A stretch of 64,000 bases of DNA, from contig CAVPQB010000004.1 in the NCBI GenBank assembly GCA_963707505.1, forward strand, positions 160,001 to 224,000. The letters are read 5' to 3'. The notes under the pieces are model-generated. The model had not been told where the DNA came from, searched no databases, and worked only from the letters and a program-made list of their open reading frames with translations. Positions 1-64,000 of this stretch are shown here, piece after piece. Every line of letters begins with the position of its first letter. Within the stretch, counting starts at the first letter, position 1. Origin of the DNA: an uncultured Gemmatimonadales bacterium. GTDB lineage: Bacteria > Gemmatimonadota > Gemmatimonadetes > Gemmatimonadales > Gemmatimonadaceae. The position numbers and the translations under genes are program-made.

Positions 1-23
1 CCGGTGGCATGGGGCAAGAGAAG

Positions 24-99
24 CATGCTGATGCTGATCCCGATGCCGATCCTGATGCCGAGCATGATGCCGATCCTGGTGCTGAGCTGATGCTGATGC
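24..99. repeat. Degenerate hexamer tandem repeat (GATGCY/GATCCY)
   Basis: catgctgatgctgatcccgatgccgatcctgatgccgagcatgatgccgatcctggtgctgagctgatgctgatgc read directly. Confidence 0.8.
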
Positions 100-200
100 G
101 GAGTAGCCCGCGGCTCGCACTTGCGCCCCGATGCCGCGCCCCATCAATTAGCGTCGCACGCCAGTGCACCGGCGATTTGCGGACCCTGCATCCCTGACCC

Positions 201-899
201 ATGTCGAGCGATCCGAGCACCTTTGCGCTAGCCCTGCCGTCCACGCTTGCCACGCTCACCGGTGCAGGCGCGGCGATTCTCGGAGGTTGGGCGTCGGCGC
301 ACTTCACTGCGCGCCAGGCGCGACGCAGGGAGGCGCAGGCGCGTGACGAGCGACGGCGCGTGCTTGCCAGCCTTCTCATCGACGAGCTCACCAACATCGA
401 GGTCGCATTAGGCTCGTTTCCCATCGCGATCACGCGCCGCCGATTTCGACCGCTTCCCGACACACCGGTGCTCGACCGCATGCTCGCGATCGCGGATGCA
501 TTCGATGCTCCGACGGTGATAACCCTTCTCAGTGTGCGCGAAATGGTCCGCGCGCACCGCCGTGTGTCCAAGGATTGTCACGCACTGTTCCGGCGTTATC
601 ACCGGCAGCCTGAAACCGAGGATCGTGCAGACGCGGAGCGCAATCTGCTGGACGTCGTGGCCGGTGCGACCGAGACTGCCGCCGCGGTGCAACGTACCGC
701 GGTCGCGGCACTGCTCGATCTGGGTGGTATCGCGATCTCCGGGGACGACGGCACGGCGACACGTCGCTACACGTCGGGCGCGGTGGAGGATACGCTTCGC
801 TGGACTGCCGTCCACCCTGCGGCGAACGCCGAGGCGATACTTGCGGCTCGGGCATCGTTGCGCGCTGCGGGGCCGGCCGGCGAAGATCGCGTGGAGTAG
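201..899 (+). CDS. Hypothetical protein with N-terminal transmembrane helix
   Basis: 232-aa ATG ORF; hydrophobic LATLTGAGAAILGGWASA followed by a basic stretch; no recognisable family. Confidence 0.6.
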   Translation: MSSDPSTFALALPSTLATLTGAGAAILGGWASAHFTARQARRREAQARDERRRVLASLLIDELTNIEVALGSFPIAITRRRFRPLPDTPVLDRMLAIADAFDAPTVITLLSVREMVRAHRRVSKDCHALFRRYHRQPETEDRADAERNLLDVVAGATETAAAVQRTAVAALLDLGGIAISGDDGTATRRYTSGAVEDTLRWTAVHPAANAEAILAARASLRAAGPAGEDRVE

Positions 900-946
900 A
901 TTGGCGGGGTCCGACTGTCCACCGGATCGTTCCGCATCCCGAGACG

Positions 947-2537
947 CTATCGCGCGCGCGGCGGCGCGACGAACCTGCGCGACTGTCGCTCGTATGCATG
1001 AGCCAGTGCCAACACACGAGCGTCATCACCCGGCAGGCCAACGATCGACACGTTGAGCGCTGGCATGCCGTCGGCGCCGAGTCCCGCGGGCACTGAGACT
1101 TCCGGCAGGCCGAGCCAGTTACCGTAGCCGAGTGCGGTGCGAATGTCTGGCCACGGATCGACCGCACGCGGTGCATTGAACGGCATTGTCGGATAGACCA
1201 TCGCACTTACGCCGGTCATGCGCATCGAGGCAGCGAGCGTCGCGACGACTGTAGCACGCGAGCGCGCGAACGACTGCCCTGCAGCATCTTTCTCCATCGG
1301 TTGCTCGAGCAACGGCTCACACTCGGCGAACGTCGCCGGTAGCACGTCGTAGAATGCACGATACGCAGCGTAGCCGCGGCCGCACCGCTGCACGCGGATC
1401 ATCCGTGCGGCCGGCGAAGTAACGGAAGAGCGCGTTCGCGGTGGGCGCCGGAGAGCGTGCATCCACAGCGACATCGCCACGATCGTGCGCTGCCGCGACG
1501 AACGCGTTGCGATAGTTCGCAAGCGTGACTGGTGGATCGTATGCCTCGACCGTCGCGCCGGCTGCGCGCAGGTCGCTGACTGCGCGATCCCATGTTGCGA
1601 GCGCTTCGGCTGTCATCTGCGTGCGTGGAACGTGCGCGCTCACAAGTCCAAGTCGCACACCCGCGAGGGCATCATCGCGCAGTGCGGCTAGCGGTGCGCC
1701 GTTCCATGCGTTGGTAAGCGCGAGCGGATCTGATGCATCCGCACCAGCGATGGCTGCAAGGAGCAATGCTGCATCGGCGACAGTGCGCGCAAGTGGCCCG
1801 TGTGTGTCGAGATACGGCCACGTCGGAATCACGCCGGTGCGCGGAACGAGCCCGAAGGTCGGCTTCATCCCCACGACGCCGGTGAACTGCGCTGGAATGC
1901 GATTGGATCCGCCGTCATCGGTGCCGACCGCTGCGAATGCAAGTCCCCCGGCGACTGATACTGCAGAGCCCGCGCTGGAGCCGCCGGGAGTGCGCGTTCC
2001 CGTGGGATCGTGCGGATTCAGCACCTGTCCCGTGTGACTGCTGGTACCGTTGCCGCGGTAAGCGAAGTCGTCGGCAGCGGTCTTGCCGAGCACTATCGCA
2101 CCTGCCGCCCGCATCCGTGTTATCTCGAGTGCATCACGAGATACGGGATCGGGAAACAGTCGCGCCCACTCCGCGTTGGATCCCGTAGTTGGCAGTCCGG
2201 CCATGTCGTAGATGGCCTTTGCGAAAATGGGAACGCCATCGAGCGGGCCGCGCATGCGTCCGGCGCGTCGACGCTCGTCTGCGCCGCGTGCATCGGCCAG
2301 CGCCGTGTCAGCCAGCGCATCGATTGCGTGCCACGCCGTGCCATCACTGCGGCAGCGTGCGAGTGCACGCGCGGTGATCTCCGTTGCGGTCCACTCACCG
2401 CGACGACGTCCCGCCTGATAGTCGGCGATGGTACCGTCCAGCGGATCTCGTGCGGTGAACTTCCAGCGCGAGAGCGGAATCGGGAGTGCAACGAGTGCTG
2501 CGAGCTGTGCGAGTGCTTCGCGTCTGGTTGGAGACAT
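947..2537 (-). CDS. Amidase-signature family protein, probably Tat-exported; one frameshift near 1380
   Basis: GPLDGVPIFAK, GAIVLGKT, PGGSSAGSAVSV and GTDDGGSNRIPAQFTGVVGMKPTFG motifs; C-terminus (NWLGLPEVSVPAG...VLALAHAYE) lies in the second frame (947..1522); N-terminal TRREALA. Confidence 0.9.
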
Positions 2538-2653
2538 GGCGTGACGGCGAAAGTGAATGGCGGGTATCGCAGGTGGTCGCTACGACCGGTGACCGCGGTG
2601 GAATTGGCATCCCGAACACCGATCGGTCAATGGTCGACCGGTGTCGTGCTTCA

Positions 2654-3055
2654 CTATCGTAGCGCGGAGTATCCCAGGATGCTCTGGCCGATCGCCATGA
2701 TTCCGGCCACGATCAGGATCAGGGCTAATGTGATGCCGCCGAGTCGGATGCCGAGCTCGCGTCGATCGCTGCTCGATTGCTGTCCGATTATGAATGAACC
2801 GTGCGTGACGATCGCCGCGAGCACCATCAGCATGAGATGACCCGTTACCGCGTCGGGAAAGATGCCGCCCATGACGAGGCCGATGCCGAGTACGATCTGG
2901 AGATCGAGCACGCCGGCGAACGAGTTGGCGAGAATTCGAGCGGAGCGCACCGATCGACCGGTCGCGACACCATACGCTAGCGCGATCAGAGCAGCAAGCG
3001 CGACAAGCAGAACGAGATAACGAAGCCAGGAGTGGGCGAAGAAGAGGATGTTCAT
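2654..3055 (-). CDS. Small multi-pass membrane protein
   Basis: MNILFFAHSWLRYLVLL...DLQIVLGI...HLMLMVLAAIVTH; about 4 hydrophobic segments; ATG at 3055. Confidence 0.8.
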   Translation of the reverse strand: MNILFFAHSWLRYLVLLVALAALIALAYGVATGRSVRSARILANSFAGVLDLQIVLGIGLVMGGIFPDAVTGHLMLMVLAAIVTHGSFIIGQQSSSDRRELGIRLGGITLALILIVAGIMAIGQSILGYSALR

Positions 3056-3065
3056 GTGCCGGCCG

Positions 3066-3310
3066 TCAGCTCGATCGCCTATCGGCATCGCTGATGTTCT
3101 CCAGCACTGCTTCCGCATTCCTTACCAACCGACTCCTCTTCGCCCGCTTCACCGCTGACTTCTTGAACGCCACTCTTAACTCCTCGTCGTCTATCGCGAG
3201 AACCTCCACCGCCAAGGTGCGCGCATCCGTCTCCCTTACCACTTCACGCGCCGCGAATGCGGGTTTTGTAGCGTCACGTGAGAACTTGATGTTCCAGGAA
3301 CATACAGATT
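3066..3310 (-). pseudogene. queG: Displaced queG 3'-end copy 1
   Basis: QSVCSWNIKFSRDATKPAFAAREVVRETDARTLAVEVLAIDDEELRVAFKKSAVKRAKRSRLVRNAEAVLE aligns without gaps to the C-terminus of QueG at 38737..39708. Confidence 0.9.
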
Positions 3311-3441
3311 GGGACGTGTGCCGGTATACCCATTTTGAGATCTCGCTCTCGACCGGCGGGCGAACGCTTGCTGCGAAGATCCGCGTCGGAGCTCGAGTCG
3401 TGCACACGAGTCAAGCCGTCGACCCCGATTACCATCGGATG

Positions 3442-5562
3442 CTACTTCGAGTTCGCGCCGGGAGCGCAGGTCCGTGCTCCGATCAGCACTTGTGCGAACT
3501 GTGGCTTGTCGGCTGGTGGGAAGGGAACCTTCCCGGCCCCTGCGGGCTTGATGCAATCGTACGCGAGCATGTACGCCATGACGTTGGCGTACGAGGCGGG
3601 AGAGAGCGATCCTGGAGCGGTGAGTGGCATCCGTTGCACCACCGCCGCGCGGAATTGCGACGCATTGAGGTGCGCGCGCGCGATGCCGGCTCCGGTGAGC
3701 GCAGGCGCGGACACACCCTGAAGTTGCGCGCCATGGCACGACGCGCAGTTGGTCGTGTACACCGTCGCGCCACTCGCGACCTGCTGCGCGGTGTACGGGA
3801 GCGAGTCCGATGCGGCGAGACCGGACTCCGTCGCGCCGCCGCGTACTGATGCCGCGAGCGCGGGCTGTCCAGTTGTGTCGTTCACGGTCGCGTGTGTCGG
3901 ACCGAGTTGGTACACGATGACGCGACTGCCGTGCGGGGCCGGAAGATTGGGTGTCTGCTGGTTTCCCGCGCGGCCCACCATCAGCGCGAGCTGTTCCTTG
4001 CCGTCGAGCATGAACGCGGAGATTGGGGCGACGATCGCGGAGCCCGTGTTCGTTTTCCAGAGCTGCTTGCCCGTCGCGACGTCGAGCGCGTAGACATTTC
4101 CGCCGAGATCGCTGGTGAAGACCAGCCCCGTCGCGGTGACGAGCGCGCCGCCCTCAGCGGGGTATGGCAGCGTGATGCGCCACCGGACGTGCCCCGTCGC
4201 CACGTCTACCGCGGTCACCACGCCCGTGCCATTCTCTCGCTTCGGGAGCGGTCCGCCGGCGTAGTTCTGTCCCGGGATGTATTCCGGCGTCTCGGTCTGC
4301 AGCTTCCAGATCCCGCATTCCTGCGTGCTGGGAACCACGAACAGATTGGATGACGGATCGTACGCACCGCCGTTCCACTCGACGCCACCGCCATGATTCG
4401 GACACGCGCGTGTTCCTTTCAGCGTCGGCACGGTTGTGGCCAGCCCAGTCTGGTCGCTGACCGCGAGCTGGTGTACCACCGTGCCAGTGCTCTGATCGAG
4501 GATGAGGAAGTTCCCGGCCTTGTCACCAACCGCGACCAACGCGCGCGGCGCACCGGAGACCTTTCCGCTGAATAGCACCGGGATCATGGCCGGATCGGCG
4601 TCGTGCGTGTCGTTTGCGATGATCTGGTGATACCATTTCACCTTCGGTACCGAGCCACTGATGTCGAGGGCGACGATCGAGTTGGAGTAGAGATCCGCGC
4701 CCTCGCGTCCCTTGAGCACCATGTCGGGCCCGGGATTGCCGGGCGCGACGAAGAGCGTGTTCGTTACCGGATTGATTGCGACTCCCGACCACACCGCCGC
4801 CGCGCCGTGAACCCAGGAGCTGTCCTTCCACGTATCACGCTTGAGCGTTTCCCAGTTCCACAGCCTCTTCCCGTCGCTGGTGCTGAACGCGCTCACGAGT
4901 CCCCGATTCCCATTGTCGCCGCCGGCTGTGCCGACAATGACGGCGCCTCGGTAGACGTACGACGCCATGGAGTACCAGCTGTTGGTCGTGTCGCGACATC
5001 CGACGACGTTCCACACGGGCTTGCCCGTGGCCACGTCGAGCGCGATGACGTGACAGTCCTGCGTCGCGACGATCACACGCCCGCCATCGACGCCAACGCC
5101 CCGATTGGCGGCGAATGCGAACACGAACGGACTGTATGGAAACGCCCACTTCAGCTGTCCTGTGTGCGCATCCAGCGCAAGCACATTGTCGTGTGGCGTC
5201 GCCACGTACATCGTGCCGCCGGTGATGATCGGCGACGCTTCCTGTTCACCGTCGTCGCGAATTCGAGTCTCCCATCCTTCGCCGAGCGACGCGACATTCG
5301 CGGACGTGATCTGTGTCAGCGGTGTGTAGCGATTGCCCTCGTACGTCCGCGCGGGGAGAACCCATTCATTGGCGTTCTGACTGGCGCGAAGGAGTTGATC
5401 ATTCGTCGTACCTGCACGTTGCCGTGCCTCGTTGCATGACGGGAACGATACGGCTGCCAGTGCGGTGGGTGCGATGAGCGTGATTGCGCGCCGCGTCCAC
5501 CAGCGGTGGGGAGCAGGGCTCGTTAGAGGCGGTTGCGTGTGCTTCGACGATGTCGACACCAT
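3442..5562 (-). CDS. PQQ-dependent dehydrogenase with C-terminal cytochrome c (quinohemoprotein-like)
   Basis: RYTPLTQITSANVASL, ANRGV, GAAAVWS, GNPGPD, YSNSIVALD, WYHQIIANDTHDAD, GGALVTATGLVF; Trp-docking PQQ repeats; CASCHG heme motif. Confidence 0.9.
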   Translation of the reverse strand: MVSTSSKHTQPPLTSPAPHRWWTRRAITLIAPTALAAVSFPSCNEARQRAGTTNDQLLRASQNANEWVLPARTYEGNRYTPLTQITSANVASLGEGWETRIRDDGEQEASPIITGGTMYVATPHDNVLALDAHTGQLKWAFPYSPFVFAFAANRGVGVDGGRVIVATQDCHVIALDVATGKPVWNVVGCRDTTNSWYSMASYVYRGAVIVGTAGGDNGNRGLVSAFSTSDGKRLWNWETLKRDTWKDSSWVHGAAAVWSGVAINPVTNTLFVAPGNPGPDMVLKGREGADLYSNSIVALDISGSVPKVKWYHQIIANDTHDADPAMIPVLFSGKVSGAPRALVAVGDKAGNFLILDQSTGTVVHQLAVSDQTGLATTVPTLKGTRACPNHGGGVEWNGGAYDPSSNLFVVPSTQECGIWKLQTETPEYIPGQNYAGGPLPKRENGTGVVTAVDVATGHVRWRITLPYPAEGGALVTATGLVFTSDLGGNVYALDVATGKQLWKTNTGSAIVAPISAFMLDGKEQLALMVGRAGNQQTPNLPAPHGSRVIVYQLGPTHATVNDTTGQPALAASVRGGATESGLAASDSLPYTAQQVASGATVYTTNCASCHGAQLQGVSAPALTGAGIARAHLNASQFRAAVVQRMPLTAPGSLSPASYANVMAYMLAYDCIKPAGAGKVPFPPADKPQFAQVLIGARTCAPGANSK

Positions 5563-5577
5563 AGGGAGTGTTCGAAC

Positions 5578-6252
5578 TCAGGTGGCCTGTGACCGGTCGT
5601 CCGCCGCTGTCCCCCCGCGCCGACGCGCCGTCGGGAGCTGCCAGTGGTTCCGCATCGCCATGACGCGCAACCCGATGCAGAGCGCGGCGCCAGCGATGCT
5701 GACGATCCCGGATGGGAGCTGGAGCCCGCGGCCGATCACGACGACGGCTGCGCCCGCGAGCGCCGCGACGGCGTAAAGATCCGCCCTCAGAATTACAGGA
5801 ACTTCCGACACGAGAATGTCGCGCGCCACTCCGCCGCCGACGCCGGTCACGACGCCGAGCAGCACCGCAGTGAGCGGCGCGAGATGAAAGGCAAGCGCCT
5901 TCGATGCACCGGTGACGGCGAACAGTCCGAGTCCCATGGCATCGAAGAGCAGTACCGAATTCCAGAGCCGGTCGACGAACGCCCCCCAGTAGAACGTGAC
6001 CAGGCCTGCGACGAGCGCCGCGGTGATGTAGCGCCAGTCCGCGATGCCTGGCGGCGGCACGGCGCCGATCAGGAGATCACGCGTGATTCCGCCCACGTTC
6101 GCCGCGGCGAACGACAGCACGAGCACGCCGAAGATGTCGAGCCGGTGCTTGACGCCGGACATTGCACCACTCAGCGCGAAGACAAACGTGCCGAGCAGAT
6201 CCAGCACCAGGGTGAGGGTGCTGATTGTGATCGGCGGAATGAGTGGCTGCAT
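5578..6252 (-). CDS. Trimeric intracellular cation channel family (UPF0126, YadS/YicG-like) membrane protein
   Basis: DLLGTFVFALSGA, LDIFGVLVL, GGITRDLL, DAMGLGLF, GVGGGVARDIL duplicated motifs. Confidence 0.92.
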   Translation of the reverse strand: MQPLIPPITISTLTLVLDLLGTFVFALSGAMSGVKHRLDIFGVLVLSFAAANVGGITRDLLIGAVPPPGIADWRYITAALVAGLVTFYWGAFVDRLWNSVLLFDAMGLGLFAVTGASKALAFHLAPLTAVLLGVVTGVGGGVARDILVSEVPVILRADLYAVAALAGAAVVVIGRGLQLPSGIVSIAGAALCIGLRVMAMRNHWQLPTARRRGGTAADDRSQAT

Positions 6253-6256
6253 GCGT

Positions 6257-7525
6257 TCAGGAATGCAGCCAGGCCTGTGCCGCCGTCACCATGGTCTCCA
6301 CACCAGTGTGCAGCGTGGGATCCAGCACCGGGGCAAAGCGCGGGTTGTGATTGGTCGGGATCTCGTTGGTCTTGCCTGCCGCTTTGGCTTTCGCATAAAG
6401 CTCCGGGTCGGTTCCGCCAACGAACCAGAACACCGATGGAACGTGCCACTCGGTGCCGAAGGATCCGAAATCTTCGCTTGCGGTTGATGGCTTGGTTTCC
6501 ACGACCTCACTTGCGGGAAAGTACGCCCGAAGCGCATCGACGACACGTTTCGTCGCGGTCGCATCGTTCACGAGGAGGGGATAGCGGTCCAGCGGTGTGA
6601 TGTCAGGCGTTTTGGGTGCGCCGGATGCCTCCGCTTCTGCGTTCACGATCCGCTTGATGGCAGCGAGCACACGCGTGCGCACGTTCTCGTCGAAGGTGCG
6701 CACGTTCAATTTGATGGTCGCATTGTCGGGGATGACATTCTCTTTCGTACCGGCCTGCAGCGCGCCGACGGTGACCACGGCGGCATCTGTCGGAGCGACC
6801 TCACGCGACACGATCGTCTGAAGACGCATCACCAGAGCGGCCGCCATCACCACGGGATCGATGCTGGCCTGCGGCATGGACCCATGGCCGCCGCGACCGA
6901 ACAGCGTGATCTGCAGGCTGTCGCCAGCCGACGTCATGACGCCGCTGCGCCAGCCGATGGTACCGGCGGGAATGCTCATCACGTGTTGGCCGAGAATTAC
7001 ATCTGGTTTCGGGAATCGCGCGAGGAGTCCGTCATCGATCATCGCCCGCGATCCTTCGGCGGTCTCCTCCGCTGGCTGGAAGACCGCCATGAGCGTCCCC
7101 TTCCAACCCGTGCGAACCTGTGAGAACAACGTGGTCGTGCCGATCAGCCATGTCACGTGCATGTCGTGACCGCACATGTGACCAACGGGCGTCGTGTTCC
7201 CATCCCGGTCCTTCGCGACGACGGCACTTGCGTACGGAAGTCCGGTCGCTTCCTTGATTGGCAGCGCGTCCATGTCGGCGCGCAGCATCACGGTGGGGCC
7301 GTCGCCATTTCGCAGCAGTCCGACGACGCCGGTCTTACCGACGCCGGTCGTCACATCGAAGCCCACCTTGCGGAGCCTGTCCGCCGCGATGCCCGCTGTG
7401 CGAGTCTCCTGCATCGAGAGCTCGGGGTGCGAGTGAATGTCGGTGTAGATCGACTTCAGGTCGGGGAGCAGTGCCGCGAGCCCGGCAAGGACAGGCTCCG
7501 CCGGGCGTTGAACAGGTGTTGTCAT
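6257..7525 (-). CDS. M20 family amidohydrolase (hippurate hydrolase-like)
   Basis: HSHPELSMQE, LRADMDALP, HMCGHDMH, FQPAEE, GRGGHGSMP, SEDF, TNHNPRF. Confidence 0.93.
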   Translation of the reverse strand: MTTPVQRPAEPVLAGLAALLPDLKSIYTDIHSHPELSMQETRTAGIAADRLRKVGFDVTTGVGKTGVVGLLRNGDGPTVMLRADMDALPIKEATGLPYASAVVAKDRDGNTTPVGHMCGHDMHVTWLIGTTTLFSQVRTGWKGTLMAVFQPAEETAEGSRAMIDDGLLARFPKPDVILGQHVMSIPAGTIGWRSGVMTSAGDSLQITLFGRGGHGSMPQASIDPVVMAAALVMRLQTIVSREVAPTDAAVVTVGALQAGTKENVIPDNATIKLNVRTFDENVRTRVLAAIKRIVNAEAEASGAPKTPDITPLDRYPLLVNDATATKRVVDALRAYFPASEVVETKPSTASEDFGSFGTEWHVPSVFWFVGGTDPELYAKAKAAGKTNEIPTNHNPRFAPVLDPTLHTGVETMVTAAQAWLHS

Positions 7526-7671
7526 GATCGATAACCTCGCGGGCGCCACGGCGCCCAGAGTGTCATGGTGAGAGCAACCGAAGGCGTGCACGATATGTGC
7601 CCGTAAAGGGCGCGCCGACGCTGTTCGATCCTTTGCGCCTTCCCCACGACTACGTAGAGCAGTCGCGCTCT

Positions 7672-7781
7672 TTCAAGGGCGATGCCCGGCGGGAACAGTG
7701 ATGGGTCACGTGCACCTCCACGTTGGTGACGTAGCGACAGCGTTGAGGTTCTTTGCCGAAGGCTTGGGTTTCGATCGCACT
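7672..7781 (+). pseudogene. VOC / catechol-2,3-dioxygenase (CatE-like) C-domain fragment
   Basis: FKG/MPAGTVMGHVHLHVGDVATALRFFAEGLGFD motif with a frameshift; no flanking domain. Confidence 0.7.
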
Positions 7782-8327
7782 GTGGGCGGATTCATGCGCC
7801 AATCGGATTCCACCAAGGGACAGATGGTTTGTCCCGGATTGACAACGCGCCACGTGCCGGAGCATGGCGCGCAAGCGAAAACGGTGAAGACATGACGACA
7901 ACGGTTGGCAGCACCGAGGAGCGAGCGGCTGATTGCGAGACCAGGATGCAGCTCAGGATTTTGGTTTTGCGTGCGGCGCTGCGAAAAGATTCGCTAAATG
8001 TGCGGTTGGCTCGCCTTGCCGCGCAGGTCGCGACCTCGCAAGGCGCGATCGCGCGGCTAGCGGCGATGGGAGAGTTCAACTGCCCACCATACGATCATTA
8101 CAACAGCGCTTCGAAGATACGACTCGCTGTTTCATGCATCTCGTGGAAGCGGCGAAACACCATCGTGGTCTCAAGAAGCAGTGGATCGAGTTTCTCGGCG
8201 AACAGCCCAATTCGGCCGTCGATCTGGTCGAGACGAGCGATGTCGAAGGCGAGCCTGCGGCGGCCTGAACTGAACTCCAGTGCAGCTCGTCGGCTAGGGA
8301 AGGTCTGAAGAACTTCGGAATGGATAC

Positions 8328-9361
8328 TCATGCTGTGATCTTCGCGCTGTCGCCCGCAGTGACTTCGTAAGTAGAGCCGGATACCATGGTCGCCGCATCG
8401 GAGGCAAGAAAGACAACTACAGGAGCGATGTCGTTCGGATCGATCCACGGCACGCCCAACGGGCTCGATTTTGCGAGTTCTTCACGCGCTGACTGTTCGT
8501 CCTTTGTGACATCACCGGTTGGCGTTTTGCCGCTCGTTTGCAAGGCTTGCGCATAGCGCTCCTCATGACGCGTGAGAGGCGTATCAACCAGTCCCGGAAC
8601 CAGGCAGTTCACGGTAATGCCACTTTTGCCCAGCTCGAGCGCGGCGGACTTCATCAGACCAATGAGTCCCCACTTCGACGCAGAGTACGCGCTGGCGTTG
8701 AAAGTCCCGTGCTGCCCCTGTGTGGACGTGGTGATGATCATGCGGCCCCTCTTGCGCCGCACCATTGCGGGCCCGAAGGCGCGCAAGACATTAGCTGTGC
8801 CGGTGAGGTTGGTGTCGATGGTGATGTGCCAGTCGGCGTCCTCCATCTCCATCAGGGGGTGGAACTGCTGAATTCCGGCGTTGGCGAACAGGATGTCGAC
8901 CGCGCCAAACGAGGACTCGATACGCTCCGCAGCCGCGCGCAGCGCCGGAAGGTTTCGCTGGTCGACAATATGCGACTGCCACTTGACCCCAAGCGTCTCG
9001 ACCAGTCTGCCGGTCTCCGCAAGGTCCTGCGGTGTCGAAGGCGTGACACCGGAGCGGGGATCGACGACTGCGCAGATGTCGAGCCCCGCTACGTTTGCCC
9101 CTGCGCCGGCGAGGGCAAGCGCGGCTGCACGGCCGATGCCACGCGCCGCACCGGTGACGACGGCGGTCTTGCCTTTCAGCGCGGTTGAAAGAAAGGTGTT
9201 GGTGGAGGGCTTATTGGCGGGACTGCCTGGCATCGGGTTCTCCGGGGACAACGACTGGAATGCGTGCGCCACAGTCGAGTTGCTGGATAGGAGCAGGGCC
9301 GCTGAGGCCTGCGTGACAAAAGCTCGACGAGTAAGCTCCGGTTCTTGGAGGGGTCTCGCAT
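8328..9361 (-). CDS. SDR family oxidoreductase, probably Tat-signal bearing (apparent frameshift right after ATG 9361)
   Basis: GKTAVVTGAARGIG, FANAGI, YSASKWG, VNCLVPGLVDTP; in-frame upstream ELTRRAFVTQASAALLLSS. Confidence 0.9.
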
Positions 9362-9487
9362 TTTGACCTACCGACGTCGGGTGAACTACAAGATGGGAAC
9401 AGCCTTATCTGGAATGGTGTTGATCTCAGCTTCAGACACGTGGGCGTGGGCCACGGCGACCTGCATCGGCACCGCGCGCATTGGTGA

Positions 9488-9677
9488 GGAAGTCCATAGT
9501 CCGCGCATCTTCTGTACCGTTGAAGACGATCATGCGGACTTGTCGTGAGATCCAGAACTGCCGCTCGCTTGCGTTTGAGTGCCAGTGCAGCTCGCGAATC
9601 GCTTCCGGCTTCAACGTGACGATGCCGCCCGAAGTCTTTGGCGAAGCGGGGAAGTTCTTCACGTCGATGATCTTCAC
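9488..9677 (-). pseudogene. Oxalate decarboxylase-like bicupin fragment
   Basis: KIIDVKNFPAS...VTLKPEAIRELHWHSNASERQFWISRQVRMIVF...ARTMDF matches the OxdC second cupin motif RELHWHxNxxEW; truncated at both ends. Confidence 0.8.
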
Positions 9678-10066
9678 GTTGCATTTTCCGCTGGAACGTG
9701 CGTCGCATCGTGCTTGTGTGGAATGTGTGTGGTGACCTGGTGGGTCCGCGGAGGATCACCACCGAGCGCTCGGCGCGGCGATATCTGCGTGACGGTACTC
9801 GACATTCCATGTGGCGCTCGCCGCGCTGGCGTGGTGCGGTCGAATACCGGACGCGGCCGTTCACACATTCCCGCATTCACATCTTTGGCTTATCCGCCGC
9901 GAGCGCTTCCGTATTTATCCCCAGCCAGACATCGGGCGCCGCGGATTGCGTGGGCACGACCTTGCTTACACCGCGAATCGTGAGCACCCCCCCAGCCGCG
10001 GCAGGCGCGGGAAATGCAGGCGGTCGTTTGACAGTGCATCCGTCACTTCATCAACGGAAGGAAACC

Positions 10067-10504
10067 GTGGCGAACGAAGAACGCAACATGCAGCTCATGC
10101 AGACCCTGGACGATGCTTGGAACGCGCAGGACATGGGTACCTTCGACAAGCGCCATCGTAAGGAAGTTGTGGTGCGCTGGCCGGGAAAAACGCCCACCAA
10201 CGGAATCGATGCGCACCACCAGGAGGCGATCGATTTCTTCAAGACATTTCCGGATCAGCACCTCGTCAATCGCCCGTATCGTGTCTTTTTCGCGAACGGC
10301 GACTGGACTTGTTCGATCGCTCACTTCACCGGCACCATGACGGGCCCAATGCAAGGGGCCGACGGCAAAGTGATTCCACCAACCGGCAAGGGATTCGACG
10401 TGGACTTCTGCACCGTGGCTCACTGGGACAAGGATGGTCAGATCATCGAAGAGAACCTCTTCTACGACCTCGTCACCTTCATGCATCAGATCGGACTCGG
10501 ATAA
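10067..10504 (+). CDS. SnoaL-like ester cyclase / polyketide cyclase family protein
   Basis: GTG start after GGAAGGA; LDDAWNAQD, FFKTFPDQHL, FTGTMTGPM, IPPTGKGFDVDFCTVAHW, IIEENLFYD. Confidence 0.88.
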   Translation: MANEERNMQLMQTLDDAWNAQDMGTFDKRHRKEVVVRWPGKTPTNGIDAHHQEAIDFFKTFPDQHLVNRPYRVFFANGDWTCSIAHFTGTMTGPMQGADGKVIPPTGKGFDVDFCTVAHWDKDGQIIEENLFYDLVTFMHQIGLG

Positions 10505-10547
10505 GAATCCGATCGCGCAAGGGCGCGGTAACCGGGGGATTGCACAA

Positions 10548-11008
10548 CATGACATCGCGTCCAGAATCCGTAGCTGTGGTACCACGCACAATGCCGCGGA
10601 TCGCCACCGTCGACGAGCGTTACGAATCTTACAACGTCGAGGTCGCGGAAGTCATCGCCGGCTAATGGGCACGACGTTGTTCACGCTGGTCCGTCTCGGG
10701 AGGGGCTGCATCTCCATGCACCGTGCGTGCGCGGGCACCCGGGCGGCGTAACACTGCTGGCGATTAACAACAGCCAAACGCAGGCCTCGTCGCTTCAGAT
10801 CCCAAGCGCTGCGGAGCGTTATACCTTGAGCGCGCAGCAGCTCGAGGCCACCGACATCGAACTCAATGGACATGAACTGACGTTGGGAGCTAACGATGCG
10901 TTGCCGGAGCTTCAAGGGACGAGTGTTCCGGCCGGAACCGTAACGCTCGCACCGGCTACCAGCACGTTCCTCACGATTGCGGATGCACGAGACGCGAGTT
11001 GCCGATGA
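10548..11008 (+). pseudogene. Internally deleted paralogue of the GH79-like gene at 12790..14484
   Basis: PRTMPRIATVDERYESYNVEVAEVIAG is fused directly to RRLMGTT...RGHPGGVTLLAINNS...DASCR; the middle ~1.1 kb is absent. Confidence 0.9.
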
Positions 11009-11069
11009 CACTGCAGAGTGACGTCCCGGTTCCATGCAGGTTTCGATGCTCGACGTGAACATCGAGAAT

Positions 11070-12536
11070 TCAGGCCTGCGTCTTGGTTCCCTTGGGCACT
11101 GTGAGCATGATCGAGACTATGGACACCACGACCATCAGCACGTTGAAGCCGAGCGCAATGATGGCGGCCTCCCGGACGGCAAGGTTGTCCTGGCGGCCGA
11201 GGAAGGTGATTACGCCGTCGAGCCAGTTCGCGCTCGCATTGTTGCCGCTCAGCGCAGTGAAGATCGCAGCGGAAATCGCCACGCCGAAGGCGGCGCCAAG
11301 CGACGACGCCATCTTGTAGATGCCCGAACCAGAACCCGTCTGTGTAGCTGGCAGGTTCGATAACGCGGCATCGGTTGAAGGGGTCGCGTAGAACGCCAGA
11401 CCGACACCGAACAGCGTATAACCGACGCTCGCGAGGATCTTGTAGTCCGACAGCCGCAGGTTGGCGGGTGACACCAACAGGATTGCCAGGCCCGTGATCA
11501 GGCAGCCCCAGATCATCGGTTTGCGCGGCCCGAAGCGTTGCAGAAGTTTCTCGCCCACTCGAATGAAGGCGATGATGGCGATCGCGTAACCGAGCGTCAA
11601 AAAGCCGGCCTGTTGGGCGTTCATGTTGCCGCCGAGCTGCACCAGTTGTAGCGACACGATCTGCGTACCGGCGGTCCCGTTGATCAGGAAGTTGGAGATC
11701 GTCGCGCCGGTGAATGTTGTGTTCCTGAACAGGCTGAAGTCGAAGAACGCATTGGACGCTCTGTTCTCGATGCGGAAAAACAGCCAGCCGAACACTACCG
11801 TTACCGCGAGGAGAACCAGACCAGTCGGACTGCTCCAGCCCAGCTTGTTGCCCTGCGTCACAAGTACTTCCAGTGCGACCATCGTGATCATGAACGCAAG
11901 CACGCCGGACAAATCGAACTTGTACGCGCCCGTTGTTTCCGCCTTGCTCTCGGGGGTGCCACGCATCATCCACAGTCCGAGCACGCTCACAGCGATGGCG
12001 ACCCAGAAGATGGAGCGCCAGCCAAAGTTCTGCGACATCAGGCCACCGACCAGCGAGCACAGGCCCGAACCGCCCCAGGAGCCGATCGACCACATGCTGA
12101 TGGCGCGCTGGCGCTCGGGACCGTCCCAAAAAGCTTTTACCAGCGCCAGACTGGCCGGCATGATGCAGGCGGCTGACAGCCCTTGCAACGCACGGCCCAC
12201 AAGCAGGACTGCTGTTGCCAACTGACCCTGCGGCGTGATGGCCACAAGCAGCGAGCCGGCGATGCTCAAGTAAAAGCCAATGCGAGTGACCTTCACCCGA
12301 CCAACCCGATCGGCCAACCCACCCATCACGACGATGAAGATGCCCGAGAACAGCGAGGTAATGGCCACCGCAACGTTCATCATGCTCGCATTCACGCCAA
12401 GGTCGCGGCTCATGTCAGGCGCGATGTTGAGCGTCGTCTGGGCAAACAGCCAGAACGCGACGACACCCATGATGATGCCGAACAGCAGTCGATCGTTGCC
12501 CTTGTATGGCATCGTCGATTGAGCAACGGTATTCAT
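11070..12536 (-). CDS. MFS transporter, DHA2 (NorB/NorC-like) family
   Basis: LFGIIMGVVAFWLFAQTTLNIAP, GGLADRVGRVK, GRALQGLSAACIMPASLAL, YATPSTDAAL, GIYKMASSLG; GGAG RBS before ATG 12536. Confidence 0.92.
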   Translation of the reverse strand: MNTVAQSTMPYKGNDRLLFGIIMGVVAFWLFAQTTLNIAPDMSRDLGVNASMMNVAVAITSLFSGIFIVVMGGLADRVGRVKVTRIGFYLSIAGSLLVAITPQGQLATAVLLVGRALQGLSAACIMPASLALVKAFWDGPERQRAISMWSIGSWGGSGLCSLVGGLMSQNFGWRSIFWVAIAVSVLGLWMMRGTPESKAETTGAYKFDLSGVLAFMITMVALEVLVTQGNKLGWSSPTGLVLLAVTVVFGWLFFRIENRASNAFFDFSLFRNTTFTGATISNFLINGTAGTQIVSLQLVQLGGNMNAQQAGFLTLGYAIAIIAFIRVGEKLLQRFGPRKPMIWGCLITGLAILLVSPANLRLSDYKILASVGYTLFGVGLAFYATPSTDAALSNLPATQTGSGSGIYKMASSLGAAFGVAISAAIFTALSGNNASANWLDGVITFLGRQDNLAVREAAIIALGFNVLMVVVSIVSIMLTVPKGTKTQA

Positions 12537-12789
12537 ACGGGTCTCCATTGCGACGGCGCTGGCTTGACAGCTCCGTCGCCGAGAAAACAACCGGCGATGT
12601 GAGCTGCTTCCTGGCCTGACGGAGTATCTACAATCGCTGCGCGCCCAGCAAGTGTATGGATGGGACGACGACCGCTTTTGCGCCGGCAGCAGCAAGTGGG
12701 ATCACCTCTTGCAGTGACGTGCGCCAGGCGAGTACCGCGCACTGTGATTTTGCCTTTGAGTCCGGTCGCCGCCCATCTCTGGAAGGGAA

Positions 12790-14484
12790 TTGATGATGGT
12801 GCGCAACAACAGGCCCGTCGCACTTGGTGCGGTAGCGGTCGCGGTAGCGGTAGTACTAGTAGTAGTGTCGTTGGCCGCTGCGATGCGCAGCACGGCGCGA
12901 ACTTCCGCGGTGCCAGTTGCGGTATCCGTCTCGCTGACACCACGCACCATGCCACGCATTGCGACGGTCGATGAGCGTTATCAATCGTACAACGTTGAGA
13001 TGGCCGAGGTGATCGGCGGCAACTTCTGGAAGCCGTACGACGCGCAGCGCACGACCTCGAAGGCCAGTGGACCTCCGGCAGAAGCCATGTCGGGTAGCAC
13101 TGCGCCTCAGGTGGTAGGCGAGGATACGAGCATGTTCCAGGCGCGCGCACCGATCGACCTGTCGAACGCGCGGTTGCGTAAGCTGACAGCGGCGCTCGGG
13201 CCAGCCTACATGCGCACGAGCGGAACGTGGGCGAACTCCGTCTACTTCGACGATGCCGACAGTCCCGCACCGAAGACCGCACCGAAGACCGCACCGAAAG
13301 GGTTCATGGGCGTCCTGACACGCCCGGAATGGAAGGGCGTCGTCGACTTCACGCACGCCGTGAATGCCAACCTCGTCACGTCCTTCACGATCAGCGCGGG
13401 CGTCCGCGACACGGCAGGCGTGTGGACGCCGATAGAGGCCCGGAAGTTCGTCGCGTACACGACAGCCATCGGCGGACGGATTGCCGGAGCAGAATTCTTC
13501 AATGAGCCTGACATGCCGGTGTACGGCGGCGCGCCGGCTGGCTACACCGCCGCGGATTATGCGCGGGACTTCGCCATCTTCCGCCGATTCGCGACGCAGG
13601 CCGCTCCCGACATGCGGATCGCCGGTCCGGGCTCCGTTGGCGAAGGCGTGTTGATGCCTCTGATGGGTGGAGACACGGCGGCCATAGGAGTGGTAAAGAC
13701 AGCGGATATGCTCTCCGCGTCACCGCGGCCCATCTTCGACATCTTTTCCTATCATTTCTACGGTGCGGCGTCTATCCGATGCGCCTCGATGGGCGCGGGT
13801 GCGCAGACCACTCCTGATTCCGCGCTGTCGGAAAGCTGGCTCGCGCGCACCGACCGGAGCTACGCCTATTACGTGTCAGGTATCCGAGATCGATTCGAGC
13901 CGAACAGCAAACGCGTGTGGATCACCGAGACCGCGGATGCCGCGTGTGGCGGTAATCCGTGGGCGAAGACGTTCCTGGATTCGTTCCGTTATGTAGACCA
14001 GATGGGGCGCCTGGCCAGGAAGGGTGTCACGGTCATTTTCCACAACACGCTCGCCTCCAGCGAATACGGGCTGCTCGATCAGAAGACCTTTGAGCCGCGT
14101 CCCAATTACTGGGCGGGGTTACTGTGGCGTAGACTGATGGGCACCACAGTGCTCGAATCAGGCGTCCCGATCACATTGGGGCATCACGTCTACGCCCAGT
14201 GCATGCGCGGTCATCCCGGTGGCGTTACGCTGCTCGCGATCAACAACAGTCGGACGCAATCCGCGTCGATTGAGCTTCCGATCGCGGCGAGCCGTTACAC
14301 ACTTACCGCCGCGACGCTGCAGGATACGCACGTCCAACTGAATGGGCGTGAGCTCGCGCTGGGACCCAATGATGCGCTGCCAGGTTTGCAAGGCGTGCGT
14401 ATCGCCGCGGGACGCGCGGTGCTCGCGCCGGTGAGCATCACCTTTCTCACAATGGCAGACGCTGGCAATGCAAGCTGTCGTTGA
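12790..14484 (+). CDS. Secreted GH79-like (heparanase / beta-glucuronidase-like) glycoside hydrolase
   Basis: Signal peptide; LGPAYMRTSGT, EFFNEP (acid/base), SYHFY, VWITETADA (nucleophile), YGLLD, PRPNYW. Confidence 0.82.
   Translation: MMMVRNNRPVALGAVAVAVAVVLVVVSLAAAMRSTARTSAVPVAVSVSLTPRTMPRIATVDERYQSYNVEMAEVIGGNFWKPYDAQRTTSKASGPPAEAMSGSTAPQVVGEDTSMFQARAPIDLSNARLRKLTAALGPAYMRTSGTWANSVYFDDADSPAPKTAPKTAPKGFMGVLTRPEWKGVVDFTHAVNANLVTSFTISAGVRDTAGVWTPIEARKFVAYTTAIGGRIAGAEFFNEPDMPVYGGAPAGYTAADYARDFAIFRRFATQAAPDMRIAGPGSVGEGVLMPLMGGDTAAIGVVKTADMLSASPRPIFDIFSYHFYGAASIRCASMGAGAQTTPDSALSESWLARTDRSYAYYVSGIRDRFEPNSKRVWITETADAACGGNPWAKTFLDSFRYVDQMGRLARKGVTVIFHNTLASSEYGLLDQKTFEPRPNYWAGLLWRRLMGTTVLESGVPITLGHHVYAQCMRGHPGGVTLLAINNSRTQSASIELPIAASRYTLTAATLQDTHVQLNGRELALGPNDALPGLQGVRIAAGRAVLAPVSITFLTMADAGNASCR
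13267..13299 (+). repeat. 12-bp in-frame tandem repeat (APKT x2.75)
   Basis: gcaccgaagacc gcaccgaagacc gcaccgaaa. Confidence 0.85.
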
Positions 14485-14598
14485 CCTCAGCCGCTCCGCG
14501 CAGTCGAGCGTGCGTATCAAATCCGTGTTGCGGGCCTCGCGAGACGATTTTCCCGCCGGAGTTGCGCCTGCATCTGCTGCGCTCTTTTTGCTCTCGCG

Positions 14599-15198
14599 TT
14601 ACGATGAGATGTTCGTGCCCGCCGCATCGGTCGTGCGCGGCAATGCGGTGTAGACGCGCGTGATGTATCCCAGAAACTCGTTCATGTAGTTTGCGAGGAA
14701 CTCGGCAGTGGACTCGACCGTGACCTCTCCATCGTCAGTTATGAGGCCCGGCGTGAACGGGATGTACGCCTCGATGGCGTTCATCAGTGGCGAGTTGCAA
14801 AAGGCGAGGATGCTCCGGAGGTGCTGCTGGGCGACCGCCGTACCAATCTTGCCCGGTGACGTGCCGATGATCGCCGACGGCTTGCGCGCGAAGGAGTTGG
14901 TGCCCCAGGGGCGGCTCGCCCAGTCAATGGCGTTCTTGAGACCGCCGGGGATCGACCGATTGTACTCCGGCGTCACGAAGAGCACGGCGTCCACGGAGGC
15001 TATCGCGTCCTTCAATGCGCGACCGGCGGGCGGGTAGTCCTTGTCGTAGTCGTACGAGTAAAGTGGCAGCTCGCCGATCGGAATCTCCCTCAGTTGCAGC
15101 TCCGGCGGCGCGAGGCGCCTGAGGGCAAGGGCGAGCTTCCGGTTGATCGATTCCTTCGCGAGGCTGCCGACGAAATACCCAACCGTGAATGTGGTCAC
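14599..15198 (-). CDS. NADPH-dependent FMN reductase (ChrR/YieF-like)
   Basis: VGSLAKESINRKLA, LFVTPEYNRSIPGGLKNAIDWASRP, GTAVAQQHLR; GTG start after GAGGA. Confidence 0.93.
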   Translation of the reverse strand: MTTFTVGYFVGSLAKESINRKLALALRRLAPPELQLREIPIGELPLYSYDYDKDYPPAGRALKDAIASVDAVLFVTPEYNRSIPGGLKNAIDWASRPWGTNSFARKPSAIIGTSPGKIGTAVAQQHLRSILAFCNSPLMNAIEAYIPFTPGLITDDGEVTVESTAEFLANYMNEFLGYITRVYTALPRTTDAAGTNISS

Positions 15199-15436
15199 GT
15201 GCAGTCCTCGAATAGGGGGCGTCGTCGGTGGCGGACGACCCGCGTAACGTTGCAAGAATGACACCGCGTCCGTATCTGCTGTTCGTCACGATCGACCCCG
15301 CGTTCTGTTTCGCGACCGATCGGCACCGTCACGGCCGCGGGCCCATCTTTAGCATTAAGCGGAGCGTCGGCAAGCCGCCGAGTTTCCACCCGCAGGGTCA
15401 GGGTACACAGTCGTCTCCAATGGCCGGAGGGCCATT

Positions 15437-16153
15437 ATGACCGCCGATCACCTCACACCGCCGCAGAGCGACTCCCAGTTCGCACGTCACCATCCCACTG
15501 AATACTTGACCGCGTACGCGATTGCAGGTGCCATTGGCGTCATCGTTCTGATCGTGCTTTTCCTCTTCATCGGGCACGAGATCCCGACGCATGACGCGCT
15601 CACGCGCGGCGATGCAGCCGTCAACGCGTGGATGGAGTCGCACAACACGGAGCCGGGCGAGACGATCTTCACGTGGGTGAGCTACATCGGCGCACCCGTG
15701 CTCGCGGCGACGGTCGCGATCAGTCTCATCGTGTTCGCGCGGCGGCATGACTGGTTCCACGTGTGGGCCGTGGCACTCGTGACCGGCGGCGGCCTTCTGC
15801 TGAGCACGATCCTCAAGTTCGTCTTCCATCGTGCGCGGCCGCTTACCGCCGCTGAGTTCATGACGCACCCGACTTACAGCTTTCCAAGTGGGCATGCGAT
15901 GAACTCCATGATCACGTACGGCTTCCTGCTACTGCTGCTGCTCGACCACGTGCACGAGCGCGGCAAGCGCGTCGCACTCGTTCTTGGCGGCCTCGTGATC
16001 ATCGGGGCGATTGGCTTCAGCCGCGTGTATTTGGGTGTGCATTTCGTTACCGACGTGATCGGCGGCTGGATTGCGGGCGCGGCGTGGCTGACGGTGGGGA
16101 TCGGCGGTTATCGTTTCGCGCAGCGCCGCTTCGCGCGGCGGCAGCTGATGTGA
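15437..16153 (+). CDS. PAP2 family membrane phosphatase
   Basis: KFVFHRARP, SFPSGHA, SRVYLGVHFVTDV motifs. Confidence 0.93.
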   Translation: MTADHLTPPQSDSQFARHHPTEYLTAYAIAGAIGVIVLIVLFLFIGHEIPTHDALTRGDAAVNAWMESHNTEPGETIFTWVSYIGAPVLAATVAISLIVFARRHDWFHVWAVALVTGGGLLLSTILKFVFHRARPLTAAEFMTHPTYSFPSGHAMNSMITYGFLLLLLLDHVHERGKRVALVLGGLVIIGAIGFSRVYLGVHFVTDVIGGWIAGAAWLTVGIGGYRFAQRRFARRQLM

Positions 16154-16209
16154 CAGGGACGGCGCTTGCCGGAGTTGCGCCGCTTGCATTCACGAGCACG
16201 GCTGACGCA

Positions 16210-16275
16210 ATTGCGCTGCAGTCCTGCGAGCTTCGCGCGCTTCACCGGTGACTTCTTGAACACCGTGCGAAATTG
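16210..16275 (-). pseudogene. queG: Displaced queG 3'-end copy 2 (short)
   Basis: QFRTVFKKSPVKRAKLAGLQRN vs QueG EFSAAFRKSPVKRAKLAGLQRN. Confidence 0.85.
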
Positions 16276-16351
16276 TCCACTGTGCGGCAAACTCTAATGG
16301 TCCCAGCTACTTAGAGTTCGTTGTCGCGTCCCCGCGCGACCGTTTAAACAT

Positions 16352-16367
16352 CAGCCCCTGCGTTCAA
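16352..16367 (+). promoter_or_regulatory. CAGCCnnnnCGTTCAA motif, putative AraC-family site upstream of the GNAT operon
   Basis: cagcccctgcgttcaa, with a partial repeat cgtttaa 20 bp upstream; same motif at 19784, 20280 and 20301. Confidence 0.6.
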
Positions 16368-16442
16368 GCAAGGGGCACCGGGCATTCGGTAATGTGCAGC
16401 TGCGATAACACATGTCGCGTCACGCACACCCAGGATACCGCC

Positions 16443-17099
16443 ATGCCGTTCGCCCTCCGACACCGTAGCGACCCGACTCCGCGTCTTGAGTCGCTACCGA
16501 CATTTTCCGTCCGCCGCGAGGAGGACGCGTCCGTCATGGCCGCGCTGCAGCAACGCGATGAAGCTGACATGGTGCGCCGCTTGGATACCGGACACCGCGC
16601 CTATGTCGCGATGTGCGATGGTCAACGCGCCGCGTGGGGATGGGTTGCGACCCGCTTCGCCGAAATTGGCGAGGTCGGTGCCTCGTTCACTCTCCCTGCC
16701 GGCGAACAATACCTGTGGAACTTCGTTACGCTCGCCGACTATCGCGGGCGAGGTATCTACCCACGGCTGCTCGATGCGATCGTGCGTGCGGAGTCGCGCG
16801 AAGCCGCGCGATTCTGGATCGCATATGCGCCGGAGAACCACGCGTCGGGAGCGGGCATCCGGAAGGCGGGCTTCGTCGATCTCGCCGAGTTGTCGTTCGA
16901 TGCAAGCGGCCGGCCCGCGCTCACACCGCTATTGCCTGGTGGTGCCCGGGTCGCGTCGCGAGTGCTCGGACTGCCCGAGAAGCGGGAGTCGCTCGCGCCG
17001 TGCTGGCGCTGCGTGCGCGCGGGTCGCGGGAGTATGTCCTGCGCACCTGGGCAGTGCCGATGCGACTATCAGCGGCCTGCATCGGGATGTGCATCGTGA
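16443..17099 (+). CDS. GNAT family N-acetyltransferase with Cys-rich C-terminal tail
   Basis: YLWNFVTLADYRGRGIY, ENHASGAGIRKAGF; tail PCWRC...SC...CRC...GC. Confidence 0.85.
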   Translation: MPFALRHRSDPTPRLESLPTFSVRREEDASVMAALQQRDEADMVRRLDTGHRAYVAMCDGQRAAWGWVATRFAEIGEVGASFTLPAGEQYLWNFVTLADYRGRGIYPRLLDAIVRAESREAARFWIAYAPENHASGAGIRKAGFVDLAELSFDASGRPALTPLLPGGARVASRVLGLPEKRESLAPCWRCVRAGRGSMSCAPGQCRCDYQRPASGCAS

Positions 17100-17202
17100 C
17101 ATACATCGGGACATACATCGGAGCATGCCGCGTGAGCGCCCACGTACCGCGCATTGGAAGCCACACATGGACACGCACGCCGACACGTACATGGAGTCAC
17201 AC

Positions 17203-17718
17203 ATGCAGATGATGAGCGAAGTTTCGACGGCAACCGCGTACGCAACCGCGGTGACGACAATACTGCTCGGCACAGCGGCTGGCGGGACCTTTACCGTTCT
17301 GGCGTACAGTGTTCCCAAGTACGCGAAGCCGTTCCTCTCGGCCGCCCTTTTCGTCACGGCGATGCTCTACGTCGGTCTGGCGCTCGCCGGTGGCGCTGGT
17401 CCCGCGTGGCTCACGGTGGAGATCGTCGGCGTTCTCGTGTACGGCAGTGCATCGCTCCGCGGACTGCGCGGGTCGGCGTGGTGGATCGTCGCCGGCTGGG
17501 CGCTCCATCCCATCTGGGACATCGCACATCACGTCGCACACACTGGTCACGCCTTCGTTCCCTCGTGGTACGCGATGGCATGTCTGGGCTTTGACATAGC
17601 CGTTGCAGCCGTGATCGCGTCACGAACGTGGCATGGCGCCACCGCACTGTCGCAGTCTCTTCCGCGATGGGTCCCGCAGTCACTTCTACAGTCTCTTCCA
17701 CAATGGGTTCGGCTATGA
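17203..17718 (+). CDS. Membrane protein (DUF6010-like)
   Basis: WLTVEIVGV...WWIVAGWALHPIWDIAHH...VPSWYAMACLGFD; GGAG RBS before ATG 17203. Confidence 0.75.
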   Translation: MQMMSEVSTATAYATAVTTILLGTAAGGTFTVLAYSVPKYAKPFLSAALFVTAMLYVGLALAGGAGPAWLTVEIVGVLVYGSASLRGLRGSAWWIVAGWALHPIWDIAHHVAHTGHAFVPSWYAMACLGFDIAVAAVIASRTWHGATALSQSLPRWVPQSLLQSLPQWVRL

Positions 17719-18830
17719 CCGCGATGCGTCCGACGGTGCTATCCACAGACGCGCGTGCAATGCGTGTCGAGCGGTACGACACCGTTGTCATCGGCGGAAG
17801 CCAGGCCGGCCTCGCCGTCGGGTATCATCTCGCGCGCCGTGATGTCGACTTCGTGATTCTCGATGCCGAGCGACGCGTGGGCGACGCATGGCGCAAACGA
17901 TGGGACTCGCTCCGCCTATTCACGCCGGCCGCGTACAGCGGGCTCCCTGGCATGGCGTTCCCAGCGCCGCCATCGCATTTGCCCGACAAGGATGAGGTGG
18001 CCGACTACCTCGAGCGCTACGCCGAGCGGTTCGATCTGCCGATCCGGTGCGCGATGCGCGTTGATTCGCTCGCCTCCGATGGCGAGTGGTATACCGTCCA
18101 CGCCGGCGACGTACGAATCGAGGCCGCAAATGTTATCGTCGCGACCGGTCCGCTTCGGTCGCCGCGTATTCCCTCGATCGGCGCCTCGCTCGCGCCCGAT
18201 ATTCTTCAGATCCACTCGAGCGAATACCGCAATCCGTTCGAACTTCCTGACGGGCCCGTGCTGGTCGTGGGAGCCGGGAACTCGGGCGCGCAGGTCGCCC
18301 TCGAGCTTGCGAGGTTCCGGAAGGTGTGGCTCGCTGGCTCGTCCACCGGCTACATCCCGCGCAGAATTCTCGGCCGCGATGTGTTCTCGTGGATCTGGCC
18401 CTTGATGTCGCGCGCGACGGCCGATACGCGGATTGGAAGACGATTGCGCCAACGCGCCACACGCGGCGGCGACGCGCTAATCGGAATTCCGGAGCGTACG
18501 CTCGTCGATGCGGGCATCGTCCGCCTAGGTCGCGTCACGGAACAGCGCGGTGGTCTCCCGCTCTGCAATGGCACCGTCGTGCAACCGAGCGTCATCGTCT
18601 GGTGCACAGGATTCGCGTCGGACTACAGATGGATCGCGCTCCCCGTCACCGACGAGCGCGGGCTTCCGCTCCACCATCGCGGCGCCGCGACCGGGCTGCC
18701 GGGTCTCTATTTCGTCGGCCTTCGCTTCCAGCATCGCATGACGTCCTCCCTGCTCGGCGGCGTCGGCGAGGACGCGGCATACATCGCGGACATCGTGGCC
18801 CGCCGTGCGGAAGGGGTGCGGTTCGCCTGA
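17715..18830 (+). CDS. Flavin-containing monooxygenase-like NAD(P)/FAD oxidoreductase (CzcO/ArsO-like)
   Basis: VIGGSQAG, WRKRWDSLRLFTP, HSSEYRNP, VVGAGNSG, VWCTGF, GLYFVGL; ATGA overlap with the upstream gene. Confidence 0.92.
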   Translation: MTAMRPTVLSTDARAMRVERYDTVVIGGSQAGLAVGYHLARRDVDFVILDAERRVGDAWRKRWDSLRLFTPAAYSGLPGMAFPAPPSHLPDKDEVADYLERYAERFDLPIRCAMRVDSLASDGEWYTVHAGDVRIEAANVIVATGPLRSPRIPSIGASLAPDILQIHSSEYRNPFELPDGPVLVVGAGNSGAQVALELARFRKVWLAGSSTGYIPRRILGRDVFSWIWPLMSRATADTRIGRRLRQRATRGGDALIGIPERTLVDAGIVRLGRVTEQRGGLPLCNGTVVQPSVIVWCTGFASDYRWIALPVTDERGLPLHHRGAATGLPGLYFVGLRFQHRMTSSLLGGVGEDAAYIADIVARRAEGVRFA

Positions 18831-18900
18831 GGTAGCTCCGCGTTTTGCGAGAATCGCCTTCTGGCGGTAAACTCCGGGTGACTGCCACCATCGGGTGACC

Positions 18901-19704
18901 ATGAGTAGCAAGGATAGCAAGAGCACCACCAGCGTGACCGGCGGCATCGGGCATTTCGTGTCGTGGGATGGCGGCTGCGTCTTGATCGGACGCAACGTCG
19001 GCGTCATCCCGCCGCACGCACACTACGCGATTCAGATCGCGTTCGGCACGGAGCACGGCGTGCGCTTTCGCTCGCAGGAGAGTGATGCGTGGACCGAGTA
19101 CGGCGGTGCGATCATTCCCTCGCGCCACCCGCACTCCATGGACGCGACGCACGTGCGCGCGAACGCCGTGTTGTTCGTCGAGCCGGAGACGCGCGAGGGA
19201 CGCGCGTTGCGAGAGCGCTACCTGCAGGGCGGCATCGCTGCGCTACCGGACGACCTGCTCGCCGATACCCGTCGGGCATTGTTCTCCGCGTGGGAAGAGC
19301 AGCGGAGCAGGCACGCTGTCGCTGACGTGGCGCAGCATGTGATTCGTACACTCGCGGGAGGCGTCGGTCCGACCGTCACATCGGACAAACGCATTCTGCG
19401 CGCGATTACTTACATCAAAGCCCATATCAACGGTCCGATCACGCTCGACGAAGTAGCGCGCGAGGCGTGCCTGTCGCCGAGCCGCTTCCGTCATCTCTTT
19501 GTCGAAGAGACGGGGACGGCATTCCGCCCGTACGTCCTCTGGCGCCGCTTTCTGCGTGTGTGGGAGTTGTTGACGGCTGGAAGCTCGCTGTCGACCGCAG
19601 CGCATGCGGCGGGCTTCGCCGACGCCGCGCATCTCGCGCGGACGTCGCGGACCATGTTCGGTTTTCCGCCGTCGGCCATTCAGCTCGCAGCGCCACTCGA
19701 TTAG
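18901..19704 (+). CDS. AraC family transcriptional regulator
   Basis: N-terminal PHAHYAIQI cupin-like motif; C-terminal TLDEVAREACLSPSRFRHLF...AAHAAGFADAAHLARTSRTMFG. Confidence 0.95.
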   Translation: MSSKDSKSTTSVTGGIGHFVSWDGGCVLIGRNVGVIPPHAHYAIQIAFGTEHGVRFRSQESDAWTEYGGAIIPSRHPHSMDATHVRANAVLFVEPETREGRALRERYLQGGIAALPDDLLADTRRALFSAWEEQRSRHAVADVAQHVIRTLAGGVGPTVTSDKRILRAITYIKAHINGPITLDEVAREACLSPSRFRHLFVEETGTAFRPYVLWRRFLRVWELLTAGSSLSTAAHAAGFADAAHLARTSRTMFGFPPSAIQLAAPLD

Positions 19705-19783
19705 CCTCGCACCGTCGAGAGAGGCTTGAGAACGGACGGATGGAACATCTTGTTGTGCACACCGCGGCATCCGCGCGTCGATT

Positions 19784-19799
19784 CAGCCCTTTCGTTCAA
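19784..19799 (+). promoter_or_regulatory. CAGCCnnnnCGTTCAA motif upstream of the Cys-rich peptide gene
   Basis: cagccctttcgttcaa, identical to 20280..20295. Confidence 0.65.
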
Positions 19800-19923
19800 T
19801 CCCGTGAGGCACATGAGGAGATAACGTGAAGCTTACGACGACCGCTGTCCGCAACTCCGCGGGCCGGTACCCGGTTCAACGGGACGTCGCGACGCAAACA
19901 CTGAATTCTCCGAGGAATCTCTC

Positions 19924-20127
19924 ATGACTCGCTCTGCCACCACCCGCTGCTCCTGCTCGCCATGTTCCGCAGGTGCCTGCACTTGTACCTCCTGCCACAC
20001 GACGGCCGAACGCGCCGACGCGGCAAGCACCGATGTTGCACGCACCGGTGTTGCACGCTGCTGCTGCGGCAGTGCGTGCGGCTGCGATGTTTGCGTGTGC
20101 CCGCCGAACTGCGGCTGCGCGAAGTAA
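19924..20127 (+). CDS. Cys-rich small protein, metallothionein-like (67 aa, 15 Cys)
   Basis: GAGGA RBS; CSCSPC..CTCTSCH - Cys-free spacer - CCC...CGC..CVC...CGC; followed by a strong hairpin. Confidence 0.75.
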   Translation: MTRSATTRCSCSPCSAGACTCTSCHTTAERADAASTDVARTGVARCCCGSACGCDVCVCPPNCGCAK

Positions 20128-20171
20128 GGAAGTAACATCGCGTCAGCATTGCGTCGGGAAGTCTGTACCAC

Positions 20172-20203
20172 ACGGGGCGCGGTTCTTGAGAACCGCGCCC
20201 CGT
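20172..20203. terminator. GC-rich hairpin after the Cys-rich peptide gene
   Basis: acggggcgcggttct-tg-agaaccgcgccccgt, a perfect 15-bp inverted repeat. Confidence 0.7.
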
Positions 20204-20279
20204 TGTGCATTCACTACGCGTCAAGGAACGCACCGTAGGTGGAATGATAGCCGGCGCCAATCGAGCATTCGCCGCGCTT

Positions 20280-20316
20280 CAGCCCTTTCGTTCAACAGCA
20301 CAGCCGCTCCGTTCAA
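20280..20316 (+). promoter_or_regulatory. Tandem CAGCCnnnnCGTTCAA sites with 21-bp period upstream of the YtkA/FixH-like gene
   Basis: cagccctttcgttcaa (20280-20295) and cagccgctccgttcaa (20301-20316). Confidence 0.7.
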
Positions 20317-20404
20317 TTCCGAGCCTCCGAGGCGGGATAATCTTGAATCACGACCGCGCCGCGTGGCGCTTGTCGATTCGACCATCCCTAATCGAGATCC
20401 TCCA

Positions 20405-20868
20405 ATGCGCTTCTCCGTCGCAAAGTTTCGCCGCCGTACGCTCTTCACGCGAGCGTTCGCCTCGATTGTCGCAGCCAGTGCCGTTGCTGTGCTCGCGGCT
20501 GCATGCTCTTCGCCCGCGCCCCGCAGGATCTGGATTACTCGCGCACGCGCACCAGCGAGGGCGGCCACTACGTCGCTACGATTCACCCGCAGGGCGATTC
20601 GATCCCGCAGGGCCGGCTGCATCGCTGGACGCTCCACCTCGAGACTGCGGCGGGCGTACCGGTGGACAGCGCGGTGCTCACCGTCGATGGCGGGATGCCG
20701 CAGCACGGCCACGGCCTGCCGACGAAGCCCCGCGTCACGCGTGCGCTCGGCAACGGCGACCACCTCGTCGAAGGAATGAAGTTCAACATGGGCGGCTGGT
20801 GGGTCGTGAAGTTCCGCGTCGCCGCGGCTCAGGGCACCGACTCCGTCGTATTCAACCTCAAGCTCTGA
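20405..20868 (+). CDS. YtkA/FixH-like lipoprotein (frameshift near 20495-20520)
   Basis: Lipoprotein-type signal ending in Cys; [14 protein letters not shown]...[12 protein letters not shown] motif in the second frame. Confidence 0.8.
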
Positions 20869-22145
20869 TGGACGCACGTCGCATCGCTCGCAAGCTGAGC
20901 ACGCGTTCGAGGACGGTTGTTTGGCCGGTCGCCATCGGCGCTGCGTTCGGGCTGACGTCGACGGCGGCGCTGAGCGGTATCGTTGCCGTTCGCCCGCAGT
21001 GGACGCCGACAGAGCGCGCGACACTGCGCTCGCTCGCTCTCTCGAGCCTCGGCCCGCTGCCGCCGGATCCGTCGAACGCGGCGGGTGACGACCCCCGCGC
21101 CGCGGCGCTCGGACGCGCGCTCTTCTTCGACACACGGCTGAGCGGCAACGGCAAGGTGTCGTGCGCGACGTGCCATGTACCGACGCAGGACTTCCAGGAC
21201 GGCAAGCCACTCGCTCACGGCGTCGGCACCACGGCGCGCCGCACGATGCCGATCGCCGGCACCGCACACAGTGCGTGGTTCTTCTGGGACGGCCGCGCCG
21301 ACAGCCAGTGGGCGCAGGCGCTCGGCCCGCTGGAGAGTGCGGTCGAGCACGGCGGCACGCGTGCGCAGTACGCGCACGTGATCGCGAAGCATTACCGCGC
21401 CGAGTACGAAGCCGTGTTCGGCCGGCTGCCATCACTCGACGACGTTCCGGCACAGGCCGGACCGGTTGCCGACGAGTCGGCGCGCGTGGCTGGCGTGGCA
21501 TCGCGCCGGCGCGGCAGCAGGACGTCAGCCGCGTGTACGCCAACATCGGCAAGGCCATCGCCGCGTACGAGCGGCGCATCACGTTCGCGCCGTCGCGGTT
21601 CGACCGTTACGTCGACGCCGAGCTCGCCGGTCGACCGAACACGCCTGCATCGGCTCTCACTGATGACGAAGCGGCCGGACTGCGGCTCTTCATCGGCAAG
21701 GCGAACTGCGTCAACTGTCACAACGGGCCCCGTTCACCGATGACCACTTTCACAACACCGGCGTACCCGTCTCACGGGTCGTTCTCGCCACCGACAGCGG
21801 CCGCGCGACGGGCGTTCGGCAGGCGCTCGCCGGCGAGTTCAGCTGCACGAGCCGGTACAGCGACGCGAAGCCCGAGGACTGCGACGAGCTGCGCTTCGCG
21901 GTCACCGAGGGCACTGAGCTCGTGCGCGCATACAAGACGCCGTCGCTGCGCAACGTCGCGGAGCGCGCACCGTACATGCACGCCGGCCAGCTCGCGACGC
22001 TCACGACGTGGTATCGCACTACGACCGCGCCGCCCCCGCACCGTTCGGCCACAGCGAGTTGAAGCCGCTGCATCTCTCGTCGAAGGAACGACGTCAGATC
22101 GAAGCGTTCCTGCGCACACTATCGGCGCCTGTGGTGCGCCCCTGA
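20868..22145 (+). CDS. Di-heme cytochrome c peroxidase / MauG-family protein (several frameshifts)
   Basis: [64 protein letters not shown] spread across three frames; TGATG coupling to the upstream gene. Confidence 0.9.
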
Positions 22146-22279
22146 GCACGCACGCGAGTGATGTGATAGCGACGTGCACCGCGAGTACGAACGGCATGCG
22201 CGCGAACGATTCCCGTACCACTTCGCCACGGTCGCGTTGCCATGGAGAAGATTTAGCGGCTGGTGTCTTCCTCGTCAGC

Positions 22280-22494
22280 TCAGCCAAGCACCACGGCTGC
22301 GTTCCGTTTGAGTCAGGCAAGCTTCGCGCGCTCCACCGGTGACTTCCGGAACGCCGTGCTGAACTCCTCCTGCGACATCGCAAGCACCTCGCTCGCCAAC
22401 GTCCGCGCATCCTTCCCAGCGATCACCTCACGCTGAGCAAGAGCCGCCTCGGTCGCATCTCCCGAAGACTTCACGTTCCACGGACACACACTTT
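22280..22494 (-). pseudogene. queG: Displaced queG 3'-end copy 3
   Basis: QSVCPWNVKSSGDATEAALAQREVIAGKDARTLASEVLAMSQEEFSTAFRKSPVERAKLA*LKRNAAVVLG*; high DNA similarity to ~38770-38975. Confidence 0.93.
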
Positions 22495-23120
22495 GGGGCG
22501 TGTATCCACTCACCCATTTCGAGATCCCGCTTTCGACGGGTGGCCGAACTATACGAACCATCAAAGGTGAGCCTCGCGGGCCAGTGTATGGCAGCTCGTC
22601 GAGTGCGAGAGCTCAGCGATGATCGAGGAGGAGCCGGTGAGGCGCAAACGATGGCTCTGAACTCAACGCCGTGGGCGATTCGGCAGAAGTGTACTACGCA
22701 CACCGCGTGGGAACCATCACGGTGCGTGTCCGTCGCTAATAATTCGGCGTGCTTGGCCGGGAGGGCATCTCGCGACCCAACGTTGGATACATGGAGGTCC
22801 ACCCCTACACTTGCAGTTGCAGTATAGAAAGAGCGATATCAAGCAGGCGTTCACGATACCATGCGCGCTGAATATTCCTGAATATGCGCGCGCGCCATCC
22901 TGGAAGGGACAGAATGGCCGTATAGTGGTCGCGCGCCGCTGATTGCGCCCCATGCTTTTTGAAAGGGATCGCATCTTGCTCTATGCGACAGTGGCGTTGC
23001 GGCCGCTCTCTTCTTCACTGTCATTGCGTGAGCTAGCTCTCCCGTTTCTCAGTGCAGGCAGGAAGTCTTGGATCCAGCGCGCGATCTGATAGACGAACTC
23101 TTACTGTGGGAGCACTAGGA

Positions 23121-23981
23121 ATGTCGAGCACTGAACCGAAGCACTTCGCTCTTGGAAGAGATCATTGCGGCCGGGCACTCAGCATCATCAAGTCGAGGCG
23201 TACCGTGCGACTGGCAGCGTCGTTCGCTGCTCTCGCAGCGGCATTCCTCGGCACCTCGCAGCTCACGGCTCAGGGAACCCTTGGCACGGCCCAGGCGTTC
23301 GGCGTCCTCGGGGCGTCGACGGTTACGAACACGGGCCCAACAACGATCACTGGCGACCTCGGAGTCTCGCCGGGAACCGCGATAACGGGACAGGGAAGCA
23401 TCACGCTCAACGGTGCGCTGCATGATGCTGATGCTGTTGCGCTGCAGGCGCAGCACGACGCGCGCACCGCGTACAACAACCTTGCTGCTCAAACGCCTAC
23501 TCAAGACCTGACGGGTCATGACCTTGGCGGAATGACGCTGACGCCTGGCGTGTATTTCTTCTCGTCGTCGGCACAGCTGACCGGAAATCTATTTCTCAAT
23601 TTTCTGGGCAATCCGAACTCGACGTTCGTGTTCCAGATCGGGAGCGCACTCACAACCGCCAGCGGATCCTCAGTGTCGGAGACGACGGGTGCGCCGGGCG
23701 CAAACGTGTTCTGGCAGGTCGGGAGTTCCGCGACCCTGGGGACAGGCACACAATTTCAGGGGACTATCATAGCAGACCAGAGTGTCACACTGACCACCGG
23801 CGCTTCCATCTCATGCGGCAGAGCGATCGCGTTGACCGGTGCGGTGACAATGGACAACAACGTCATCTCGAATGAATGCGGTGGCGCAACCAGCACCGTC
23901 CCCGAGCCGAGCTCGATGGCGTTACTCGGAACCGGGATGCTGGGACTGTTCCCAATGCTTCGCCGCCGCAGGAACGGCTAG
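23121..23981 (+). CDS. Ice-binding-like DUF3494 protein with PEP-CTERM sorting signal (start uncertain)
   Basis: [87 protein letters not shown]. Confidence 0.92.
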
Positions 23982-24056
23982 TATCCAGAAAGAGTCTCGG
24001 ACTCACGCGCCGGGCGGACAGTTGCCCGCAACCAATCCTCGCAATCGTGCGATGCT

Positions 24057-24126
24057 TGGTTGCGCCACCGTGCCGAGCCCGGTGATCGATGTTCCGGGCG
24101 AGATACCCAGGTCGCCAATTGATCAT
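24057..24126 (-). pseudogene. Inverted DUF3494 gene relic
   Basis: Minus strand encodes GDLGISPGTSITGLGTV, matching [17 protein letters not shown] of the adjacent gene. Confidence 0.65.
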
Positions 24127-24349
24127 CGCTGCGAGCTTCATTTCGCATCGTTCCACCGGCGATAACCACTGCGCGTACAACCGCGAGTTACCAGGAGTCT
24201 GCTTTTCTTGTTGCAATCTGCACGGGGCAGAGTCCACATCATGACGGGGATCACACTCACGCATCCGTTGAAGAATACAGCGTGAAGATCACCGCGAGCC
24301 GGGGCGCATCGGCACTTTCTCGCGTTCACTTGCACAACGGCTCCAACAC

Positions 24350-25903
24350 ATGAAGAAGATTTTAGTTAGTAGCCGCGGAACGCGGCTGCTGGTTCGCAGT
24401 GCGCGCATCGCACGAACAGTCGCGGCAATTGGTTTCGCCGGGCTATTTGCTACAGCGTGCGACGTCCACGGCATCAGCAATCCGGGCACGCTCTCATCCA
24501 TCAGCGTCGCGCCCAACCCCCAGACGCTTGCAGCCGGCAGCACGCAGCAATTCACGGCGGTCGGTAGGGACTATTCTGGCGCGAAGGTAGCAATTACGCC
24601 TACCTGGTCCGTCGTCACTGGTGGTGGTACCATCAGCAGCACCGGGGTGTTTACGGCATCCGCAACGCCCGGTACCTACACCAACACTGTGATGGCGACC
24701 AGCGGAAACATGACCAGCACTGCGACGATCATCGTCACCGCTGGTCCGCTGGCAACAATCGTCGTCTCGCCAAATCCGCAGACGATGACAGTGCGCGGCA
24801 CGCAGCAGTTCACCGCCGTTGGCAGAGATTCAGCCGGCAACTCAGTTGCACTCACGCCGACCTGGTCAGTAGCCGCAGGTGGCGGGGCGATAAGCGCGAC
24901 CGGTCTCTTCACTGCCGGCTCGACGCCGGGCACCTACACCAACACGATCAAGGCGACGAGCGGTACGGTTTCGGCGACGGCCACTGTCGTGGTAATGTCG
25001 ACGCCGCCGGCCCCACCGCCACTTGCGACGATCACGGTAACACCGAATCCTGATACCACGCAGGTCGGCGCCACGCAGCAGTTCACGGCAGTTGGCCGCG
25101 ACGGCAACGGAAACATCTCTGCAATTACGCCGATATGGTCTGTAGTGAATGGCGGCGGCAGCATTGATTCGACCGGTCGCTTCACCGCGGGCTCCACGGC
25201 GGGGACGTTCACCAACACAGTGAAGGCGACGAGCGGTACAATTTCGGGAACGGCGACTGTAACAGTACTGGCGACAGTCCCACCTCCGTCGCCATCGCTC
25301 ATCAATCTTGGCACAGCCGCGCCGAATGGAATCATGGCCGGCACCGCGGTGACATGCGTCAGCCTCGGTACCATCAACGCTGACGTGAGCATCAGCCCGG
25401 GTAACACGATCACCGGCTTCGGACCATGCGTCATCACCGGCGTACAACATCTTGGTGATGCAGTTGCTGCGCAGGCGCAGATCGACCTGACAAGGGCATA
25501 CAACACGCTTGCCGGCCTCCCGTGCCCACCCGCCAACGCAATCGTGGCGAACCTCGGTGGCACGACCAAATCGGCCGGTGTCTACTGCACGGCCAGCGGG
25601 ATCGGCGTAACCGGCACACTGATACTCGATGGCGGCGGCGATCCGAACGCGACCTTCGTCTTCCAGGCAGGTAGCGGACTTACCACTGCCGGTGACGTAG
25701 TGCTCATCAACGGTGCTCAGGCCAAGAACGTGTACTGGCAGGTCGGTACCTCGGCTACCATCGGTACCGCATCGCACTGGCAGGGCAACATCGTCGCCTA
25801 CACGAGCATCACACTAGTGGATAACGCGACGCTGCTCGGCCGTGCTCTGGCACGCAACGGCGCAGTATCGCTCGGAACCAACAACGTCATCACGCTTCCG
25901 TAA
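24350..25903 (+). CDS. Lipoprotein with three Ig-like repeats and a C-terminal DUF3494 ice-binding-like domain
   Basis: LFATAC lipobox; 3x [IxVxPNP..TQQFTAVGRD..TPxWSV..GGG...GTxTNT..ATSG]; FVFQAGSGLTT, NVYWQVGTSATIG, GRALARNGAVSL. Confidence 0.9.
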   Translation: MKKILVSSRGTRLLVRSARIARTVAAIGFAGLFATACDVHGISNPGTLSSISVAPNPQTLAAGSTQQFTAVGRDYSGAKVAITPTWSVVTGGGTISSTGVFTASATPGTYTNTVMATSGNMTSTATIIVTAGPLATIVVSPNPQTMTVRGTQQFTAVGRDSAGNSVALTPTWSVAAGGGAISATGLFTAGSTPGTYTNTIKATSGTVSATATVVVMSTPPAPPPLATITVTPNPDTTQVGATQQFTAVGRDGNGNISAITPIWSVVNGGGSIDSTGRFTAGSTAGTFTNTVKATSGTISGTATVTVLATVPPPSPSLINLGTAAPNGIMAGTAVTCVSLGTINADVSISPGNTITGFGPCVITGVQHLGDAVAAQAQIDLTRAYNTLAGLPCPPANAIVANLGGTTKSAGVYCTASGIGVTGTLILDGGGDPNATFVFQAGSGLTTAGDVVLINGAQAKNVYWQVGTSATIGTASHWQGNIVAYTSITLVDNATLLGRALARNGAVSLGTNNVITLP

Positions 25904-25994
25904 TGCCGACGACGGGTCGAGGCCGGACGGCTGTCCGGTCTCGACATCTGTCACGGTCAGGAAGTGCTCATTGAAGTATCTACAGGAGAATTGG

Positions 25995-27050
25995 ATGTCG
26001 ATCAAAGTCTTGATTGCTGGTATGGCAACGCTGGTGTGCGCCGTACCCGCGGCAGCGCAGGAACGGGGAACAGTGGAATTCGGGGCGTTCGGGAGCGCTG
26101 CAACGTTCGACAATAGCCTCAGTCTCACGTCGGGCTACGGTGGAGGTGGCCGGGTTGGCATCTTCCTCGATCCCCGGCTGTCGATGGAATTCGAAGACGC
26201 CGAGATGCGGGCAAGCCGTCCGAATGGCCTGGCGAATGTGAACGTCGGCATTCTCTCGGGCCGGCTCGTGGCCAGTCCGCTCAAGGTGGGTGCAGTGTCG
26301 TTCCTGGTGGGCGCTGGAGCCGGTGTCTCCACGGAGACGAACTTCATGCACAGCTACGGCGTGGACGGACTGGTCGGTGCCAAGATTGCGCTGACCAACA
26401 ACGCCGCTCTGCGAGTTGACGGTGTCTGGGACTGGCTCGCGAATCAGAACTGGAAGACCTACAAGAGCGTTCGCGTGGGAGTGAGCCTGTACCGTCACCC
26501 TGCGCGGCGAGTGCAGTCTGTGACCGTCGTGACACCCGCGCCGGCGCCGGTGGTGGTAGCGCATGAGGATTCAGTCAGCGCTTCCGAAACCAGGCGGCTG
26601 CGCGACAACGATGCGGCCCTGAGCGCGCTGCGCGATTCGTTGCGCAATTCAATTGGCAAGGCACCAGTTCCGGTATCTGCCGCGAATGTTACGACGATGC
26701 AGGCCACCATCCACTTTGCCTTCGACAAGTCCGAGCTCACGGATTCGGCGAGAGCAACGCTGGATGAGAAGGTGGAGCTGTTCCGTGCCAATCCGCAGAT
26801 GTCGGTCATGATCGTGGGATACACTGATCATTTTGGAACCAGCGCGTACAACCTCGCGCTTGGCGAGCAGCGCGCCAGCGCAGCAAAGTCCTACATCGTG
26901 AGTCACGGTGTCGACGCCAGCCGCGTGATCGTGGAATCCAGGGGTGAACGCCAGCCGGTCACCGACGCTTCAGGTGTAGCTGGCCAGGCGCCCAACCGTC
27001 GGGCTGTATTTCGGTTGCAGGTAGCCCCGGACGTCGGTCCGAGAGAGTAA
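25995..27050 (+). CDS. OmpA family outer-membrane protein (beta-barrel plus OmpA C-terminal domain)
   Basis: AGGAG RBS; signal peptide; IHFAFDKSEL, GYTDHFGTSAYNLALGEQRA, SRGERQP, NRRA. Confidence 0.93.
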   Translation: MSIKVLIAGMATLVCAVPAAAQERGTVEFGAFGSAATFDNSLSLTSGYGGGGRVGIFLDPRLSMEFEDAEMRASRPNGLANVNVGILSGRLVASPLKVGAVSFLVGAGAGVSTETNFMHSYGVDGLVGAKIALTNNAALRVDGVWDWLANQNWKTYKSVRVGVSLYRHPARRVQSVTVVTPAPAPVVVAHEDSVSASETRRLRDNDAALSALRDSLRNSIGKAPVPVSAANVTTMQATIHFAFDKSELTDSARATLDEKVELFRANPQMSVMIVGYTDHFGTSAYNLALGEQRASAAKSYIVSHGVDASRVIVESRGERQPVTDASGVAGQAPNRRAVFRLQVAPDVGPRE

Positions 27051-27081
27051 CCCGCCGCGGGAAAGCGGTCAGGGTGTAACT

Positions 27082-27118
27082 GAATGTGCCTGGTGCGGAT
27101 AACGCACCAGGCACATTC
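27082..27118. terminator. Hairpin between the convergent OmpA and kinase genes
   Basis: gaatgtgcctggtgcg-gataa-cgcaccaggcacattc, a perfect 16-bp stem. Confidence 0.75.
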
Positions 27119-27163
27119 GTATTCTTCCCCCCCGTCCCAGCAAACCAGCTCCCAAGCTCCTGC

Positions 27164-29832
27164 TCACCACCCCGACTTGTCCGCGCGATCGGCCAGCCAC
27201 ACGTCCGGCACGAACCGCCGCACCGTACACGCAGCGAGCGTACCACCCGCGCCGACGGTCACGCCCCCGAGCCCTACCCAGCAACCGTTCGGGAGCGTCG
27301 CCACGCGCACTAGCGCCGAGCCGCCGGGAGGGAGGCGCTCCAGCACCAGATCTCGCCGGGGTGCACTCCCCACCGGCAACGTCGTCTGCCCCGCGGCCTC
27401 CCCGGTGACGAACAGCGATCCATCCTTCCCCCAGCCGACTGGCTGTACCGGCGACTTCGAGCTCACCAGTCGCGAGAGCTTGCCGCTCGCCATGTCGCCA
27501 CCGATGATCGCGCTCGCGACGGCTGACCAGTACGCCACTCGCTGCGTGGCGGCGTCCGTGATCACCCGTGCGAAGCCGCTCAGGGAGTCGGGGATCGCAA
27601 TCCGGCGGCCGATGCGGCCGGTCGTGTCCACGACCACCAGCGCACCCGGCTGCGCGAGCACGATGGCATCATTTCCCAGCCATCCGCTGGTGACCCCAAG
27701 TCCGGACTCGCGCCGGATGACGCGCTCGCGTCCACCCGCCGCGTCCGTGAACATCGCGCCTATTGGCGTTGCATCGGTGGTGGTCGCATCAAATGCGATG
27801 TGCTGTCCGTCAGCCGACCAGAACGGATAGTCACGCAGTCCGTGTTGTGCGGAGAGGGGGCGCGGCGGAGCGCCCGACAACGGGAAGACATAGACGTTGT
27901 CACCGATGTTGTCGGTCGCCGACCCTGCGAGTGAGAGGCCATCGGGCGAGAACTGTTCCCCCACACCCAGCTCGTGCGGTGGGTCAGTGGAGTCCATTTC
28001 GCGGTCGGATCGCCGAGCTTCAGGGTGAGAATCTCGAACGACACCGGACCGTCGATGATCGACGCCCGCCCGGACGGCGCCACGTCCATGGTCCCATTGG
28101 TCCCGATCCCGTCGCTCACCTGGCCGAGCACCAGCTGCGTCTGATCGGCTCTGAGCTTGCCGTGAGACACCGGGATGCGGAGGAGGTTGTCCGCGGTGCC
28201 TGGTGACGGGTTGAGTATCAGGATTCCCGTGTGCGTTGCATCCCAGCGGACATCAGAGCGGATGTAGAACGTCGTGGTGCTGTCGAGCAACCGTCCCCGG
28301 TGGTCGAGGAGTGCCAGCATGTTCGCGCCATGGCTCGTGCCACTGGCGGCGAACGTCCCGTTCTCCGGGTTCGCGGCCAGATCGGCGAATTCCAATCCGC
28401 GCGGCAGCGTCGCGCTGTCCGTACGCGCGAGGGTATGCGGATCGAGCCATACGAGCGCGTGATTGCCGGGTGCGCCAGCGACTTCCACCAGCTTGCCGTC
28501 CGGCGCGAACGTCCAGGCGGCCGCGGCGTCGCTCACTCGCTGCGGCGTGCCGCCGAGCCGAGGGATGAGATACAGCGCAGGCGCCGTGGAGTCCGGCGAT
28601 CCGGCGAAGCCCACCGTTTCGCCGTCGGGCGACCAGCGCAGGTCGCTGCAGACCGCTGGCCACGTGACGAGCTTCACCGATTGCGTGCCGTCCACCTCGC
28701 GCACCTGCAGCGTGCGTGTGCAGGTGTACGTCTGGCCGAAGCAATCGTCGCTCACGTAAGCGAGCCACGAGCCATCGGGAGAGATCGCCGCGCCGACGAC
28801 ATCGCCCTCGAACGTGAGCTGTCGCACGAGCTGCAGCTCCGGTGACGGCGGATGCGGCCGGAACGCGAGCCAGGCGAGGAGCGCCGCCGCGGCGAGCAAC
28901 GCACTGGCGGCGATGCGCCACGCCGTCATCGACCGTGTCATGCGTCGCGCGCGCCGGGCGAGCAGCGCGAGCGCGCCGTGCCCCTCGCGAATCGTAATCG
29001 TCGCGCTTCCGCGCAGTGCCTCGGCGAACTCCTGCGCCGTGCTCCAGCGGTCAGCGGGAAGTTTGGCGAGCGCCTTCATCGTCGCCGCGTCCACCGGCTC
29101 CGACACCGTGTCGCGCGTCGACCGCATGCTGCGCGGACGCTCGGTCAGGAGCTTCGCGATGATCGCCTGCACGCTCGCGCCCGTGTGCGGCGGCTCGCCC
29201 GTGAGCATCTCGTACAGCACCGCGCCGATCGAGTAGATGTCGCTGCGCGCGTCGATCACGCGATCGCCCGTCGCCTGCTCCGGCGACATGTATTGCGGCG
29301 TGCCGAGCGAGAGCCCCGTCTGCGTGACGCGCTGTCCGCCGGCCTTCGAGACCGCCAGCGCGATCCCGAAGTCGGCGACGACGGGCTCGCCGTCCTGCAG
29401 CAGGATGTTCTCCGGCTTGAGGTCGCGGTGAATGACTCCGTGCTCGTGCGCGTAGTCGAGCGCGGACAGAACGGCGATCGCGAGGCGCAGCGCCTCGTCG
29501 ACCGGGAGCTGCCGTTCGCGCTCGAGCCGTGCGCGCAGAGTCTCGCCCTCGACGTACGGCATCACGTAGAACAGCAGCCCGTCGGCGCTCCCGCAGTCGA
29601 AGAGCGGGAGCAGATGCGGATGCTGCAGGTTGGCGGTGACGCGAATCTCGCTCAGGAATCGCTCGACGCCGAGCACGGCGCCGAGCTCGGGATCGAGCAC
29701 CTTGAGCGCGACGCGACGGTCGTGCTTGAGGTCACGCGCGAGGTAGACCGTGGCCATGCCGCCGCGACCGATCTCGCGCTCGATCGTGTAGCGGCCCACC
29801 AGCGCGTCGCCGAGAGATGCGGGCACGTTCAC
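27164..29832 (-). CDS. Ser/Thr protein kinase with TM helix and PD40/TolB-like propeller (frameshift near 27960)
   Basis: GRGGMATVY, VALK, HRDLKPEN, DFG, GTPQYMSPEQ; SPDG repeats; C-terminus continues in 27164..27997. Confidence 0.92.
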
Positions 29833-30225
29833 GCGCAGAACTTGCAGCCACGCCAGCTCGCGCGGAAGGGTGAGCGTCTGCGCCGCGCCGGGCTCGGAGT
29901 CCGTCCCACTCCGCCCCGGCCCCCGCAACGCTGGTAACTCCAGCATCGGATGGACCGCGCTCACAACGTTCGAGTGCAATACATCACCGAACACCGAGGC
30001 CATCGTCAAGCATCTTCACACCTGGCATTCGCTCACTTTGCTTCGCTCGCTTGATCGCAAACTGGCCTTGATCCGACTCAACGAACGCCGGATTTATACT
30101 GCTTCGACGTCCGACAAGCGCTTTTGACGTCCCACACGTGCTCCCGTACATTCTCCAGCCCGTACTGCACAGGATTATTGCAGTCGTCAAGTGTCGCCCG
30201 CTAACTGACAGGAGTACATGGCGCG

Positions 30226-30942
30226 ATGGAGATCCACAAACCACATCCCATTCACAGTTGGCGCGAGTTGCTGAAAGAGGTGGGGATCATCGTGCTCGGC
30301 GTCTTGATCGCGCTCGGCGCGGAACAGAGCGTCGTTGCGCTGCGCGAGCGCCATGCAGCTGACGAAGCGCGCCGAAACGTTCTCGCAGAGGTGCAACTCA
30401 ATCTCGGATTCATCCGCGATCGAGTGAGCAATGAGCCCTGCATTGACCGGCGGATCGACGAGCTGGCCGCTCTGCTCGCCCGCGCGCGCGACGGAGCGCT
30501 CGATCCCGCGCCGACCTGGATTGGACGTCCTAGCATCGACCCCGTCTTCAGCGAGCGCTGGCAGTCCGCCACCGCAAGTGGCCGCTCCAGCCTCTTCGAT
30601 CCCGCGGAGCAGGGCAATTTCGACCTTCTGTACAGCCTCTTGGCCCGCGTCAACGCGCACGAAACGCACGAACAGGTGGCGTGGACGCAACTGCGCACGC
30701 TCGAAACGTGGCCCGGCCCACTCGGCCCGGCCGCACGCCTCGCATTCGCCCAAGCCCTTCAGGAGGCCAGGTACGAAGCGTGGGACCTGAAGCAGGATGC
30801 CGCGTTCGCACTCGGGACTGGCAAATCGCTGGGGATCGAGCTGCCGAAAGCTAGCCATGTGACGACTTCGATCTGCCTTCCGCTCAACACGACGCGGGCG
30901 GATGCAGTTCGCCGCCTCGGGACTCCGTGGGGCGAGCCCTGA
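30226..30942 (+). CDS. Hypothetical single-TM protein, 'MEIHKP' paralogue 1
   Basis: MEIHKPHPIHSWRELLKEVGIIVLGVLIALGAEQ; paralogue at 34756. Confidence 0.8.
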   Translation: MEIHKPHPIHSWRELLKEVGIIVLGVLIALGAEQSVVALRERHAADEARRNVLAEVQLNLGFIRDRVSNEPCIDRRIDELAALLARARDGALDPAPTWIGRPSIDPVFSERWQSATASGRSSLFDPAEQGNFDLLYSLLARVNAHETHEQVAWTQLRTLETWPGPLGPAARLAFAQALQEARYEAWDLKQDAAFALGTGKSLGIELPKASHVTTSICLPLNTTRADAVRRLGTPWGEP

Positions 30943-31200
30943 AGCGTAGTGACCGTGTAACGCCTTGCGTCGTCCGCGGCTGCCGCGGATATTCTGCCCG
31001 GCGGTGCCACTCATCCTCCTGAGCCGAGCGCACACATAGCCACGTCCGCTGAACCAGGATCTGTATGACGCTCCACGAACTCTTCGAGAAGGCTCGCGCT
31101 CGTTGAGTACGTCGGTGACGCGAGTACTGGACTTCTCACATAGTCATCCCTTAATGGCGTGCAGTTACAAGGCCGGTCTATTGCTCCGCGCGCACCCCGC

Positions 31201-33857
31201 ATGAACGCGGACGCCGTCAACCTCGAGCGTCTGATGGGCGCCCTCGCCGACCGTTACGCGATCGAGCGCGAGCTTGGGCAGGGTGGAATGGCCACGGTCT
31301 ACCTGGCACGCGACCTGAAGCACGACCGGCATGTCGCGGTGAAGGTGCTTCACCCGGATCTGGCTGCTGTCGTGGGTGCTGCCCGTTTCCTCGCCGAGAT
31401 TCGGACGACGGCAAATCTGCAGCATCCACACATCCTCCCACTTCACGATTCGGGTGACGCCGATGGATATCTCTTCTACGTCATGCCGTACGTGGACGGG
31501 GAAACGCTTCGCACCCGGCTCACCCGCGAACGTCAGCTTCCGATCGCCGATGCGGTGAGGATCGCACGCGAGGTGGCAAGCGCGCTCGATTACGCACATC
31601 GTCATGGTGTTATCCACCGCGACGTGAAGCCTGAGAACGTGCTGCTTCACGACGGCAGTGCACTCGTAGCTGATTTCGGTATCGCACTCGCAGTGCAGCA
31701 GGCTGGTGGCGTTCGCATGACACAGACCGGCCTGTCGCTCGGCACTCCGCAGTACATGTCGCCCGAGCAGGCCATGGGTGAGAAGACCATCGATGCGCGC
31801 ACCGACATCTACGCCCTCGGCGCCGTGACATACGAAATGCTCTGCGGCGACCCGCCGTTCACCGGTTCGAGCGTGCAGGCGATAGTCGCGAAAATGATGA
31901 CTGAGCGTCCCACACCGCTCAGCACTCTGCGCGACACCGTGCCGGCGAATGTTGAGGATGCTGTACTGACCGCACTCGCAAAGTTGCCCGCCGATCGCTT
32001 CACCAGCGCGGCACACTTCGCGGACGCGCTCGTCGTCGTGGAGGCGCGCGGCTCAACGGGAGTATCACGCGCGCAATCGCCAAGCGCAACGCGCTCGCGG
32101 AGGCTGGTGGGTGGCCATCGCAGCCGCGCTCATGCTCGGAGCCGCGGCCGGAGTCTGGGGATCATGGCTGCGGCGTCCGAGTGCTGACGATGCTGTGCTC
32201 CGAACGATGATTGCCTTTCCATCGGGACAGGCGGTCGAGGCCGCGCCTCAGGGGAACAGCTTTGTCCTCTCCCGCGATGGAACCGTCCTCGTCTACTGGG
32301 GACCGTCGACCGGCGATAGCCATCATGCTCTGGTCGCGTCGGCTCGACCAGCTTAACGCGACCCCGATTCGCGGCACCGAAGGCGGTGTGCTGCCTGTTC
32401 TCTCGCCCGACGCGCGACAGGTGGCGTTCGAGAAGTTGACCGACCGCAAGATACGAGTCGTTCCGATCGAAGGAGGCGTGCCACGGATCGTCGTCGACTC
32501 GGCCCGTCGCGGCGGACTCGATTGGGCGGCGGATGGGAAACTGTATTATCGGGCGACGAGCGACGGCCTGAACCGCGTTCCCGCCGCGGGCGGAGTTTCG
32601 GAAACGCTGATTCAACCACCAACCGACGCGGGTGTCGGCATGGGCTACTTCTGGCCGCAGGTGCTCCCCGGTGGCGATGCGCTCATCGCGTCGTTTCGCC
32701 CGTCGAGCGGCGACAATGAAGCGTCGCGCATTGTCGCGATCCCGCCGGGCAGCCAAAAGTCCGTCGACATCGTCGCCGGCGTCTACGCTCGATACGCGCC
32801 GACGGGCCAGCTGGTGTGGGCCACTGCCGACGGAGCGGTCTACTCGGCGCCATTCAACACGCGTACCTTCGCGATCGGTGCGCCGACGCGAGTGCTCGAG
32901 CACGTCCGGGTCGAGAGCGCATTCGGATCTGCGGATTTCAGTTTCTCGGATCGTGGCCGGCTCTTGTATCAGCTCGGCGACGCGAGCGGTGGTGATCTGG
33001 TCTGGGTCTCGCGTGCGGGGACGATCACGCCGCTGGGCGTCGACGGGATGCAGGCGGGACTGGGGGGTGGCATGGGAATCTCTCCCGATGGCCGGTCGCT
33101 CGGTGTAAGCCGCGTGTCGGGCGGGGAGGAGGACATCTGGGTAAAGGCTCTTCCGGATGGAGCGCTCACACGCCTCACGACATCCGACTCGCCGGACATT
33201 TGGAGCGGCTGGACCCCCGATGGCCGCTACATCGCATTCATTCGGCGCGGAGTACTCTACCAGCGGGCAGCGGATGGAACCGGTAACGACAGTTTAGTCT
33301 TGCGTCGCCCCACGCCGATCATGGATGCGTCCTGGAGTCCGGACGGGCAGTGGATCGCAATCGTTGAAGCACCGACTCACATCGCGCTTGTGCGGCGCGG
33401 CGACTCGACGGCTCGCGTACTCTCGGAAGGCGCACGGTTCGCGGAGGATGGGCCAACCTTCTCGCCCGATTCGCGCTGGCTCGCGTACGCGTCGACCGAA
33501 TCCGGGCAGTCGGAAGTGTACGTCCGACCGTTCCCCGATGTGAACGCGGGCAAGTGGCAGGTCTCGATCGGTGGAGGTGGCGCGCCGCGCTGGTCACACT
33601 CAGGACATGAGCTCTTCTATCGGACCAAGGGCTCTCGTCTCATGTCCGCCGCGGTCCGAACGTCGCCCGAGTTCGGCGTCATCCGTCGCGACTCGCTTAC
33701 GCCGGCTGCGACCCAAGCGGTTGGCATCAGCGCCGACCCATTCGCGGTCGGTATGAACGATCAGCAATTCCTCGTCATTCGCTCGCGCGACCAGGGTCAG
33801 GGTCTGGTGCTCGTCGAGCATTGGTTCGACGATCTCGCGCACCAGTCTGGTCCGTAG
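31201..33857 (+). CDS. Ser/Thr protein kinase with TM helix and PD40 propeller (frameshifts near 32110 and 32320)
   Basis: GQGGMATVY, HRDVKPEN, DFG, GTPQYMSPEQ; FSPDSRWLAYASTESGQSEVYVRPFP...KWQVSIGGG..PRWS. Confidence 0.92.
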
Positions 33858-34044
33858 CTGTGTGCACATCACGTGACGTGGGGTGTGACTATGCCTCAAA
33901 CAGCGCTCACTTTGCGCGCACAGAGTTGATCTGCGTGTCGCGGCATGACCACGACTCTGACGTGGCTTGCAGTCGTGTGGGGCCGCTGCTGGTCACAACT
34001 GTCCGGTTGCCGCACCAGCCACGAAATCGTACGTTGGTGTCTCG

Positions 34045-34718
34045 ATGACATCCACCGCCGATCCGCTCGACACGCTGCGCAGCGCGCTCGCGGACCGCTA
34101 CACGATCGAGCGCGAGCTTGGCGCGGGTGGCATGGCGACGGTGTATCTCGCGGAAGACATCAAGCACCATCGCAAGGTTGCGATCAAGGTGCTGCACGCG
34201 ATCTCCTTTTCTCCGGACGGACGCTATCTACTTGTCGAACTCGCGTTGACGCAACCAGATGCGTCGCGCGTTCGGGCATACGCGGTCCCACTCAGCAAAA
34301 CCGGAGGCGCCGCGACCCAGCCGATCCCGGTTCTCGAAGGGCCGGCGATGTTCACGCCCACCGTCTCACCGAACGGCAAGTGGCTCGCGTACACGACCAC
34401 GGCGGGCAATCGGCTGGAGGTGTCAGTGCGTTCCTTCCCGGCCGGCAACTCTTCTACCGAATCCACAGCACGTTCAGGGTCGCGACGCTCGACCTTCGCG
34501 GCGCCATGCCGCGTGTCGTTCGCACCGACTCGCTCTTCACGAGCGATGCAGCAGAGCAGCTTGTCAACCGCAACTATGACGTGCAGGGTGACGGCAAGCG
34601 CTTCGTCGTGGCGCGAGACGCGGGCGACGGTGCCAAGCTCATCGTGGTGACTAACGGTCCCGGTGAAGTTCTGACGAAAATCCGTGAACAGTCGCACGGC
34701 GTCGAGCATGCCCGGTGA
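34045..34718 (+). pseudogene. Kinase-propeller gene relic with large internal deletions
   Basis: The first ~52 kinase residues (to VAIKVLHA) are fused to late propeller blades (SFSPDG, VSPNGKWLAY...VRSFP), then jump to RQLFYR...NYDV..DGKRFVV. Confidence 0.85.
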
Positions 34719-34755
34719 GCGACTCTGCATCTCAACTCGAGAGCGTGAGGCGCCG

Positions 34756-35523
34756 ATGGAAATCCACAAGCCAAACCCGATCCACAACTTCCGCGAGTTT
34801 CTGAAGGAAGTCGGCATCATCGTGCTCGGCGTGCTCATCGCGCTCGGCGCAGAGCAGACGGTCGAGGCACTGCACTGGCGCGCCAAGGTGCACGAGTCAG
34901 AACAGGCGATGCGAATCGAGCTCCGTGACGACGATGGACCGCAGGCGTTCACCCGCGCGGCGATCGAAGCATGCCTCGACCATCAACTCGATACCATTCA
35001 GGCCGCGGTGGAAGGTGGACGCGACCGCCGCGCGATCGCCGCTCTCGCAGACGCGTACACGCCGCCGACGCGCACGTGGGATGCGGAAGCTTGGCGCACC
35101 GCCGTCGCGTCAGATGCAGCGTCGCACACGTCGGCTGATCGCATGGTGACGTGGTCCAAGCCTTATCGGCTGCTGCCGGTGCTCGAAGCGACGAACCTCG
35201 CGGAGAACTCGGAGCGAATAGAGCTTCAGCCGACGCGCCGAGCTGGAGGACCGCTCTCAGGTGCCGAGCAGGACCGGATGCTGTCCGCCGTCGCGAGACT
35301 TCGCGAGGCGAACCACATGATGGCCAGCTGGTCCCGGGCCACCCTGCTCGGCCTTTCTAGAAACAAAATCGCCGTTGCGCGGGACAATCAGGCGCGCATC
35401 CTTGCCGGCTTTCGCAATCGATACGGCAGCTGCGTCGTCGCGCCGTCATTCAGCGGCGTCGACCCCACCGACCAGCTGCGGGATGCGGCGGGTGACAGGC
35501 CAGCAACTTCACTCAGTCGCTGA
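34756..35523 (+). CDS. Hypothetical single-TM protein, 'MEIHKP' paralogue 2
   Basis: MEIHKPNPIHNFREFLKEVGIIVLGVLIALGAEQ; GAGG RBS. Confidence 0.8.
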   Translation: MEIHKPNPIHNFREFLKEVGIIVLGVLIALGAEQTVEALHWRAKVHESEQAMRIELRDDDGPQAFTRAAIEACLDHQLDTIQAAVEGGRDRRAIAALADAYTPPTRTWDAEAWRTAVASDAASHTSADRMVTWSKPYRLLPVLEATNLAENSERIELQPTRRAGGPLSGAEQDRMLSAVARLREANHMMASWSRATLLGLSRNKIAVARDNQARILAGFRNRYGSCVVAPSFSGVDPTDQLRDAAGDRPATSLSR

Positions 35524-35547
35524 ATCTCGTGAGCGCCGATCGGCTTT

Positions 35548-35610
35548 GAGCATGCGGGCACCCTTGTTCGCGAGAAACTCGCGCGCTGTGAACGCGGGCT
35601 CCTTCAGCTC
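35548..35610 (-). pseudogene. queG: Displaced queG 3'-end copy 4 (short, diverged)
   Basis: ELKEPAFTAREFLANKGARML vs QueG DATEVAFAAREVIAGKDARTL and copy 1 DATKPAFAAREVVRETDARTL. Confidence 0.65.
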
Positions 35611-35714
35611 GTGTTCTGATCCTGCTCTCGGACGTGTGGCCACGCTGGCGGTGACGTGCCCGCCCGGTATATTCGCCCGACTACGTTTCCCTCCCGGCCA
35701 CTCCAGACGCAGTC

Positions 35715-35948
35715 ATGCCCGACCTCCTCCGCGACCAGCTCCAGACCGCGCTCGGACTGGCCTACACGCTCGAGCGCGAGCTCGGCGGTGGCGGGATGTC
35801 GCGCGTGTTCGTCGCGCGCGACGAAGCATTGGGTCGTGATGTCGTGGTCAAGGTCATCGCACCGGGGAAGGCGGAGGGGCTCAGTGCTGAGCGGTTCGCG
35901 CTCGAGCCGGCGCGCGTTGCACCGCGCACTGCTGTGATCGCTCGATGA
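35715..35948 (+). pseudogene. N-terminal fragment of a Ser/Thr kinase of a different subfamily
   Basis: MPDLLRDQLQTALGLAYTLERELGGGGMSRVFVARDEALGRDVVVKV...LSAERFALE, then truncated. Confidence 0.88.
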
Positions 35949-38596
35949 TCTCGATTCCGGACCGCCTGAGTGCCGCGCTTTCAGATCGCTACACCATCGA
36001 GCGCGAGCTTGGCGCGGGCGGCATGGCGACTGTGTATCTCGCGGAAGACGTCAAGCATCATCGCAAGGTCGCGATCAAGGTGCTGCACGCGGAACTCTCC
36101 GCCATTCTCGGACCCGAGCGCTTCCTCAAGGAGATCGAGCTCACGGCGAACCTGCAGCATCCGCACATTCTGCCTTTGTTCGACTCAGGATCCGCTGACG
36201 GACTGCTCTACTACGTGATGCCGTACGTGGAGGGTGAAACGCTCCGGCGCCGGCTCGAGCGCGAGCACCAGCTCCCGATTGCCGACGCGCTACGCATCGC
36301 GACCGAGGTCGCCGACGCACTGGAGTACGCGCACAAGCGCGGTGTCGTGCATCGCGACATCAAGCCCGAGAACATTCTCCTGCACGACGGCCGCGCACTC
36401 GTCGCGGATTTCGGGATAGCGCTCGCTGTGGAGCAGGCTGGCGGACAGCGGATGACGCAGACGGGTCTCTCGCTGGGCACGCCGCAATACATGTCGCCCG
36501 AGCAGGCCATGGGCGAGCGGAATGTCGATGCTCGCACCGACATGTACGCGTTGGGAGCAGTCACGTATGAGATGCTGGTCGGTGAGCCGCCGTTCACCGG
36601 ACCGACGACGCAGGCAATCGTCGCGCGCGTCATCACGGAAGAGCCGCGCGCGCTCGTCCCGCAGCGGCGCAGCATTCCGGAATCTGTAGAGGCCGCGGTA
36701 CTCACCGCGCTGGAAAAGCTACCGGCGGATCGGTTCGGGAGCGCGGCCGAATTCGCCAGGAACCTGCAAGCCGATGGACCGGTGCAGCGTACTGGCTCAA
36801 GGCTGCGTCAGGCACCGGGCCGCGCTATTCGCGTCCCGTTCATCCTCGCACTGCTCGCCGCATCAATTGTCGTCGCTGTCGTCGCGTTCTTCGCGGGACG
36901 CCGTACCGCGACAGGAGCGCTGCCCGTCACGAGCTTTGGTCGTGCAACAAAGGTGACGTGGGATCCCGGGCTCGAGATCGCACCAGCGCTCTCGCCCGAC
37001 GGACGCAGCGTGGCATATGCATCGGGCAACATGGCAAGCATGCGGATCTTCGTGCGGCAGGTGAGCGGCGGCCGCGCTCTCGCGCTCACAGACGATTCGC
37101 TGGATGTCCAGACGGACCCGCAATGGTCGCCGGATGGCACACGGATCCTCTTCCTTGCCCAGGGTGGCGTGTTCAGCGCACCGGCGTCGGGCGGAAGCGC
37201 GCGACCGGAGCTGCCCGCGACACCAGGTGAAATCGTTGTCTCGGCTGCGTGGTCGCCAGATGGACAGGGGATCGTGTACACGATTGCCGACTCCGTGTTC
37301 ACGCGTACTGCAGCGGCACGGTCGCATCTGCTCGCGCACTTGCCCGAGCCCGCACTCTGCCGCTGGGCACCCGGCGGTGCGCTCATCGCGTGCGCTTCCG
37401 GCAACGCGTTCTACTCGCGCGTGGGCCGCTTCTTCGGCAATATGTCACCGAGTCGCGTGATGGTCATCCGCGTGCGCGACGGCGCGGTGGTCCCTGTGAC
37501 CGACAGCACGTCGATCAATCAGAGTCCGGCCTGGTCGCGCGACGGCCGCTGGCTGTACTACCTCTCCAATCGGCTCGGTCCGCGCGACATCTACGCACTC
37601 CGAATCAACAGCGACGGCCACGCCGAAGGCGCACCCGTGCGTCTTACTACCGGACTGGACGCGCACTCGATCTCGACATCGGCGGATGGGACGCACTTCG
37701 CATACGACCGCCTGGTGGAGACGTCGAACGTCTGGTCGCTGCCATTTCCGCCGCGTGGCGCGAGCGAGGCTAGCGCCACGCAGGTGACCAGCGGGACACA
37801 GGTGGTGGAGGAAGCCGAGCCGTCAGTGGACGGCAGGTGGCTGTACTACGACTCCAATGTGAGCGGGACGTCCGAGCTCTACCGGATGCGTCTTCCGCGC
37901 GGCGTGCCGGAGCAGCTCACGTTCGATAGCACCGACGATTTCTCGCCTATGCCATCGCCAGACGGCACAAAGGTGGCCTTTCATTCCTGGCGCTCGGGAT
38001 CGCGCGACATCTACGTGCTCCCGCTCGACGGCGGTCCCGTGCAGACGGTCACGAGGTCGCCCGCACAGGAGTCGAAGCCGCAGTGGTCCCCGGACGGCAA
38101 GTCGATCACGTACACACTGTACGGCGGCGGCGGCGTCTACATCGTGCACCAGAATCCGAACGGCACGTGGGGAACACCGACCAATCGCACGAAGCTCGCC
38201 GCTACGTCCTACCTCACATCGTGGCCAACCTGGTCTCCCGACGGTCACTGGATCGCGTACAGCAATGCTCTGCTGGGCGGATCGTTGTTCATGATCGACC
38301 CCGACTCCGGTGCGCAACACACCATGCTCGACTCAGCGAAGAGCCGGATGGACGCAGAGTACCCCGTTTGGAGTGCCGACAGCCGCACGCTGTATTTCAA
38401 GTCGCACGACGCGAAAGGAAACGCGGAATTCTGGTCCATGCCGATCAACGGCGGCGCGCCGACGCTGCTTGCGCATTTCGATGACCCCGACCGTCCGTCG
38501 TATCGCCCCGAATGGAGCATCGGCGCTGGTCGCATGTACTTCACGATCGCCGACCTTCAGAGCGACGTCTGGGTAATGCAGACGTCGCCGCAGTGA
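35945..38596 (+). CDS. Ser/Thr protein kinase with TM helix and TolB-like/PD40 propellers (intact)
   Basis: 883-aa ORF; GAGGMATVY, HRDIKPEN, DFG, GTPQYMSPEQ; many PxWSPDG repeats. Confidence 0.95.
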   Translation: MISIPDRLSAALSDRYTIERELGAGGMATVYLAEDVKHHRKVAIKVLHAELSAILGPERFLKEIELTANLQHPHILPLFDSGSADGLLYYVMPYVEGETLRRRLEREHQLPIADALRIATEVADALEYAHKRGVVHRDIKPENILLHDGRALVADFGIALAVEQAGGQRMTQTGLSLGTPQYMSPEQAMGERNVDARTDMYALGAVTYEMLVGEPPFTGPTTQAIVARVITEEPRALVPQRRSIPESVEAAVLTALEKLPADRFGSAAEFARNLQADGPVQRTGSRLRQAPGRAIRVPFILALLAASIVVAVVAFFAGRRTATGALPVTSFGRATKVTWDPGLEIAPALSPDGRSVAYASGNMASMRIFVRQVSGGRALALTDDSLDVQTDPQWSPDGTRILFLAQGGVFSAPASGGSARPELPATPGEIVVSAAWSPDGQGIVYTIADSVFTRTAAARSHLLAHLPEPALCRWAPGGALIACASGNAFYSRVGRFFGNMSPSRVMVIRVRDGAVVPVTDSTSINQSPAWSRDGRWLYYLSNRLGPRDIYALRINSDGHAEGAPVRLTTGLDAHSISTSADGTHFAYDRLVETSNVWSLPFPPRGASEASATQVTSGTQVVEEAEPSVDGRWLYYDSNVSGTSELYRMRLPRGVPEQLTFDSTDDFSPMPSPDGTKVAFHSWRSGSRDIYVLPLDGGPVQTVTRSPAQESKPQWSPDGKSITYTLYGGGGVYIVHQNPNGTWGTPTNRTKLAATSYLTSWPTWSPDGHWIAYSNALLGGSLFMIDPDSGAQHTMLDSAKSRMDAEYPVWSADSRTLYFKSHDAKGNAEFWSMPINGGAPTLLAHFDDPDRPSYRPEWSIGAGRMYFTIADLQSDVWVMQTSPQ

Positions 38597-38736
38597 GCAG
38601 AAAGCGATCAGTTGATTCGCGAAGCCTCCGAAAAAAATAAGCGATATCTGAGTGCCACGATTGTGCTCGTCGCTGGACTCGCAACAGTCGGCACGAGAAC
38701 GGCTCACGCGGCGCCCGCTCCTCAGCCAGTTGCTGC

Positions 38737-39708
38737 TCAGCTGTCGTTTGATCTCGCTTTGAAGTGTTCCAATACCACTCGCGCATTCCGCTGCAAACCC
38801 GCGAGTTTCGCGCGCTTCACCGGCGACTTGCGGAACGCGGCGCTGAACTCTTCCTGCGACATCGCGAGCAGCTCTGTCGCGAGCGTCCGCGCATCCTTCC
38901 CGGCGATCACCTCACGCGCCGCGAACGCCACCTCCGTCGCATCCCTCGAAAACTTCACGTTCCACGGACACACGTCCTGACAAACATCGCACCCATACAG
39001 ATGCTCGCCAATCGCCTCGCGTAACGTTTCCGCAATCGGTCCCTTCTGCTCGATCGTCTGATACGAAATGCACCTCGTCGCATCCAGCACCCGCGGCGCG
39101 ACGAACGCGTTCGTCGGACACGCATCGAGACATCGTGTGCAACTTCCGCATCGGTCCATCTCGAATGGATCGTCAGCACGCAGCTCGAGATCCAGCAGCA
39201 GCTCACCGAGGAAGAAGAACGAGCCAAGCTCTGGATTGATCAGATTGGTGTTCTTTCCGAACCAGCCGAGTCCCGCGCGTCGCGCGAGATCGCGCTCCAG
39301 TATCGGACCGGTATCGACGTACGGCTTGCCGCGCACCGAATGGCCTGTCTCACTCTCGATCCACTGGTGCAGCTCGTTCAGCCTGTCGATCATCAGATCG
39401 TGGTAATCATCACCACGCGCATAACGCGCTACGGGTCCGGGCGGTTGCGTGCCGCCGTAATTCATCGCGACGACGACTGCGCTCCGTACTCCCTCGAATG
39501 GTCTCCGCGTGTCGCGACGCTTCTCGGCGCCGCGCTCCAGATATCCCATCTCGCCGGCGTAACCGGCGCTGATCCATTCGTCGAACCGATCGGCAGTTTC
39601 GACTTCACCCAGCGTTGCGATGCCGCAGAGATCGAAGCCGAGCTCGCGGGCGCGCACCTTGATGCGGCTTTCGATATCCATCGGCGTTTCCATCCCATGC
39701 TCGGTCAC
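38737..39708 (-). CDS. queG: tRNA epoxyqueuosine(34) reductase QueG
   Basis: ARYARGDDYH, YVDTGPILERDLARRAGLGWFGKN, GSFFFLGEL, CGSCTRCLDACPT, RCISY, YGCDVCQDVCPWN. Confidence 0.97.
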   Translation of the reverse strand: MTEHGMETPMDIESRIKVRARELGFDLCGIATLGEVETADRFDEWISAGYAGEMGYLERGAEKRRDTRRPFEGVRSAVVVAMNYGGTQPPGPVARYARGDDYHDLMIDRLNELHQWIESETGHSVRGKPYVDTGPILERDLARRAGLGWFGKNTNLINPELGSFFFLGELLLDLELRADDPFEMDRCGSCTRCLDACPTNAFVAPRVLDATRCISYQTIEQKGPIAETLREAIGEHLYGCDVCQDVCPWNVKFSRDATEVAFAAREVIAGKDARTLATELLAMSQEEFSAAFRKSPVKRAKLAGLQRNARVVLEHFKARSNDS

Positions 39709-39717
39709 ATGTGGAAT

Positions 39718-41340
39718 TTACTTACGACGCGCTGCCTGCTGCCTCACCACGTGAAAGTTGGCGTCCACTTCCGTCATTCGGTACGGATACATCCAGTGGG
39801 AGTAATACATCGTGTTCGGGAGCGGCTTGAGATCGGTGTTGAAGTAGTAATCGAACACATACCGCAACACGTTCACGATGCTGGTCGAATCCGGAATCAC
39901 GCCAGCAGGACTGCCGGGAAGATAGTACGCCCCGAACGGTCTGAACCGTTCTCTGGCCTGGTCCGTGTTCGGAAGCGCCGTATAGCTCACGAACTGCTTC
40001 AGTGATTGTGACCCGTGGTCGCCCTGAAGAATGATGATCGGCTGCACTGACGACCTGGCGATCAGCGCATGCACCATCCTGAGCGTCTGGTTGTTGAGAC
40101 AGTTCAGCTCCCCCGAGAGCCCGGTAGTGCCAGGAGACCTGACCAGCGGCGCGCACGCGGAATCGACCTTGAAGCCCAGGTGCGGCATCAGCACGTGCAC
40201 AAAGGTAAAAGTAGGACGTGGGTCCGCAGCGATCGACGGGACGCCGGCAAAGTCACGCATTTCGTGTTCGGCGTCCACCGCGTTCTCGGTCGCCATCCGT
40301 GGCAGGAGCTTGCTGAATATCGTCATGTTGGCGAAATATTGCGCGATCCACGAACGGTGCACCGCGCGCGCCACGCTGAAGTGCTTGTACGGATCGTACT
40401 GCTCGTCCGCATCGCTGTTCGTCAGAGTCGGCGAGTACCATGCGGAAGGAAAGAACACGAACCTGTAGCCCTGCGACTTGAGGAATCGCTCTGCCCGGTT
40501 GTGCTCCATCAGGTATGCTACTGGCGTGAAGTCCTTCGAACCGGGGCTCATGACCCTGGCGATCGGTTGCATCTGCGCGAAGTTCAGGAGCGACGCGATG
40601 GACAGAAGCGTATTGGCGTAGTTGCTGCGCAGATCGCGCGGAATCTGGAATCCCAGTGCGCGCAGGCTATCCTCGAACGGCCTGTTATCGTAGCCATATC
40701 GCTCGCGATATACGTCGGTCGCCGCATATTCATCTAGCAGAATGACGTAGATGTCACGCTTCGGCGCGCGAGCCGCGTTGCTCGACCGTCCATCCGACCC
40801 CACGTCGGCCACACGCATCGGAACGGGACGCGCGAGGTTCTGGACCAGCTCGCTGCGGTGAAGCGCGACGATGTCACTGATCTCGTCGTACGCCAATCGC
40901 CCGACCGAGACGCAAGCCAGAATTCCGCCCGTCAGCACAAGGAAGCGACTGACGGTGTCCATCGACGGAAGCTTGCGTTGCATGCCACGCTTCTTCGCGA
41001 AGTAGCACGCGGCGGCGATCGCGACAACGACCGCCAGAAAGTACACGGGATGTGCAGCAGCCCAACCCTTCGTGGCGCCGAGCGGCAGCGGCTTGTAGAA
41101 ATAGAACAACGCGATCGCAACCAGAGTTACAAGCGCAGCTACGTCGGGGCCTGACTCCGAGCGCGTCAGCATGCGAATGATCGCGTACGTGATGCCGTAC
41201 AGCAGCGCGACCGCTACCATCGCAGCCGCACACAGCACGACCACGTCGATCAATCTGTAATACCCGGGATTGTTGGCCGCGACCCCGATAATCGGGAAGA
41301 TCGCGAACAGGATCGGATATGCCCGGCGCAACCACCTCAT
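39718..41340 (-). CDS. Membrane-anchored sulfatase-like hydrolase/transferase
   Basis: About 5 N-terminal TM helices; DIYVILLDEYA, SNYANT, FVHVLMPH, IIILQGDHG. Confidence 0.82.
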   Translation of the reverse strand: MRWLRRAYPILFAIFPIIGVAANNPGYYRLIDVVVLCAAAMVAVALLYGITYAIIRMLTRSESGPDVAALVTLVAIALFYFYKPLPLGATKGWAAAHPVYFLAVVVAIAAACYFAKKRGMQRKLPSMDTVSRFLVLTGGILACVSVGRLAYDEISDIVALHRSELVQNLARPVPMRVADVGSDGRSSNAARAPKRDIYVILLDEYAATDVYRERYGYDNRPFEDSLRALGFQIPRDLRSNYANTLLSIASLLNFAQMQPIARVMSPGSKDFTPVAYLMEHNRAERFLKSQGYRFVFFPSAWYSPTLTNSDADEQYDPYKHFSVARAVHRSWIAQYFANMTIFSKLLPRMATENAVDAEHEMRDFAGVPSIAADPRPTFTFVHVLMPHLGFKVDSACAPLVRSPGTTGLSGELNCLNNQTLRMVHALIARSSVQPIIILQGDHGSQSLKQFVSYTALPNTDQARERFRPFGAYYLPGSPAGVIPDSTSIVNVLRYVFDYYFNTDLKPLPNTMYYSHWMYPYRMTEVDANFHVVRQQAARRK

Positions 41341-42800
41341 GTCAAAAGCTCCCTTCGACCCCTCATCGAGTACAGCCATCTGCGCGCATCGCCCACCTGC
41401 TCGCATTCGCCGATGTCGAAGTACGCCGCGAACGCCGTCTCGAACCCGTCCTTCGTGTAGTCATCGAAGATGTCGGCGCGATTGCGAAGAAGGCGCACAA
41501 CCTGTGAGTCATTCTTGTCAACGAACTCGATGATGAGATTGCGTCCGAGTCGGGCCAGGAATGCGGCGACGTGACCGAGGGGCACGTTGTTGCCGATTGC
41601 CAGATGATGCACAAGAGCGAGCGCCATCACGACGTCGGCAGGTCCTCGCTCCTCGAGCGACATTCGCTCCGCGTGCGCCCAGCCCAGAGCGGGCGATGGA
41701 TTGGTGAGATCGATGAGAAGCGGCAGAATCCCCGTCTCGCTTTGCAGCCGCACGGTTCGGTAGTTTCGCTCCACGGCAGCGGGGTCGATGTCGAACGATA
41801 TGACGAGCGGTGCAATCTCTCGCGCGACACGCGAGTACACACCGGTATTGGCGCCGATGTCCCACACCACCGCAGGGTTGGATTCGCGAAGGTAACGACG
41901 GATGGTGTCCTGCTTGCTCGCGACCGCTGCGTCACTGTAGTTCGTGTCCTGGACGTAGTTCGCCCACTGCGTGCCGTCAGGCTGCCACGTGAGCCGCTCG
42001 ATCGCCTCGCTCAGGTTCTCGCTAAGCGCGACGAGTGCTGGCTTCGCCATCCTGCGCGTGCCGACAGCCGATGAGACCTTGGTCTCCGAATACTTTCGCT
42101 GCGCGCGAGCGTGCATGTGGATGTGCAGCAACGCCCGTATGTCCCCCCAACTTCTCCGCGGCAACATCTCGCTCCCAAAATCGAGCGGGATCCCGTCAAG
42201 GTATTCGCGCAGCAGCAACCCGAAGCGTATGTCGCGACGGGCCATGAGCATTAGCGGTACCAGAAAGTGCTGGCAGAATTGCTTGTACGCGATCCACGGC
42301 TCCCCGTCGCGATAGCGCTCGAACGACAGCGTGTCCATGAACACTGGGCGCCCATCGACGAACTGGACGTTGTATGCACTGGCATCGCGCAGAACGAAGC
42401 CCCGCTCGAGCGCACGCGAATGGACGGCGAGCGTCAACAGTGCGGCGTCCTTCAGCTCTCCGAAGCACCATTCGTAGGGATATGATATGAATGGGAGGCG
42501 CTCCGGCTCGAGCACCGCGTACGCATCCGTCGTGAGCGCCAGCGCTACGTCAACCGATGCATGCCGGACCAGCAGCCGATCGGCCACGAGCTCGTCGTAC
42601 AGGCCGGATGACGAGCATGCATCGAATTCATCCGCGAAGACCCGGTTGACCTGCCGGTACAGCACACCATTCCGGTCGAAAACAAATCCACTAGGGTCTC
42701 GGAATGACGCCCCGAGTCGCGTCAAGCTACCGGTGGTGTCTGTTGAAGAGCGACACGAAGAAAGCCTTGGTTGCTCTGCGCGCACGACGCATGGAGGCAA
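41337..42800 (-). CDS. SAM-dependent methyltransferase, NoeA-like (true start probably ~42730)
   Basis: SFRDPSGFVF, FISYPYEWCF, LRDASAYNVQF, VWDIGANTG, ALALVHHLAIGNNVP. Confidence 0.88.
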   Translation of the reverse strand: MPPCVVRAEQPRLSSCRSSTDTTGSLTRLGASFRDPSGFVFDRNGVLYRQVNRVFADEFDACSSSGLYDELVADRLLVRHASVDVALALTTDAYAVLEPERLPFISYPYEWCFGELKDAALLTLAVHSRALERGFVLRDASAYNVQFVDGRPVFMDTLSFERYRDGEPWIAYKQFCQHFLVPLMLMARRDIRFGLLLREYLDGIPLDFGSEMLPRRSWGDIRALLHIHMHARAQRKYSETKVSSAVGTRRMAKPALVALSENLSEAIERLTWQPDGTQWANYVQDTNYSDAAVASKQDTIRRYLRESNPAVVWDIGANTGVYSRVAREIAPLVISFDIDPAAVERNYRTVRLQSETGILPLLIDLTNPSPALGWAHAERMSLEERGPADVVMALALVHHLAIGNNVPLGHVAAFLARLGRNLIIEFVDKNDSQVVRLLRNRADIFDDYTKDGFETAFAAYFDIGECEQVGDARRWLYSMRGRRELLT

Positions 42801-42960
42801 GCGCCGAGATGACTCCAGCGATTACTATCTGGAGGACGAGACTGCCTGCTGCGGGATCGATATACATCAGAACTCCCGATTGGTGGTAAAGCTTCGAGGT
42901 CCGAGTGGGAAGATAACGTACGATGATCCAGCCAGGATCACAACGTCGTTACCGTACCCT

Positions 42961-43206
42961 TCAATTTCGCGACGCCCACCGTACGTATCGTTCCGCATCG
43001 TCTGCCGACGGGAGCGAATCGGGCGATCCGTACGCCGTGTCCATGCGCCAGCGTACATACTCCCGATCCGGAATCGGGAGAAATGGCGGGCGCCGGTACC
43101 AGTGCCGATTCCGGAAGCGCCAACTCACTCGCGCGAGATCGACTGCCAACGTCGGGCGACGCAGTGAGCGTGCGCCGAGCGCGAGGGCCAGTCTCAATAT
43201 GGACAT
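42961..43206 (-). CDS. Small hypothetical protein
   Basis: MSILRLALALG...WYRRPPFLPIPDREYVRWRMDTAYG; protein-like composition. Confidence 0.65.
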   Translation of the reverse strand: MSILRLALALGARSLRRPTLAVDLARVSWRFRNRHWYRRPPFLPIPDREYVRWRMDTAYGSPDSLPSADDAERYVRWASRN

Positions 43207-43314
43207 GCCCCAATTTAGACATGCAGCGCACGCGGTGAGGCGACTGCTACGCCGGCTGCGGCGGCGACTGGTACGCCGGCTGCACTTCTCGTTAGCGTAC
43301 ACTTCCGCCTAGCT

Positions 43315-43815
43315 TTGGACGATGTACCGCTACTTGGTCCCCCAGTGATCAGACTGGGGCTCATCTCTGACACGCACGGCCTTCTGAGGCCGGCGGTCCA
43401 TTCGGCCTTCGCCGGCGTCGACCTGATCCTTCATGCCGGCGACGTCTGCGGTGACGATATCCTGCATGAGCTGAGGACCATCGCCCCGGTCCACGCAGTC
43501 GCTGGAAATTGCGATCCCCTCGGCGATCCGAATCTCCCGTTGTCTTTCGAACAAACGTTCGAAAACCTCCGCCTGCACATGAGTCATGGCAATGAGCTCG
43601 GTCGCCCCAAGCCGGAGCAACTGCTCAGGGCCTACCCGAACGCGGACATCATAGTATACGGCCACACCCACAAACAGCTGATCTTCGACCTTGCCGGCCG
43701 CATGGCGGTGAATCCGGGCGCCGCAGGTGCTCGACGATTCGACCTCGCTCCCAGCGTCGCCGTCATGACGATCTCCGAGGGTCGAATCGCCGTGGAACTG
43801 GTCGAGCTCGAGTGA
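43315..43815 (+). CDS. YfcE/MJ0936-family metallophosphoesterase
   Basis: ISDTHG, HAGDV, GNCD, SHG, YGHTH, NPGA. Confidence 0.93.
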   Translation: MDDVPLLGPPVIRLGLISDTHGLLRPAVHSAFAGVDLILHAGDVCGDDILHELRTIAPVHAVAGNCDPLGDPNLPLSFEQTFENLRLHMSHGNELGRPKPEQLLRAYPNADIIVYGHTHKQLIFDLAGRMAVNPGAAGARRFDLAPSVAVMTISEGRIAVELVELE

Positions 43816-43886
43816 TCGCGGAGTGATCGCGAGTGATCGCGCGAGTGATTGCGCGCATGATTGCGCGGGCGATTGCGTGAACGATG
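43810..43886. repeat. Degenerate 10-12-bp tandem repeat at a gene junction
   Basis: gagtgatcgcg gagtgatcgc gagtgatcgcgc gagtgattgcgc gcatgattgcgc gggcgattgcg. Confidence 0.85.
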
Positions 43887-44443
43887 CGGTCCGGCCGTTG
43901 GGCGGCGATGAGGTGCGCGTTCTCACGCTCGACAGTGGAGACAGCGCAACGGCTCGCGACGCGACGCGACGCGTGCTCGCCGTACTGCTCGGTACGTCAT
44001 CGGAAAAAATAGAATTGTACGATGCGCCCAAGGGAAAGCCGTTGCTGCGCAACGATCCAGCGCTGCACTTCTCGATCTCACACTCGCACGACGTATCGAT
44101 GATCGCGGTGACACGCGTGGCTCCGGTCGGTGTCGACATCGAACAGCTGCGTGCTGTGCCGAATGCCGAGACGATTCTGCGGCGGTTTTTCACGCACGAA
44201 GAAATCGAGACGATTCTCACCGACGACAATCGTGAGCTGCGCTTTATGGAAGCGTGGACCCGATCCGAGGCCCGCGTCAAGGTGCGCGGCGCAAGTGTCT
44301 GGGAAGCAGCGACTCCTGATCCAAATGCGACAGTCCGCGCACTGCACGCGCCTGATGGATTTGCTGCTTCCGTAGCCGTGGCGAATCCTGCGTGGACAAT
44401 CACACAGTACAACATTTCGGTGACGGACATCGTAGCTCTCTAG
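43823..44443 (+). CDS. 4'-phosphopantetheinyl transferase, Sfp-type (start possibly 43877)
   Basis: PKGKP, HFSISHS, VGVDIEQ, FMEAWTRSEARVK. Confidence 0.88.
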   Translation: MIASDRASDCAHDCAGDCVNDAVRPLGGDEVRVLTLDSGDSATARDATRRVLAVLLGTSSEKIELYDAPKGKPLLRNDPALHFSISHSHDVSMIAVTRVAPVGVDIEQLRAVPNAETILRRFFTHEEIETILTDDNRELRFMEAWTRSEARVKVRGASVWEAATPDPNATVRALHAPDGFAASVAVANPAWTITQYNISVTDIVAL

Positions 44444-44537
44444 ACCGATCAGCATGGACAGGGCGTGCGTTGTGTTCCATACTTCCCGACGCAAACCGTG
44501 TGCAAACTGTTCATGTTCCACCCGTCAGCGAGATCTC

Positions 44538-47500
44538 ATGCCCCGTCTCACGTCATTCTGTATCGCTGCTCTTGCAGCAGCGGCGCTCAGCACTACCGTT
44601 GGCGCCCAGTCACCCACGATATTCGACAACGCCCACTCCGATCTGCGCTATCGCATGGTTGGACCGGATCGCGGTGGACGCGTAACCGCCGTAACGGGCG
44701 TTGCCTCCGAGCCGCGCACTTTCTACATGGGCGTCGCGAGCGGCGGCCTGTGGAAGACCACTGATGCAGGCGCAACGTGGATTCCGATCTCCGACGGAAA
44801 GATTCCGGTCGGCTCGATGGGATCGATCGATGTTTCGCAATCGAATCCGAACATCATCTACGTTGGTACCGGATCGGACGACATCCGCAGCAACGTCTCG
44901 ACAGGACGGGGCGTGTACAAATCGACCGACGCCGGCGCGACATGGAGCTTCGCTGGGCTGCGTGATGCGGGACAGATCGGCGGTGTGCGCATCGATCCAT
45001 CCAATCCGGACATCGTGTACGTCGCAGCAATCGGCAACGCGTTCACGTCCAATGCGGAGCGCGGCGTCTTTCGCACGAGGAATGGCGGCAAGACGTGGGA
45101 CAAGGTGCTCTTCATCTCCGACAGCACAGGCGCAGCGGACATAGAGTTTCAACCTGGTAATTCCAGGGTCATCTATGCGTCGATGTGGCAGGGAGTGCGC
45201 AAGCCCTGGGCAATTCTGAGCGGAGGGCACGAGGGTGGTCTCTACAAGAGCACCGATGGTGGAGATCACTGGACCAAAATGGCAGGAGGTCTTCCGTCTG
45301 ATCTGTTCGGCAAGAGCAATATCGCCGTCACGGCGGCGAATCCGAATCGCGTATACGCGCTGATCGAGGCAAAGCCAGGCGGCGGTCTGTATCGCTCCGA
45401 CGACGCGGGCGAGCACTGGTCCCTGACCAGCTCCAATCCGCAGCTGATCACGCGCCCGTTCTACTACGTCACGCTCGCGGCAGATCCTACCAACGCAGAC
45501 GTCGTGTACGGAGGCGCCGAGAATTTTTACAAGTCGACCGACGGCGGCAGGAATTTCAAGTCAGTGCGCGTTCCTCACGGTGACAACCACGACATGTGGA
45601 TCAGCCCGAAGGACGGCAACGTGATGATCCAGGCGAACGACGGCGGCGCGAATGTGTCGCTCGATGGCGGACTCACCTGGTCCACGCAATTCAATCAACC
45701 GACCGCTGAGATTTATGCGGTGTCGATCGACAACCAGTTTCCGTATCGGCTGTACGGCGCACAACAGGACAACACGACGTTGATCGTGCCCGGTCTGCCG
45801 CTCAACAGTGGACAGGAAGAGGAGTGGCGCGGCGGACCCGGTTGCGAGACCGGACCGATCATGCCGCACATCACCAACCCCGATACGGTTTACGGATCGT
45901 GCAAGGGACAGTTCAGCCGCATGTCGCTGCGGACCGGTCAGGAAAAGCAATACTGGGTCGGAGCACAGTCACTGTATGGAAGCGTGCCGGGCGATCTCAT
46001 CTACCGTTTTCAGCGCGTGTCGCCGCTGGAGCTGTCCCCGCACGATTCGCACGTGATCTATTACGGATCGCAGTACGTGCATCGCACGCGCGACGAGGGT
46101 GTGACGTGGGAGCGGATCAGTCCGGATCTCACGGCGCACGATCCGCGCTATCTCAACGCAGTGAGCGGCGGTCCGATCACTCGCGACGTTACAGGCGAGG
46201 AAGTGTACGCCACACTGTACGTGATCCGCGAATCCCCGCTGCAGAAGGGCCTGATCTGGACCGGATCCAACGATGGTCCGGTCTACGTAACCCGCGACGA
46301 TGGGAAGACGTGGACCAACGTCACGCCGAAGGATCTGCCACCTGGCGGTCGCGTACAGACGATCGATCCGTCGCCGCATCGCCCGGGCTCGGCGTACATC
46401 GCCGTCTATCGTTACCTGCTCGGCGATTTCGCACCGTACATCTATCGTACCGATGACTACGGCAAGTCGTGGACGCGCCTCACCGACGGAACCAACGGAA
46501 TAGCGAAGGACGAGCCGACACGCGTGGTGCGTGAAGATCCGTCGCGCGCCGGTCTGCTGTACGCAGGCACGGAGTTCGGCATGTATGTGTCGCTCGACAA
46601 CGGAGGCCACTGGCTGCCGTTCCAGTTCAATCTTCCGGCGACTCCGATCACAGACATCAACGTGCACCAGAAGGATCTGGTGTTGTCCACGCAGGGCAGG
46701 TCGTTCTGGATCATGGATGATCTGACTCCATTGCATCAGTGGAGTGATGCGATTGCATCATCCAGCGCGCATCTCTTCAAGCCGCGTGATGCGTATCGCA
46801 TGCATTACAGGGCAAATCCCGTTTCGATATCCGCGCGCGGGAACAGTGCGTCTGCGCCGCAGTATCCGCAGCCGGGCGCAATGATCGACTATTACTTCGC
46901 GAAGGAGCCCCAGGGCGAAGTGAAGCTCGACATACTCGACGCGAGCGGGAAGGTCGTGCGCACGTTCACGACCGCCGCCGCCAACGAGCGGACGCGTGAA
47001 CCGCAGGGCAACGAAGATCAGGACGAGGACGCGCCGCGTCGGCGCTCCGGTCCCGTCAACATCACGAAGCACCAGGGGATGAACCGCTTCACGTGGGATC
47101 TTGGCTATCCTGGTCCGCGCCAGAGTGCTTCGCGTCCAGCCGGCGGTGGCGGCCCCACTGCCGTACCGGGTGCGTACAGGGTTCGTCTCACCGTCGCCGC
47201 GTCGGGAAGCGATGCCGCGTGGACGGCGACACAGCCTCTCGTCGTGAAGCCGGATCCGCGTATCACGCGTGACGGCGTGACGGTCGCCGACATGCAACAG
47301 CAGTTCGATCACAACATGCGCGTACGTGATCTTGTGACGGACGTAAATCTTGCGGTCGCGCGCGTTCGCGAAGCACGTACGCGGCTCAAGGGCGCCACGG
47401 GCGCTGCAGCCGATACACTGCAACAGCTCGACGCCATCGCAGCGAAGCTCGAAACGCCTCCTATCCGTTACAGCAAGCCGGAGCTGCAGGGCAACATCAC

Positions 47501-47651
47501 CTACCTGTACGGCATGACCAATGGCGCCGATCAGAAGATCGGGCGTGACGCGGTCGACCGGTATCGCACGCTCCGCTCGGCGCTCGATGTCCAGCTCGCG
47601 GGCCTTAACAGACTGCTCGGTCCGGCGCCCGTTGGAGGTGCCGGCCGATAG
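44538..47651 (+). CDS. Secreted VPS10/sortilin-like BNR-repeat protein (putative glycosyl hydrolase)
   Basis: Signal peptide; GPDRGGRVTAV; many Asp-boxes (SxDxGxxW); HGDNH, PTAEIY. Confidence 0.9.
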   Translation: MPRLTSFCIAALAAAALSTTVGAQSPTIFDNAHSDLRYRMVGPDRGGRVTAVTGVASEPRTFYMGVASGGLWKTTDAGATWIPISDGKIPVGSMGSIDVSQSNPNIIYVGTGSDDIRSNVSTGRGVYKSTDAGATWSFAGLRDAGQIGGVRIDPSNPDIVYVAAIGNAFTSNAERGVFRTRNGGKTWDKVLFISDSTGAADIEFQPGNSRVIYASMWQGVRKPWAILSGGHEGGLYKSTDGGDHWTKMAGGLPSDLFGKSNIAVTAANPNRVYALIEAKPGGGLYRSDDAGEHWSLTSSNPQLITRPFYYVTLAADPTNADVVYGGAENFYKSTDGGRNFKSVRVPHGDNHDMWISPKDGNVMIQANDGGANVSLDGGLTWSTQFNQPTAEIYAVSIDNQFPYRLYGAQQDNTTLIVPGLPLNSGQEEEWRGGPGCETGPIMPHITNPDTVYGSCKGQFSRMSLRTGQEKQYWVGAQSLYGSVPGDLIYRFQRVSPLELSPHDSHVIYYGSQYVHRTRDEGVTWERISPDLTAHDPRYLNAVSGGPITRDVTGEEVYATLYVIRESPLQKGLIWTGSNDGPVYVTRDDGKTWTNVTPKDLPPGGRVQTIDPSPHRPGSAYIAVYRYLLGDFAPYIYRTDDYGKSWTRLTDGTNGIAKDEPTRVVREDPSRAGLLYAGTEFGMYVSLDNGGHWLPFQFNLPATPITDINVHQKDLVLSTQGRSFWIMDDLTPLHQWSDAIASSSAHLFKPRDAYRMHYRANPVSISARGNSASAPQYPQPGAMIDYYFAKEPQGEVKLDILDASGKVVRTFTTAAANERTREPQGNEDQDEDAPRRRSGPVNITKHQGMNRFTWDLGYPGPRQSASRPAGGGGPTAVPGAYRVRLTVAASGSDAAWTATQPLVVKPDPRITRDGVTVADMQQQFDHNMRVRDLVTDVNLAVARVREARTRLKGATGAAADTLQQLDAIAAKLETPPIRYSKPELQGNITYLYGMTNGADQKIGRDAVDRYRTLRSALDVQLAGLNRLLGPAPVGGAGR

Positions 47652-47652
47652 T

Positions 47653-47682
47653 TCATGCATTAAATCTTTATATAATCTTGCC
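47653..47682 (+). promoter_or_regulatory. AT-rich putative promoter for the SusC operon
   Basis: TATAAT at 47671-47676 in an AT-rich patch ~135 bp upstream of the SusC start. Confidence 0.4.
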
Positions 47683-47808
47683 CTTCTGTGGTACCCTGGT
47701 GAAGTTTGAGCGCTGAGTCCCGCCGGTCGTCGAGAGCGGGAGGAACAACATCTGTTTCCTCCCGCTCCGCGATCCGGTCCCGAACCAGCCATAGCCAGGA
47801 GCAGGTCC

Positions 47809-50800
47809 ATGAGGTTGTATCGTCGAGCGTGGTATTCCGGTCTCGCGATGTCGCTATTCGCCGCACTCGCTCCCGGCCTGGCCGGCGCGCAGGGGGCAAC
47901 CAATCCCGCATCACGCATCACGGGCGTCGTCACTGATTCGGTAGGAAATCATCCCGTTGCTGGAGTTCAGGTGACGGTGACTGGTGGGCGCCTGGGTGCG
48001 ATAACCGACGCCGAAGGCCGCTACACCATCAACGGTGTGGCACCCGGAACGCACACGATCGACGCGCGTCGGCTTGGTTTCAAGCCACTGACTCGTCCTG
48101 GCATCGTCGTAAACGAGGGCGCCGCGACAACGCTGAATCTTCACATCGTATCAGTGCCTCTGATGCTCGAAGCGGTCGTGAGCACAGGCGTCGTCGATCC
48201 GACGAGCGGCACGCGCGTTCCGTTCACGGTCGGACGCGTGGACGCGGAGAACGCACCGGTACCATCGGCCAATGCGGTCGAAACGATTCAGGGCAAGATC
48301 GCCGGCGTCACGGTGGTGCCGAGTGGTCAGCCTGGTACGGGGACGAACATCGTTCTGCGTTCGCCGACGAGCATCAACAAGTCCAACTCACCGCTCATCG
48401 TGGTCGACGGCGTGATTCTCAGCCAGGCATTCGACGGATCGACTGCTGATCTCGAGTCGCTCGACATCGAAAGCGTCGAAGTCGTGAAGGGCGCCGCGGC
48501 GGCATCGCTGTACGGTTCGCGCGCATCCTCCGGCGTGATTCAGATTCGGACCAAGCGCGGTGCGAGCCTGCCCGAAGGACCCACACACATCACGGTGCGC
48601 TCCGAGATCGGAACGAGCTCGATCGCGAACAAGAAGCACTGGGCCAAGTACCACTACTACATGGTCGATTCTGCGGCGACGACGTATCTCAACGCCGCGG
48701 GTGCACCGGTGGATCGCGCGGCACGCGTCCCGAAGCCGATCTTCTCGCGATTCCAGGACAGTCGCTACCCGGACCCCACGTACGACCAGATCCAGCGCTT
48801 TTTCGATCCCGGTCAGACGTACAAGAACTCCGTGACGATGGCGCAGAATGGCGGCCGCACCAACTGGCTGTTGTCGCTCGTCAACTCCAGTCAGGACGGC
48901 GTGGTGCTGAACGCAGGCACGTATGGCCAGAACGACGTGCGATTGAACCTCGATCACCAGCTCCGTGATGATCTGGCGCATATCGTTCAGCGGATTTCGG
49001 AAGCAGATCCAAGCGCCGCGACCTCAACGGCAACACGTTCTTCCAGCTGATCAATCAGGCGCCGGACGTGAATCTGCTTCAGCCGGATCCGGATGGAACG
49101 CCGTACATCTTCCAGCCGGACCCGCGAGGGCCGTGAGCCGAATCCGCTCTACGTGCTCGCAACGCAAGATCAGAGAGCGCGAGCGCACGCACACTCGGGC
49201 AGCATCGAGGCGCGCTACAGGCCGCTGTCATGGCTCAGCTTCGACGCCAACGTGAGCTACGACCGGTCCGATCGTCGCATCACCTACTTCCTCGATCAGG
49301 GGCTCAAGACGCGAACGTTCGGACGCGGGCGACCCGGGTCAGATCACACAGACGCACGGCACGACCGACGCGCTCAACGCCTCGATCAGCGCGAACCTGC
49401 TCGGCCACTTCGGCGCTGACACTGCGCAGCACGTTGCGCGCGCTGATCGAGCGCGAGAGCAACTCGGTCGACCACCGCCGACGGAACCAACTTCTCGGCA
49501 CCGGGCGTGCGCAGCCTGGACAACGCGCAGAACCGATTCGTGTCCTCGACGCTCGAGAGCGTCCGCTCGACCGGCTACTTCGGCACGCTCGGCGCCAACT
49601 ACGGCGACCACTACATCTTCGACGGCCTCGTTCGTCGCGACGGCAGCTCGCTGTTCGGCCCGAAGAGCGCTGGAACACGTACTACCGCTGGAGCGGCTCG
49701 TACCGCATGGCGCCGGAGTCGTGGTGGCCGTTCAAGGGGATGATCAACGAGTTCAAGCTGCGCGTCTCGCGCGGCACGGCCGGCGGCCGCCCGAGCTTCG
49801 ACGACCAGTTCGAGACGTACGACTTCACCGCTGGCGGCGGTCGTCGCGAAGACCACGCTCGGCAACAGGCGCTCAAGCCGGAGCTGTCGACGGAGACCGA
49901 GTTCGGCTCGACATGATCATGAAGGATCGCTTCTCGGTGCAGCTGTCGTACGCGAAGAACAAAGTCACGGATCAGCTGCATCCAGATCCCGCTACCCGGT
50001 GTCTACGGCTACACCACGCAGTGGCAGAACGCCGGTACCGTGGAAGGGCAACACGATCGAGGCAACGTTCGAGGCGCAGATGTTCGCGGCGCCCAAGCTC
50101 ACGTGGCGCTGGGCCTCGTCGCCGATCGCTCGCGCAACAAGATCACCGAGTTCGATCGTGTCCTGCTTCACGACCAAGACGATCGCGTATCGCTGCGCCG
50201 GCGAGACGCTCGGCACGATGTACGGTTTCGCATTCGCTCAAGCAGGCCGCGGCGACTTCCAGCCGGCTGCGCAGGCGCGCGCCTCGGAGTTCCAGGTCAA
50301 CGACGACGGCCTGCTCGTCTGGGTCGGCCCCGGCAACACGTACACGGAAGGCGAGACAAAGAAGCTGTGGGGAACCAGCACGACGATCGGCACGACCAAC
50401 TACGGCTGGGGCATGCCGATTCTGGCCGCAGGATCCGACGGGCAACACCGCAGTCCGGAAAATCGGCGACGGCAACGCCGCGCTTCCACTACGGCGTCTC
50501 GAACAACGTCACCTGGCACGATCTGCAGTTCTACGCGCTTCTGGACGTCAATGTCGGCGGCAACGTCTACAACCAGACCAACCAGCGCATGTACCAGTAC
50601 GGACGTAGCAGCGACGTCGATCAGGCGGGCAAGCCGCAGGAAGACTGAAGAAGATCGTCGGACTACTACGTCGAACCTGTATTCGGCGAACAATCCGATC
50701 GATTACTTCGTCGAGGACGCCGGCTTCGTGAAGCTGCGCGAGGTCTCGTGCGCTATCAGCTGCCACGGCAGCTTTGTCGGGAGCATTGTCGAAGCGTCGG

Positions 50801-50960
50801 CGCCTCGGGCGCATCGCTGTCGCTCATCGGCCGTAACGTGCTCACCTGGACCAACTACAAGGGCTACGACCCCGAGGTTGGTACTCCGAACGTCCGCCTC
50901 GACAGCTACGACTATCCGCGCTACCGAACGTTCACCAGCAGCGTCGAGATCAACTTCTGA
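47809..50960 (+). CDS. SusC/RagA family TonB-dependent transporter (many frameshifts at 48970-50810)
   Basis: Carboxypeptidase-reg-like N-domain, PLIVVDGV, DIESVEVVKGAAAASLYGSRA, RRDGSSLFG, LKPE, VEDAGFVKLREV, YKGYDPE, terminal EINF. Confidence 0.9.
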
Positions 50961-50980
50961 TGGCGACCCGGAGATACGAC

Positions 50981-52557
50981 ATGAGAACACTCGATTCCAG
51001 CGTTCGCGCTGTTGATCGCCGGCTGTCAGGACCTCGCGGTCACTGATCCAAACGCACCTGACCGCGCGCGCGCAACAAAGGCTCCGGTATCGGCCGAGAC
51101 GTTCGTCTCGAGCTCGTTCCGCACCTGGTGGCCTGTTGCTGGCCACGGGAACTATCCGTCGTGGGCATTTTCCACGGTTGCTCACGACGTTACTTCGGGC
51201 TTCGCGGACTTCGGCCAGCTGGAGATTTCCACGGAGCCGCGCGCGGCGTGGAATAACAGTCCGGTCAACACGCAGAACAGCGTCAATCAGAGGCCGTGGT
51301 ACGATCTGTACAGCACGATCTCCACGGTGAACGACGCGCTCATCGCGATTGATTCGGGCCTCGTTATCGGTGATGCGGCGCGTACGACGCGTACGCGTGC
51401 CGTCGGCAAGTTCATGCAGGGCATGTCGCACGGATACCTCGGTCTCTACTTCGACTCGGCGTTCGTCGCCAACGAGAAGCTCGCGCTCGACACGATCACG
51501 ACGCCGCAATTCCAGCCGTATCCGGAAGTGATCAAGGCAGCGATCAGTCAGCTCGATACTGCGATTGCGATTTCCAAAACCGCCAACTTCACGTTGCCGG
51601 GTGATTCTTGGCTGTTCGCAGCGATGGACCAGAACGGTTTTGCAAGTCTGGCGAATTCGTTCGCAGCGCGACTGCTGGCATATTCGCCGCGCACGAGTGC
51701 TGACCGCGCTGCGGTGGACTGGAACGAGGTGATCCGTCGAATCGACGCCGGCATCACGACTGACTTCGCGCCCACGGCGCAGCCGAACATGCTGTGGGAT
51801 GACTGGCAGCGTCTCGCTGCCCGCGTTCGCAGTGGACCGCCGAGCGACTACGGACGTCCGAGCTACTGGCTACTCGGTCCGGCCGACTCGAGCGGTGGAT
51901 ATCAAAACTGGATCAACACGCCGCTGACGAGCCGCCAGCCATTCCAGATGCGTACGCAGGGATCGTCGCATACAGGGGGCAGCCGGTCCGACAGCCACCG
52001 GCAAGTACATCGGTTACAATGCGTCGTCGATTGGAGCCGCGAGCCGCGGCTCGTATCGGTATTCGTACTACTACTACATCCGAAATGGTACCGGCACGAG
52101 CTGGCAGAGCGGTCCGATTCCGGACATGACGCGCACCGAGATGGACTTGCTGAAGGCAGAGGCGTTGATCCGGCTCGGTCGCGCCAGCGAGGCTGTACCG
52201 CTCATCAACAAGACACGCGTCGCAAACGGACAACTTCCCCCGGTGACCGTCGATGGGCCGCCAGACGAACCAGGCTGTGTGCCGCGAAAGCTGAGCGGAG
52301 CGTGCGGCAGTCTTTGGGACGCTCTTCGTTATGAGAAGGGAATCGAGAACTACGGTGTGAACGGAGTCATCGCATTCTTTGACGCGCGCGGATGGCAGAC
52401 GTTGCCGGAGAACAGCATTGTTCAGCTGCCGGTTCCCGGCGCGGAGTTGGCGACGCTGCGTCGTCCGCTCTACACCTACGGAGGTGCGGGTAATCCGGGT
52501 AGTGCACCAGCGCCGGCACCGGAGAAGTGCCCAGTCCCGCTGGCGCGATGCCAGTAA
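50981..52557 (+). CDS. SusD/RagB-like lipoprotein (frameshifts near 51000 and 51960)
   Basis: IAGC lipobox; follows SusC; EMDLLKAEALIRLG...LINKTR, ALRYEKGIE, LPVPGAEL. Confidence 0.85.
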
Positions 52558-55317
52558 GGCTTTGCAGAGCGCGGCGATTGTTGCTGGCCGGCACGCTTGT
52601 TTCGGGTGCCGGTCTGCTATCACCGCGCACCGCGCGCGCTCAGGCGACTTCGCCCGACCAGGCAGCGTCTGTGCTTGCAGACTATCAGTGGCGCAACATC
52701 GGTCCCGGCTCGCCAGGCGGACGCATCACCGACGTCGAGGCGCTGGATACGGACTTCCGTTTCGTGATCGCGGCCGCTGCCTCCGGCGGAGTCTGGAAGA
52801 GCACCAACGCAGGCACGACATGGACGCCGATCTTCGATCATTATGGATCGTCGTCGATCGGCGACATCAAGATATACCAGCCTGATCCACGCATCCTGTG
52901 GGTCGGCACCGGTGAGGCGAACAACCGCAACAGCGTTGCGTGGGGCGACGGAATTTACAAGTCTACCGATGGTGGTGAAACGTTCACCAACGTCGGACTG
53001 CGCAACACGTTCCAGATTGCGCGCATCGTCACGCATCCCAGAAGTCCGGATACGGTGTACGTTGCGGCAATCGGAAATCTCTGGGCGTCGACTGGTGATC
53101 GTGGCGTGTTCAAGACCACCGACGGCGGCAAGAGCTGGGAGAAGCTCGCCGGTGGACTGCCGAGCGATCCCAAAATCGGCGCTACCGACGTGGTGATGGA
53201 TCCAGGCGATCCAAACATTCTGTACGCCGCATTCTATCAGCGCCAGCGTCTTCCGTGGCGATACAACGCCGGCAGCACTGACGGTGGAATCTTCAAGACG
53301 ACCGACGGTGGAAAGACGTGGGCAAAGCTCACGACCGGACTGCCAACGGGTGAGACCGGCCGTATTGGACTCGACATATACCACAAGAATCCAAAGATTC
53401 TCATGGCGATCGTCGAGGCCACGCCCGGCTCGGAGAATCTTGCGACAGCTGGCTCCGGCATCTATCGCAGCGAGGACGGCGGTGCGAAGTGGACGTACCT
53501 CAATCGCTACAACAACAGACCATTCTATTACAGCCAGATTCGCATCAACCCGTCCGACGATCAGCTCGTGTACGTGCTCACGACGAGCTTCCAGTGGTCG
53601 ACGGACGGCGGCAGGACGTTCGAGGCGGCGCGCGCGCCGTTCGGCCCCAACTACGATCATCACGCGATGTGGATCGATCCGGCACACAAGGATCGCTTCT
53701 ACCTTGGCAAGGACAAGGGCCTGACGCTCACGCACGATAACGGATCCAGTTTCATCTTCTTCGACAATCTGCCGATCATGCAGGCGTATAAGGTCGCTGT
53801 CGACATGCGCACGCCATACGCCATCTATGCGGGACTGCAGGACAACGGCACTATCGGGACTATGAGCTTCACGCGCGACGCACTCGGCGTTCGCAACGAC
53901 GCTGCGTGGAAGCTGCACTGGGACGATGGTCAGTACGTCGCAGTCGATCCGCGCGACTGGCGCACCGTGTACTCGGAAGGCACACAGGCATCTTTTCGTG
54001 TCGTCGATCCGGTCGGGCACACTGATACCGATCGGCGAATCACGCGAAGCGAGAATTGTCAATTTCAAGGACGTAGCTCCACCTGTAAGAAAAGGCGATC
54101 CGCTTCCGCGACTTCGCTTCAACTGGTCTTCGCCGTACATCCTCTCGCCGCACGATCCCGACGTCCTGTACTACGGATCCAACTATCTGCTCAAGTCAAC
54201 CGACAAGGGCGTGACGTGGAAGGCGATCAGCAAGGATCTGTCGAAACACGATCCATCGAAGAACGGAGTCGGAACGGGCGGCCTCACTCCTGAAGAAACA
54301 GGCGCAGAGGGTTACGCGACGATCTTCTCCGTTTCCGAATCTCCAGTTGCGAAGGGAACGATTTGGGCCGGCACAGACGATGGAAATGTGTGGTTGACGC
54401 GCAATGACGGTGCCACGTGGACCGAAGTCGACGTGAACATCCCCGATGTACCGAAGGGAACGTGGGTGAGTCGGATAGTCGCGTCTGCGACGGATGCGAA
54501 TACTGCGTACGTATCATTCGATGGCCATCGCAGCGACAACCGCGCTCCGTGGTTGTTCAGAACGACTGACGGCGGCAAGACATGGAAGAACCTGTCTGCC
54601 GGACTCGCGCAGAATTCGCCGGTATACGTGATCGAGGAAGATTCGAAAAATACGAATCTACTCTTCGTCGGGACCGAGCACGGTGTGCAGGTTTCTCTCG
54701 ATCGCGGCAACACGTGGCGGCCGATGCAGAATGGCCTGCCGGTTGTTGCCGTCTATGACATAGTCATTCATCCACGCGATCGCGACGTCATACTCGGCAC
54801 GCACGGCCGCGGCATCTACATTCTGGACGACATCACGGCGCTCGAAGAATGGAACCCAGCGTTGGCCACGACAGCCGCGCATCTGTTCGCGCAGCATCCC
54901 GCCACGATATGGGTGGACCAGAGTCGCAGCGGGCAGCTCGGTGAGAACACGTACGCAGGCGAGAATCCTCCGTACATCGAGCCGATCAACTACCAGATGC
55001 GCGACCGCTCGCACATCGTGAACACGCCGCTGATCACGTTCAGCCTTGGCGCCGGCGCATCGGGAACCGCTACACTCGATATTACGAGCCCGGATGGACA
55101 CACGCGCACGCTATCGATGCCGGCCAAAGCTGGGATCACGCGGTACGCGTGGGATGGTCGGATGGAAGCACCGATGACTGGCGGAGCGGGTGCGCGCGCG
55201 CGTCGTGGGCCGGCACCAGTCATCGCCCCCGGCGTGTACAAGCTCAGGCTCACGTACGGCGGTAGTACGTCAAGCGGGAGCATCGTGGTACGGCCCGATC
55301 CGTTGTTGAATCGGTAA
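52527..55317 (+). CDS. VPS10/sortilin-like BNR-repeat protein (frameshift near 54045)
   Basis: WRNIGPGSPGGRI, repeated S/TxDGGxxW Asp-boxes, RFNWSSP, GTHGRG. Confidence 0.9.
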
Positions 55318-55338
55318 TTGGAGCGGGTAGAATAGTAG

Positions 55339-55380
55339 AAAGAGTCGTCATTCCCACGAAAGCGGGAATGACGACTCTTT
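55339..55380. repeat. REP/dRS3-like palindrome, likely also a terminator
   Basis: aaagagtcgtcattccc-acgaaagc-gggaatgacgactcttt; core ATTCCC-N8-GGGAAT. Confidence 0.8.
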
Positions 55381-55388
55381 TCGTTCCC

Positions 55389-55660
55389 CTACTGTGAATC
55401 CGTGCTCACGATCACTGCCCGCTTGATGTAATCCAGCTTCGGGAACGCGCGCTCCAGGTACGCGTTTCCGCCGGCTTCGATGAGACCCTGCTTGCCGGCC
55501 GGCACTCGGCCGCCGGCGCCTTAGTCATAGCCCGAATAGATGCGCAGCACCGCATCCATCTCGCTCGGCACCTCGGCACGGGGACGTCCGGTGCTTCCAG
55601 GCTGCAATGACTGCGGGGTAGCCGTCGAGCGCGAACTGCGCCAGGCTTGGGGGCGACGGA
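55389..55660 (-). pseudogene. Cyclophilin-type peptidyl-prolyl isomerase relic (internal deletion and nonsense codon)
   Basis: LAQFALDGYPAVIAAWKHRT in one frame, then MDAVLRIYSGYD*GAGG...QGLIEAGGNAYLERAFPKLDYIKRAVIV*. Confidence 0.72.
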
Positions 55661-55835
55661 ATTGGTGCTGCTCGGAGGTCCTTTTGAGCAGGAATACGCC
55701 GCTCACCCCTCATATGTGACCGTTCACGGGTTCCGGCTTGTCAGTAACCGCATCCGGGATACTTTATCCGTGGGAAAGAAATCTGTGTTACATTCGTACC
55801 ATTTCCCAATACCGGGTCGCCAAGGAGGAAAAAGG

Positions 55836-58800
55836 ATGGGACGTCTCGTTCGACTCACCACCGTGCTCATGGGTGCGCTGGCGCTAATGCCGAGCTGGTC
55901 ACACGCTCAGGGTAGTGCCCAGGTCACCGGACGCGTGACAGCCGAGGGCGGTGCGCCGCTGCCGGGTGCCAGCGTCTTTGTCACTGGAATGAACATCGGG
56001 TCCACGACCGGGGAGGACGGGCGTTACGCGTTCACCGTCTCCGCGGACCGGATCACCGGCAAGGCCGTCACGCTCACGGCGCGACGCATCGGATACAAGA
56101 TCGGAACCGCATCGATCGTTCTCACCTCGGGGACGAACACTCACGACTTCACGCTCACCGCGACGACTACTGCACTCGAAGGCGTGGTCGTCACCGCGCT
56201 CGGTATCCAGCGCGACAAGCGATCGCTCGGTGTGGCCCAGACCAGCGTCAGCGCGAGTGAGCTCACCGCAGCACGCGAGCCCAACATCGTCAATGCGCTC
56301 GCGGGCAAGGTGCCCGGCGTCGAGATCACCAACGACGGACCGCCAGGCGGATCTTCCCGCATCGTGATCCGCGGCGAGAACTCGATTACAGGCAACAACC
56401 AGCCGCTCTTCGTGGTGGATGGTATTCCGATCGACAACTCGTCCAGCACCAATAGCGGATTTGGCGGATTCGACTTCGGCAACGCGGCTTCGGACATCAA
56501 TCCTGACGACATCGAGTCGATCAGCGTTCTGGCCGGTGCCAATGCAGCCGCACTGTACGGCGCGCGCGCCGCGAACGGCGCGATCGTGATCACGACGAAG
56601 ACCGGCAAGGGCACGCAAGGTATGGGTGTCAAGGTGAGCCAGAATCTCACCTTCGAGACGCCGCTCCGACTGCCCGAGTTTCAGAACGTGTACGGTCAGG
56701 GCTCTGGCGGGAACTTCGCGTACAAGGACGGTAAGGGTGGCGGAATAAGCGACAACGTCAACCGCAGCTGGGGTCCCAAGATGGACGGCCGGCCGATCGT
56801 TCAGTGGTGGAGCAACGGAGTGCCCGAGCCCTGGGTGCCCGCGCCGAACAACGTCTCGGACTTCTTCAATACCGGCCGCACTTCAACGACGAACGTCGCG
56901 GTTACCGCAGCCGGTCCGCGCTCGGATGTCCGCATCAGCGCGACCAATCTGGACGTGAAGTCGATCTATCCAACCAACACGCTCCAGCGCCTCAACCTCA
57001 GCATGAACGGCGGTGCGCAGATAACGTCCAAGCTGAGCACGCGCGCGAACGTTCAGTACATCCAGGATCGGAATCAGAACCGCCCGCAGACGGGTTACAA
57101 CGCCAACAGCGCGATCTTCAATCTCATGATCTGGGGCGGCCGCCAGCGCGACCTCCCGCACATGAAGAATTACATCAATCCTGACGGCACCCAGAACGGA
57201 CCGAACCACACGACCACCAACAATCCATACTGGGACGTGTACGCGGACCCCAACGCTGACACGCGCGATCGCGTGATCGGCTCCGGCGACGTGACGTACA
57301 AGTTCAACGACTGGTTGACTGGTATGGCCAGAACTGGAACCGACTGGCACCGCGACTGGCGCAAGCAGGAATATGCCAACGGTAACATCGGTGTCGATTA
57401 CGCCGGCGGCGCGTTCTTCGAGCAGAATCTCTTCGTTCGCGAGACGAACAGCGACTTTCTGCTCACCGCTGATAAGAAGCCCATTGGCAAGCTCGGGATG
57501 ACGTTCAATTTCGGCGGTAACCGCCGCGACAACGCCTCCAGCAATTACAACGACGGTACACCGCACCTCGTAATTCCCGGCACGTTCAACATCGGGAACT
57601 CCGCAGTCACGCCGCAGGTCTCGTCGTTCGCGTCAGCTCGCCAGACCAACAGCTTGTACGGCCAGGCCCAGTTCTCGTGGGACAATTACCTGTTCCTCGA
57701 CGCGACCGGCCGCAACGATTGGTCGTCCACGCTCCCCCAGGGAAACAACTCGTACTTCTATCCCTCGGTGTCGGGCAGCTTCGTCTTCACCGACGCGGTT
57801 CCGGCGCTTCACCTCGGCGGATTGCTCTCATACGGAAAACTGCGCGCAAGCTGGGCGCAGGTCGGCAACGACGCCGATCCATATCAGCTTGCGGTGACGT
57901 ATTCGCCCGGCACTCCGTTCGGATCGATTCCGCGCTTCACCGTGCCGGATCAGATTCCGAACTCGAATCTCAAGCCTGAGCGCACACGCTCATGGGAGAC
58001 TGGCGCCGAGCTGCGTTTCCTCGACGATCGCGTTTCGTTCGACGGATCGTACTACAACAAGCTCACGAGCGATCAGATCATTCCCGCTCAGATCACGTCG
58101 ACGATCGGATACACATCGGCCGTCGTCAATGCTGGCTCGCTGCGTAACCACGGTATCGAAGGCCAGCTCAACGTCACACCGATCAAGCACGGCAGCTTCC
58201 AGTGGGATGTCACGGGGAACTATGCGAGAAACCGGAGCGAGGTCGTAAGTCTGTACAAGGGACTGCAGACCGTCGTGCTCGGCACCTACTGGGGACTCAG
58301 CGTCGAGGCTCGCGCGAATCAGCCGTACGGAACCTTGTACGGCAATCCATATCTGCGCAACGCCCAGGGCCAGCTGGTCACGCTCAATGGCCTTCCGCAG
58401 ATCGATCCGACACAGCGTGTGCTCGGACACTATTCGCCGAACTGGATCGGTGGCCTGCAGAACAAGTTCCACTATGGCCACTGGGATTTCAGCTTCCTCT
58501 TCGACACCAAGCAGGGTGGTCAGATCTTCAGCACCACCAAGATGTTCGGCGAGGAGTCGGGAGTGCTCAAGTCTTCGTTGCTCGGCCGCGAGACGGCTGA
58601 GTCGCTCACCGATGGCGGCGGACTGATCGTCAGCGGTGTGAATGCGGATGGAAGTCCGAACACGACGAAGGTTACATCACAGGCGTATTTCAACTCCCTG
58701 TTCCAGAACCACGAAGCCAACATAGTGAGTGCAACCTTCACCAAGCTGCGTGAAGTGAGACTCAACTATGAGGTGCCGCAATCGGTGGCCAACCGATTCC

Positions 58801-58970
58801 GTGTCTCGGCGATGAACGTCGCGTTCGTTGGACGGAATCTGTGGCTGCATGCCGCGGCTCCGGACATCGACCCGGAGACTGCGTTCGATAACAGCAACGT
58901 TCAGGGAATCGAGTTCATCGGTGTCCCATCCACGAAGAGCCTCGGCTTTTCCGTCAACGTCACGCCGTGA
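55836..58970 (+). CDS. SusC/RagA family TonB-dependent transporter (intact)
   Basis: AAGGAGG RBS; VVVTALGI, PLFVVDGIP, DINPDDIESISVLAGANAAALYGARAANG, RNDWSSTL, NLKPE, TKLREV. Confidence 0.95.
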   Translation: MGRLVRLTTVLMGALALMPSWSHAQGSAQVTGRVTAEGGAPLPGASVFVTGMNIGSTTGEDGRYAFTVSADRITGKAVTLTARRIGYKIGTASIVLTSGTNTHDFTLTATTTALEGVVVTALGIQRDKRSLGVAQTSVSASELTAAREPNIVNALAGKVPGVEITNDGPPGGSSRIVIRGENSITGNNQPLFVVDGIPIDNSSSTNSGFGGFDFGNAASDINPDDIESISVLAGANAAALYGARAANGAIVITTKTGKGTQGMGVKVSQNLTFETPLRLPEFQNVYGQGSGGNFAYKDGKGGGISDNVNRSWGPKMDGRPIVQWWSNGVPEPWVPAPNNVSDFFNTGRTSTTNVAVTAAGPRSDVRISATNLDVKSIYPTNTLQRLNLSMNGGAQITSKLSTRANVQYIQDRNQNRPQTGYNANSAIFNLMIWGGRQRDLPHMKNYINPDGTQNGPNHTTTNNPYWDVYADPNADTRDRVIGSGDVTYKFNDWLTGMARTGTDWHRDWRKQEYANGNIGVDYAGGAFFEQNLFVRETNSDFLLTADKKPIGKLGMTFNFGGNRRDNASSNYNDGTPHLVIPGTFNIGNSAVTPQVSSFASARQTNSLYGQAQFSWDNYLFLDATGRNDWSSTLPQGNNSYFYPSVSGSFVFTDAVPALHLGGLLSYGKLRASWAQVGNDADPYQLAVTYSPGTPFGSIPRFTVPDQIPNSNLKPERTRSWETGAELRFLDDRVSFDGSYYNKLTSDQIIPAQITSTIGYTSAVVNAGSLRNHGIEGQLNVTPIKHGSFQWDVTGNYARNRSEVVSLYKGLQTVVLGTYWGLSVEARANQPYGTLYGNPYLRNAQGQLVTLNGLPQIDPTQRVLGHYSPNWIGGLQNKFHYGHWDFSFLFDTKQGGQIFSTTKMFGEESGVLKSSLLGRETAESLTDGGGLIVSGVNADGSPNTTKVTSQAYFNSLFQNHEANIVSATFTKLREVRLNYEVPQSVANRFRVSAMNVAFVGRNLWLHAAAPDIDPETAFDNSNVQGIEFIGVPSTKSLGFSVNVTP

Positions 58971-59004
58971 CCGCCACCCAATACTCACAGAATGAGATGA
59001 GCAT

Positions 59005-60492
59005 ATGAGACTCTCAACAACAATCGGCGTGACGTCCGCGCTTGCTCTTGCACTACTGGCAAGCGGATGCGACAACAGCGGCCTTACCGGAATCAACAAG
59101 AATCCGAACGCGCCAGGCAGTGTAACTCCTCAGTTCCTGTTTCCGACGGCCATTACAGACGTCGTCGGGCGCGCGCGCGGCGGGAGCTTCGATCTGACGC
59201 TCACGTCGCTCTGGGCGCAGCACATCGCAATGGACCGTTTCACGGACGAGGACACGTATTCGATTCGGCCCGACAACATCAACGGATACTGGTCGGGTTT
59301 CTACGCCGGAGGTCTGCAGGATCTGGCGACGATTCTCGCGAGCACGAGTCAGACCGACAGCGCGAACATCGTCGCACCAGCGCTCGTGATGAAGTCGTGG
59401 ACGTTCGGCATCATGACCGACATATGGGGTGACATCCCATACTCGCAGGCCAACAAATCCGATCCTTCATCGCCGCCGCAATACGACCCGCAGAAGACCA
59501 TCTATGCGGGAATACTCGCCGACCTCAAGACGGCCAGCGACATCAGCGCGCCCGGCGGTGCGAATTATGGAACCGCAGATCTGATCTACAACGGCGACGC
59601 GACGAAGTGGAAGAAGTTCGCCAACTCGCTTCGCCTCCGTTATGCGCTGCGCCTGTCCAAGGTCGATCCGACCACGGCACAGACACAGGTCGCGGCAGCG
59701 ATCGCAGCTGGTGTGTTCACCTCGAACGCTGACAACGCGCTGCTCAAGTGGCCCGGTGACGGCACGAACAACAATCCGATCTACGCCAACTTCGTGACGC
59801 GCGACGACCAGCACATGAGCCAGACGCTGGTGAATATCTTGAAGAGCCTGTATATCTCGATCGGACCGACGCCGGCAGATACGGTGTTCGATCCGCGCCT
59901 TGCGGTGTACGCCGACCCGATAATCTCGAGCCCGAGCAAGCCGCTCTACGTCGGTGCACCGAACGGATTGCAGGACGATGCCGCAATCGCAATCGGGATC
60001 AACAACACATCACGCGTTGGCATTGCATATCGCGGCAAGGCGACTCCGTCGATCCTGATGGCGTATTCCGAAGTGCTGTTCGATGAAGCAGAAGCCGCCG
60101 CGCGTGGCTGGGCACCGGGCGATGCCGCTGCGCTGTACAACGCCGGTATTCAGGCGTCGATGCAGTACAACGGAATCGCGGACAACGTGACAGCGGCGTA
60201 CATCGCCTCGCCTCGCGTTGCGTACTCGCCGGCAACCGGTCTGCAGCAGATCGCGCTGCAACGCTGGATCGCGCTGTTCTCTGAGGGAACGGAAGCATAC
60301 AGTTCCTGGCGCCGCACTGGCGTGCCGGATCTCAAACCCGGTCCGGCCGCGATCACGTCGCCGCAGGTGGTGCCGCGCCGCCTTACCTACCCGGTGTCGG
60401 AGCAGTCATTCAACGATGCCGCACTGCAGGCCGCTAGCGCCGCGCAGGGCGGAGCAACGCTGAACGGCCGCGTCTGGTGGGACAAGCCGTAG
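59005..60492 (+). CDS. SusD/RagB family lipoprotein
   Basis: LASGC lipobox; TDIWGDIPYSQA, WKKFANSLRLRYALRL, IALQRWIALF, PRRLTYP, VWWDK. Confidence 0.95.
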   Translation: MRLSTTIGVTSALALALLASGCDNSGLTGINKNPNAPGSVTPQFLFPTAITDVVGRARGGSFDLTLTSLWAQHIAMDRFTDEDTYSIRPDNINGYWSGFYAGGLQDLATILASTSQTDSANIVAPALVMKSWTFGIMTDIWGDIPYSQANKSDPSSPPQYDPQKTIYAGILADLKTASDISAPGGANYGTADLIYNGDATKWKKFANSLRLRYALRLSKVDPTTAQTQVAAAIAAGVFTSNADNALLKWPGDGTNNNPIYANFVTRDDQHMSQTLVNILKSLYISIGPTPADTVFDPRLAVYADPIISSPSKPLYVGAPNGLQDDAAIAIGINNTSRVGIAYRGKATPSILMAYSEVLFDEAEAAARGWAPGDAAALYNAGIQASMQYNGIADNVTAAYIASPRVAYSPATGLQQIALQRWIALFSEGTEAYSSWRRTGVPDLKPGPAAITSPQVVPRRLTYPVSEQSFNDAALQAASAAQGGATLNGRVWWDKP

Positions 60493-60506
60493 TATTGATC
60501 ATGACA

Positions 60507-60543
60507 GCAAACCGGGGACGGTGTTTCACCGTCCCCGGTTTGC
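60507..60543 (+). terminator. Hairpin after SusD
   Basis: gcaaaccggggacggtg-ttt-caccgtccccggtttgc. Confidence 0.8.
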
Positions 60544-60562
60544 GTAATGGAGAACTATCCGC

Positions 60563-63043
60563 ATGAAAGCACGTATCTGGCTGGGCGCGGGAGCCGTTGT
60601 CGCTGGATTGACGGCGCTCGTATCGATCGGAAATGCCCGTCCGCAAGGGCCCGGTCATTCTGACCCGAGCCGCTACGGCCACTCGGATCGTGTCGAACGT
60701 CACATGCTTCCCGCGGTCTCCACTGGACCGATGGCCCCCGTGTGGAGTCCGGACGGACGCTGGATCGCGTTCTCCATGCGCGGTGACATCTGGAAGATTC
60801 CGGCCGAGGGCGGCGAAGCGATTGCACTCACGTCCGGCCCCGGTGATTACTTCGAGCCGGCGTGGAGTCCTGATAGCAAGCGCATCGCGCTGTCGATGGA
60901 CACTGGCAATTCCAATCTCGACATCGGTATCGTGAGTGCCAACGGCGGCGCCGTGCAGCGCATCACTACCGATTCGGCAGTGGATGTCGAGCCCGTCTGG
61001 AGTCACGACGGAAAGAGTATCTACTTTGTAAGTCCGCGCGGGCCGGGTCGTGGCGAGTCGTTCCACATATATCGTCACGATCTTGCGAGCAATACAGACG
61101 AGCAGATCGTTGCAGGAATTCAGCCCGCTGTCTCTCCCGATGGGAATCAGCTTGCTTACGTCGCGCCCGAGCGCGGACGGCTTGGCAGCGGCGGAATCTG
61201 GGTGAAGCAACTTCCATCCGGCGAGCCGCGTCTCGTGCAGTACGAGGAGAGCGAGTATCGCATGCGGCCGGTCTGGACTCCTGACGCTACTTCGTTGATG
61301 TACGTGTCCGACGAAGGCGGGAGTAACGATGTGATGATCGTCCCGGTCACTGGTGGAAATCCAGAGCGTCTCACGGCCGATGCGCGCGATGAGTACGAGC
61401 CTTCGCCAAGTCCGGATGGTAGCAGGTTTGCGTTCGTGTCGAATCGCGCTGGCGCAACGGTGCTCTACACTGCCAGCATCGGCGGCGGCCCCTTCTCGTC
61501 CTGGTCGGCGGTGCCTATCCGCAGCCGTAAGCCGGTAGTACCGAACGGGCGAGTTCATGTCACTGTCCTTGGACCCGATGGCAAACCGACCCCTGCACGC
61601 ATCTACATAACGGCAAGCGACGGACGCGGCTACGCACCCGAGGGCGGGTTCCATCGTGCGATCGCGGCGACGGGAACGCAGTACTTCCAGACTACCGGCG
61701 CGTTCGACGTCAACGTCCCCGAGGGACAGACGCGGATCGAAGCTCTCAAGGGCTACGAATATCGTCCGTCGTCCGTGAAGATCGATGTGACGGCCGGAGG
61801 AACCAGGAGTGTGACGATCCGGCTGGCACGCCTCGTCGACCTTCCGGCGCGCGGCTGGTACTCCGGCGACACACACATCCACGATCTGCATCAGGGGCGT
61901 TTCGGCCTCACACATCAGGCATTCTTCGACGAGCTGCGCGCGGAAGATCTGCACGTTACCAATGCGCTGATCCACATGGACGGCACGCGACTCATGGGTC
62001 GATGGGACGACCTGACGGGAAAGCCAAGCCCGCTGTCGACGCCGCAGTACATCCTGCAATACGCTGAGGAGTTTCGCGGTTTGCTGGGACACATCTCGAT
62101 ACTCGGCATCAAGCGGTTCATCATGCCGCTAACGGGTGGAGTGCCCAATACGTCCTATGCGCAGCCGACCCTCGACGCGATGTACATCGATTCGGCGCAC
62201 GCGCAGGGCGGCATCGCCGGATTTCCCCATCCGTATTACTCGCTCGTCAAGACACCAGCGCAGGCCGCAAGCACGCTGATCCCCGTCGACGCAGCACTCG
62301 GCAAGGGTGACTACTACGACATAGGCGCCGTGTGGTCCGACGAGTACTCGTCCGCGGAGATGTACTACCGTTTGCTCAATTGCGGATTCCGAATTCCCGC
62401 AACGTCAGGTACGGATAACTTCTCCGACGTCTGGCGTGATCCGCCGCCAGGCACCGACCGCACGTACGTGCACGTGAAGGGACCCCTCACCCTCGCCAGC
62501 TGGTTTGCCGGGATCAAGGCGGGCCATACGTTCGGCTCTACAGGACCGCTCGTATTTCTCGATGTCGCTGGGCGCGAGCCTGGTGACGAAATCGCGCTCG
62601 CATCCAGCGCGCCAGGCACGCTCAAGGTAAGCGCCAATGCAGTATCGATCGCTCCGATGTCGCAACTGGACATTCTTGTTAACGGCAAGGTCGTGCGCAG
62701 CATCACCCCATCGAGCGCAGCGGACTCATTGAAGCTGGTATTCAGTGACACTGTTGCAATCCCCGAGGGGGGATGGATCGCGGCACGAGTCATCGGCCCG
62801 TCGTCGCGCTACATCGGAGACGGTTACTCGTTCGCGCAGACGAGTCCGGTGTACGTCGTTCGCGGCGGACACCAGTACATCTCGGCTGAAGATGCGCACT
62901 TCCTCGGACAGGCCGTCGATGCCGTCTGGACGAAAGAGGAGCACGCACCCTGGCGCACGAATGCGGAACGAGACCGTTTTCATGATGAGATCCTGCGCGC
63001 GCGAGCCGTGTATCAGCGACTCGAGGATCAGGCGAAACGGTAG
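60563..63043 (+). CDS. Secreted TolB-like propeller plus CehA/McbA-family (PHP-like) metallohydrolase
   Basis: PxWSPDG repeats; GWYSGDTHIH, EEFR..GH, HAQGGIAGFPHP, YYRLLNCGFRIPATSGTD, RTYV, AQTSPVYV. Confidence 0.85.
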   Translation: MKARIWLGAGAVVAGLTALVSIGNARPQGPGHSDPSRYGHSDRVERHMLPAVSTGPMAPVWSPDGRWIAFSMRGDIWKIPAEGGEAIALTSGPGDYFEPAWSPDSKRIALSMDTGNSNLDIGIVSANGGAVQRITTDSAVDVEPVWSHDGKSIYFVSPRGPGRGESFHIYRHDLASNTDEQIVAGIQPAVSPDGNQLAYVAPERGRLGSGGIWVKQLPSGEPRLVQYEESEYRMRPVWTPDATSLMYVSDEGGSNDVMIVPVTGGNPERLTADARDEYEPSPSPDGSRFAFVSNRAGATVLYTASIGGGPFSSWSAVPIRSRKPVVPNGRVHVTVLGPDGKPTPARIYITASDGRGYAPEGGFHRAIAATGTQYFQTTGAFDVNVPEGQTRIEALKGYEYRPSSVKIDVTAGGTRSVTIRLARLVDLPARGWYSGDTHIHDLHQGRFGLTHQAFFDELRAEDLHVTNALIHMDGTRLMGRWDDLTGKPSPLSTPQYILQYAEEFRGLLGHISILGIKRFIMPLTGGVPNTSYAQPTLDAMYIDSAHAQGGIAGFPHPYYSLVKTPAQAASTLIPVDAALGKGDYYDIGAVWSDEYSSAEMYYRLLNCGFRIPATSGTDNFSDVWRDPPPGTDRTYVHVKGPLTLASWFAGIKAGHTFGSTGPLVFLDVAGREPGDEIALASSAPGTLKVSANAVSIAPMSQLDILVNGKVVRSITPSSAADSLKLVFSDTVAIPEGGWIAARVIGPSSRYIGDGYSFAQTSPVYVVRGGHQYISAEDAHFLGQAVDAVWTKEEHAPWRTNAERDRFHDEILRARAVYQRLEDQAKR

Positions 63044-63085
63044 GCTTGTACGGTAGGCTTGTGCAGTACAGGTACGATTGATCAT

Positions 63086-63121
63086 ATGTCGTCATCCCAT
63101 CGAAGGCTGGGATGACGACAT
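63086..63121. repeat. Second REP/dRS3-like palindrome between convergent genes
   Basis: atgtcgtcatccca-tcgaaggc-tgggatgacgacat; same architecture as 55339..55380. Confidence 0.75.
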
Positions 63122-63141
63122 TCACCGTGCGCGCTATCCTG

Positions 63142-64000
63142 TTAGATGAACGACAATCCTTCCATCTTCGCCGGCGTGACACCCAACACCGCGCACGCCG
63201 ACGCCATCACATCTACAGTGCGGCGCGCCGGTCCCTGAGTGGGTCGATTGGTAATGAGCGGCACCAGCATGTGCTCCCGATGCAACGCACCGTGGGACGA
63301 GACGTGCGGAATCGGCTCGTAGTGCGCGCGGAAATCCCAATCCGGAGCCGCTGACAGTATCATGTCGCCGCTTCGCGAGCACGACGAGATGCGCGCTATC
63401 TGTACTATCGCGTCAGGATAGAAACTGCCAACGGTTACATCGAATGCATCGCTCTCGCTCATGTCATCGTGCTCGCCGATTCCGAGCGGATCTCCCGTCA
63501 CAGGGCGGTACGCGTATCGCGCGTCGTCCCATGTGACAACCGCGCAGCCCCGGTCGCTCGTGCGCACCTCGCACGACGTGGGCGACAGCGGAAGCAACAT
63601 CACGTCGACGGATTCTCGGCTCACGAGCATGTTTGCGACACAATCCCACTCGCTGGCGAGCGACGGCCAGAACATTCGTGTTCTGCTCTTGAGCTCCGCG
63701 TAGATGTGAGCCATCGCGTTTCCACTTACAGCTACCGCGATCTGTGCTCCGCGCCGCACGGTCCACGGATGCGCTACCACCTTGAAACCAAGCGAAGCTG
63801 TAACACCCGCAAGATCTTCGTGTGCTCTGACGGGCGAGTGCCCGTGATCGCTCACGATCCAGAGATGCGTCGAATCCCAATTGCCGGCGCGCTCCGCGTC
63901 TGCTCGAATTCGCCGGCACACATCGTCCACCACCCGCATTGCGTCGTGCACCATCGGCGAGTCGTGTCCGAACGCGTGTGACGCCTTGTCTATTCCCGTG
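63142..64000 (-). CDS. Alkaline phosphatase superfamily (nucleotide pyrophosphatase/phosphodiesterase-like) protein, 5'-partial
   Basis: IDKASH..GH, WIVSDHGH, SGNAMAHIY, RSGDMILSA, SSHGALHREHMLVP, RTVDV. Confidence 0.85.
   Translation of the reverse strand, partial: TGIDKASHAFGHDSPMVHDAMRVVDDVCRRIRADAERAGNWDSTHLWIVSDHGHSPVRAHEDLAGVTASLGFKVVAHPWTVRRGAQIAVAVSGNAMAHIYAELKSRTRMFWPSLASEWDCVANMLVSRESVDVMLLPLSPTSCEVRTSDRGCAVVTWDDARYAYRPVTGDPLGIGEHDDMSESDAFDVTVGSFYPDAIVQIARISSCSRSGDMILSAAPDWDFRAHYEPIPHVSSHGALHREHMLVPLITNRPTQGPARRTVDVMASACAVLGVTPAKMEGLSFI

Follow-up and report, generated by a model that had tools for sequence, protein, structure and literature searches.

The window analysed here, a stretch of 64,000 nucleotides from an uncultured Gemmatimonadales bacterium (source genome G000), contains an intact gene for epoxyqueuosine reductase (queG) and two short conserved arms, each joined to a displaced queG 3' end. 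We consider it very probable, at roughly 0.88, that both arms belong to attR junctions of large serine recombinase (LSR) elements that cut queG at the CA of CxxCQ, and that each encodes a 25-residue tail of the circle form of the enzyme. Under this sequence-based assignment, queG would represent attB, the arm with the element end attP, queG with the element end attL, and the arm with the host end attR. The window sites are assigned to the last type because the arm is joined to a host end, mirrors the element end, and carries an outer motif whose counterpart on the queG side lies 5 bp farther in, as in A118 attP/attB. The features concerned are these:

3312..3368, minus strand: arm 1, putative element-side (P) half of an attR junction, 57 nt kept in relatives (profile, alignment, palindrome)
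3310..3311, minus strand: candidate crossover dinucleotide CA (TG on the plus strand) of site 1, the first two bases of the Gln codon of CxxCQxxCP
3328..3333, minus strand: outer motif AYGGNT of arm 1, at -22..-17 (motif alignment)
3310..3387, plus strand: putative recombinase C-terminal tail frame (WDVCRYTHFEISLSTGGRTL...), usual codon-25 stop lost
about 3084..3309, minus strand: displaced host-type queG 3' end (B' half) of site 1, diverged, with CSW for CPW
22496..22552, minus strand: arm 2, putative second P half (alignment, profile), codon-25 stop lost
22494..22495, minus strand: candidate crossover dinucleotide CA (TG on the plus strand) of site 2
about 22259..22493, minus strand: displaced host-type queG 3' end of site 2, with an in-frame TGA
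16186..16284, minus strand: third, short queG 3' fragment, without arm and without CA crossover, likely a deleted junction
38737..39708, minus strand: intact queG, 323 aa, host type (CPWNVKF), putative empty attB, CA at 38978-38979
38991..38996, minus strand: inward-shifted AYGGNT in the resident queG
22496..38736, no strand: first unit, 16.5 kb, with three Ser/Thr kinase genes with PD40 repeats, two ice-binding-like genes and OmpA
3312..22258, no strand: second unit, about 19 kb, with metabolic and transport genes

Both long queG fragments start at the Gln codon of CxxCQxxCP, and the sequence before them is not queG. An earlier note on this DNA, made from the letters alone, had reported an ungapped match of 48 of 65 positions between 3301-3365 and 22485-22549, and our recount gave the same figure. 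The 65-mer stands as the arm except for its first 9-11 nt, which are queG tail plus the CA core; the arm proper is identical at 41 of 57 positions (3312-3368 versus 22496-22552), and the next-best ungapped match of arm 1 in the 3.66-Mb genome reaches 33 of 57. The crossover, expected near 3307-3312 and 22491-22496, was located at the CA of 3310-3311 and 22494-22495, and the proposal that the segment is the element-side arm of a hybrid attachment site holds, with the same CA found in queG at 38978-38979; the two arms may have come by separate insertions or jointly on one composite element. As described in the note, the similarity stops abruptly, falling to background level beyond ~60 nt from the crossover; to the left of the arms, the likeness continues for ~220 nt as the queG 3' end. 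When the source genome was searched with a DNA profile of the arm only, derived from 184 arms found elsewhere, the two sites alone were recovered (E 3e-15 and 8e-7), the third-ranked match having an E-value of 0.49.

The earlier note had itself raised a degenerate QueG-like peptide as an alternative, and had named two findings that would overturn its proposal, a match to full-length divergent queG alleles and a single larger segmental duplication. That the arm is a degenerate piece of such an allele, or that both copies stem from one duplication, is barely conceivable, even though the sense frame (VRxPVESxISKxxYRHxSQ) is open in the QueG register and the two frames share their third positions. 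The resident queG does differ here, as had been stated: in the same register, each arm copy agrees with it at 14 of 57 positions. The first two CxxC cysteines are indeed missing from the arm translations, and no Cys motif is found in 165 sense translations; conservation ends at -57 and the flanks are unrelated. The degenerate-peptide reading was tested as well and likewise not borne out. The antisense frame has fewer stops (13) than the queG frame (28), and the arm profile yields only 2 matches at E <= 10 among 36 full queG genes. Two further candidates were rejected. A tyrosine-recombinase origin, considered given the resemblance of the tail sequence RY(N/T) to the catalytic-Tyr motif, was dropped because no such enzyme is near the sites and the bases after the CA vary. 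Tyrosine integrases at dnaJ2 are the subject of PMC6109161. A 1034-codon antisense frame running through a site in locus L100 merely mirrors a kinase gene on the opposite strand. When the 40-residue antisense peptides were used as a search profile, they retrieved 39 short unnamed ORFs and no Pfam domain.

The arms form a family that is broadly represented in the lineage of the window. Multiple matches to the QueG C-terminal query occurred in 17 of the 36 genomes of the window's family (26 matches in G031), some of the extra matches being frameshift splits, and in none of the 24 genomes of two sister families. An exact pattern search of GTDB genomes yielded 111 stretches; 98 of 106 loci are labelled Gemmatimonadota, and the other eight, located on short MAG contigs, are perhaps misbinned. 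These matches indicate that the window itself belongs to the Gemmatimonadaceae. When the pattern was relieved of the TGGAA requirement, 34 of 251 family genomes matched, and the reversed control gave 0 matches. The unpublished genomes G007, G017 and G028 enter only the denominators of the QueG C-terminal query, the PF07508 scan and the TGGAA-free pattern. From 185 non-gene candidates, 166 arms were kept and 19 dropped (more than 11 mismatches to the 26-nt motif, or contig end), window arm 2, with 12 mismatches, being among the latter; a later set (n=187) allowed 12 mismatches and included more loci. Altogether, about 190 arm sites were collected, nearly all from Gemmatimonadota; neither the arm pattern nor the enzyme was found in viral contigs, phage records and plasmid records. 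Conservation of the arm spans -57 to -1. Over its inner 30 nt, the arm is conserved at every codon position (0.86-0.89), and the outer part shows a codon pattern (0.76, 0.68, 0.51). The CA is present in 183 of 186 arm sites and is followed by variable bases.

The recombinase that would account for these sites was detected next to queG in other genomes. Among the 251 family genomes, 51 contain a total of 64 PF07508 matches, and the inspection of 48 of these neighbourhoods revealed a related LSR directly facing queG in nine genomes (G081, G103, G111, G134, G143, G166, G193, G244 and G252); with one metagenome contig and four genomes of other families, the total comes to 14 loci, some with partial or frameshifted genes. 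The LSR gene converges on queG and runs antisense over the replacement queG 3' end as far as the CA, with an overlap of about 110-150 codons. Both LSR proteins scanned contain PF00239 followed by PF07508 above the cut-off, and all eight full-length LSR rows contain the motif YxRKS, which we take to be the catalytic serine motif. The zinc ribbon PF13408 gave no match at E <= 0.1; C347, C350 and C391 are invariant. Weak sequence matches connect the enzyme with the A118 integrase and SPbeta YokA (E 7e-4 to 7e-3). In an AlphaFold model (pTM 0.31, 10 sequences), residues 1-577 are folded, with two long helices at 416-516, and residues 580-725 have pLDDT <50; the queG-overlapping region is predicted to be disordered.

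The conserved part of the enzyme has no stop of its own, and the frame continues to the CA. Of 67 database homologues, 58 are at least 600 aa long and 57 of these 58 read to the crossover, where 28 stop, 26 continue into the queG 5' part and the remaining 3 end in different tails. LSR-free queG genes served as a control; in 14 of 23, this antisense frame is uninterrupted over the 3' end as well, so that antisense openness carries little weight and the missing stop of the enzyme is the stronger point. The five complete elements range from 18.6 to 34.7 kb, and the 55 ORFs of three of them include MobA/MobL, Rep_1, small resolvase, restriction-modification, Hma-like and SEFIR/TIR genes, a content of mobilisation, replication and defence genes that fits mobilisable defence islands. 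More distant relatives of the enzyme are encoded at L183:6141-8060 in G081 (30%) and L192:1-1494 in G063 (40-44%); the former likely has another target given that no queG is seen beside it. In G166, a second copy of the N-terminal 165 residues of the enzyme lies directly upstream of the full gene (L190:7754-8329), and the queG element of G252 contains a second, unrelated large serine recombinase (L191:5507-7363).

Read in the frame of the enzyme, the arm encodes W-E-M-C-R-Y-N-R-F-E-I-x-L-x-T-G-x-R-T-L, and it likely doubles as the 25-residue C-terminal tail of the enzyme on the circle. The split-recombinase tail that the earlier note had offered as an alternative fits too, and is the same object as the att arm rather than a competing reading. 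A stop occupies codon 25 in 63 of 164 arms (TAG 34, TGA 19, TAA 10), against 0-10 at the adjacent codons, and TAC or TAT is found there in only 3; the use of all three stops and the near absence of TAC/TAT speak for a stop codon and against a DNA motif. The stop is absent in the other 101 arms. An internal stop in the enzyme frame occurs in 13 of 164 arms, compared with 148, 62, 28, 39 and 78 for the other five frames. The pN/pS ratio is 0.31-0.69 over tail codons 10-19 and 0.85-1.2 over codons 20-24, in a test that is blind to which strand is selected and has small counts in the closest class; in the 13 closest disjoint pairs, codons 10-19 give 0.31 (18 synonymous and 13 non-synonymous changes). 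Three database homologues have tails that look arm-like by eye and do not score against the tail profile, so that the tailed form of the enzyme is a deduction and not an observation. Prediction of a complex between enzyme residues 225-590 and the tail peptide gave a score of 0.01, which is evidence neither way. In rumA-targeting serine integrases, the C-terminus is described as differing between the integrated and excised forms (PMC4701971), and for the Mx8 integrase, integration is said to swap the C-terminus and alter activity (PMC6070905), in both cases according to the portions of these papers that treat the integrase.

The queG ends fall into recognizable types. All 14 LSR-side ends read CP[YF]x[RH]KF and have a HEAT-like extension, and all 22 LSR-free queG genes read CPWN. 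Among the arm sites, 174 of 187 are W-type and 3 of 187 Y-type, the W count being skewed upwards because the exact search pattern demanded TGGAA; only 2 of 57 database homologues imply W. From column 31 onwards, 123 of 128 arm-site tails resemble an LSR-free queG more closely than an element end. Arm sites followed by Y-type queG ends were observed at L212:2489 (G193), L219 (G143:C87:33809) and L062:5039, and could be insertions into an older attL scar or recombination hybrids. In other families of the class, the element ends (L202, L205, L206, L211) read CPFxRKF, not CPYNxKF.

Arm and element end together form a near-palindrome centred on the CA, with up to 21 of 24 positions matching. For the nearest arm and its own element end, the scores per 24 nt are 21 in G103, 18 in G081, 17 in G193, 16 in G244 and 14 in G166, where six later arms reach 19-20 of 24 with the element end; the queG 5' half reaches 5-10 of 24. 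On average, 166 arms score 16.6 against element ends versus 10.4 against their actual neighbours (per 24 nt). When paired with eight element-type queG ends, arm 1 of the window reaches 16-19 of 24; arm 2 reaches 12-16 of 24 with such ends. The motif AYGGNT occupies -22..-17 in 142 of 186 arms and the mirror position in element ends, and in 34 of 36 queG 5' halves it is found at -17..-12, that is, 5 bp inward; in the right half of 22 host-type queG genes, the shifted motif was not seen. The outer motif of A118-type sites is similarly shifted by 5 bp between attP and attB in the site comparison of PMC3783163, and by analogy with that system, AYGGNT is likely a binding motif of the zinc-ribbon domain. 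Both window arms are probably decayed and dead, judging from the loss of the codon-25 stops, the altered inner segment of arm 2, which recurs in an arm of G016, and the in-frame stop in its tail.

In many genomes, arm sites follow one another in rows of units that lack a recombinase. The longest rows contain up to 22-26 sites, about two dozen; in G031, 22 pattern matches are accompanied by one LSR remnant. A PF07508 match of any kind is present in 13 of the 34 arm-bearing genomes, and the queG enzyme in at least 7 of them, leaving 21 without a PF07508 match at E <= 1e-5. The units are 0.8-19.2 kb long, with a median of 3.6 kb that is biased short by the 20-kb limit on fetched loci (n=101, both ends inside one fetched locus), and 15 first units, those next to queG, are of 1.1-16.5 kb. 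As judged from 65 representative ORFs, the recurrent cargo includes hydrolases and kinases as well as PIN and further toxin-antitoxin-like genes. The 188 sites followed by sufficient DNA yielded 14 pairs with shared cargo (85% identity or more), 12 of these with unrelated upstream DNA; in six shared-cargo pairs, a unit that completes queG in one genome follows an arm in the other. In 10 of 12 shared-cargo pairs, the cargo is at least 9 points more alike than the tail over its first 75 nt, indicating that units often have no clean start at the CA. The two closest pairs each have one boundary at the CA: L005/L079 (98%) begins there, and L004/L099 (98%) ends there. Units change neighbours between genomes, with tails that are often hybrid. 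In one row, the same cargo start occurs twice, 93% alike (L061:3054 and 7712, minus-strand count), and at L010:14990 in G031 the resident queG tail is closer to the arm-site tail of L118, from another genome, than to the tails of its own row, as expected if a first-slot tail were swapped in.

Simple tandem insertion fails to explain these rows because only 3 of 187 arm sites have Y ends and only two orphan units with an LSR remnant (98% alike) were found among the fetched units. These two combine a W-type site with an element-like tail, which suggests that the first orphan attR of a row may have come from an attL repaired by recombination. Rows lie directly behind full elements in G081, G103 and G166, and the units are flanked by attR-type sites or the empty attB, not by attL. 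We envisage that attP x attB integration would let the end of the element repair queG, shift the host queG end to a position behind the arm, and cut the 25-residue tail off the enzyme. Given a first orphan attR, no unusual reaction would be required. A visiting element would integrate in front of the older units; excision with the nearest attR would leave the rest of the row, and excision with a farther attR would carry units off with the element, so that units are dropped or picked up and an empty queG is restored. Homologous recombination between queG tails of 220-330 nt likely reshuffles the units as well. Accretion of this kind would keep the arms under selection as enzyme tails, and the window would represent the state after the departure of the enzyme, with an empty queG and two decayed arms.

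Rows may grow by LSR-driven accretion, by homologous recombination in the queG tails, or by both, with about even odds. Accretion is supported by the clean CA boundaries in the two closest pairs, the rows behind full elements, and the host-type ends of LSR-free queG genes. Homologous recombination or conversion between tails is indicated by the hybrid tails, both those of the 10 of 12 shared-cargo pairs and that of the window, whose resident tail agrees with an arm-site tail of G018 at 94 of 120 positions near the CA and 111 of 120 farther out. A more extreme version, to which we assign somewhat less than an even chance and which bears on row growth and not on the identity of the arms, holds that the arms derive from an LSR but that the rows were built and shuffled mainly by homologous recombination, through the queG tails and the conserved 60 nt around the CA, with the orphan arms as passive scars. 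The hybrid tails would then be expected, as would the 21 arm-bearing genomes without a PF07508 match and the lost codon-25 stop in 101 of 164 arms and in both window arms; however, passive scars hardly accommodate the CA boundary in each of the two closest pairs, the pN/pS of 0.31 on tail codons 10-19, or the conservation of the inner 30 nt at all codon positions.

We regard as decidedly improbable an integron-like cassette mechanism, in which an enzyme acting in trans would recombine attR-type sites directly with the queG attB and regenerate both at each step. LSR-free units with host-type ends in the first slot, such as the 3.65-kb kinase unit of G018, together with the short median unit length and the toxin-antitoxin-like and kinase cargo, are in keeping with such a mechanism, but ordinary attP x attB and attL x attR steps give the same states, the arm paired with a host end is only weakly palindromic (10.4 of 24 on average), and in the serine-integrase model as laid out in PMC3783163, attR does not recombine with other sites without RDF. 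Less improbable, but still rather doubtful, is a broader view of LSR-driven accretion, under which the rows would be a working cassette library of a visiting LSR element, each orphan arm being recruited at excision as the attP half, so that the element is loaded with the units in front of that arm and the enzyme gains a new C-terminal tail, and the tail serving as a built-in switch between the integrated and circular states.

Integrons likewise consist of a row of small recombinase-less gene units behind one site, with toxin-antitoxin-like cargo. Unlike integrons, the present system has no IntI (no PF00589 match in or near the window), no resident recombinase and no attC hairpin (no Rfam match), and its repeat combines a gene fragment with a double-stranded site of serine type. 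Closer parallels are found among the integrative elements. The streptococcal ICE serine integrases in rumA, as characterized in the relevant part of PMC4701971, also involve an LSR in a protein-coding gene and an att site within the integrase gene. These ICEs disrupt their target, whereas queG stays intact because the element brings a full replacement 3' end, over which the enzyme is coded antisense; they also differ in target and phylum, and the same part of PMC4701971 does not describe rows of orphan sites. With the A118/LI-type systems, as presented in the site analysis of PMC3783163, the queG system shares a pseudo-palindromic attP with ~25-bp halves and a central dinucleotide, as well as the PF00239 + PF07508 architecture. 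The 5-bp inward motif is common to both, but here is confined to the left attB half, and the attP halves of the queG system must also encode QueG and the enzyme tail. Mx8 likewise has attP inside the integrase gene and swaps the C-terminus on integration, but is a phage with a tyrosine integrase, and antisense double coding with the target is not described in the corresponding section of PMC6070905.

The recombinase-less units resemble CIMEs, decayed units with att sites that pile up at one target; the example tested in the portion of PMC5704250 considered here involves tyrosine integrases and a tRNA end, in contrast to the serine enzyme and protein-coding gene of the present system. The window units have lost the integration and transfer genes, as CIMEs have by definition, but do not retain both attL and attR, so that they act like CIMEs outside the written definition. 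In the Islander survey, only 4 tandems of three or more were recorded among 3919 islands, with an integrase needed per member, according to the survey description in PMC4383910. Already known, then, are the enzyme class, att sites inside the integrase gene, and the accretion of decayed units; new, as far as the literature found allows us to judge, are the queG target, the long antisense double coding that would repair queG, the putative conserved excision-only tail, and the length of the rows. In the literature search, no paper was found that links queG to an integrase, a serine recombinase or island insertion, nor one on integron-like tandem gene cassettes with a serine recombinase, and queG is not mentioned in the text or supplementary files of PMC10083194, the full LSR database of which could still hold the family.

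These results add a serine integrase family with att sites deduced at queG, and suggest that the problem of inserting into a protein-coding gene was solved by coding 110-150 codons twice, with QueG and the integrase on opposite strands. They also imply that rows of units without a recombinase, as long as those of integrons, can be left behind by a class of enzymes with strict directionality, so that genes are gained by a route that would escape island finders relying on integrases. The two forms that the enzyme would naturally take, with and without the 25-residue tail, would allow a direct test of the C-terminal swap in directionality.

No recombinase or relaxase family was detected by Pfam among the 107 window ORFs, nor any Rfam match within the window, and Pfam, tblastn and profile searches identified no LSR copy in the source assembly, which is 83% complete. 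Four public sequencing runs contained <0.3 of the words of the window region; when mapped on 22000-40500, they gave no joint at the sites among the matches listed, kinase paralogues having swamped the signal. The leading kinase gene of the first unit comes after queG in the window and in G014, and after an arm in G018, where the 3.65-kb LSR-free kinase unit stands before that arm and the shared kinase gene. The kinase cluster (27760-38596), with PD40/WD40-like repeats, includes a minus-strand gene and another that is split across 31159-33857. Genomes G015, G016, G018 and G020 have close copies (89-97%) whose similarity exceeds that of their queG genes, a difference that suggests recent transfer. 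The adjacent region, 23052-27050, encodes two ice-binding-like (PF11999) proteins, one with a PEP-CTERM motif, and OmpA, and an 81% similar block is found in G012 (L027). The second unit includes genes for a PQQ dehydrogenase, an M20 peptidase, SDR, MFS, GH79, flavoproteins and a MauG-like peroxidase; at 20205-22342, matches to the MauG-type di-haem peroxidase occur in two overlapping frames, a pattern that suggests frameshifts or assembly errors.

Follow-up and report, generated by a model that had tools for sequence, protein, structure and literature searches.

Integrons, and the attC arrays that lack an integrase, stack co-oriented, promiscuous, recombinase-free cassettes at one chromosomal platform. 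The dusA-associated integrase islands are described as inserting in a conserved tRNA-modification gene, carrying an integrase and having attachment repeats of 19-28 bp (PMC4482086); SGI1 at trmE is described as a further gene-restoring island in a tRNA-modification gene. For the complex class 1 integrons with ISCR1, the published model has circles that carry a partial resident segment being rescued by homologous recombination, with repeated partial copies left behind (PMC6834847). Tycheposons are reported to build islands at tRNA genes (10.1101/2020.12.28.424599), and many bacterial hotspots are reported to be without an integrase, their turnover unexplained (PMC5635113).

The queG arrays described here are read as a form of gene-restoring island with integron-like behaviour. 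Like the dusA islands and SGI1, they involve insertion within a conserved coding gene, an element that brings its own replacement end and a displaced end at the far side; unlike them, the queG units have a tail of ~230 bp and an arm of 54-76 bp, no integrase was found, and the arrays run to tens of units. As in integrons, the cassettes are co-oriented (one orientation in 62/62 multi-site loci), exchangeable and gathered at one platform, and the cargo is rich in toxin-antitoxin-type genes and regulators, as judged by reading the sequences by eye rather than by a family scan. Unlike integrons, the platform has neither intI nor an attC hairpin, it is a coding sequence rebuilt by each cassette, and of 154 genes that stand first beside an arm, 101 face away from that arm. 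The ISCR1 model shares repeated partial copies and, as we propose, circles that carry a tail, but most queG cassettes have no transposase, and their sharp boundary is at a CA dinucleotide and not at an oriIS end. With the Tycheposon-built islands and the integrase-free hotspots, as outlined in those two reports, the arrays have in common accretion at one anchor, scattered partial copies of the target and the frequent absence of the enzyme; the queG anchor differs in being protein-coding, and nearly every full-length copy bears a long, conserved arm.

The window, by which we mean the whole stretch of 64,000 nucleotides analysed, contains intact queG and four copies of its 3' part (Table 1). Copies 1, 2 and 3 were located by tblastn and blastn in searches of the whole 3.66-Mb assembly (copy 2 at E=1.6e-9 by blastn and E=6e-13 by nhmmer), which gave no further queG 3' copies outside the island. 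Copy 4 was missed by BLAST and was recovered, at E=1.3e-5, with a nucleotide HMM made from 150 junctions in other genomes, whose top match outside the island had E=0.011. The first-pass annotation, made from the letters alone, had described the copies as co-oriented and mutually different, and so they are: all lie on the minus strand, none is scattered elsewhere in the genome, and identity, whether between copies or with intact queG, is 64-78%. It was also right that the two long copies share a start, at the Gln codon, though the coordinates given were one base short of the actual 22495 and 3311. The island, with a GC content of 0.638 between flanks of 0.611 and 0.652, is not marked by composition. 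The window has no tRNA genes, and its positions 1-42000 have no Rfam matches. A screen of genome G000 for duplicated gene ends at most 60 kb apart returned queG and two apparent shadow-ORF matches. Contig depth is greater over the kinase block than over the queG body, and a contig stops at 38977, next to the CA hinge; as the depth includes other organisms, neither observation is taken as evidence here.

Table 1. Features of the queG array in the window, from the intact gene to the gene that closes the array
Feature	Position	Strand	Evidence and remarks
Intact queG	38737-39708	minus	Array anchor; TIGR00276 QueG 322 bits, cut-off 200
CA hinge of intact queG	38979-38978	minus	
First-cassette cargo: Ser/Thr kinase with PD40 repeats (35945-38596, plus) and kinase fragment	35613-38736		Pfam
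Copy 4, truncated queG tail relic	35547-35612	minus	nhmmer E=1.3e-5; no arm detected
Cargo: kinases and kinase relics, OmpA protein, two ice-binding-like proteins	22572-35546		Pfam
Arm (-54..-1 = 22549-22496) and weak 27-bp palindrome zone (-76..-50) before copy 3	22496-22571	minus	
Copy 3, queG tail starting at the Gln codon	22280-22495	minus	One internal stop; match 22495-22286, 81% aa
Cargo: broken cytochrome c peroxidase, YtkA-like, AraC, flavin monooxygenase, DUF6010, GNAT relic	16276-22279		Pfam
Copy 2, distal queG tail, residues 287-308	16186-16275	minus	Match 16275-16210, 77% aa; no arm detected
Cargo: PAP2, FMN reductase, GH79, MFS, SnoaL, SDR, M20 peptidase, PQQ dehydrogenase, relics	3366-16185		Pfam
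Conserved arm before copy 1	3312-3365	minus	
Copy 1, open queG tail	3066-3311	minus	Match 3311-3096, 64% aa
Conserved membrane-protein gene closing the array	2654-3055	minus	Adjoins queG in G009

What lies upstream of the copies? Copies 1 and 3 are immediately preceded by the same ~54-nt arm, which is not queG sequence and whose point of fusion with the tail is the CA in the Gln codon of CxxC-Q-x-V-C-P-W. The arm occurs at these two sites only in the whole genome, and none is detectable at the short copies 2 and 4. Across genomes, 279 distinct arm-CA junctions were found, mostly in Gemmatimonadota, alongside 39 intact-gene sites. A set of 58 diverse arms aligns gap-free over 73 columns as invariant blocks separated by free positions, with no indels across genera, and the sequences upstream of 240 arms fall into 162 unrelated families. 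The pN/pS ratio is 1.06 for arm positions -30..-1, 0.33 for the tails and 0.20 for intact queG, from which it follows that the arm is constrained as DNA and the tails as protein; of 228 tails, 137 are still open and 91 are broken.

The core of the arm site is TCCCAG or TCCCAA in 241 of 279 cases, and that of the intact-gene site is TG[TC]CA[GA] in 38 of 39. Around the junction lies an inverted repeat, GACACA-N5-CA-N5-TGTGTC, in which -11..-6 pairs with +7..+12 at a mean complementarity of 0.80; no covariation was found in the repeat or an arm hairpin, and the consensus fold was empty. The arm site has no resemblance to the host dif-like site. Of 279 arms, 36 have a YAANNNNTTG box at -75, and at other offsets the box was seen just once. 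The related TAAGYNNTTG has 36 matches in this genome, of which 3 stand no more than 32 bp from a tRNA gene (three tRNA genes in all). One outer-arm match near a tRNA-Arg gene in G000 (E=0.14) is inside a gene and was set aside as chance. An inverted repeat centred on the dinucleotide CA is a likeness to the sites of large serine recombinases; PF07508 had no match in G000 (0/1) or in array-rich genomes (0/5), all of them incomplete. The near-invariant TCCCA[GA] core, together with a -75 box common to tRNA-adjacent DNA, weakly favours a tyrosine over a serine recombinase as the putative enzyme.

Many soil bacteria of the Gemmatimonadota carry arrays of this kind. The highest number of tail matches in one genome is 27, and unit spacing is 0.72 kb at minimum and 3.25 kb in the median. 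The unit is tail-cargo-arm: a queG tail of ~230 bp, cargo, and an arm of 54-76 bp at fixed spacing. Among the relatives, G009 has the empty site, with queG adjoining the orthologue of the 2654-3055 gene, a synteny that the first-pass annotation had proposed to look for, and G015 and G016 have arrays between the same two genes. Cassettes and queG ends are exchanged between genomes. The C-terminus of QueG in the window is common to the second-position cassette of G018, with 98% identity from about +140 on, so that the last ~30 codons of the intact gene are shared with a cassette in another genome; in L030/L198 and L048/L316 the queG end is likewise restored by cassette-borne sequence. The first-cassette cargo also follows intact queG in G014 and a tail copy in G018, the block 35548-34439, behind copy 4 in the window, is the first behind intact queG in G016, a PAP2 block is common to the window, G015 and G016, and 24196-33958 is 95.6% identical to G015. 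Shared cassettes thus occupy different positions in different genomes.

Several features of a gene-restoring island are seen at queG: an end restored by element-borne sequence (the G018 cassette), a displaced end (copy 1) and an empty site (G009). Together with the G015 and G016 arrays, the cassette and the empty site support the proposal that a family of elements repeatedly targets queG. Copy 1, which sits inside a 113-aa ORF, ends 10 bp ahead of the ATG at 3055 of the next co-directional gene, as annotated; that gene has no Pfam or NCBIfam family match. Copy 1 is likely the oldest displaced queG end. Its suggested status as the ancestral 3' end agrees with the alignment of its tail and spacing to the empty site in G009, but not with identity, since its queG part is 65% identical to G009 and the present end 70%, so that it is no closer.

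Where do the crossovers fall? In cassettes common to several genomes, the arm is kept up to the CA, linkage is lost directly after it, and tail linkage is regained gradually. The 23 families that have upstream cargo in common show an excess identity over background of 0.71 at -54..-27, 0.66 (CI 0.49-0.81) at -12..-1 and 0.20 (CI -0.01-0.42) at +2..+13. The variable positions -10 and -5 are linked to the upstream cargo (0.94 vs 0.54 and 0.86 vs 0.58), and +3..+5 barely so. Sequence-blind recombination in the near-invariant -25..+2 block would be expected to unlink both -10 and -5. In the 16 families whose shared cargo lies downstream, the arm shows no linkage (0.00), and along the tail linkage climbs from 0.22 to 0.80. 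Crossovers with intact queG lie near +40 and at +146 to +152. Breaks at or before +30 were found in 16 of 21 upstream pairs and 1 of 15 downstream pairs (Fisher 4e-5), the cassette pairs being phylogenetically non-independent.

Is there an enzyme at these loci? The remark that no integrase is visible extends to 285 array loci, where custom tyrosine and serine HMMs, the latter without an independent positive control, found no intact recombinase. The queries covered Tyr, Ser, IS91, IS110 and RAYT, and the sole integrase trace was an IntI-type relic at L390. G000, which is 83% complete, has XerC/XerD and one integrase at a foreign-looking contig end, the latter in 0/40 relatives, and it gave no match to PF07508, PF00239 or IntI; the IntI genes of relatives are on other contigs or far from arrays. 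Several candidates were rejected: resolvase-domain genes, in 6 of 21 genus relatives, whose presence does not track arrays; the L043 integrase, in 0/40 relatives; the L040 integrase, in 2/301 family genomes; and the IS91-family elements, judged passengers with their own ends that occur outside arrays too. HUH transposases are present at a minority of array loci, with no match in G000. When attC hairpins ending GTTRRRY were sought, the folding test took in 110 of 120 GTT junctions, and the fraction passing was 0.15 vs 0.18 for shuffles; integron-locus controls pass. No circle junction was present among the joints listed for contigs of four runs. The arm had no match in viral contigs in three pattern scans and none in plasmids. 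Literature searches found no queG-targeting system, in line with the first-pass annotation.

The copies had been read as scars of integrated islands whose integrase has decayed or acts in trans. They look rather like parts of small cassettes with a conserved arm, given that no intact recombinase was found at the array loci. We think it probable that the copies mark an array of such recombinase-free cassettes, with a putative recombinase in trans likely crossing over at the CA between arm and tail and homologous recombination likely acting inside the tail; the chain of cassettes would then probably be a system for gene capture of an integron-like kind, driven by that enzyme. A crossover between two arm-CA sites would release a tail-cargo-arm circle, which would enter intact queG at its CA or through a RecA-type crossover within the tail. 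By either route QueG would retain the last Fe-S cysteine and its C-terminus, and older cassettes would be displaced away from the gene. Each insertion would leave one intact-gene site and one arm-CA site, as before it, so that the reaction could be repeated without limit and arrays could be built.

Might homologous recombination alone move the cassettes, the arm being the relic of one ancestral island end that was fused to queG and homogenised? Arrays without a recombinase and the many downstream breaks inside the tail fit this account, and integrase-free hotspots that recombine at flanking core genes are reported as common (PMC5635113). The break asymmetry fits as well: through a min/max effect, homologous recombination that is symmetric and has struck each pair 2-3 times predicts 0.73-0.86 vs 0.23-0.11, and from identity alone about 45% of crossovers are expected in -30..+30. 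We nevertheless consider it unlikely, because the arm keeps its invariant blocks around free positions with no indels across genera, because 162 different cargo ends meet the same arm edge, and because upstream-cargo linkage is undecayed across -25..-1, the block of highest identity, before it falls within about 6 nt. Somewhat less likely still are classical tandem islands, in which rare autonomous elements with a queG-specific integrase insert at the CA and the cassettes are decayed or non-autonomous derivatives. Replacement and displaced ends are described for dusA islands (PMC4482086), Tycheposon-driven islands are reported to retain partial target copies, the elements themselves being transient (10.1101/2020.12.28.424599), and the -75 box is found next to tRNA genes as well; the small spacings, the single integrase relic, the absence of the arm from the viral scans and plasmids, and the finding of the integrase that adjoins a stray tail in G016 in only 2/301 family genomes all speak against such elements.

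An ISCR-like process, with an IS91-family HUH transposase using the arm as oriIS/terIS and rolling circles with a tail being rescued into queG by homologous recombination, has the precedent of ISCR1 (PMC6834847). Arrays often contain IS91-family genes and relics, and a matrix built from 23 oriIS sequences has its best fit to the antisense strand of the arm at the exact predicted register (permutation p=0.0035), with a negative mean score, -6 bits. The process seems improbable, as closely related pairs have no break at -40, linkage being continuous from -40 to -1, the IS91-family elements of the arrays have their own ends and are found elsewhere, and G000, G228, G231 and 19 of 21 genus relatives have no IS91-family match. 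That arm and tail form a small expressed protein gene has in its favour the ORF around copy 1 and some third-position variation in the outer arm; an inner-arm pN/pS of about 1 and the 91 broken tails oppose it, and a search for longer proteins gave only two 319-aa QueG proteins. Nor is mis-assembly likely, since the same structure is seen in many independent assemblies and in contigs of four sequencing studies. Both of these last readings are largely refuted and highly improbable.

If the arrays are cassettes shuffled by a recombinase, how far does the parallel with integrons go? A bolder and more tentative possibility, one we would not favour at present, is that an integron-like system evolved a second time, independently, as a phylum-specific platform where a housekeeping-gene tail would serve as self-renewing landing pad, cassettes would carry a spare tail and a 76-bp arm, and a recombinase of undescribed class or specificity would capture cargo at the outer edge of the arm and shuffle cassettes at the CA.

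The queG locus is a gene-capture hotspot defined to the base in an abundant, barely cultured soil phylum. As its site is conserved and its crossover positions can be measured, the question of how integrase-free hotspots turn over becomes testable here, and the arm-CA site is a precise DNA substrate for finding the missing enzyme. A reaction whose products are its substrates would permit repeated stacking of cargo at one locus, and would be of interest for genome engineering. For the bacteria themselves, the exchangeable C-terminal quarter of QueG bears on the annotation and phylogeny of this protein.

The first-pass annotation claimed four co-oriented copies of the queG 3' end with accessory cargo and relics between them, and this description holds. 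BLAST recovered three of the copies, and a profile trained on sequences from other genomes recovered the fourth; all lie in one orientation downstream of intact queG, and family annotation of the intervening genes gives kinases, ice-binding-like proteins, oxidoreductases, transporters and relics. Scattered fragments were also looked for, and no further queG tail was found outside the array region in the 3.66-Mb, 83% complete assembly of this genome (G000). The predicted relative with an empty site exists (G009), and the differing arrays of two other relatives, G015 and G016, occupy the interval between the same two genes. Kinases form the largest cargo cluster across arrays (96 of 1146 genes).

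Features in and around the queG array of the window
Feature	Position	Strand	Remarks
Intact queG	38737-39708	-	TIGR00276; PF08331 and Fer4_16 domains; alignment to PDB 5D08
queG 3' copy 1	3066-3311	-	
queG 3' copy 2	16186-16275	-	
queG 3' copy 3	22280-22495	-	
queG 3' copy 4	35547-35612	-	
Ice-binding-like block	23052-25903		Two PF11999 genes, one with PEP-CTERM, the other with internal repeats; block partly common to relatives G012 and G015
Kinase region	27164-38596		At least three Ser/Thr kinase-PD40 genes and frameshifted relics
TonB/SusC-like and BNR-repeat genes	49230-55317		Broken, probably frameshifted

Copies 1 and 3 have in common a stretch of about 54 nt that does not belong to queG, here called the arm. 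It stops precisely at the CA of the Gln codon of the QueG motif CxxC-Q-x-V-C-P-W; positions are counted from this junction. Fifty-eight arms align without gaps. Conservation sets in at about -58/-54 and runs through to -1, in blocks separated by free positions, and coding constraint is absent from the inner arm and present in the queG tails. An inverted repeat, GACACA-N5-CA-N5-TGTGTC, is centered on the CA; no covariation was found in it. A weak 27-bp palindrome lies at -76 to -50 (3.96 pairs of 11 versus 3.65 +/- 0.08 with shuffled partners), and 36 of the 279 arms carry within it, always at the same offset, YAANNNNTTG, which we take to be an IHF-type box. At one locus of relative G018 (L030:1854-1946) a segment from the 5' end of queG (residues 18-48) stands in place of the outer arm.

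How widespread are these structures? An extra tail or arm is present in 15 of the 21 other genomes of the genus, the unpublished G017 included; apart from this count, nothing presented here draws on G017 or on G007. A junction pattern matched at least 133 stretches in the species-genome collection, and a second pattern 59 metagenome stretches. By taxon title, 117 of 129 retained loci are Gemmatimonadota and two have none; the ten titled as other taxa are possibly mis-binned. Occurrence is patchy, strict patterns matching 5/201 genomes of the class and 20/301 of the family. With an arm model, 44 out of 151 genomes of the family gave a match at E<=0.01, and for 22 of these E was below 1e-4; among 19 matches inspected, a queG tail follows in nine, and two strong ones are half-arms without a tail. 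The most tail matches in one genome is 27, some being split pieces. Altogether the analysis covers 279 arm junctions, all different from one another, and 39 intact sites. The arrays run in one direction in 62/62 loci, with spacings of 0.72 to 16.5 kb (n=87, median 3.25 kb; degenerate copies may be skipped).

Cassettes change position between genomes. The first cassette of the window, together with the 3'-terminal ~100 nt of the window's queG, matches the second-position unit of G018, and the block behind copy 4 stands first in G016. Upstream-cargo families (n=23) keep linkage to the arm as far as -1 and have lost it by +3, and in downstream-cargo families (n=16) the arm is unlinked and linkage returns gradually along the tail; the families are not independent, and pairs whose tails or arms are nearly identical were excluded as unrearranged. 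This defines the unit as tail-cargo-arm, its boundary being abrupt at the CA and gradual within the tail. As a caution against reading this too strictly, 3/21 upstream pairs break at -54 to -79 and four beyond +120. The anchor queG of G012 (L029:15060-15983) has several frameshifts, either long-read error or a pseudogene.

What moves these units? Symmetric homologous recombination with two to three events also yields the observed asymmetry of change points, and sequence identity would by itself put ~45% of crossovers no more than 30 nt away from the CA. The case for a site-specific cut is an inference from positions -10 and -5, which are linked beside unlinked +3 to +5. We consider recombination alone unlikely. 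That the cassettes are decayed autonomous islands seems less likely still, since custom tyrosine and serine recombinase HMMs, run on 246 and then 40 more array loci (2.4 Mb when added up, of which no more than 1.9 Mb is unique), returned a single IntI relic. ISCR-like rolling circles would fit the similarity of the arm to oriIS and the frequency of IS91-family elements in arrays, but these elements have their own ends, are located elsewhere as well, and are lacking in several array-bearing genomes; for these reasons we take them to be passengers, and think rolling circles very improbable. By the criteria for integrons, ISCR elements and integrase-bearing islands the arrays belong to none of these, though in its working the system resembles an integron assembled out of gene-restoring islands.

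IS91-family transposases stand directly after queG tails at L077, L106 and L120 and, as read from sequence, immediately past the stop of a dnaE2-like gene in relative G023 (L334:6749-9050), where neither an arm nor a repeated gene end was found. Short tandem duplications of IS91-type oriIS ends are present at L077 (near 7980), L047, L063, L068 and L283, one end being truncated on the side facing an IS110 gene.

The searches made found no enzyme for the reaction in the arrays or in G000. That genome carries XerC, XerD and an integrase, the last in a foreign-looking contig end (C4:1400000-1438271) with IS110 pieces, integrase relics and host-unlike genes, possibly chimeric or foreign; it gave no PF07508, PF00239 or IS91 match, the control of one search matching nowhere. 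A dif-like site lies at C4:1227688. Fragments of tRNA-Cys (two of 43 nt, 32-35 kb off, C2:77964-80946 and 112541) and tRNA-Pro (one of 29 nt, C3:599903-606419) mark other island hotspots with no evident integrase. Several relatives have ordinary integron integrases apart from the queG arrays (L326, L335, L336, L327), some with attC-like hairpins nearby. Away from queG in G016 (L040:5200-11305), an ATPase-like gene lies between a stray queG tail and an outer half-arm, next to a tyrosine integrase, tRNA-Arg relics and palindromes of similar kind.

Full-text searches found no paper on queG as an integration site, genomic-island, integrase attachment or prophage attB target, and none of the papers listed in further searches mentions queG; subscription papers, the TIGER paper and database, and preprint supplements, which lay outside their scope, could list it. 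The gene is absent from text portions and eight supplement files of an LSR survey (PMC10083194), as it is from a single supplement to PMC12884075 and another to PMC10111431.

On balance we think it probable that a trans-acting recombinase, together with homologous recombination in the tail, moves tail-cargo-arm units. The recombinase would excise or insert units by crossover at the CA, and recombination within the tail would supply entry or later conversion. Through each such event, QueG would retain its last Fe-S cysteine and its C-terminus.

Follow-up and report, generated by a model that had tools for sequence, protein, structure and literature searches.

The peptide gene and its flanking signals

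A short cysteine-rich open reading frame (ORF) lies between an AraC-family regulator gene and a YtkA-like gene in the window, the whole 64,000-nt stretch of DNA that was analysed, and it raises two questions: whether it is a gene, and whether its product is a metallothionein. The frame occupies positions 19924–20127 of the forward strand and encodes 67 amino acids (AA) followed by a TAA stop codon. Its translation contains 15 Cys and one His and is devoid of Phe, Tyr, Trp, Leu, and Ile as well as of a signal peptide. The Cys residues are located at AA 9, 11, 14, 19, 21, and 24, with His25 next, and at AA 46, 47, 48, 52, 54, 57, 59, 63, and 65. They form an N-terminal cluster of six Cys and the His (CxCxxCx4CxCxxCH; 19948–19998, forward strand) and a C-terminal cluster of nine Cys (CCCGxxCxCxxCxCxPxCGC; 20059–20118, forward strand), separated by 20 residues without Cys. 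The composition and the two-cluster, 6+9 layout with a spacer of about 20 AA given in the preliminary description of this DNA were both borne out by the translation. In the available text of two papers (PMC13578184, PMC7558416), metallothioneins are defined as Cys-rich proteins of low mass with CxC, CxxC, or CC motifs and few or no aromatic residues. The traits of this class (small size, 22% Cys, CxC/CxxC/CC motifs, and no F/W/Y) are present in the peptide.

The ribosome-binding site GAGGA could be located at 19912–19916 of the forward strand with the ATG 7 nt further on, which agrees with the good site noted earlier. The downstream hairpin of the same description stood in part: a strong 14-bp stem is formed at 20172–20203 (forward strand, z = -3.7), yet there is no U-tract, terminator prediction did not report it, and the homologue L007 lacks it; the hairpin was rejected as a defining feature. 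Composition by itself is no proof of a gene, because the 3.66-Mb genome (83% complete) contains 13 Met-started ORFs with a Cys content of 15% or more and no fewer than 8 Cys; the peptide ORF is distinguished from the others because it is conserved in its own reading frame.

Conservation of the peptide gene

Judged by its conservation, the peptide ORF is a real, conserved gene. A protein search across 401 genomes of the order revealed one clear homologue besides that of the own genome (L007; 55 AA, 14 Cys), which occupies the same slot between the AraC and YtkA genes with the same boxes, and 14 further marginal matches (E-values 0.002–0.01). A pattern scan of the phylum was positive in 2 of 401 genomes. 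The search was also anchored on the AraC gene, by which no Cys query was used and a Cys-biased search was avoided. An AraC orthologue was present in 57 of 401 genomes of the family, and among the best 30 of these 57 loci, some of which stop at contig edges, the peptide was found within 1.5 kb of the AraC orthologue in five, the own locus counted. Among 22 wider AraC regions (20 chosen by score and extent of contig, and two earlier ones) it was found in six. Membership of the peptide in the cluster is optional, and most AraC-orthologue loci examined lack it.

A more distant AraC (36–58% identical) could be observed in 14 of 301 genomes of a sister family, and seven of these 14 loci carried the promoter box together with a Cys-rich peptide, one of which was cut to 32 AA. 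The AraC was further found on three plasmid records and the peptide on two of them. Plasmid pMTS1 of Cupriavidus sp. P-10 (NZ_AP025172.1) encodes a peptide of 63 AA and 14 Cys beside the AraC, and plasmid 2 of Gemmatirosa kalamazoonensis KBS708 encodes one of 55 AA, which adds no extra case because it is identical to the L007 peptide. The Polaromonas plasmid pPNAP03 carries the AraC, the peroxidase, a DUF3703-YtkA fusion, and the box, with no peptide. Homologues that keep the Cys pattern were found, then, in L007, at AraC-anchored loci, in the sister family, and on plasmids, their hosts being soil bacteria and a Cupriavidus, and the synteny with AraC, YtkA-like, and peroxidase genes, which the preliminary description had proposed as a check, proved to be real.

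The start codon, the ribosome-binding site, and the stop codon are kept across the homologues, with GAGG 6–8 nt upstream of the ATG in all seven shown. Substitutions were concentrated at third codon positions, with 10/17/40 by position, and the pN/pS was 0.18 in the Cys frame vs 0.6–2.9 in the other frames, for a set that includes rows gathered by a Cys query. Among four relatives taken from AraC loci, the differences by codon position were 9/10/24. In the dN/dS comparison suggested earlier, the low pN/pS of the Cys frame speaks for the gene, and the changed codons of these four relatives, 14 synonymous and 16 non-synonymous, speak against.

The N-terminal cluster CxCxxCx(1-4)CxC was present in 13 of the 15 box-driven peptides listed. 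These peptides are 49–122 AA long with 12–32 Cys, and the length of the linker and the number of Cys repeats vary, as expected of modular metal binding. The Cys-free spacer is shorter or missing in many relatives, and the first Cys of the aligned members is preceded by 3–13 variable polar residues with no conserved leader or signal sequence. Expanded members were observed at L232 (reverse strand, 2708; 122 AA, 32 Cys), L226 (6619–6903, forward; 94 AA, 22 Cys), and L026 (2457–2702, forward; 81 AA, 19 Cys), which are composed of tandem repeats of a six-residue CxCGxx unit.

The promoter box and the AraC-family regulator

The conserved upstream motif mentioned in the preliminary description corresponds to the box CAGCCnnnnCGTTCAA at 19784–19799 of the forward strand, a promoter box predicted to be bound by the neighbouring AraC. 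It is one of four exact copies in the window (16352, 19784, 20280, and 20301) against 0.03 expected; none of 100 shuffled windows reached four copies, and the genome has no exact copy outside this cluster. A predicted -10 hexamer, TAACGT, follows at 19822–19827 (forward strand), 22 nt downstream of the box. Across 26 regions, 64 boxes were collected, of which 46 have no second box after them; a TAnnnT hexamer was found 21–22 nt past the box in 30 of the 46, at offset 27 in two, and at offsets 15–20 and 23–26 in none. At this distance the box would abut the -35 position. Two tandem boxes spaced 21 nt apart (20280–20316, forward strand) precede the YtkA-like gene, with a -10 hexamer at 20338–20343. 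A box abutting the -35 position and a 21-nt direct repeat presumably fit activation of the AraC/XylS type.

Besides the peptide, the genes preceded by the box encode the YtkA-like protein, the peroxidase, a GNAT acetyltransferase, and the flavoprotein. All 15 box-driven peptides listed start 54–137 nt behind the box, a distance which shows frequency, not necessity, because a box was required by the script that produced the list. The peptide of L227 lies approximately 7 kb from the AraC gene and has its own box, and the box accompanies the AraC subfamily down to about 40% identity.

The regulator gene itself (18895–19704, forward strand) was assigned to the AraC family by PF12833 and PF00165. 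Residues H41, H43, H80, and M82 were invariant in 25 of 25 orthologues, and the spacing and motif of the His residues suggest a cupin-type metal site in the N-terminal domain; the AlphaFold model, produced from a single sequence, had a pLDDT of 40. The AraC is predicted to bind the box. The TAG stop codon of the AraC gene forms the first three bases of the peptide-driving box in L234, L235, L237, L238, L240, and L246, a very compact regulator-target unit.

Neighbouring genes

The genes on the forward strand are ordered as GNAT with a six-Cys tail, DUF6010, flavin oxidoreductase, AraC, peptide, YtkA-like, and di-haem peroxidase. The GNAT unit (16352–17099, forward strand) was identified by its domain match and its box (16352–16367) before the gene (16392–17099). 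Its C-terminal tail reads CxxC-x9-C-x4-CxC-x8-C, the first five Cys being present in 18 of 18 orthologues and the sixth in 17 of 17 aligned, and the protein is possibly a metal-gated acetyltransferase. An Atlas search with this Cys tail returned no usable match. The flavin-dependent oxidoreductase (17628–18830, forward strand, start uncertain) had its best matches, below threshold, in the MSMEG_0569 family and ArsO.

The YtkA-like predicted lipoprotein (20405–20868, forward strand; PF13115) contains a conserved M-P-x-H-G-H motif, and M65, H68, H70, and M96 were kept in 20 of 20 sequences. It is followed by a di-haem cytochrome c peroxidase (20868–22127, forward strand, end approximate; PF03150), which is MauG/MbnH-like below the family cut-offs. 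Both form a conserved pair: of 25 other regions, 20 have the YtkA-like gene and 18 the peroxidase gene. The pair resembles the MbnP/MbnH copper-protein pairs. YtkA domains contribute to copper delivery in Bacillus subtilis according to the accessible text of PMC13344008.

Further along the window (23052–25903, reverse strand), a 309-AA protein of the ice-binding-like kind (PF11999), which terminates in a PEP-CTERM-like sequence, is encoded beside a 517-AA ORF with an apparently similar domain at its end. At L214, which belongs to an uncultured relative, a 1557-AA ORF (8764–13434, forward strand) with a Tc toxin TcA C-terminal (TcB-binding) domain adjoins the peptide gene.

Database searches and comparison with known metallothioneins

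The peptide and 11 relatives produced no Pfam match and no NCBIfam match, and PF02069, PF02068, and PF00131 were silent at the locus at E ≤ 10. PF01439 was silent there at the same threshold as well, which is uninformative, since its control also matched nowhere. None of nine exact peptides was present in a collection of 15 billion proteins, and phmmer against 1.84 billion representatives returned two matches, the best being a called ORF of 156 AA that ends in the peptide and apparently has a wrong start; the second was rejected as an unrelated repeat protein. These two results bear out the expectation that annotation pipelines would miss the peptide, and the placement outside the known bacterial metallothionein families is supported by the profile searches, in which no clear match to a known metallothionein model, whether of SmtA/BmtA, plants, or animals, was obtained.

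A word-index protein search gave no candidate, and alignment-based searching gave 2 and then 12 proteins at permissive E-values, none with a more informative name than 'hypothetical protein'. Of 600 stretches matching the pattern in GTDB, none was confirmed by tblastn, while a looser scan gave at least 120 stretches; among those listed, 16 were judged by eye to be small family-like peptides and three were ambiguous, the remainder being low-complexity or unrelated. A tblastn search of plasmids with a Roseibium peptide returned no match. The family profile matched only two metallothioneins in the PDB at E ≤ 10 (E 0.03 and 2.2, both weak). The better one, wheat Ec-1, was also the best named Atlas cluster (0.85, recognition below threshold), and the nearest named look-alikes were this protein and one listed as metallothionein MT_nc, both weak. 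The AlphaFold model of the peptide had a pLDDT of 52, and Foldseek found no match for it.

The peptide resembles plant Ec-1 (wheat, PDB 2KAK, type 4) in its CxCGxxCxCxxCxC motif and in clusters split by Cys-free linkers, but differs in having no PF02068 (Metallothio_PEC) match, 6+9 Cys in 67 AA, and a promoter and regulator of bacterial type. A likeness this weak is not enough to demonstrate common descent. Of the plant-type layout proposed earlier, the spacer between Cys clusters holds, but the likeness is weak and confined to the Cys motif of the Ec type.

Like SmtA/BmtA of cyanobacteria and Pseudomonas, it is small, cytoplasmic, and Cys-rich, carries CxCxxC in its N-terminal part, and is encoded next to a regulator gene; unlike them, it has no match to PF02069 (Metallothio_Pro), for which the control was positive in Synechococcus. 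A zinc-finger fold and a divergently encoded SmtB repressor are described for SmtA in the available parts of PMC7558416 and PMC7387436. In contrast to this SmtB/ArsR arrangement of the cyanobacterial members, the gene upstream of the present peptide encodes a co-oriented AraC, a predicted activator, and the peptide has 15 Cys and no aromatics. MymT of Mycobacterium tuberculosis is likewise a small Cys-rich ORF with a multicopper oxidase in its regulon, but is a 4.9-kDa protein under the CsoR-type repressor RicR, whereas the promoter of the present peptide carries the AraC-linked box. The CsoR homologue of this genome is encoded on another contig than the peptide. The Cys pattern of MymT presumably differs from that of the peptide. 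That MymT was also overlooked by annotation is reported in the accessible text of PMC7558416 and PMC10141476.

The bacterial metallothioneins described in the available portions of the literature searched are the SmtA/BmtA type, MymT, and a 2026 thioredoxin fusion. The same portions contain no description of this peptide family or of an AraC-controlled metallothionein, and members may be present in published sequence lists. None of five motifs occurs in the four text supplements of PMC11705764, whose sequence lists may be in figures or on GitHub.

Metal context of the regulon

A multicopper oxidase gene lies directly behind the box in L229 and L247 and is the last of a box-led run of three genes in L251. 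RND pumps with CusA/CzcA as the best family (partial and below cut-off) are located downstream of the peptide in L246 and L249; this family also covers Zn/Cd/Co. Copper-homeostasis genes were found within 15 kb in 4 of 22 regions compared to a crude expectation of 0.6–0.8, for which the control was one genome with queries drawn from the same loci and in which kin are not independent; a fifth region encodes a NirK-like enzyme. The peptide was present in none of the four copper-flanked regions, and the six peptide-bearing regions of the 22 contained no Pfam copper gene, with only a partial RND match at the edge of L212. The window contains no copper pump, CsoR, or oxidase gene; the copper ATPase, CsoR, and multicopper oxidases of the genome are on another contig, which has no exact box.

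The box also drives a MacB/FtsX ABC permease, a DJ-1-like protein, and outer-membrane-like proteins, and because such genes are not metal-related, the inducer may be a non-metal. A predicted outer-membrane-like protein of approximately 240 AA without a Pfam domain follows the box in L004, L226, L227, L228, and L232. For the inducer, these contexts would give copper about an even chance, Zn/Cd or mixed soft metals a clearly smaller one, and a non-metal signal the smallest, though a real one. As the metal of the peptide itself, copper is slightly favoured over Zn/Cd, a close rival, on the company kept within the regulon.

Proposed function and alternative explanations

The peptide is likely a metallothionein of an undescribed bacterial family within a probably metal-responsive AraC regulon. 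With good though not full confidence, copper being slightly favoured, its synthesis is predicted to be induced through the box by the adjacent AraC, which would sense metal. Metal entering the cell would be taken up by the AraC at its His site, and the loaded regulator would bind the box overlapping the -35 region and activate the box promoters. The peptide would then fold round soft metal ions in two thiolate clusters, protect the cytoplasm, and, by lowering free metal, damp its own activator. By analogy with the plant Ec and beta-type domains, clusters of 6+9 Cys would accommodate about 2+3 divalent ions, or a larger number of Cu(I). The envelope-side members, i.e., the YtkA-like lipoprotein and the di-haem enzyme, may handle the metal or its redox damage, and the regulon would also supply the Cys-tailed GNAT and the flavoprotein, joined in some genomes by a multicopper oxidase or a metal-efflux RND system.

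It is less probable, and on balance unlikely, that the peptide is a thiol/redox buffer or a stationary-phase metal store within a regulon answering an organic or oxidative signal, with metal binding being incidental. The core enzymes of the regulon are redox enzymes (flavoprotein and di-haem peroxidase), neighbouring genes include those for an ergothioneine-type methyltransferase, an FGE-sulfatase-domain protein, OsmC, thioredoxin, and rhodanese, and a Pseudomonas metallothionein is a stationary-phase protein that is not needed to resist metals, as stated in the available text of PMC7387436. However, multicopper oxidases stand under the box in three genomes and CusA/CzcA-like pumps come after the peptide in two, the constant CxC/CxxC spacing is more suggestive of a cluster geometry than of a bulk thiol, and look-alike peptides pair with metal-sensing sigma factors.

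Decay of the cluster in this genome, with the ORF as a silent remnant or a chance Cys-rich frame, is very unlikely. GC-rich DNA yields other Cys-rich ORFs, and frameshifts interrupt the YtkA-like gene (near 20500) and, three times, the peroxidase gene (near 21491, 21733, and 22000). The ORF, ribosome-binding site, box, and -10 hexamer are nevertheless intact and conserved. A single low-depth contig of short reads matches the DNA over 169 nt except for one additional base at the YtkA break, which makes assembly indels the likelier cause, and the frameshifts of both genes are probably assembly errors. The peptide gene had no near-identical cover in the DNA read runs searched. Least probable of all is a RiPP precursor (methanobactin- or bufferin-like) matured to a metallophore by the flavin monooxygenase, the GNAT, and the MbnH-like enzyme, for although enzymes of three such kinds (flavin oxidoreductase, acetyltransferase, MauG/MbnH-like) are encoded in the cluster, and methanobactin operons contain MbnF and MbnH, the enzymes occur without the peptide at 25 of 30 loci and the peptide without the enzymes in L234, L237, L238, L240, and L246, the members (49–122 AA) have neither a leader nor a signal sequence in common, and searches of the 83%-complete genome and of the flanking proteins scanned gave no PF05114 (MbnB/DUF692).

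Together with the His-bearing AraC, the box and the -10 geometry delimit a regulon that can be put to the test. The module is present in two cultured strains (KBS708 plasmid 2 and P-10 pMTS1), in which the inducer, the metal preference, and the stoichiometry could be measured directly.

Look-alike peptides linked to other regulators

A stricter DNA pattern of the C-terminal cluster matched 37 metagenome loci, 36 of which encode small peptides and one of which is a stretch within a long ORF. An ECF sigma factor gene follows in 23 of the 37, five are in an AraC cluster with the box, and nine have neither. Among 30 distinct sequences, 29 stop within 8 residues past the motif and 27 have at least four more Cys just upstream, both features being outside the search pattern. 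Three translated ECFs (Roseibium, Acidobacteriaceae, and Sericytochromatia) contain a linker CxC and a Cys-rich tail, and the 23 ECF genes were assigned by similarity to these three. The two features define CorE-like factors, which respond to Cu or to Cd/Zn, in the accessible text of PMC8999054 and PMC6851896. The likeness to CorE/CorE2 systems (Myxococcus xanthus, former ECF44) lies in peptides of other phyla with the same C-terminal Cys pattern preceding CorE-like genes; unlike those, the window peptide is under the AraC box, and two queries of the genome returned no CorE-like gene. The word metallothionein was absent from the main text of the CorE papers searched.

The peptide of L195 has the 6+9 Cys layout of the window peptide. 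When the N-terminal halves of AraC- and CorE-linked peptides, which lie outside the pattern, were compared, no more than 3 of 10 scored above 95% of 500 shuffled versions, so that a single family is not established. In L096 (1753–3964; Bacteroidia), a peptide of 47 AA and 12 Cys is encoded between a multicopper oxidase and an AraC whose N-terminus weakly matches HMA, and this AraC is a third type of regulator for such peptides.

We tentatively propose, at somewhat under an even chance, that modular, eukaryote-like two-cluster metallothioneins with the Ec motif are widespread and unannotated in Gemmatimonadota, Proteobacteria, Acidobacteriota, and Bacteroidota under at least two unrelated metal sensors, and that the AraC subfamily is a new copper-sensing activator with a defined box and regulon. 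If this is true, the regulon would combine a metallothionein, a YtkA-like chaperone with a di-haem enzyme, a multicopper oxidase, and metal efflux. The peptide family recurs across phyla with a Cys layout unlike the described ones and escapes Pfam, NCBIfam, and gene callers alike; therefore, bacterial metal sequestration is probably under-counted.

Peptides with neither an AraC nor a CorE neighbour were observed at L177, L181, L188, L191, L192, L194, L200, and L202, and a conserved HTH-like ORF of 91 AA directly follows the peptide in L177, L194, L200, and L202. The Cys pattern at L173 (26–1771, reverse strand) forms a linker within a long ORF, which we take to be a YbeY-type N-terminus joined to an apolipoprotein N-acyltransferase.
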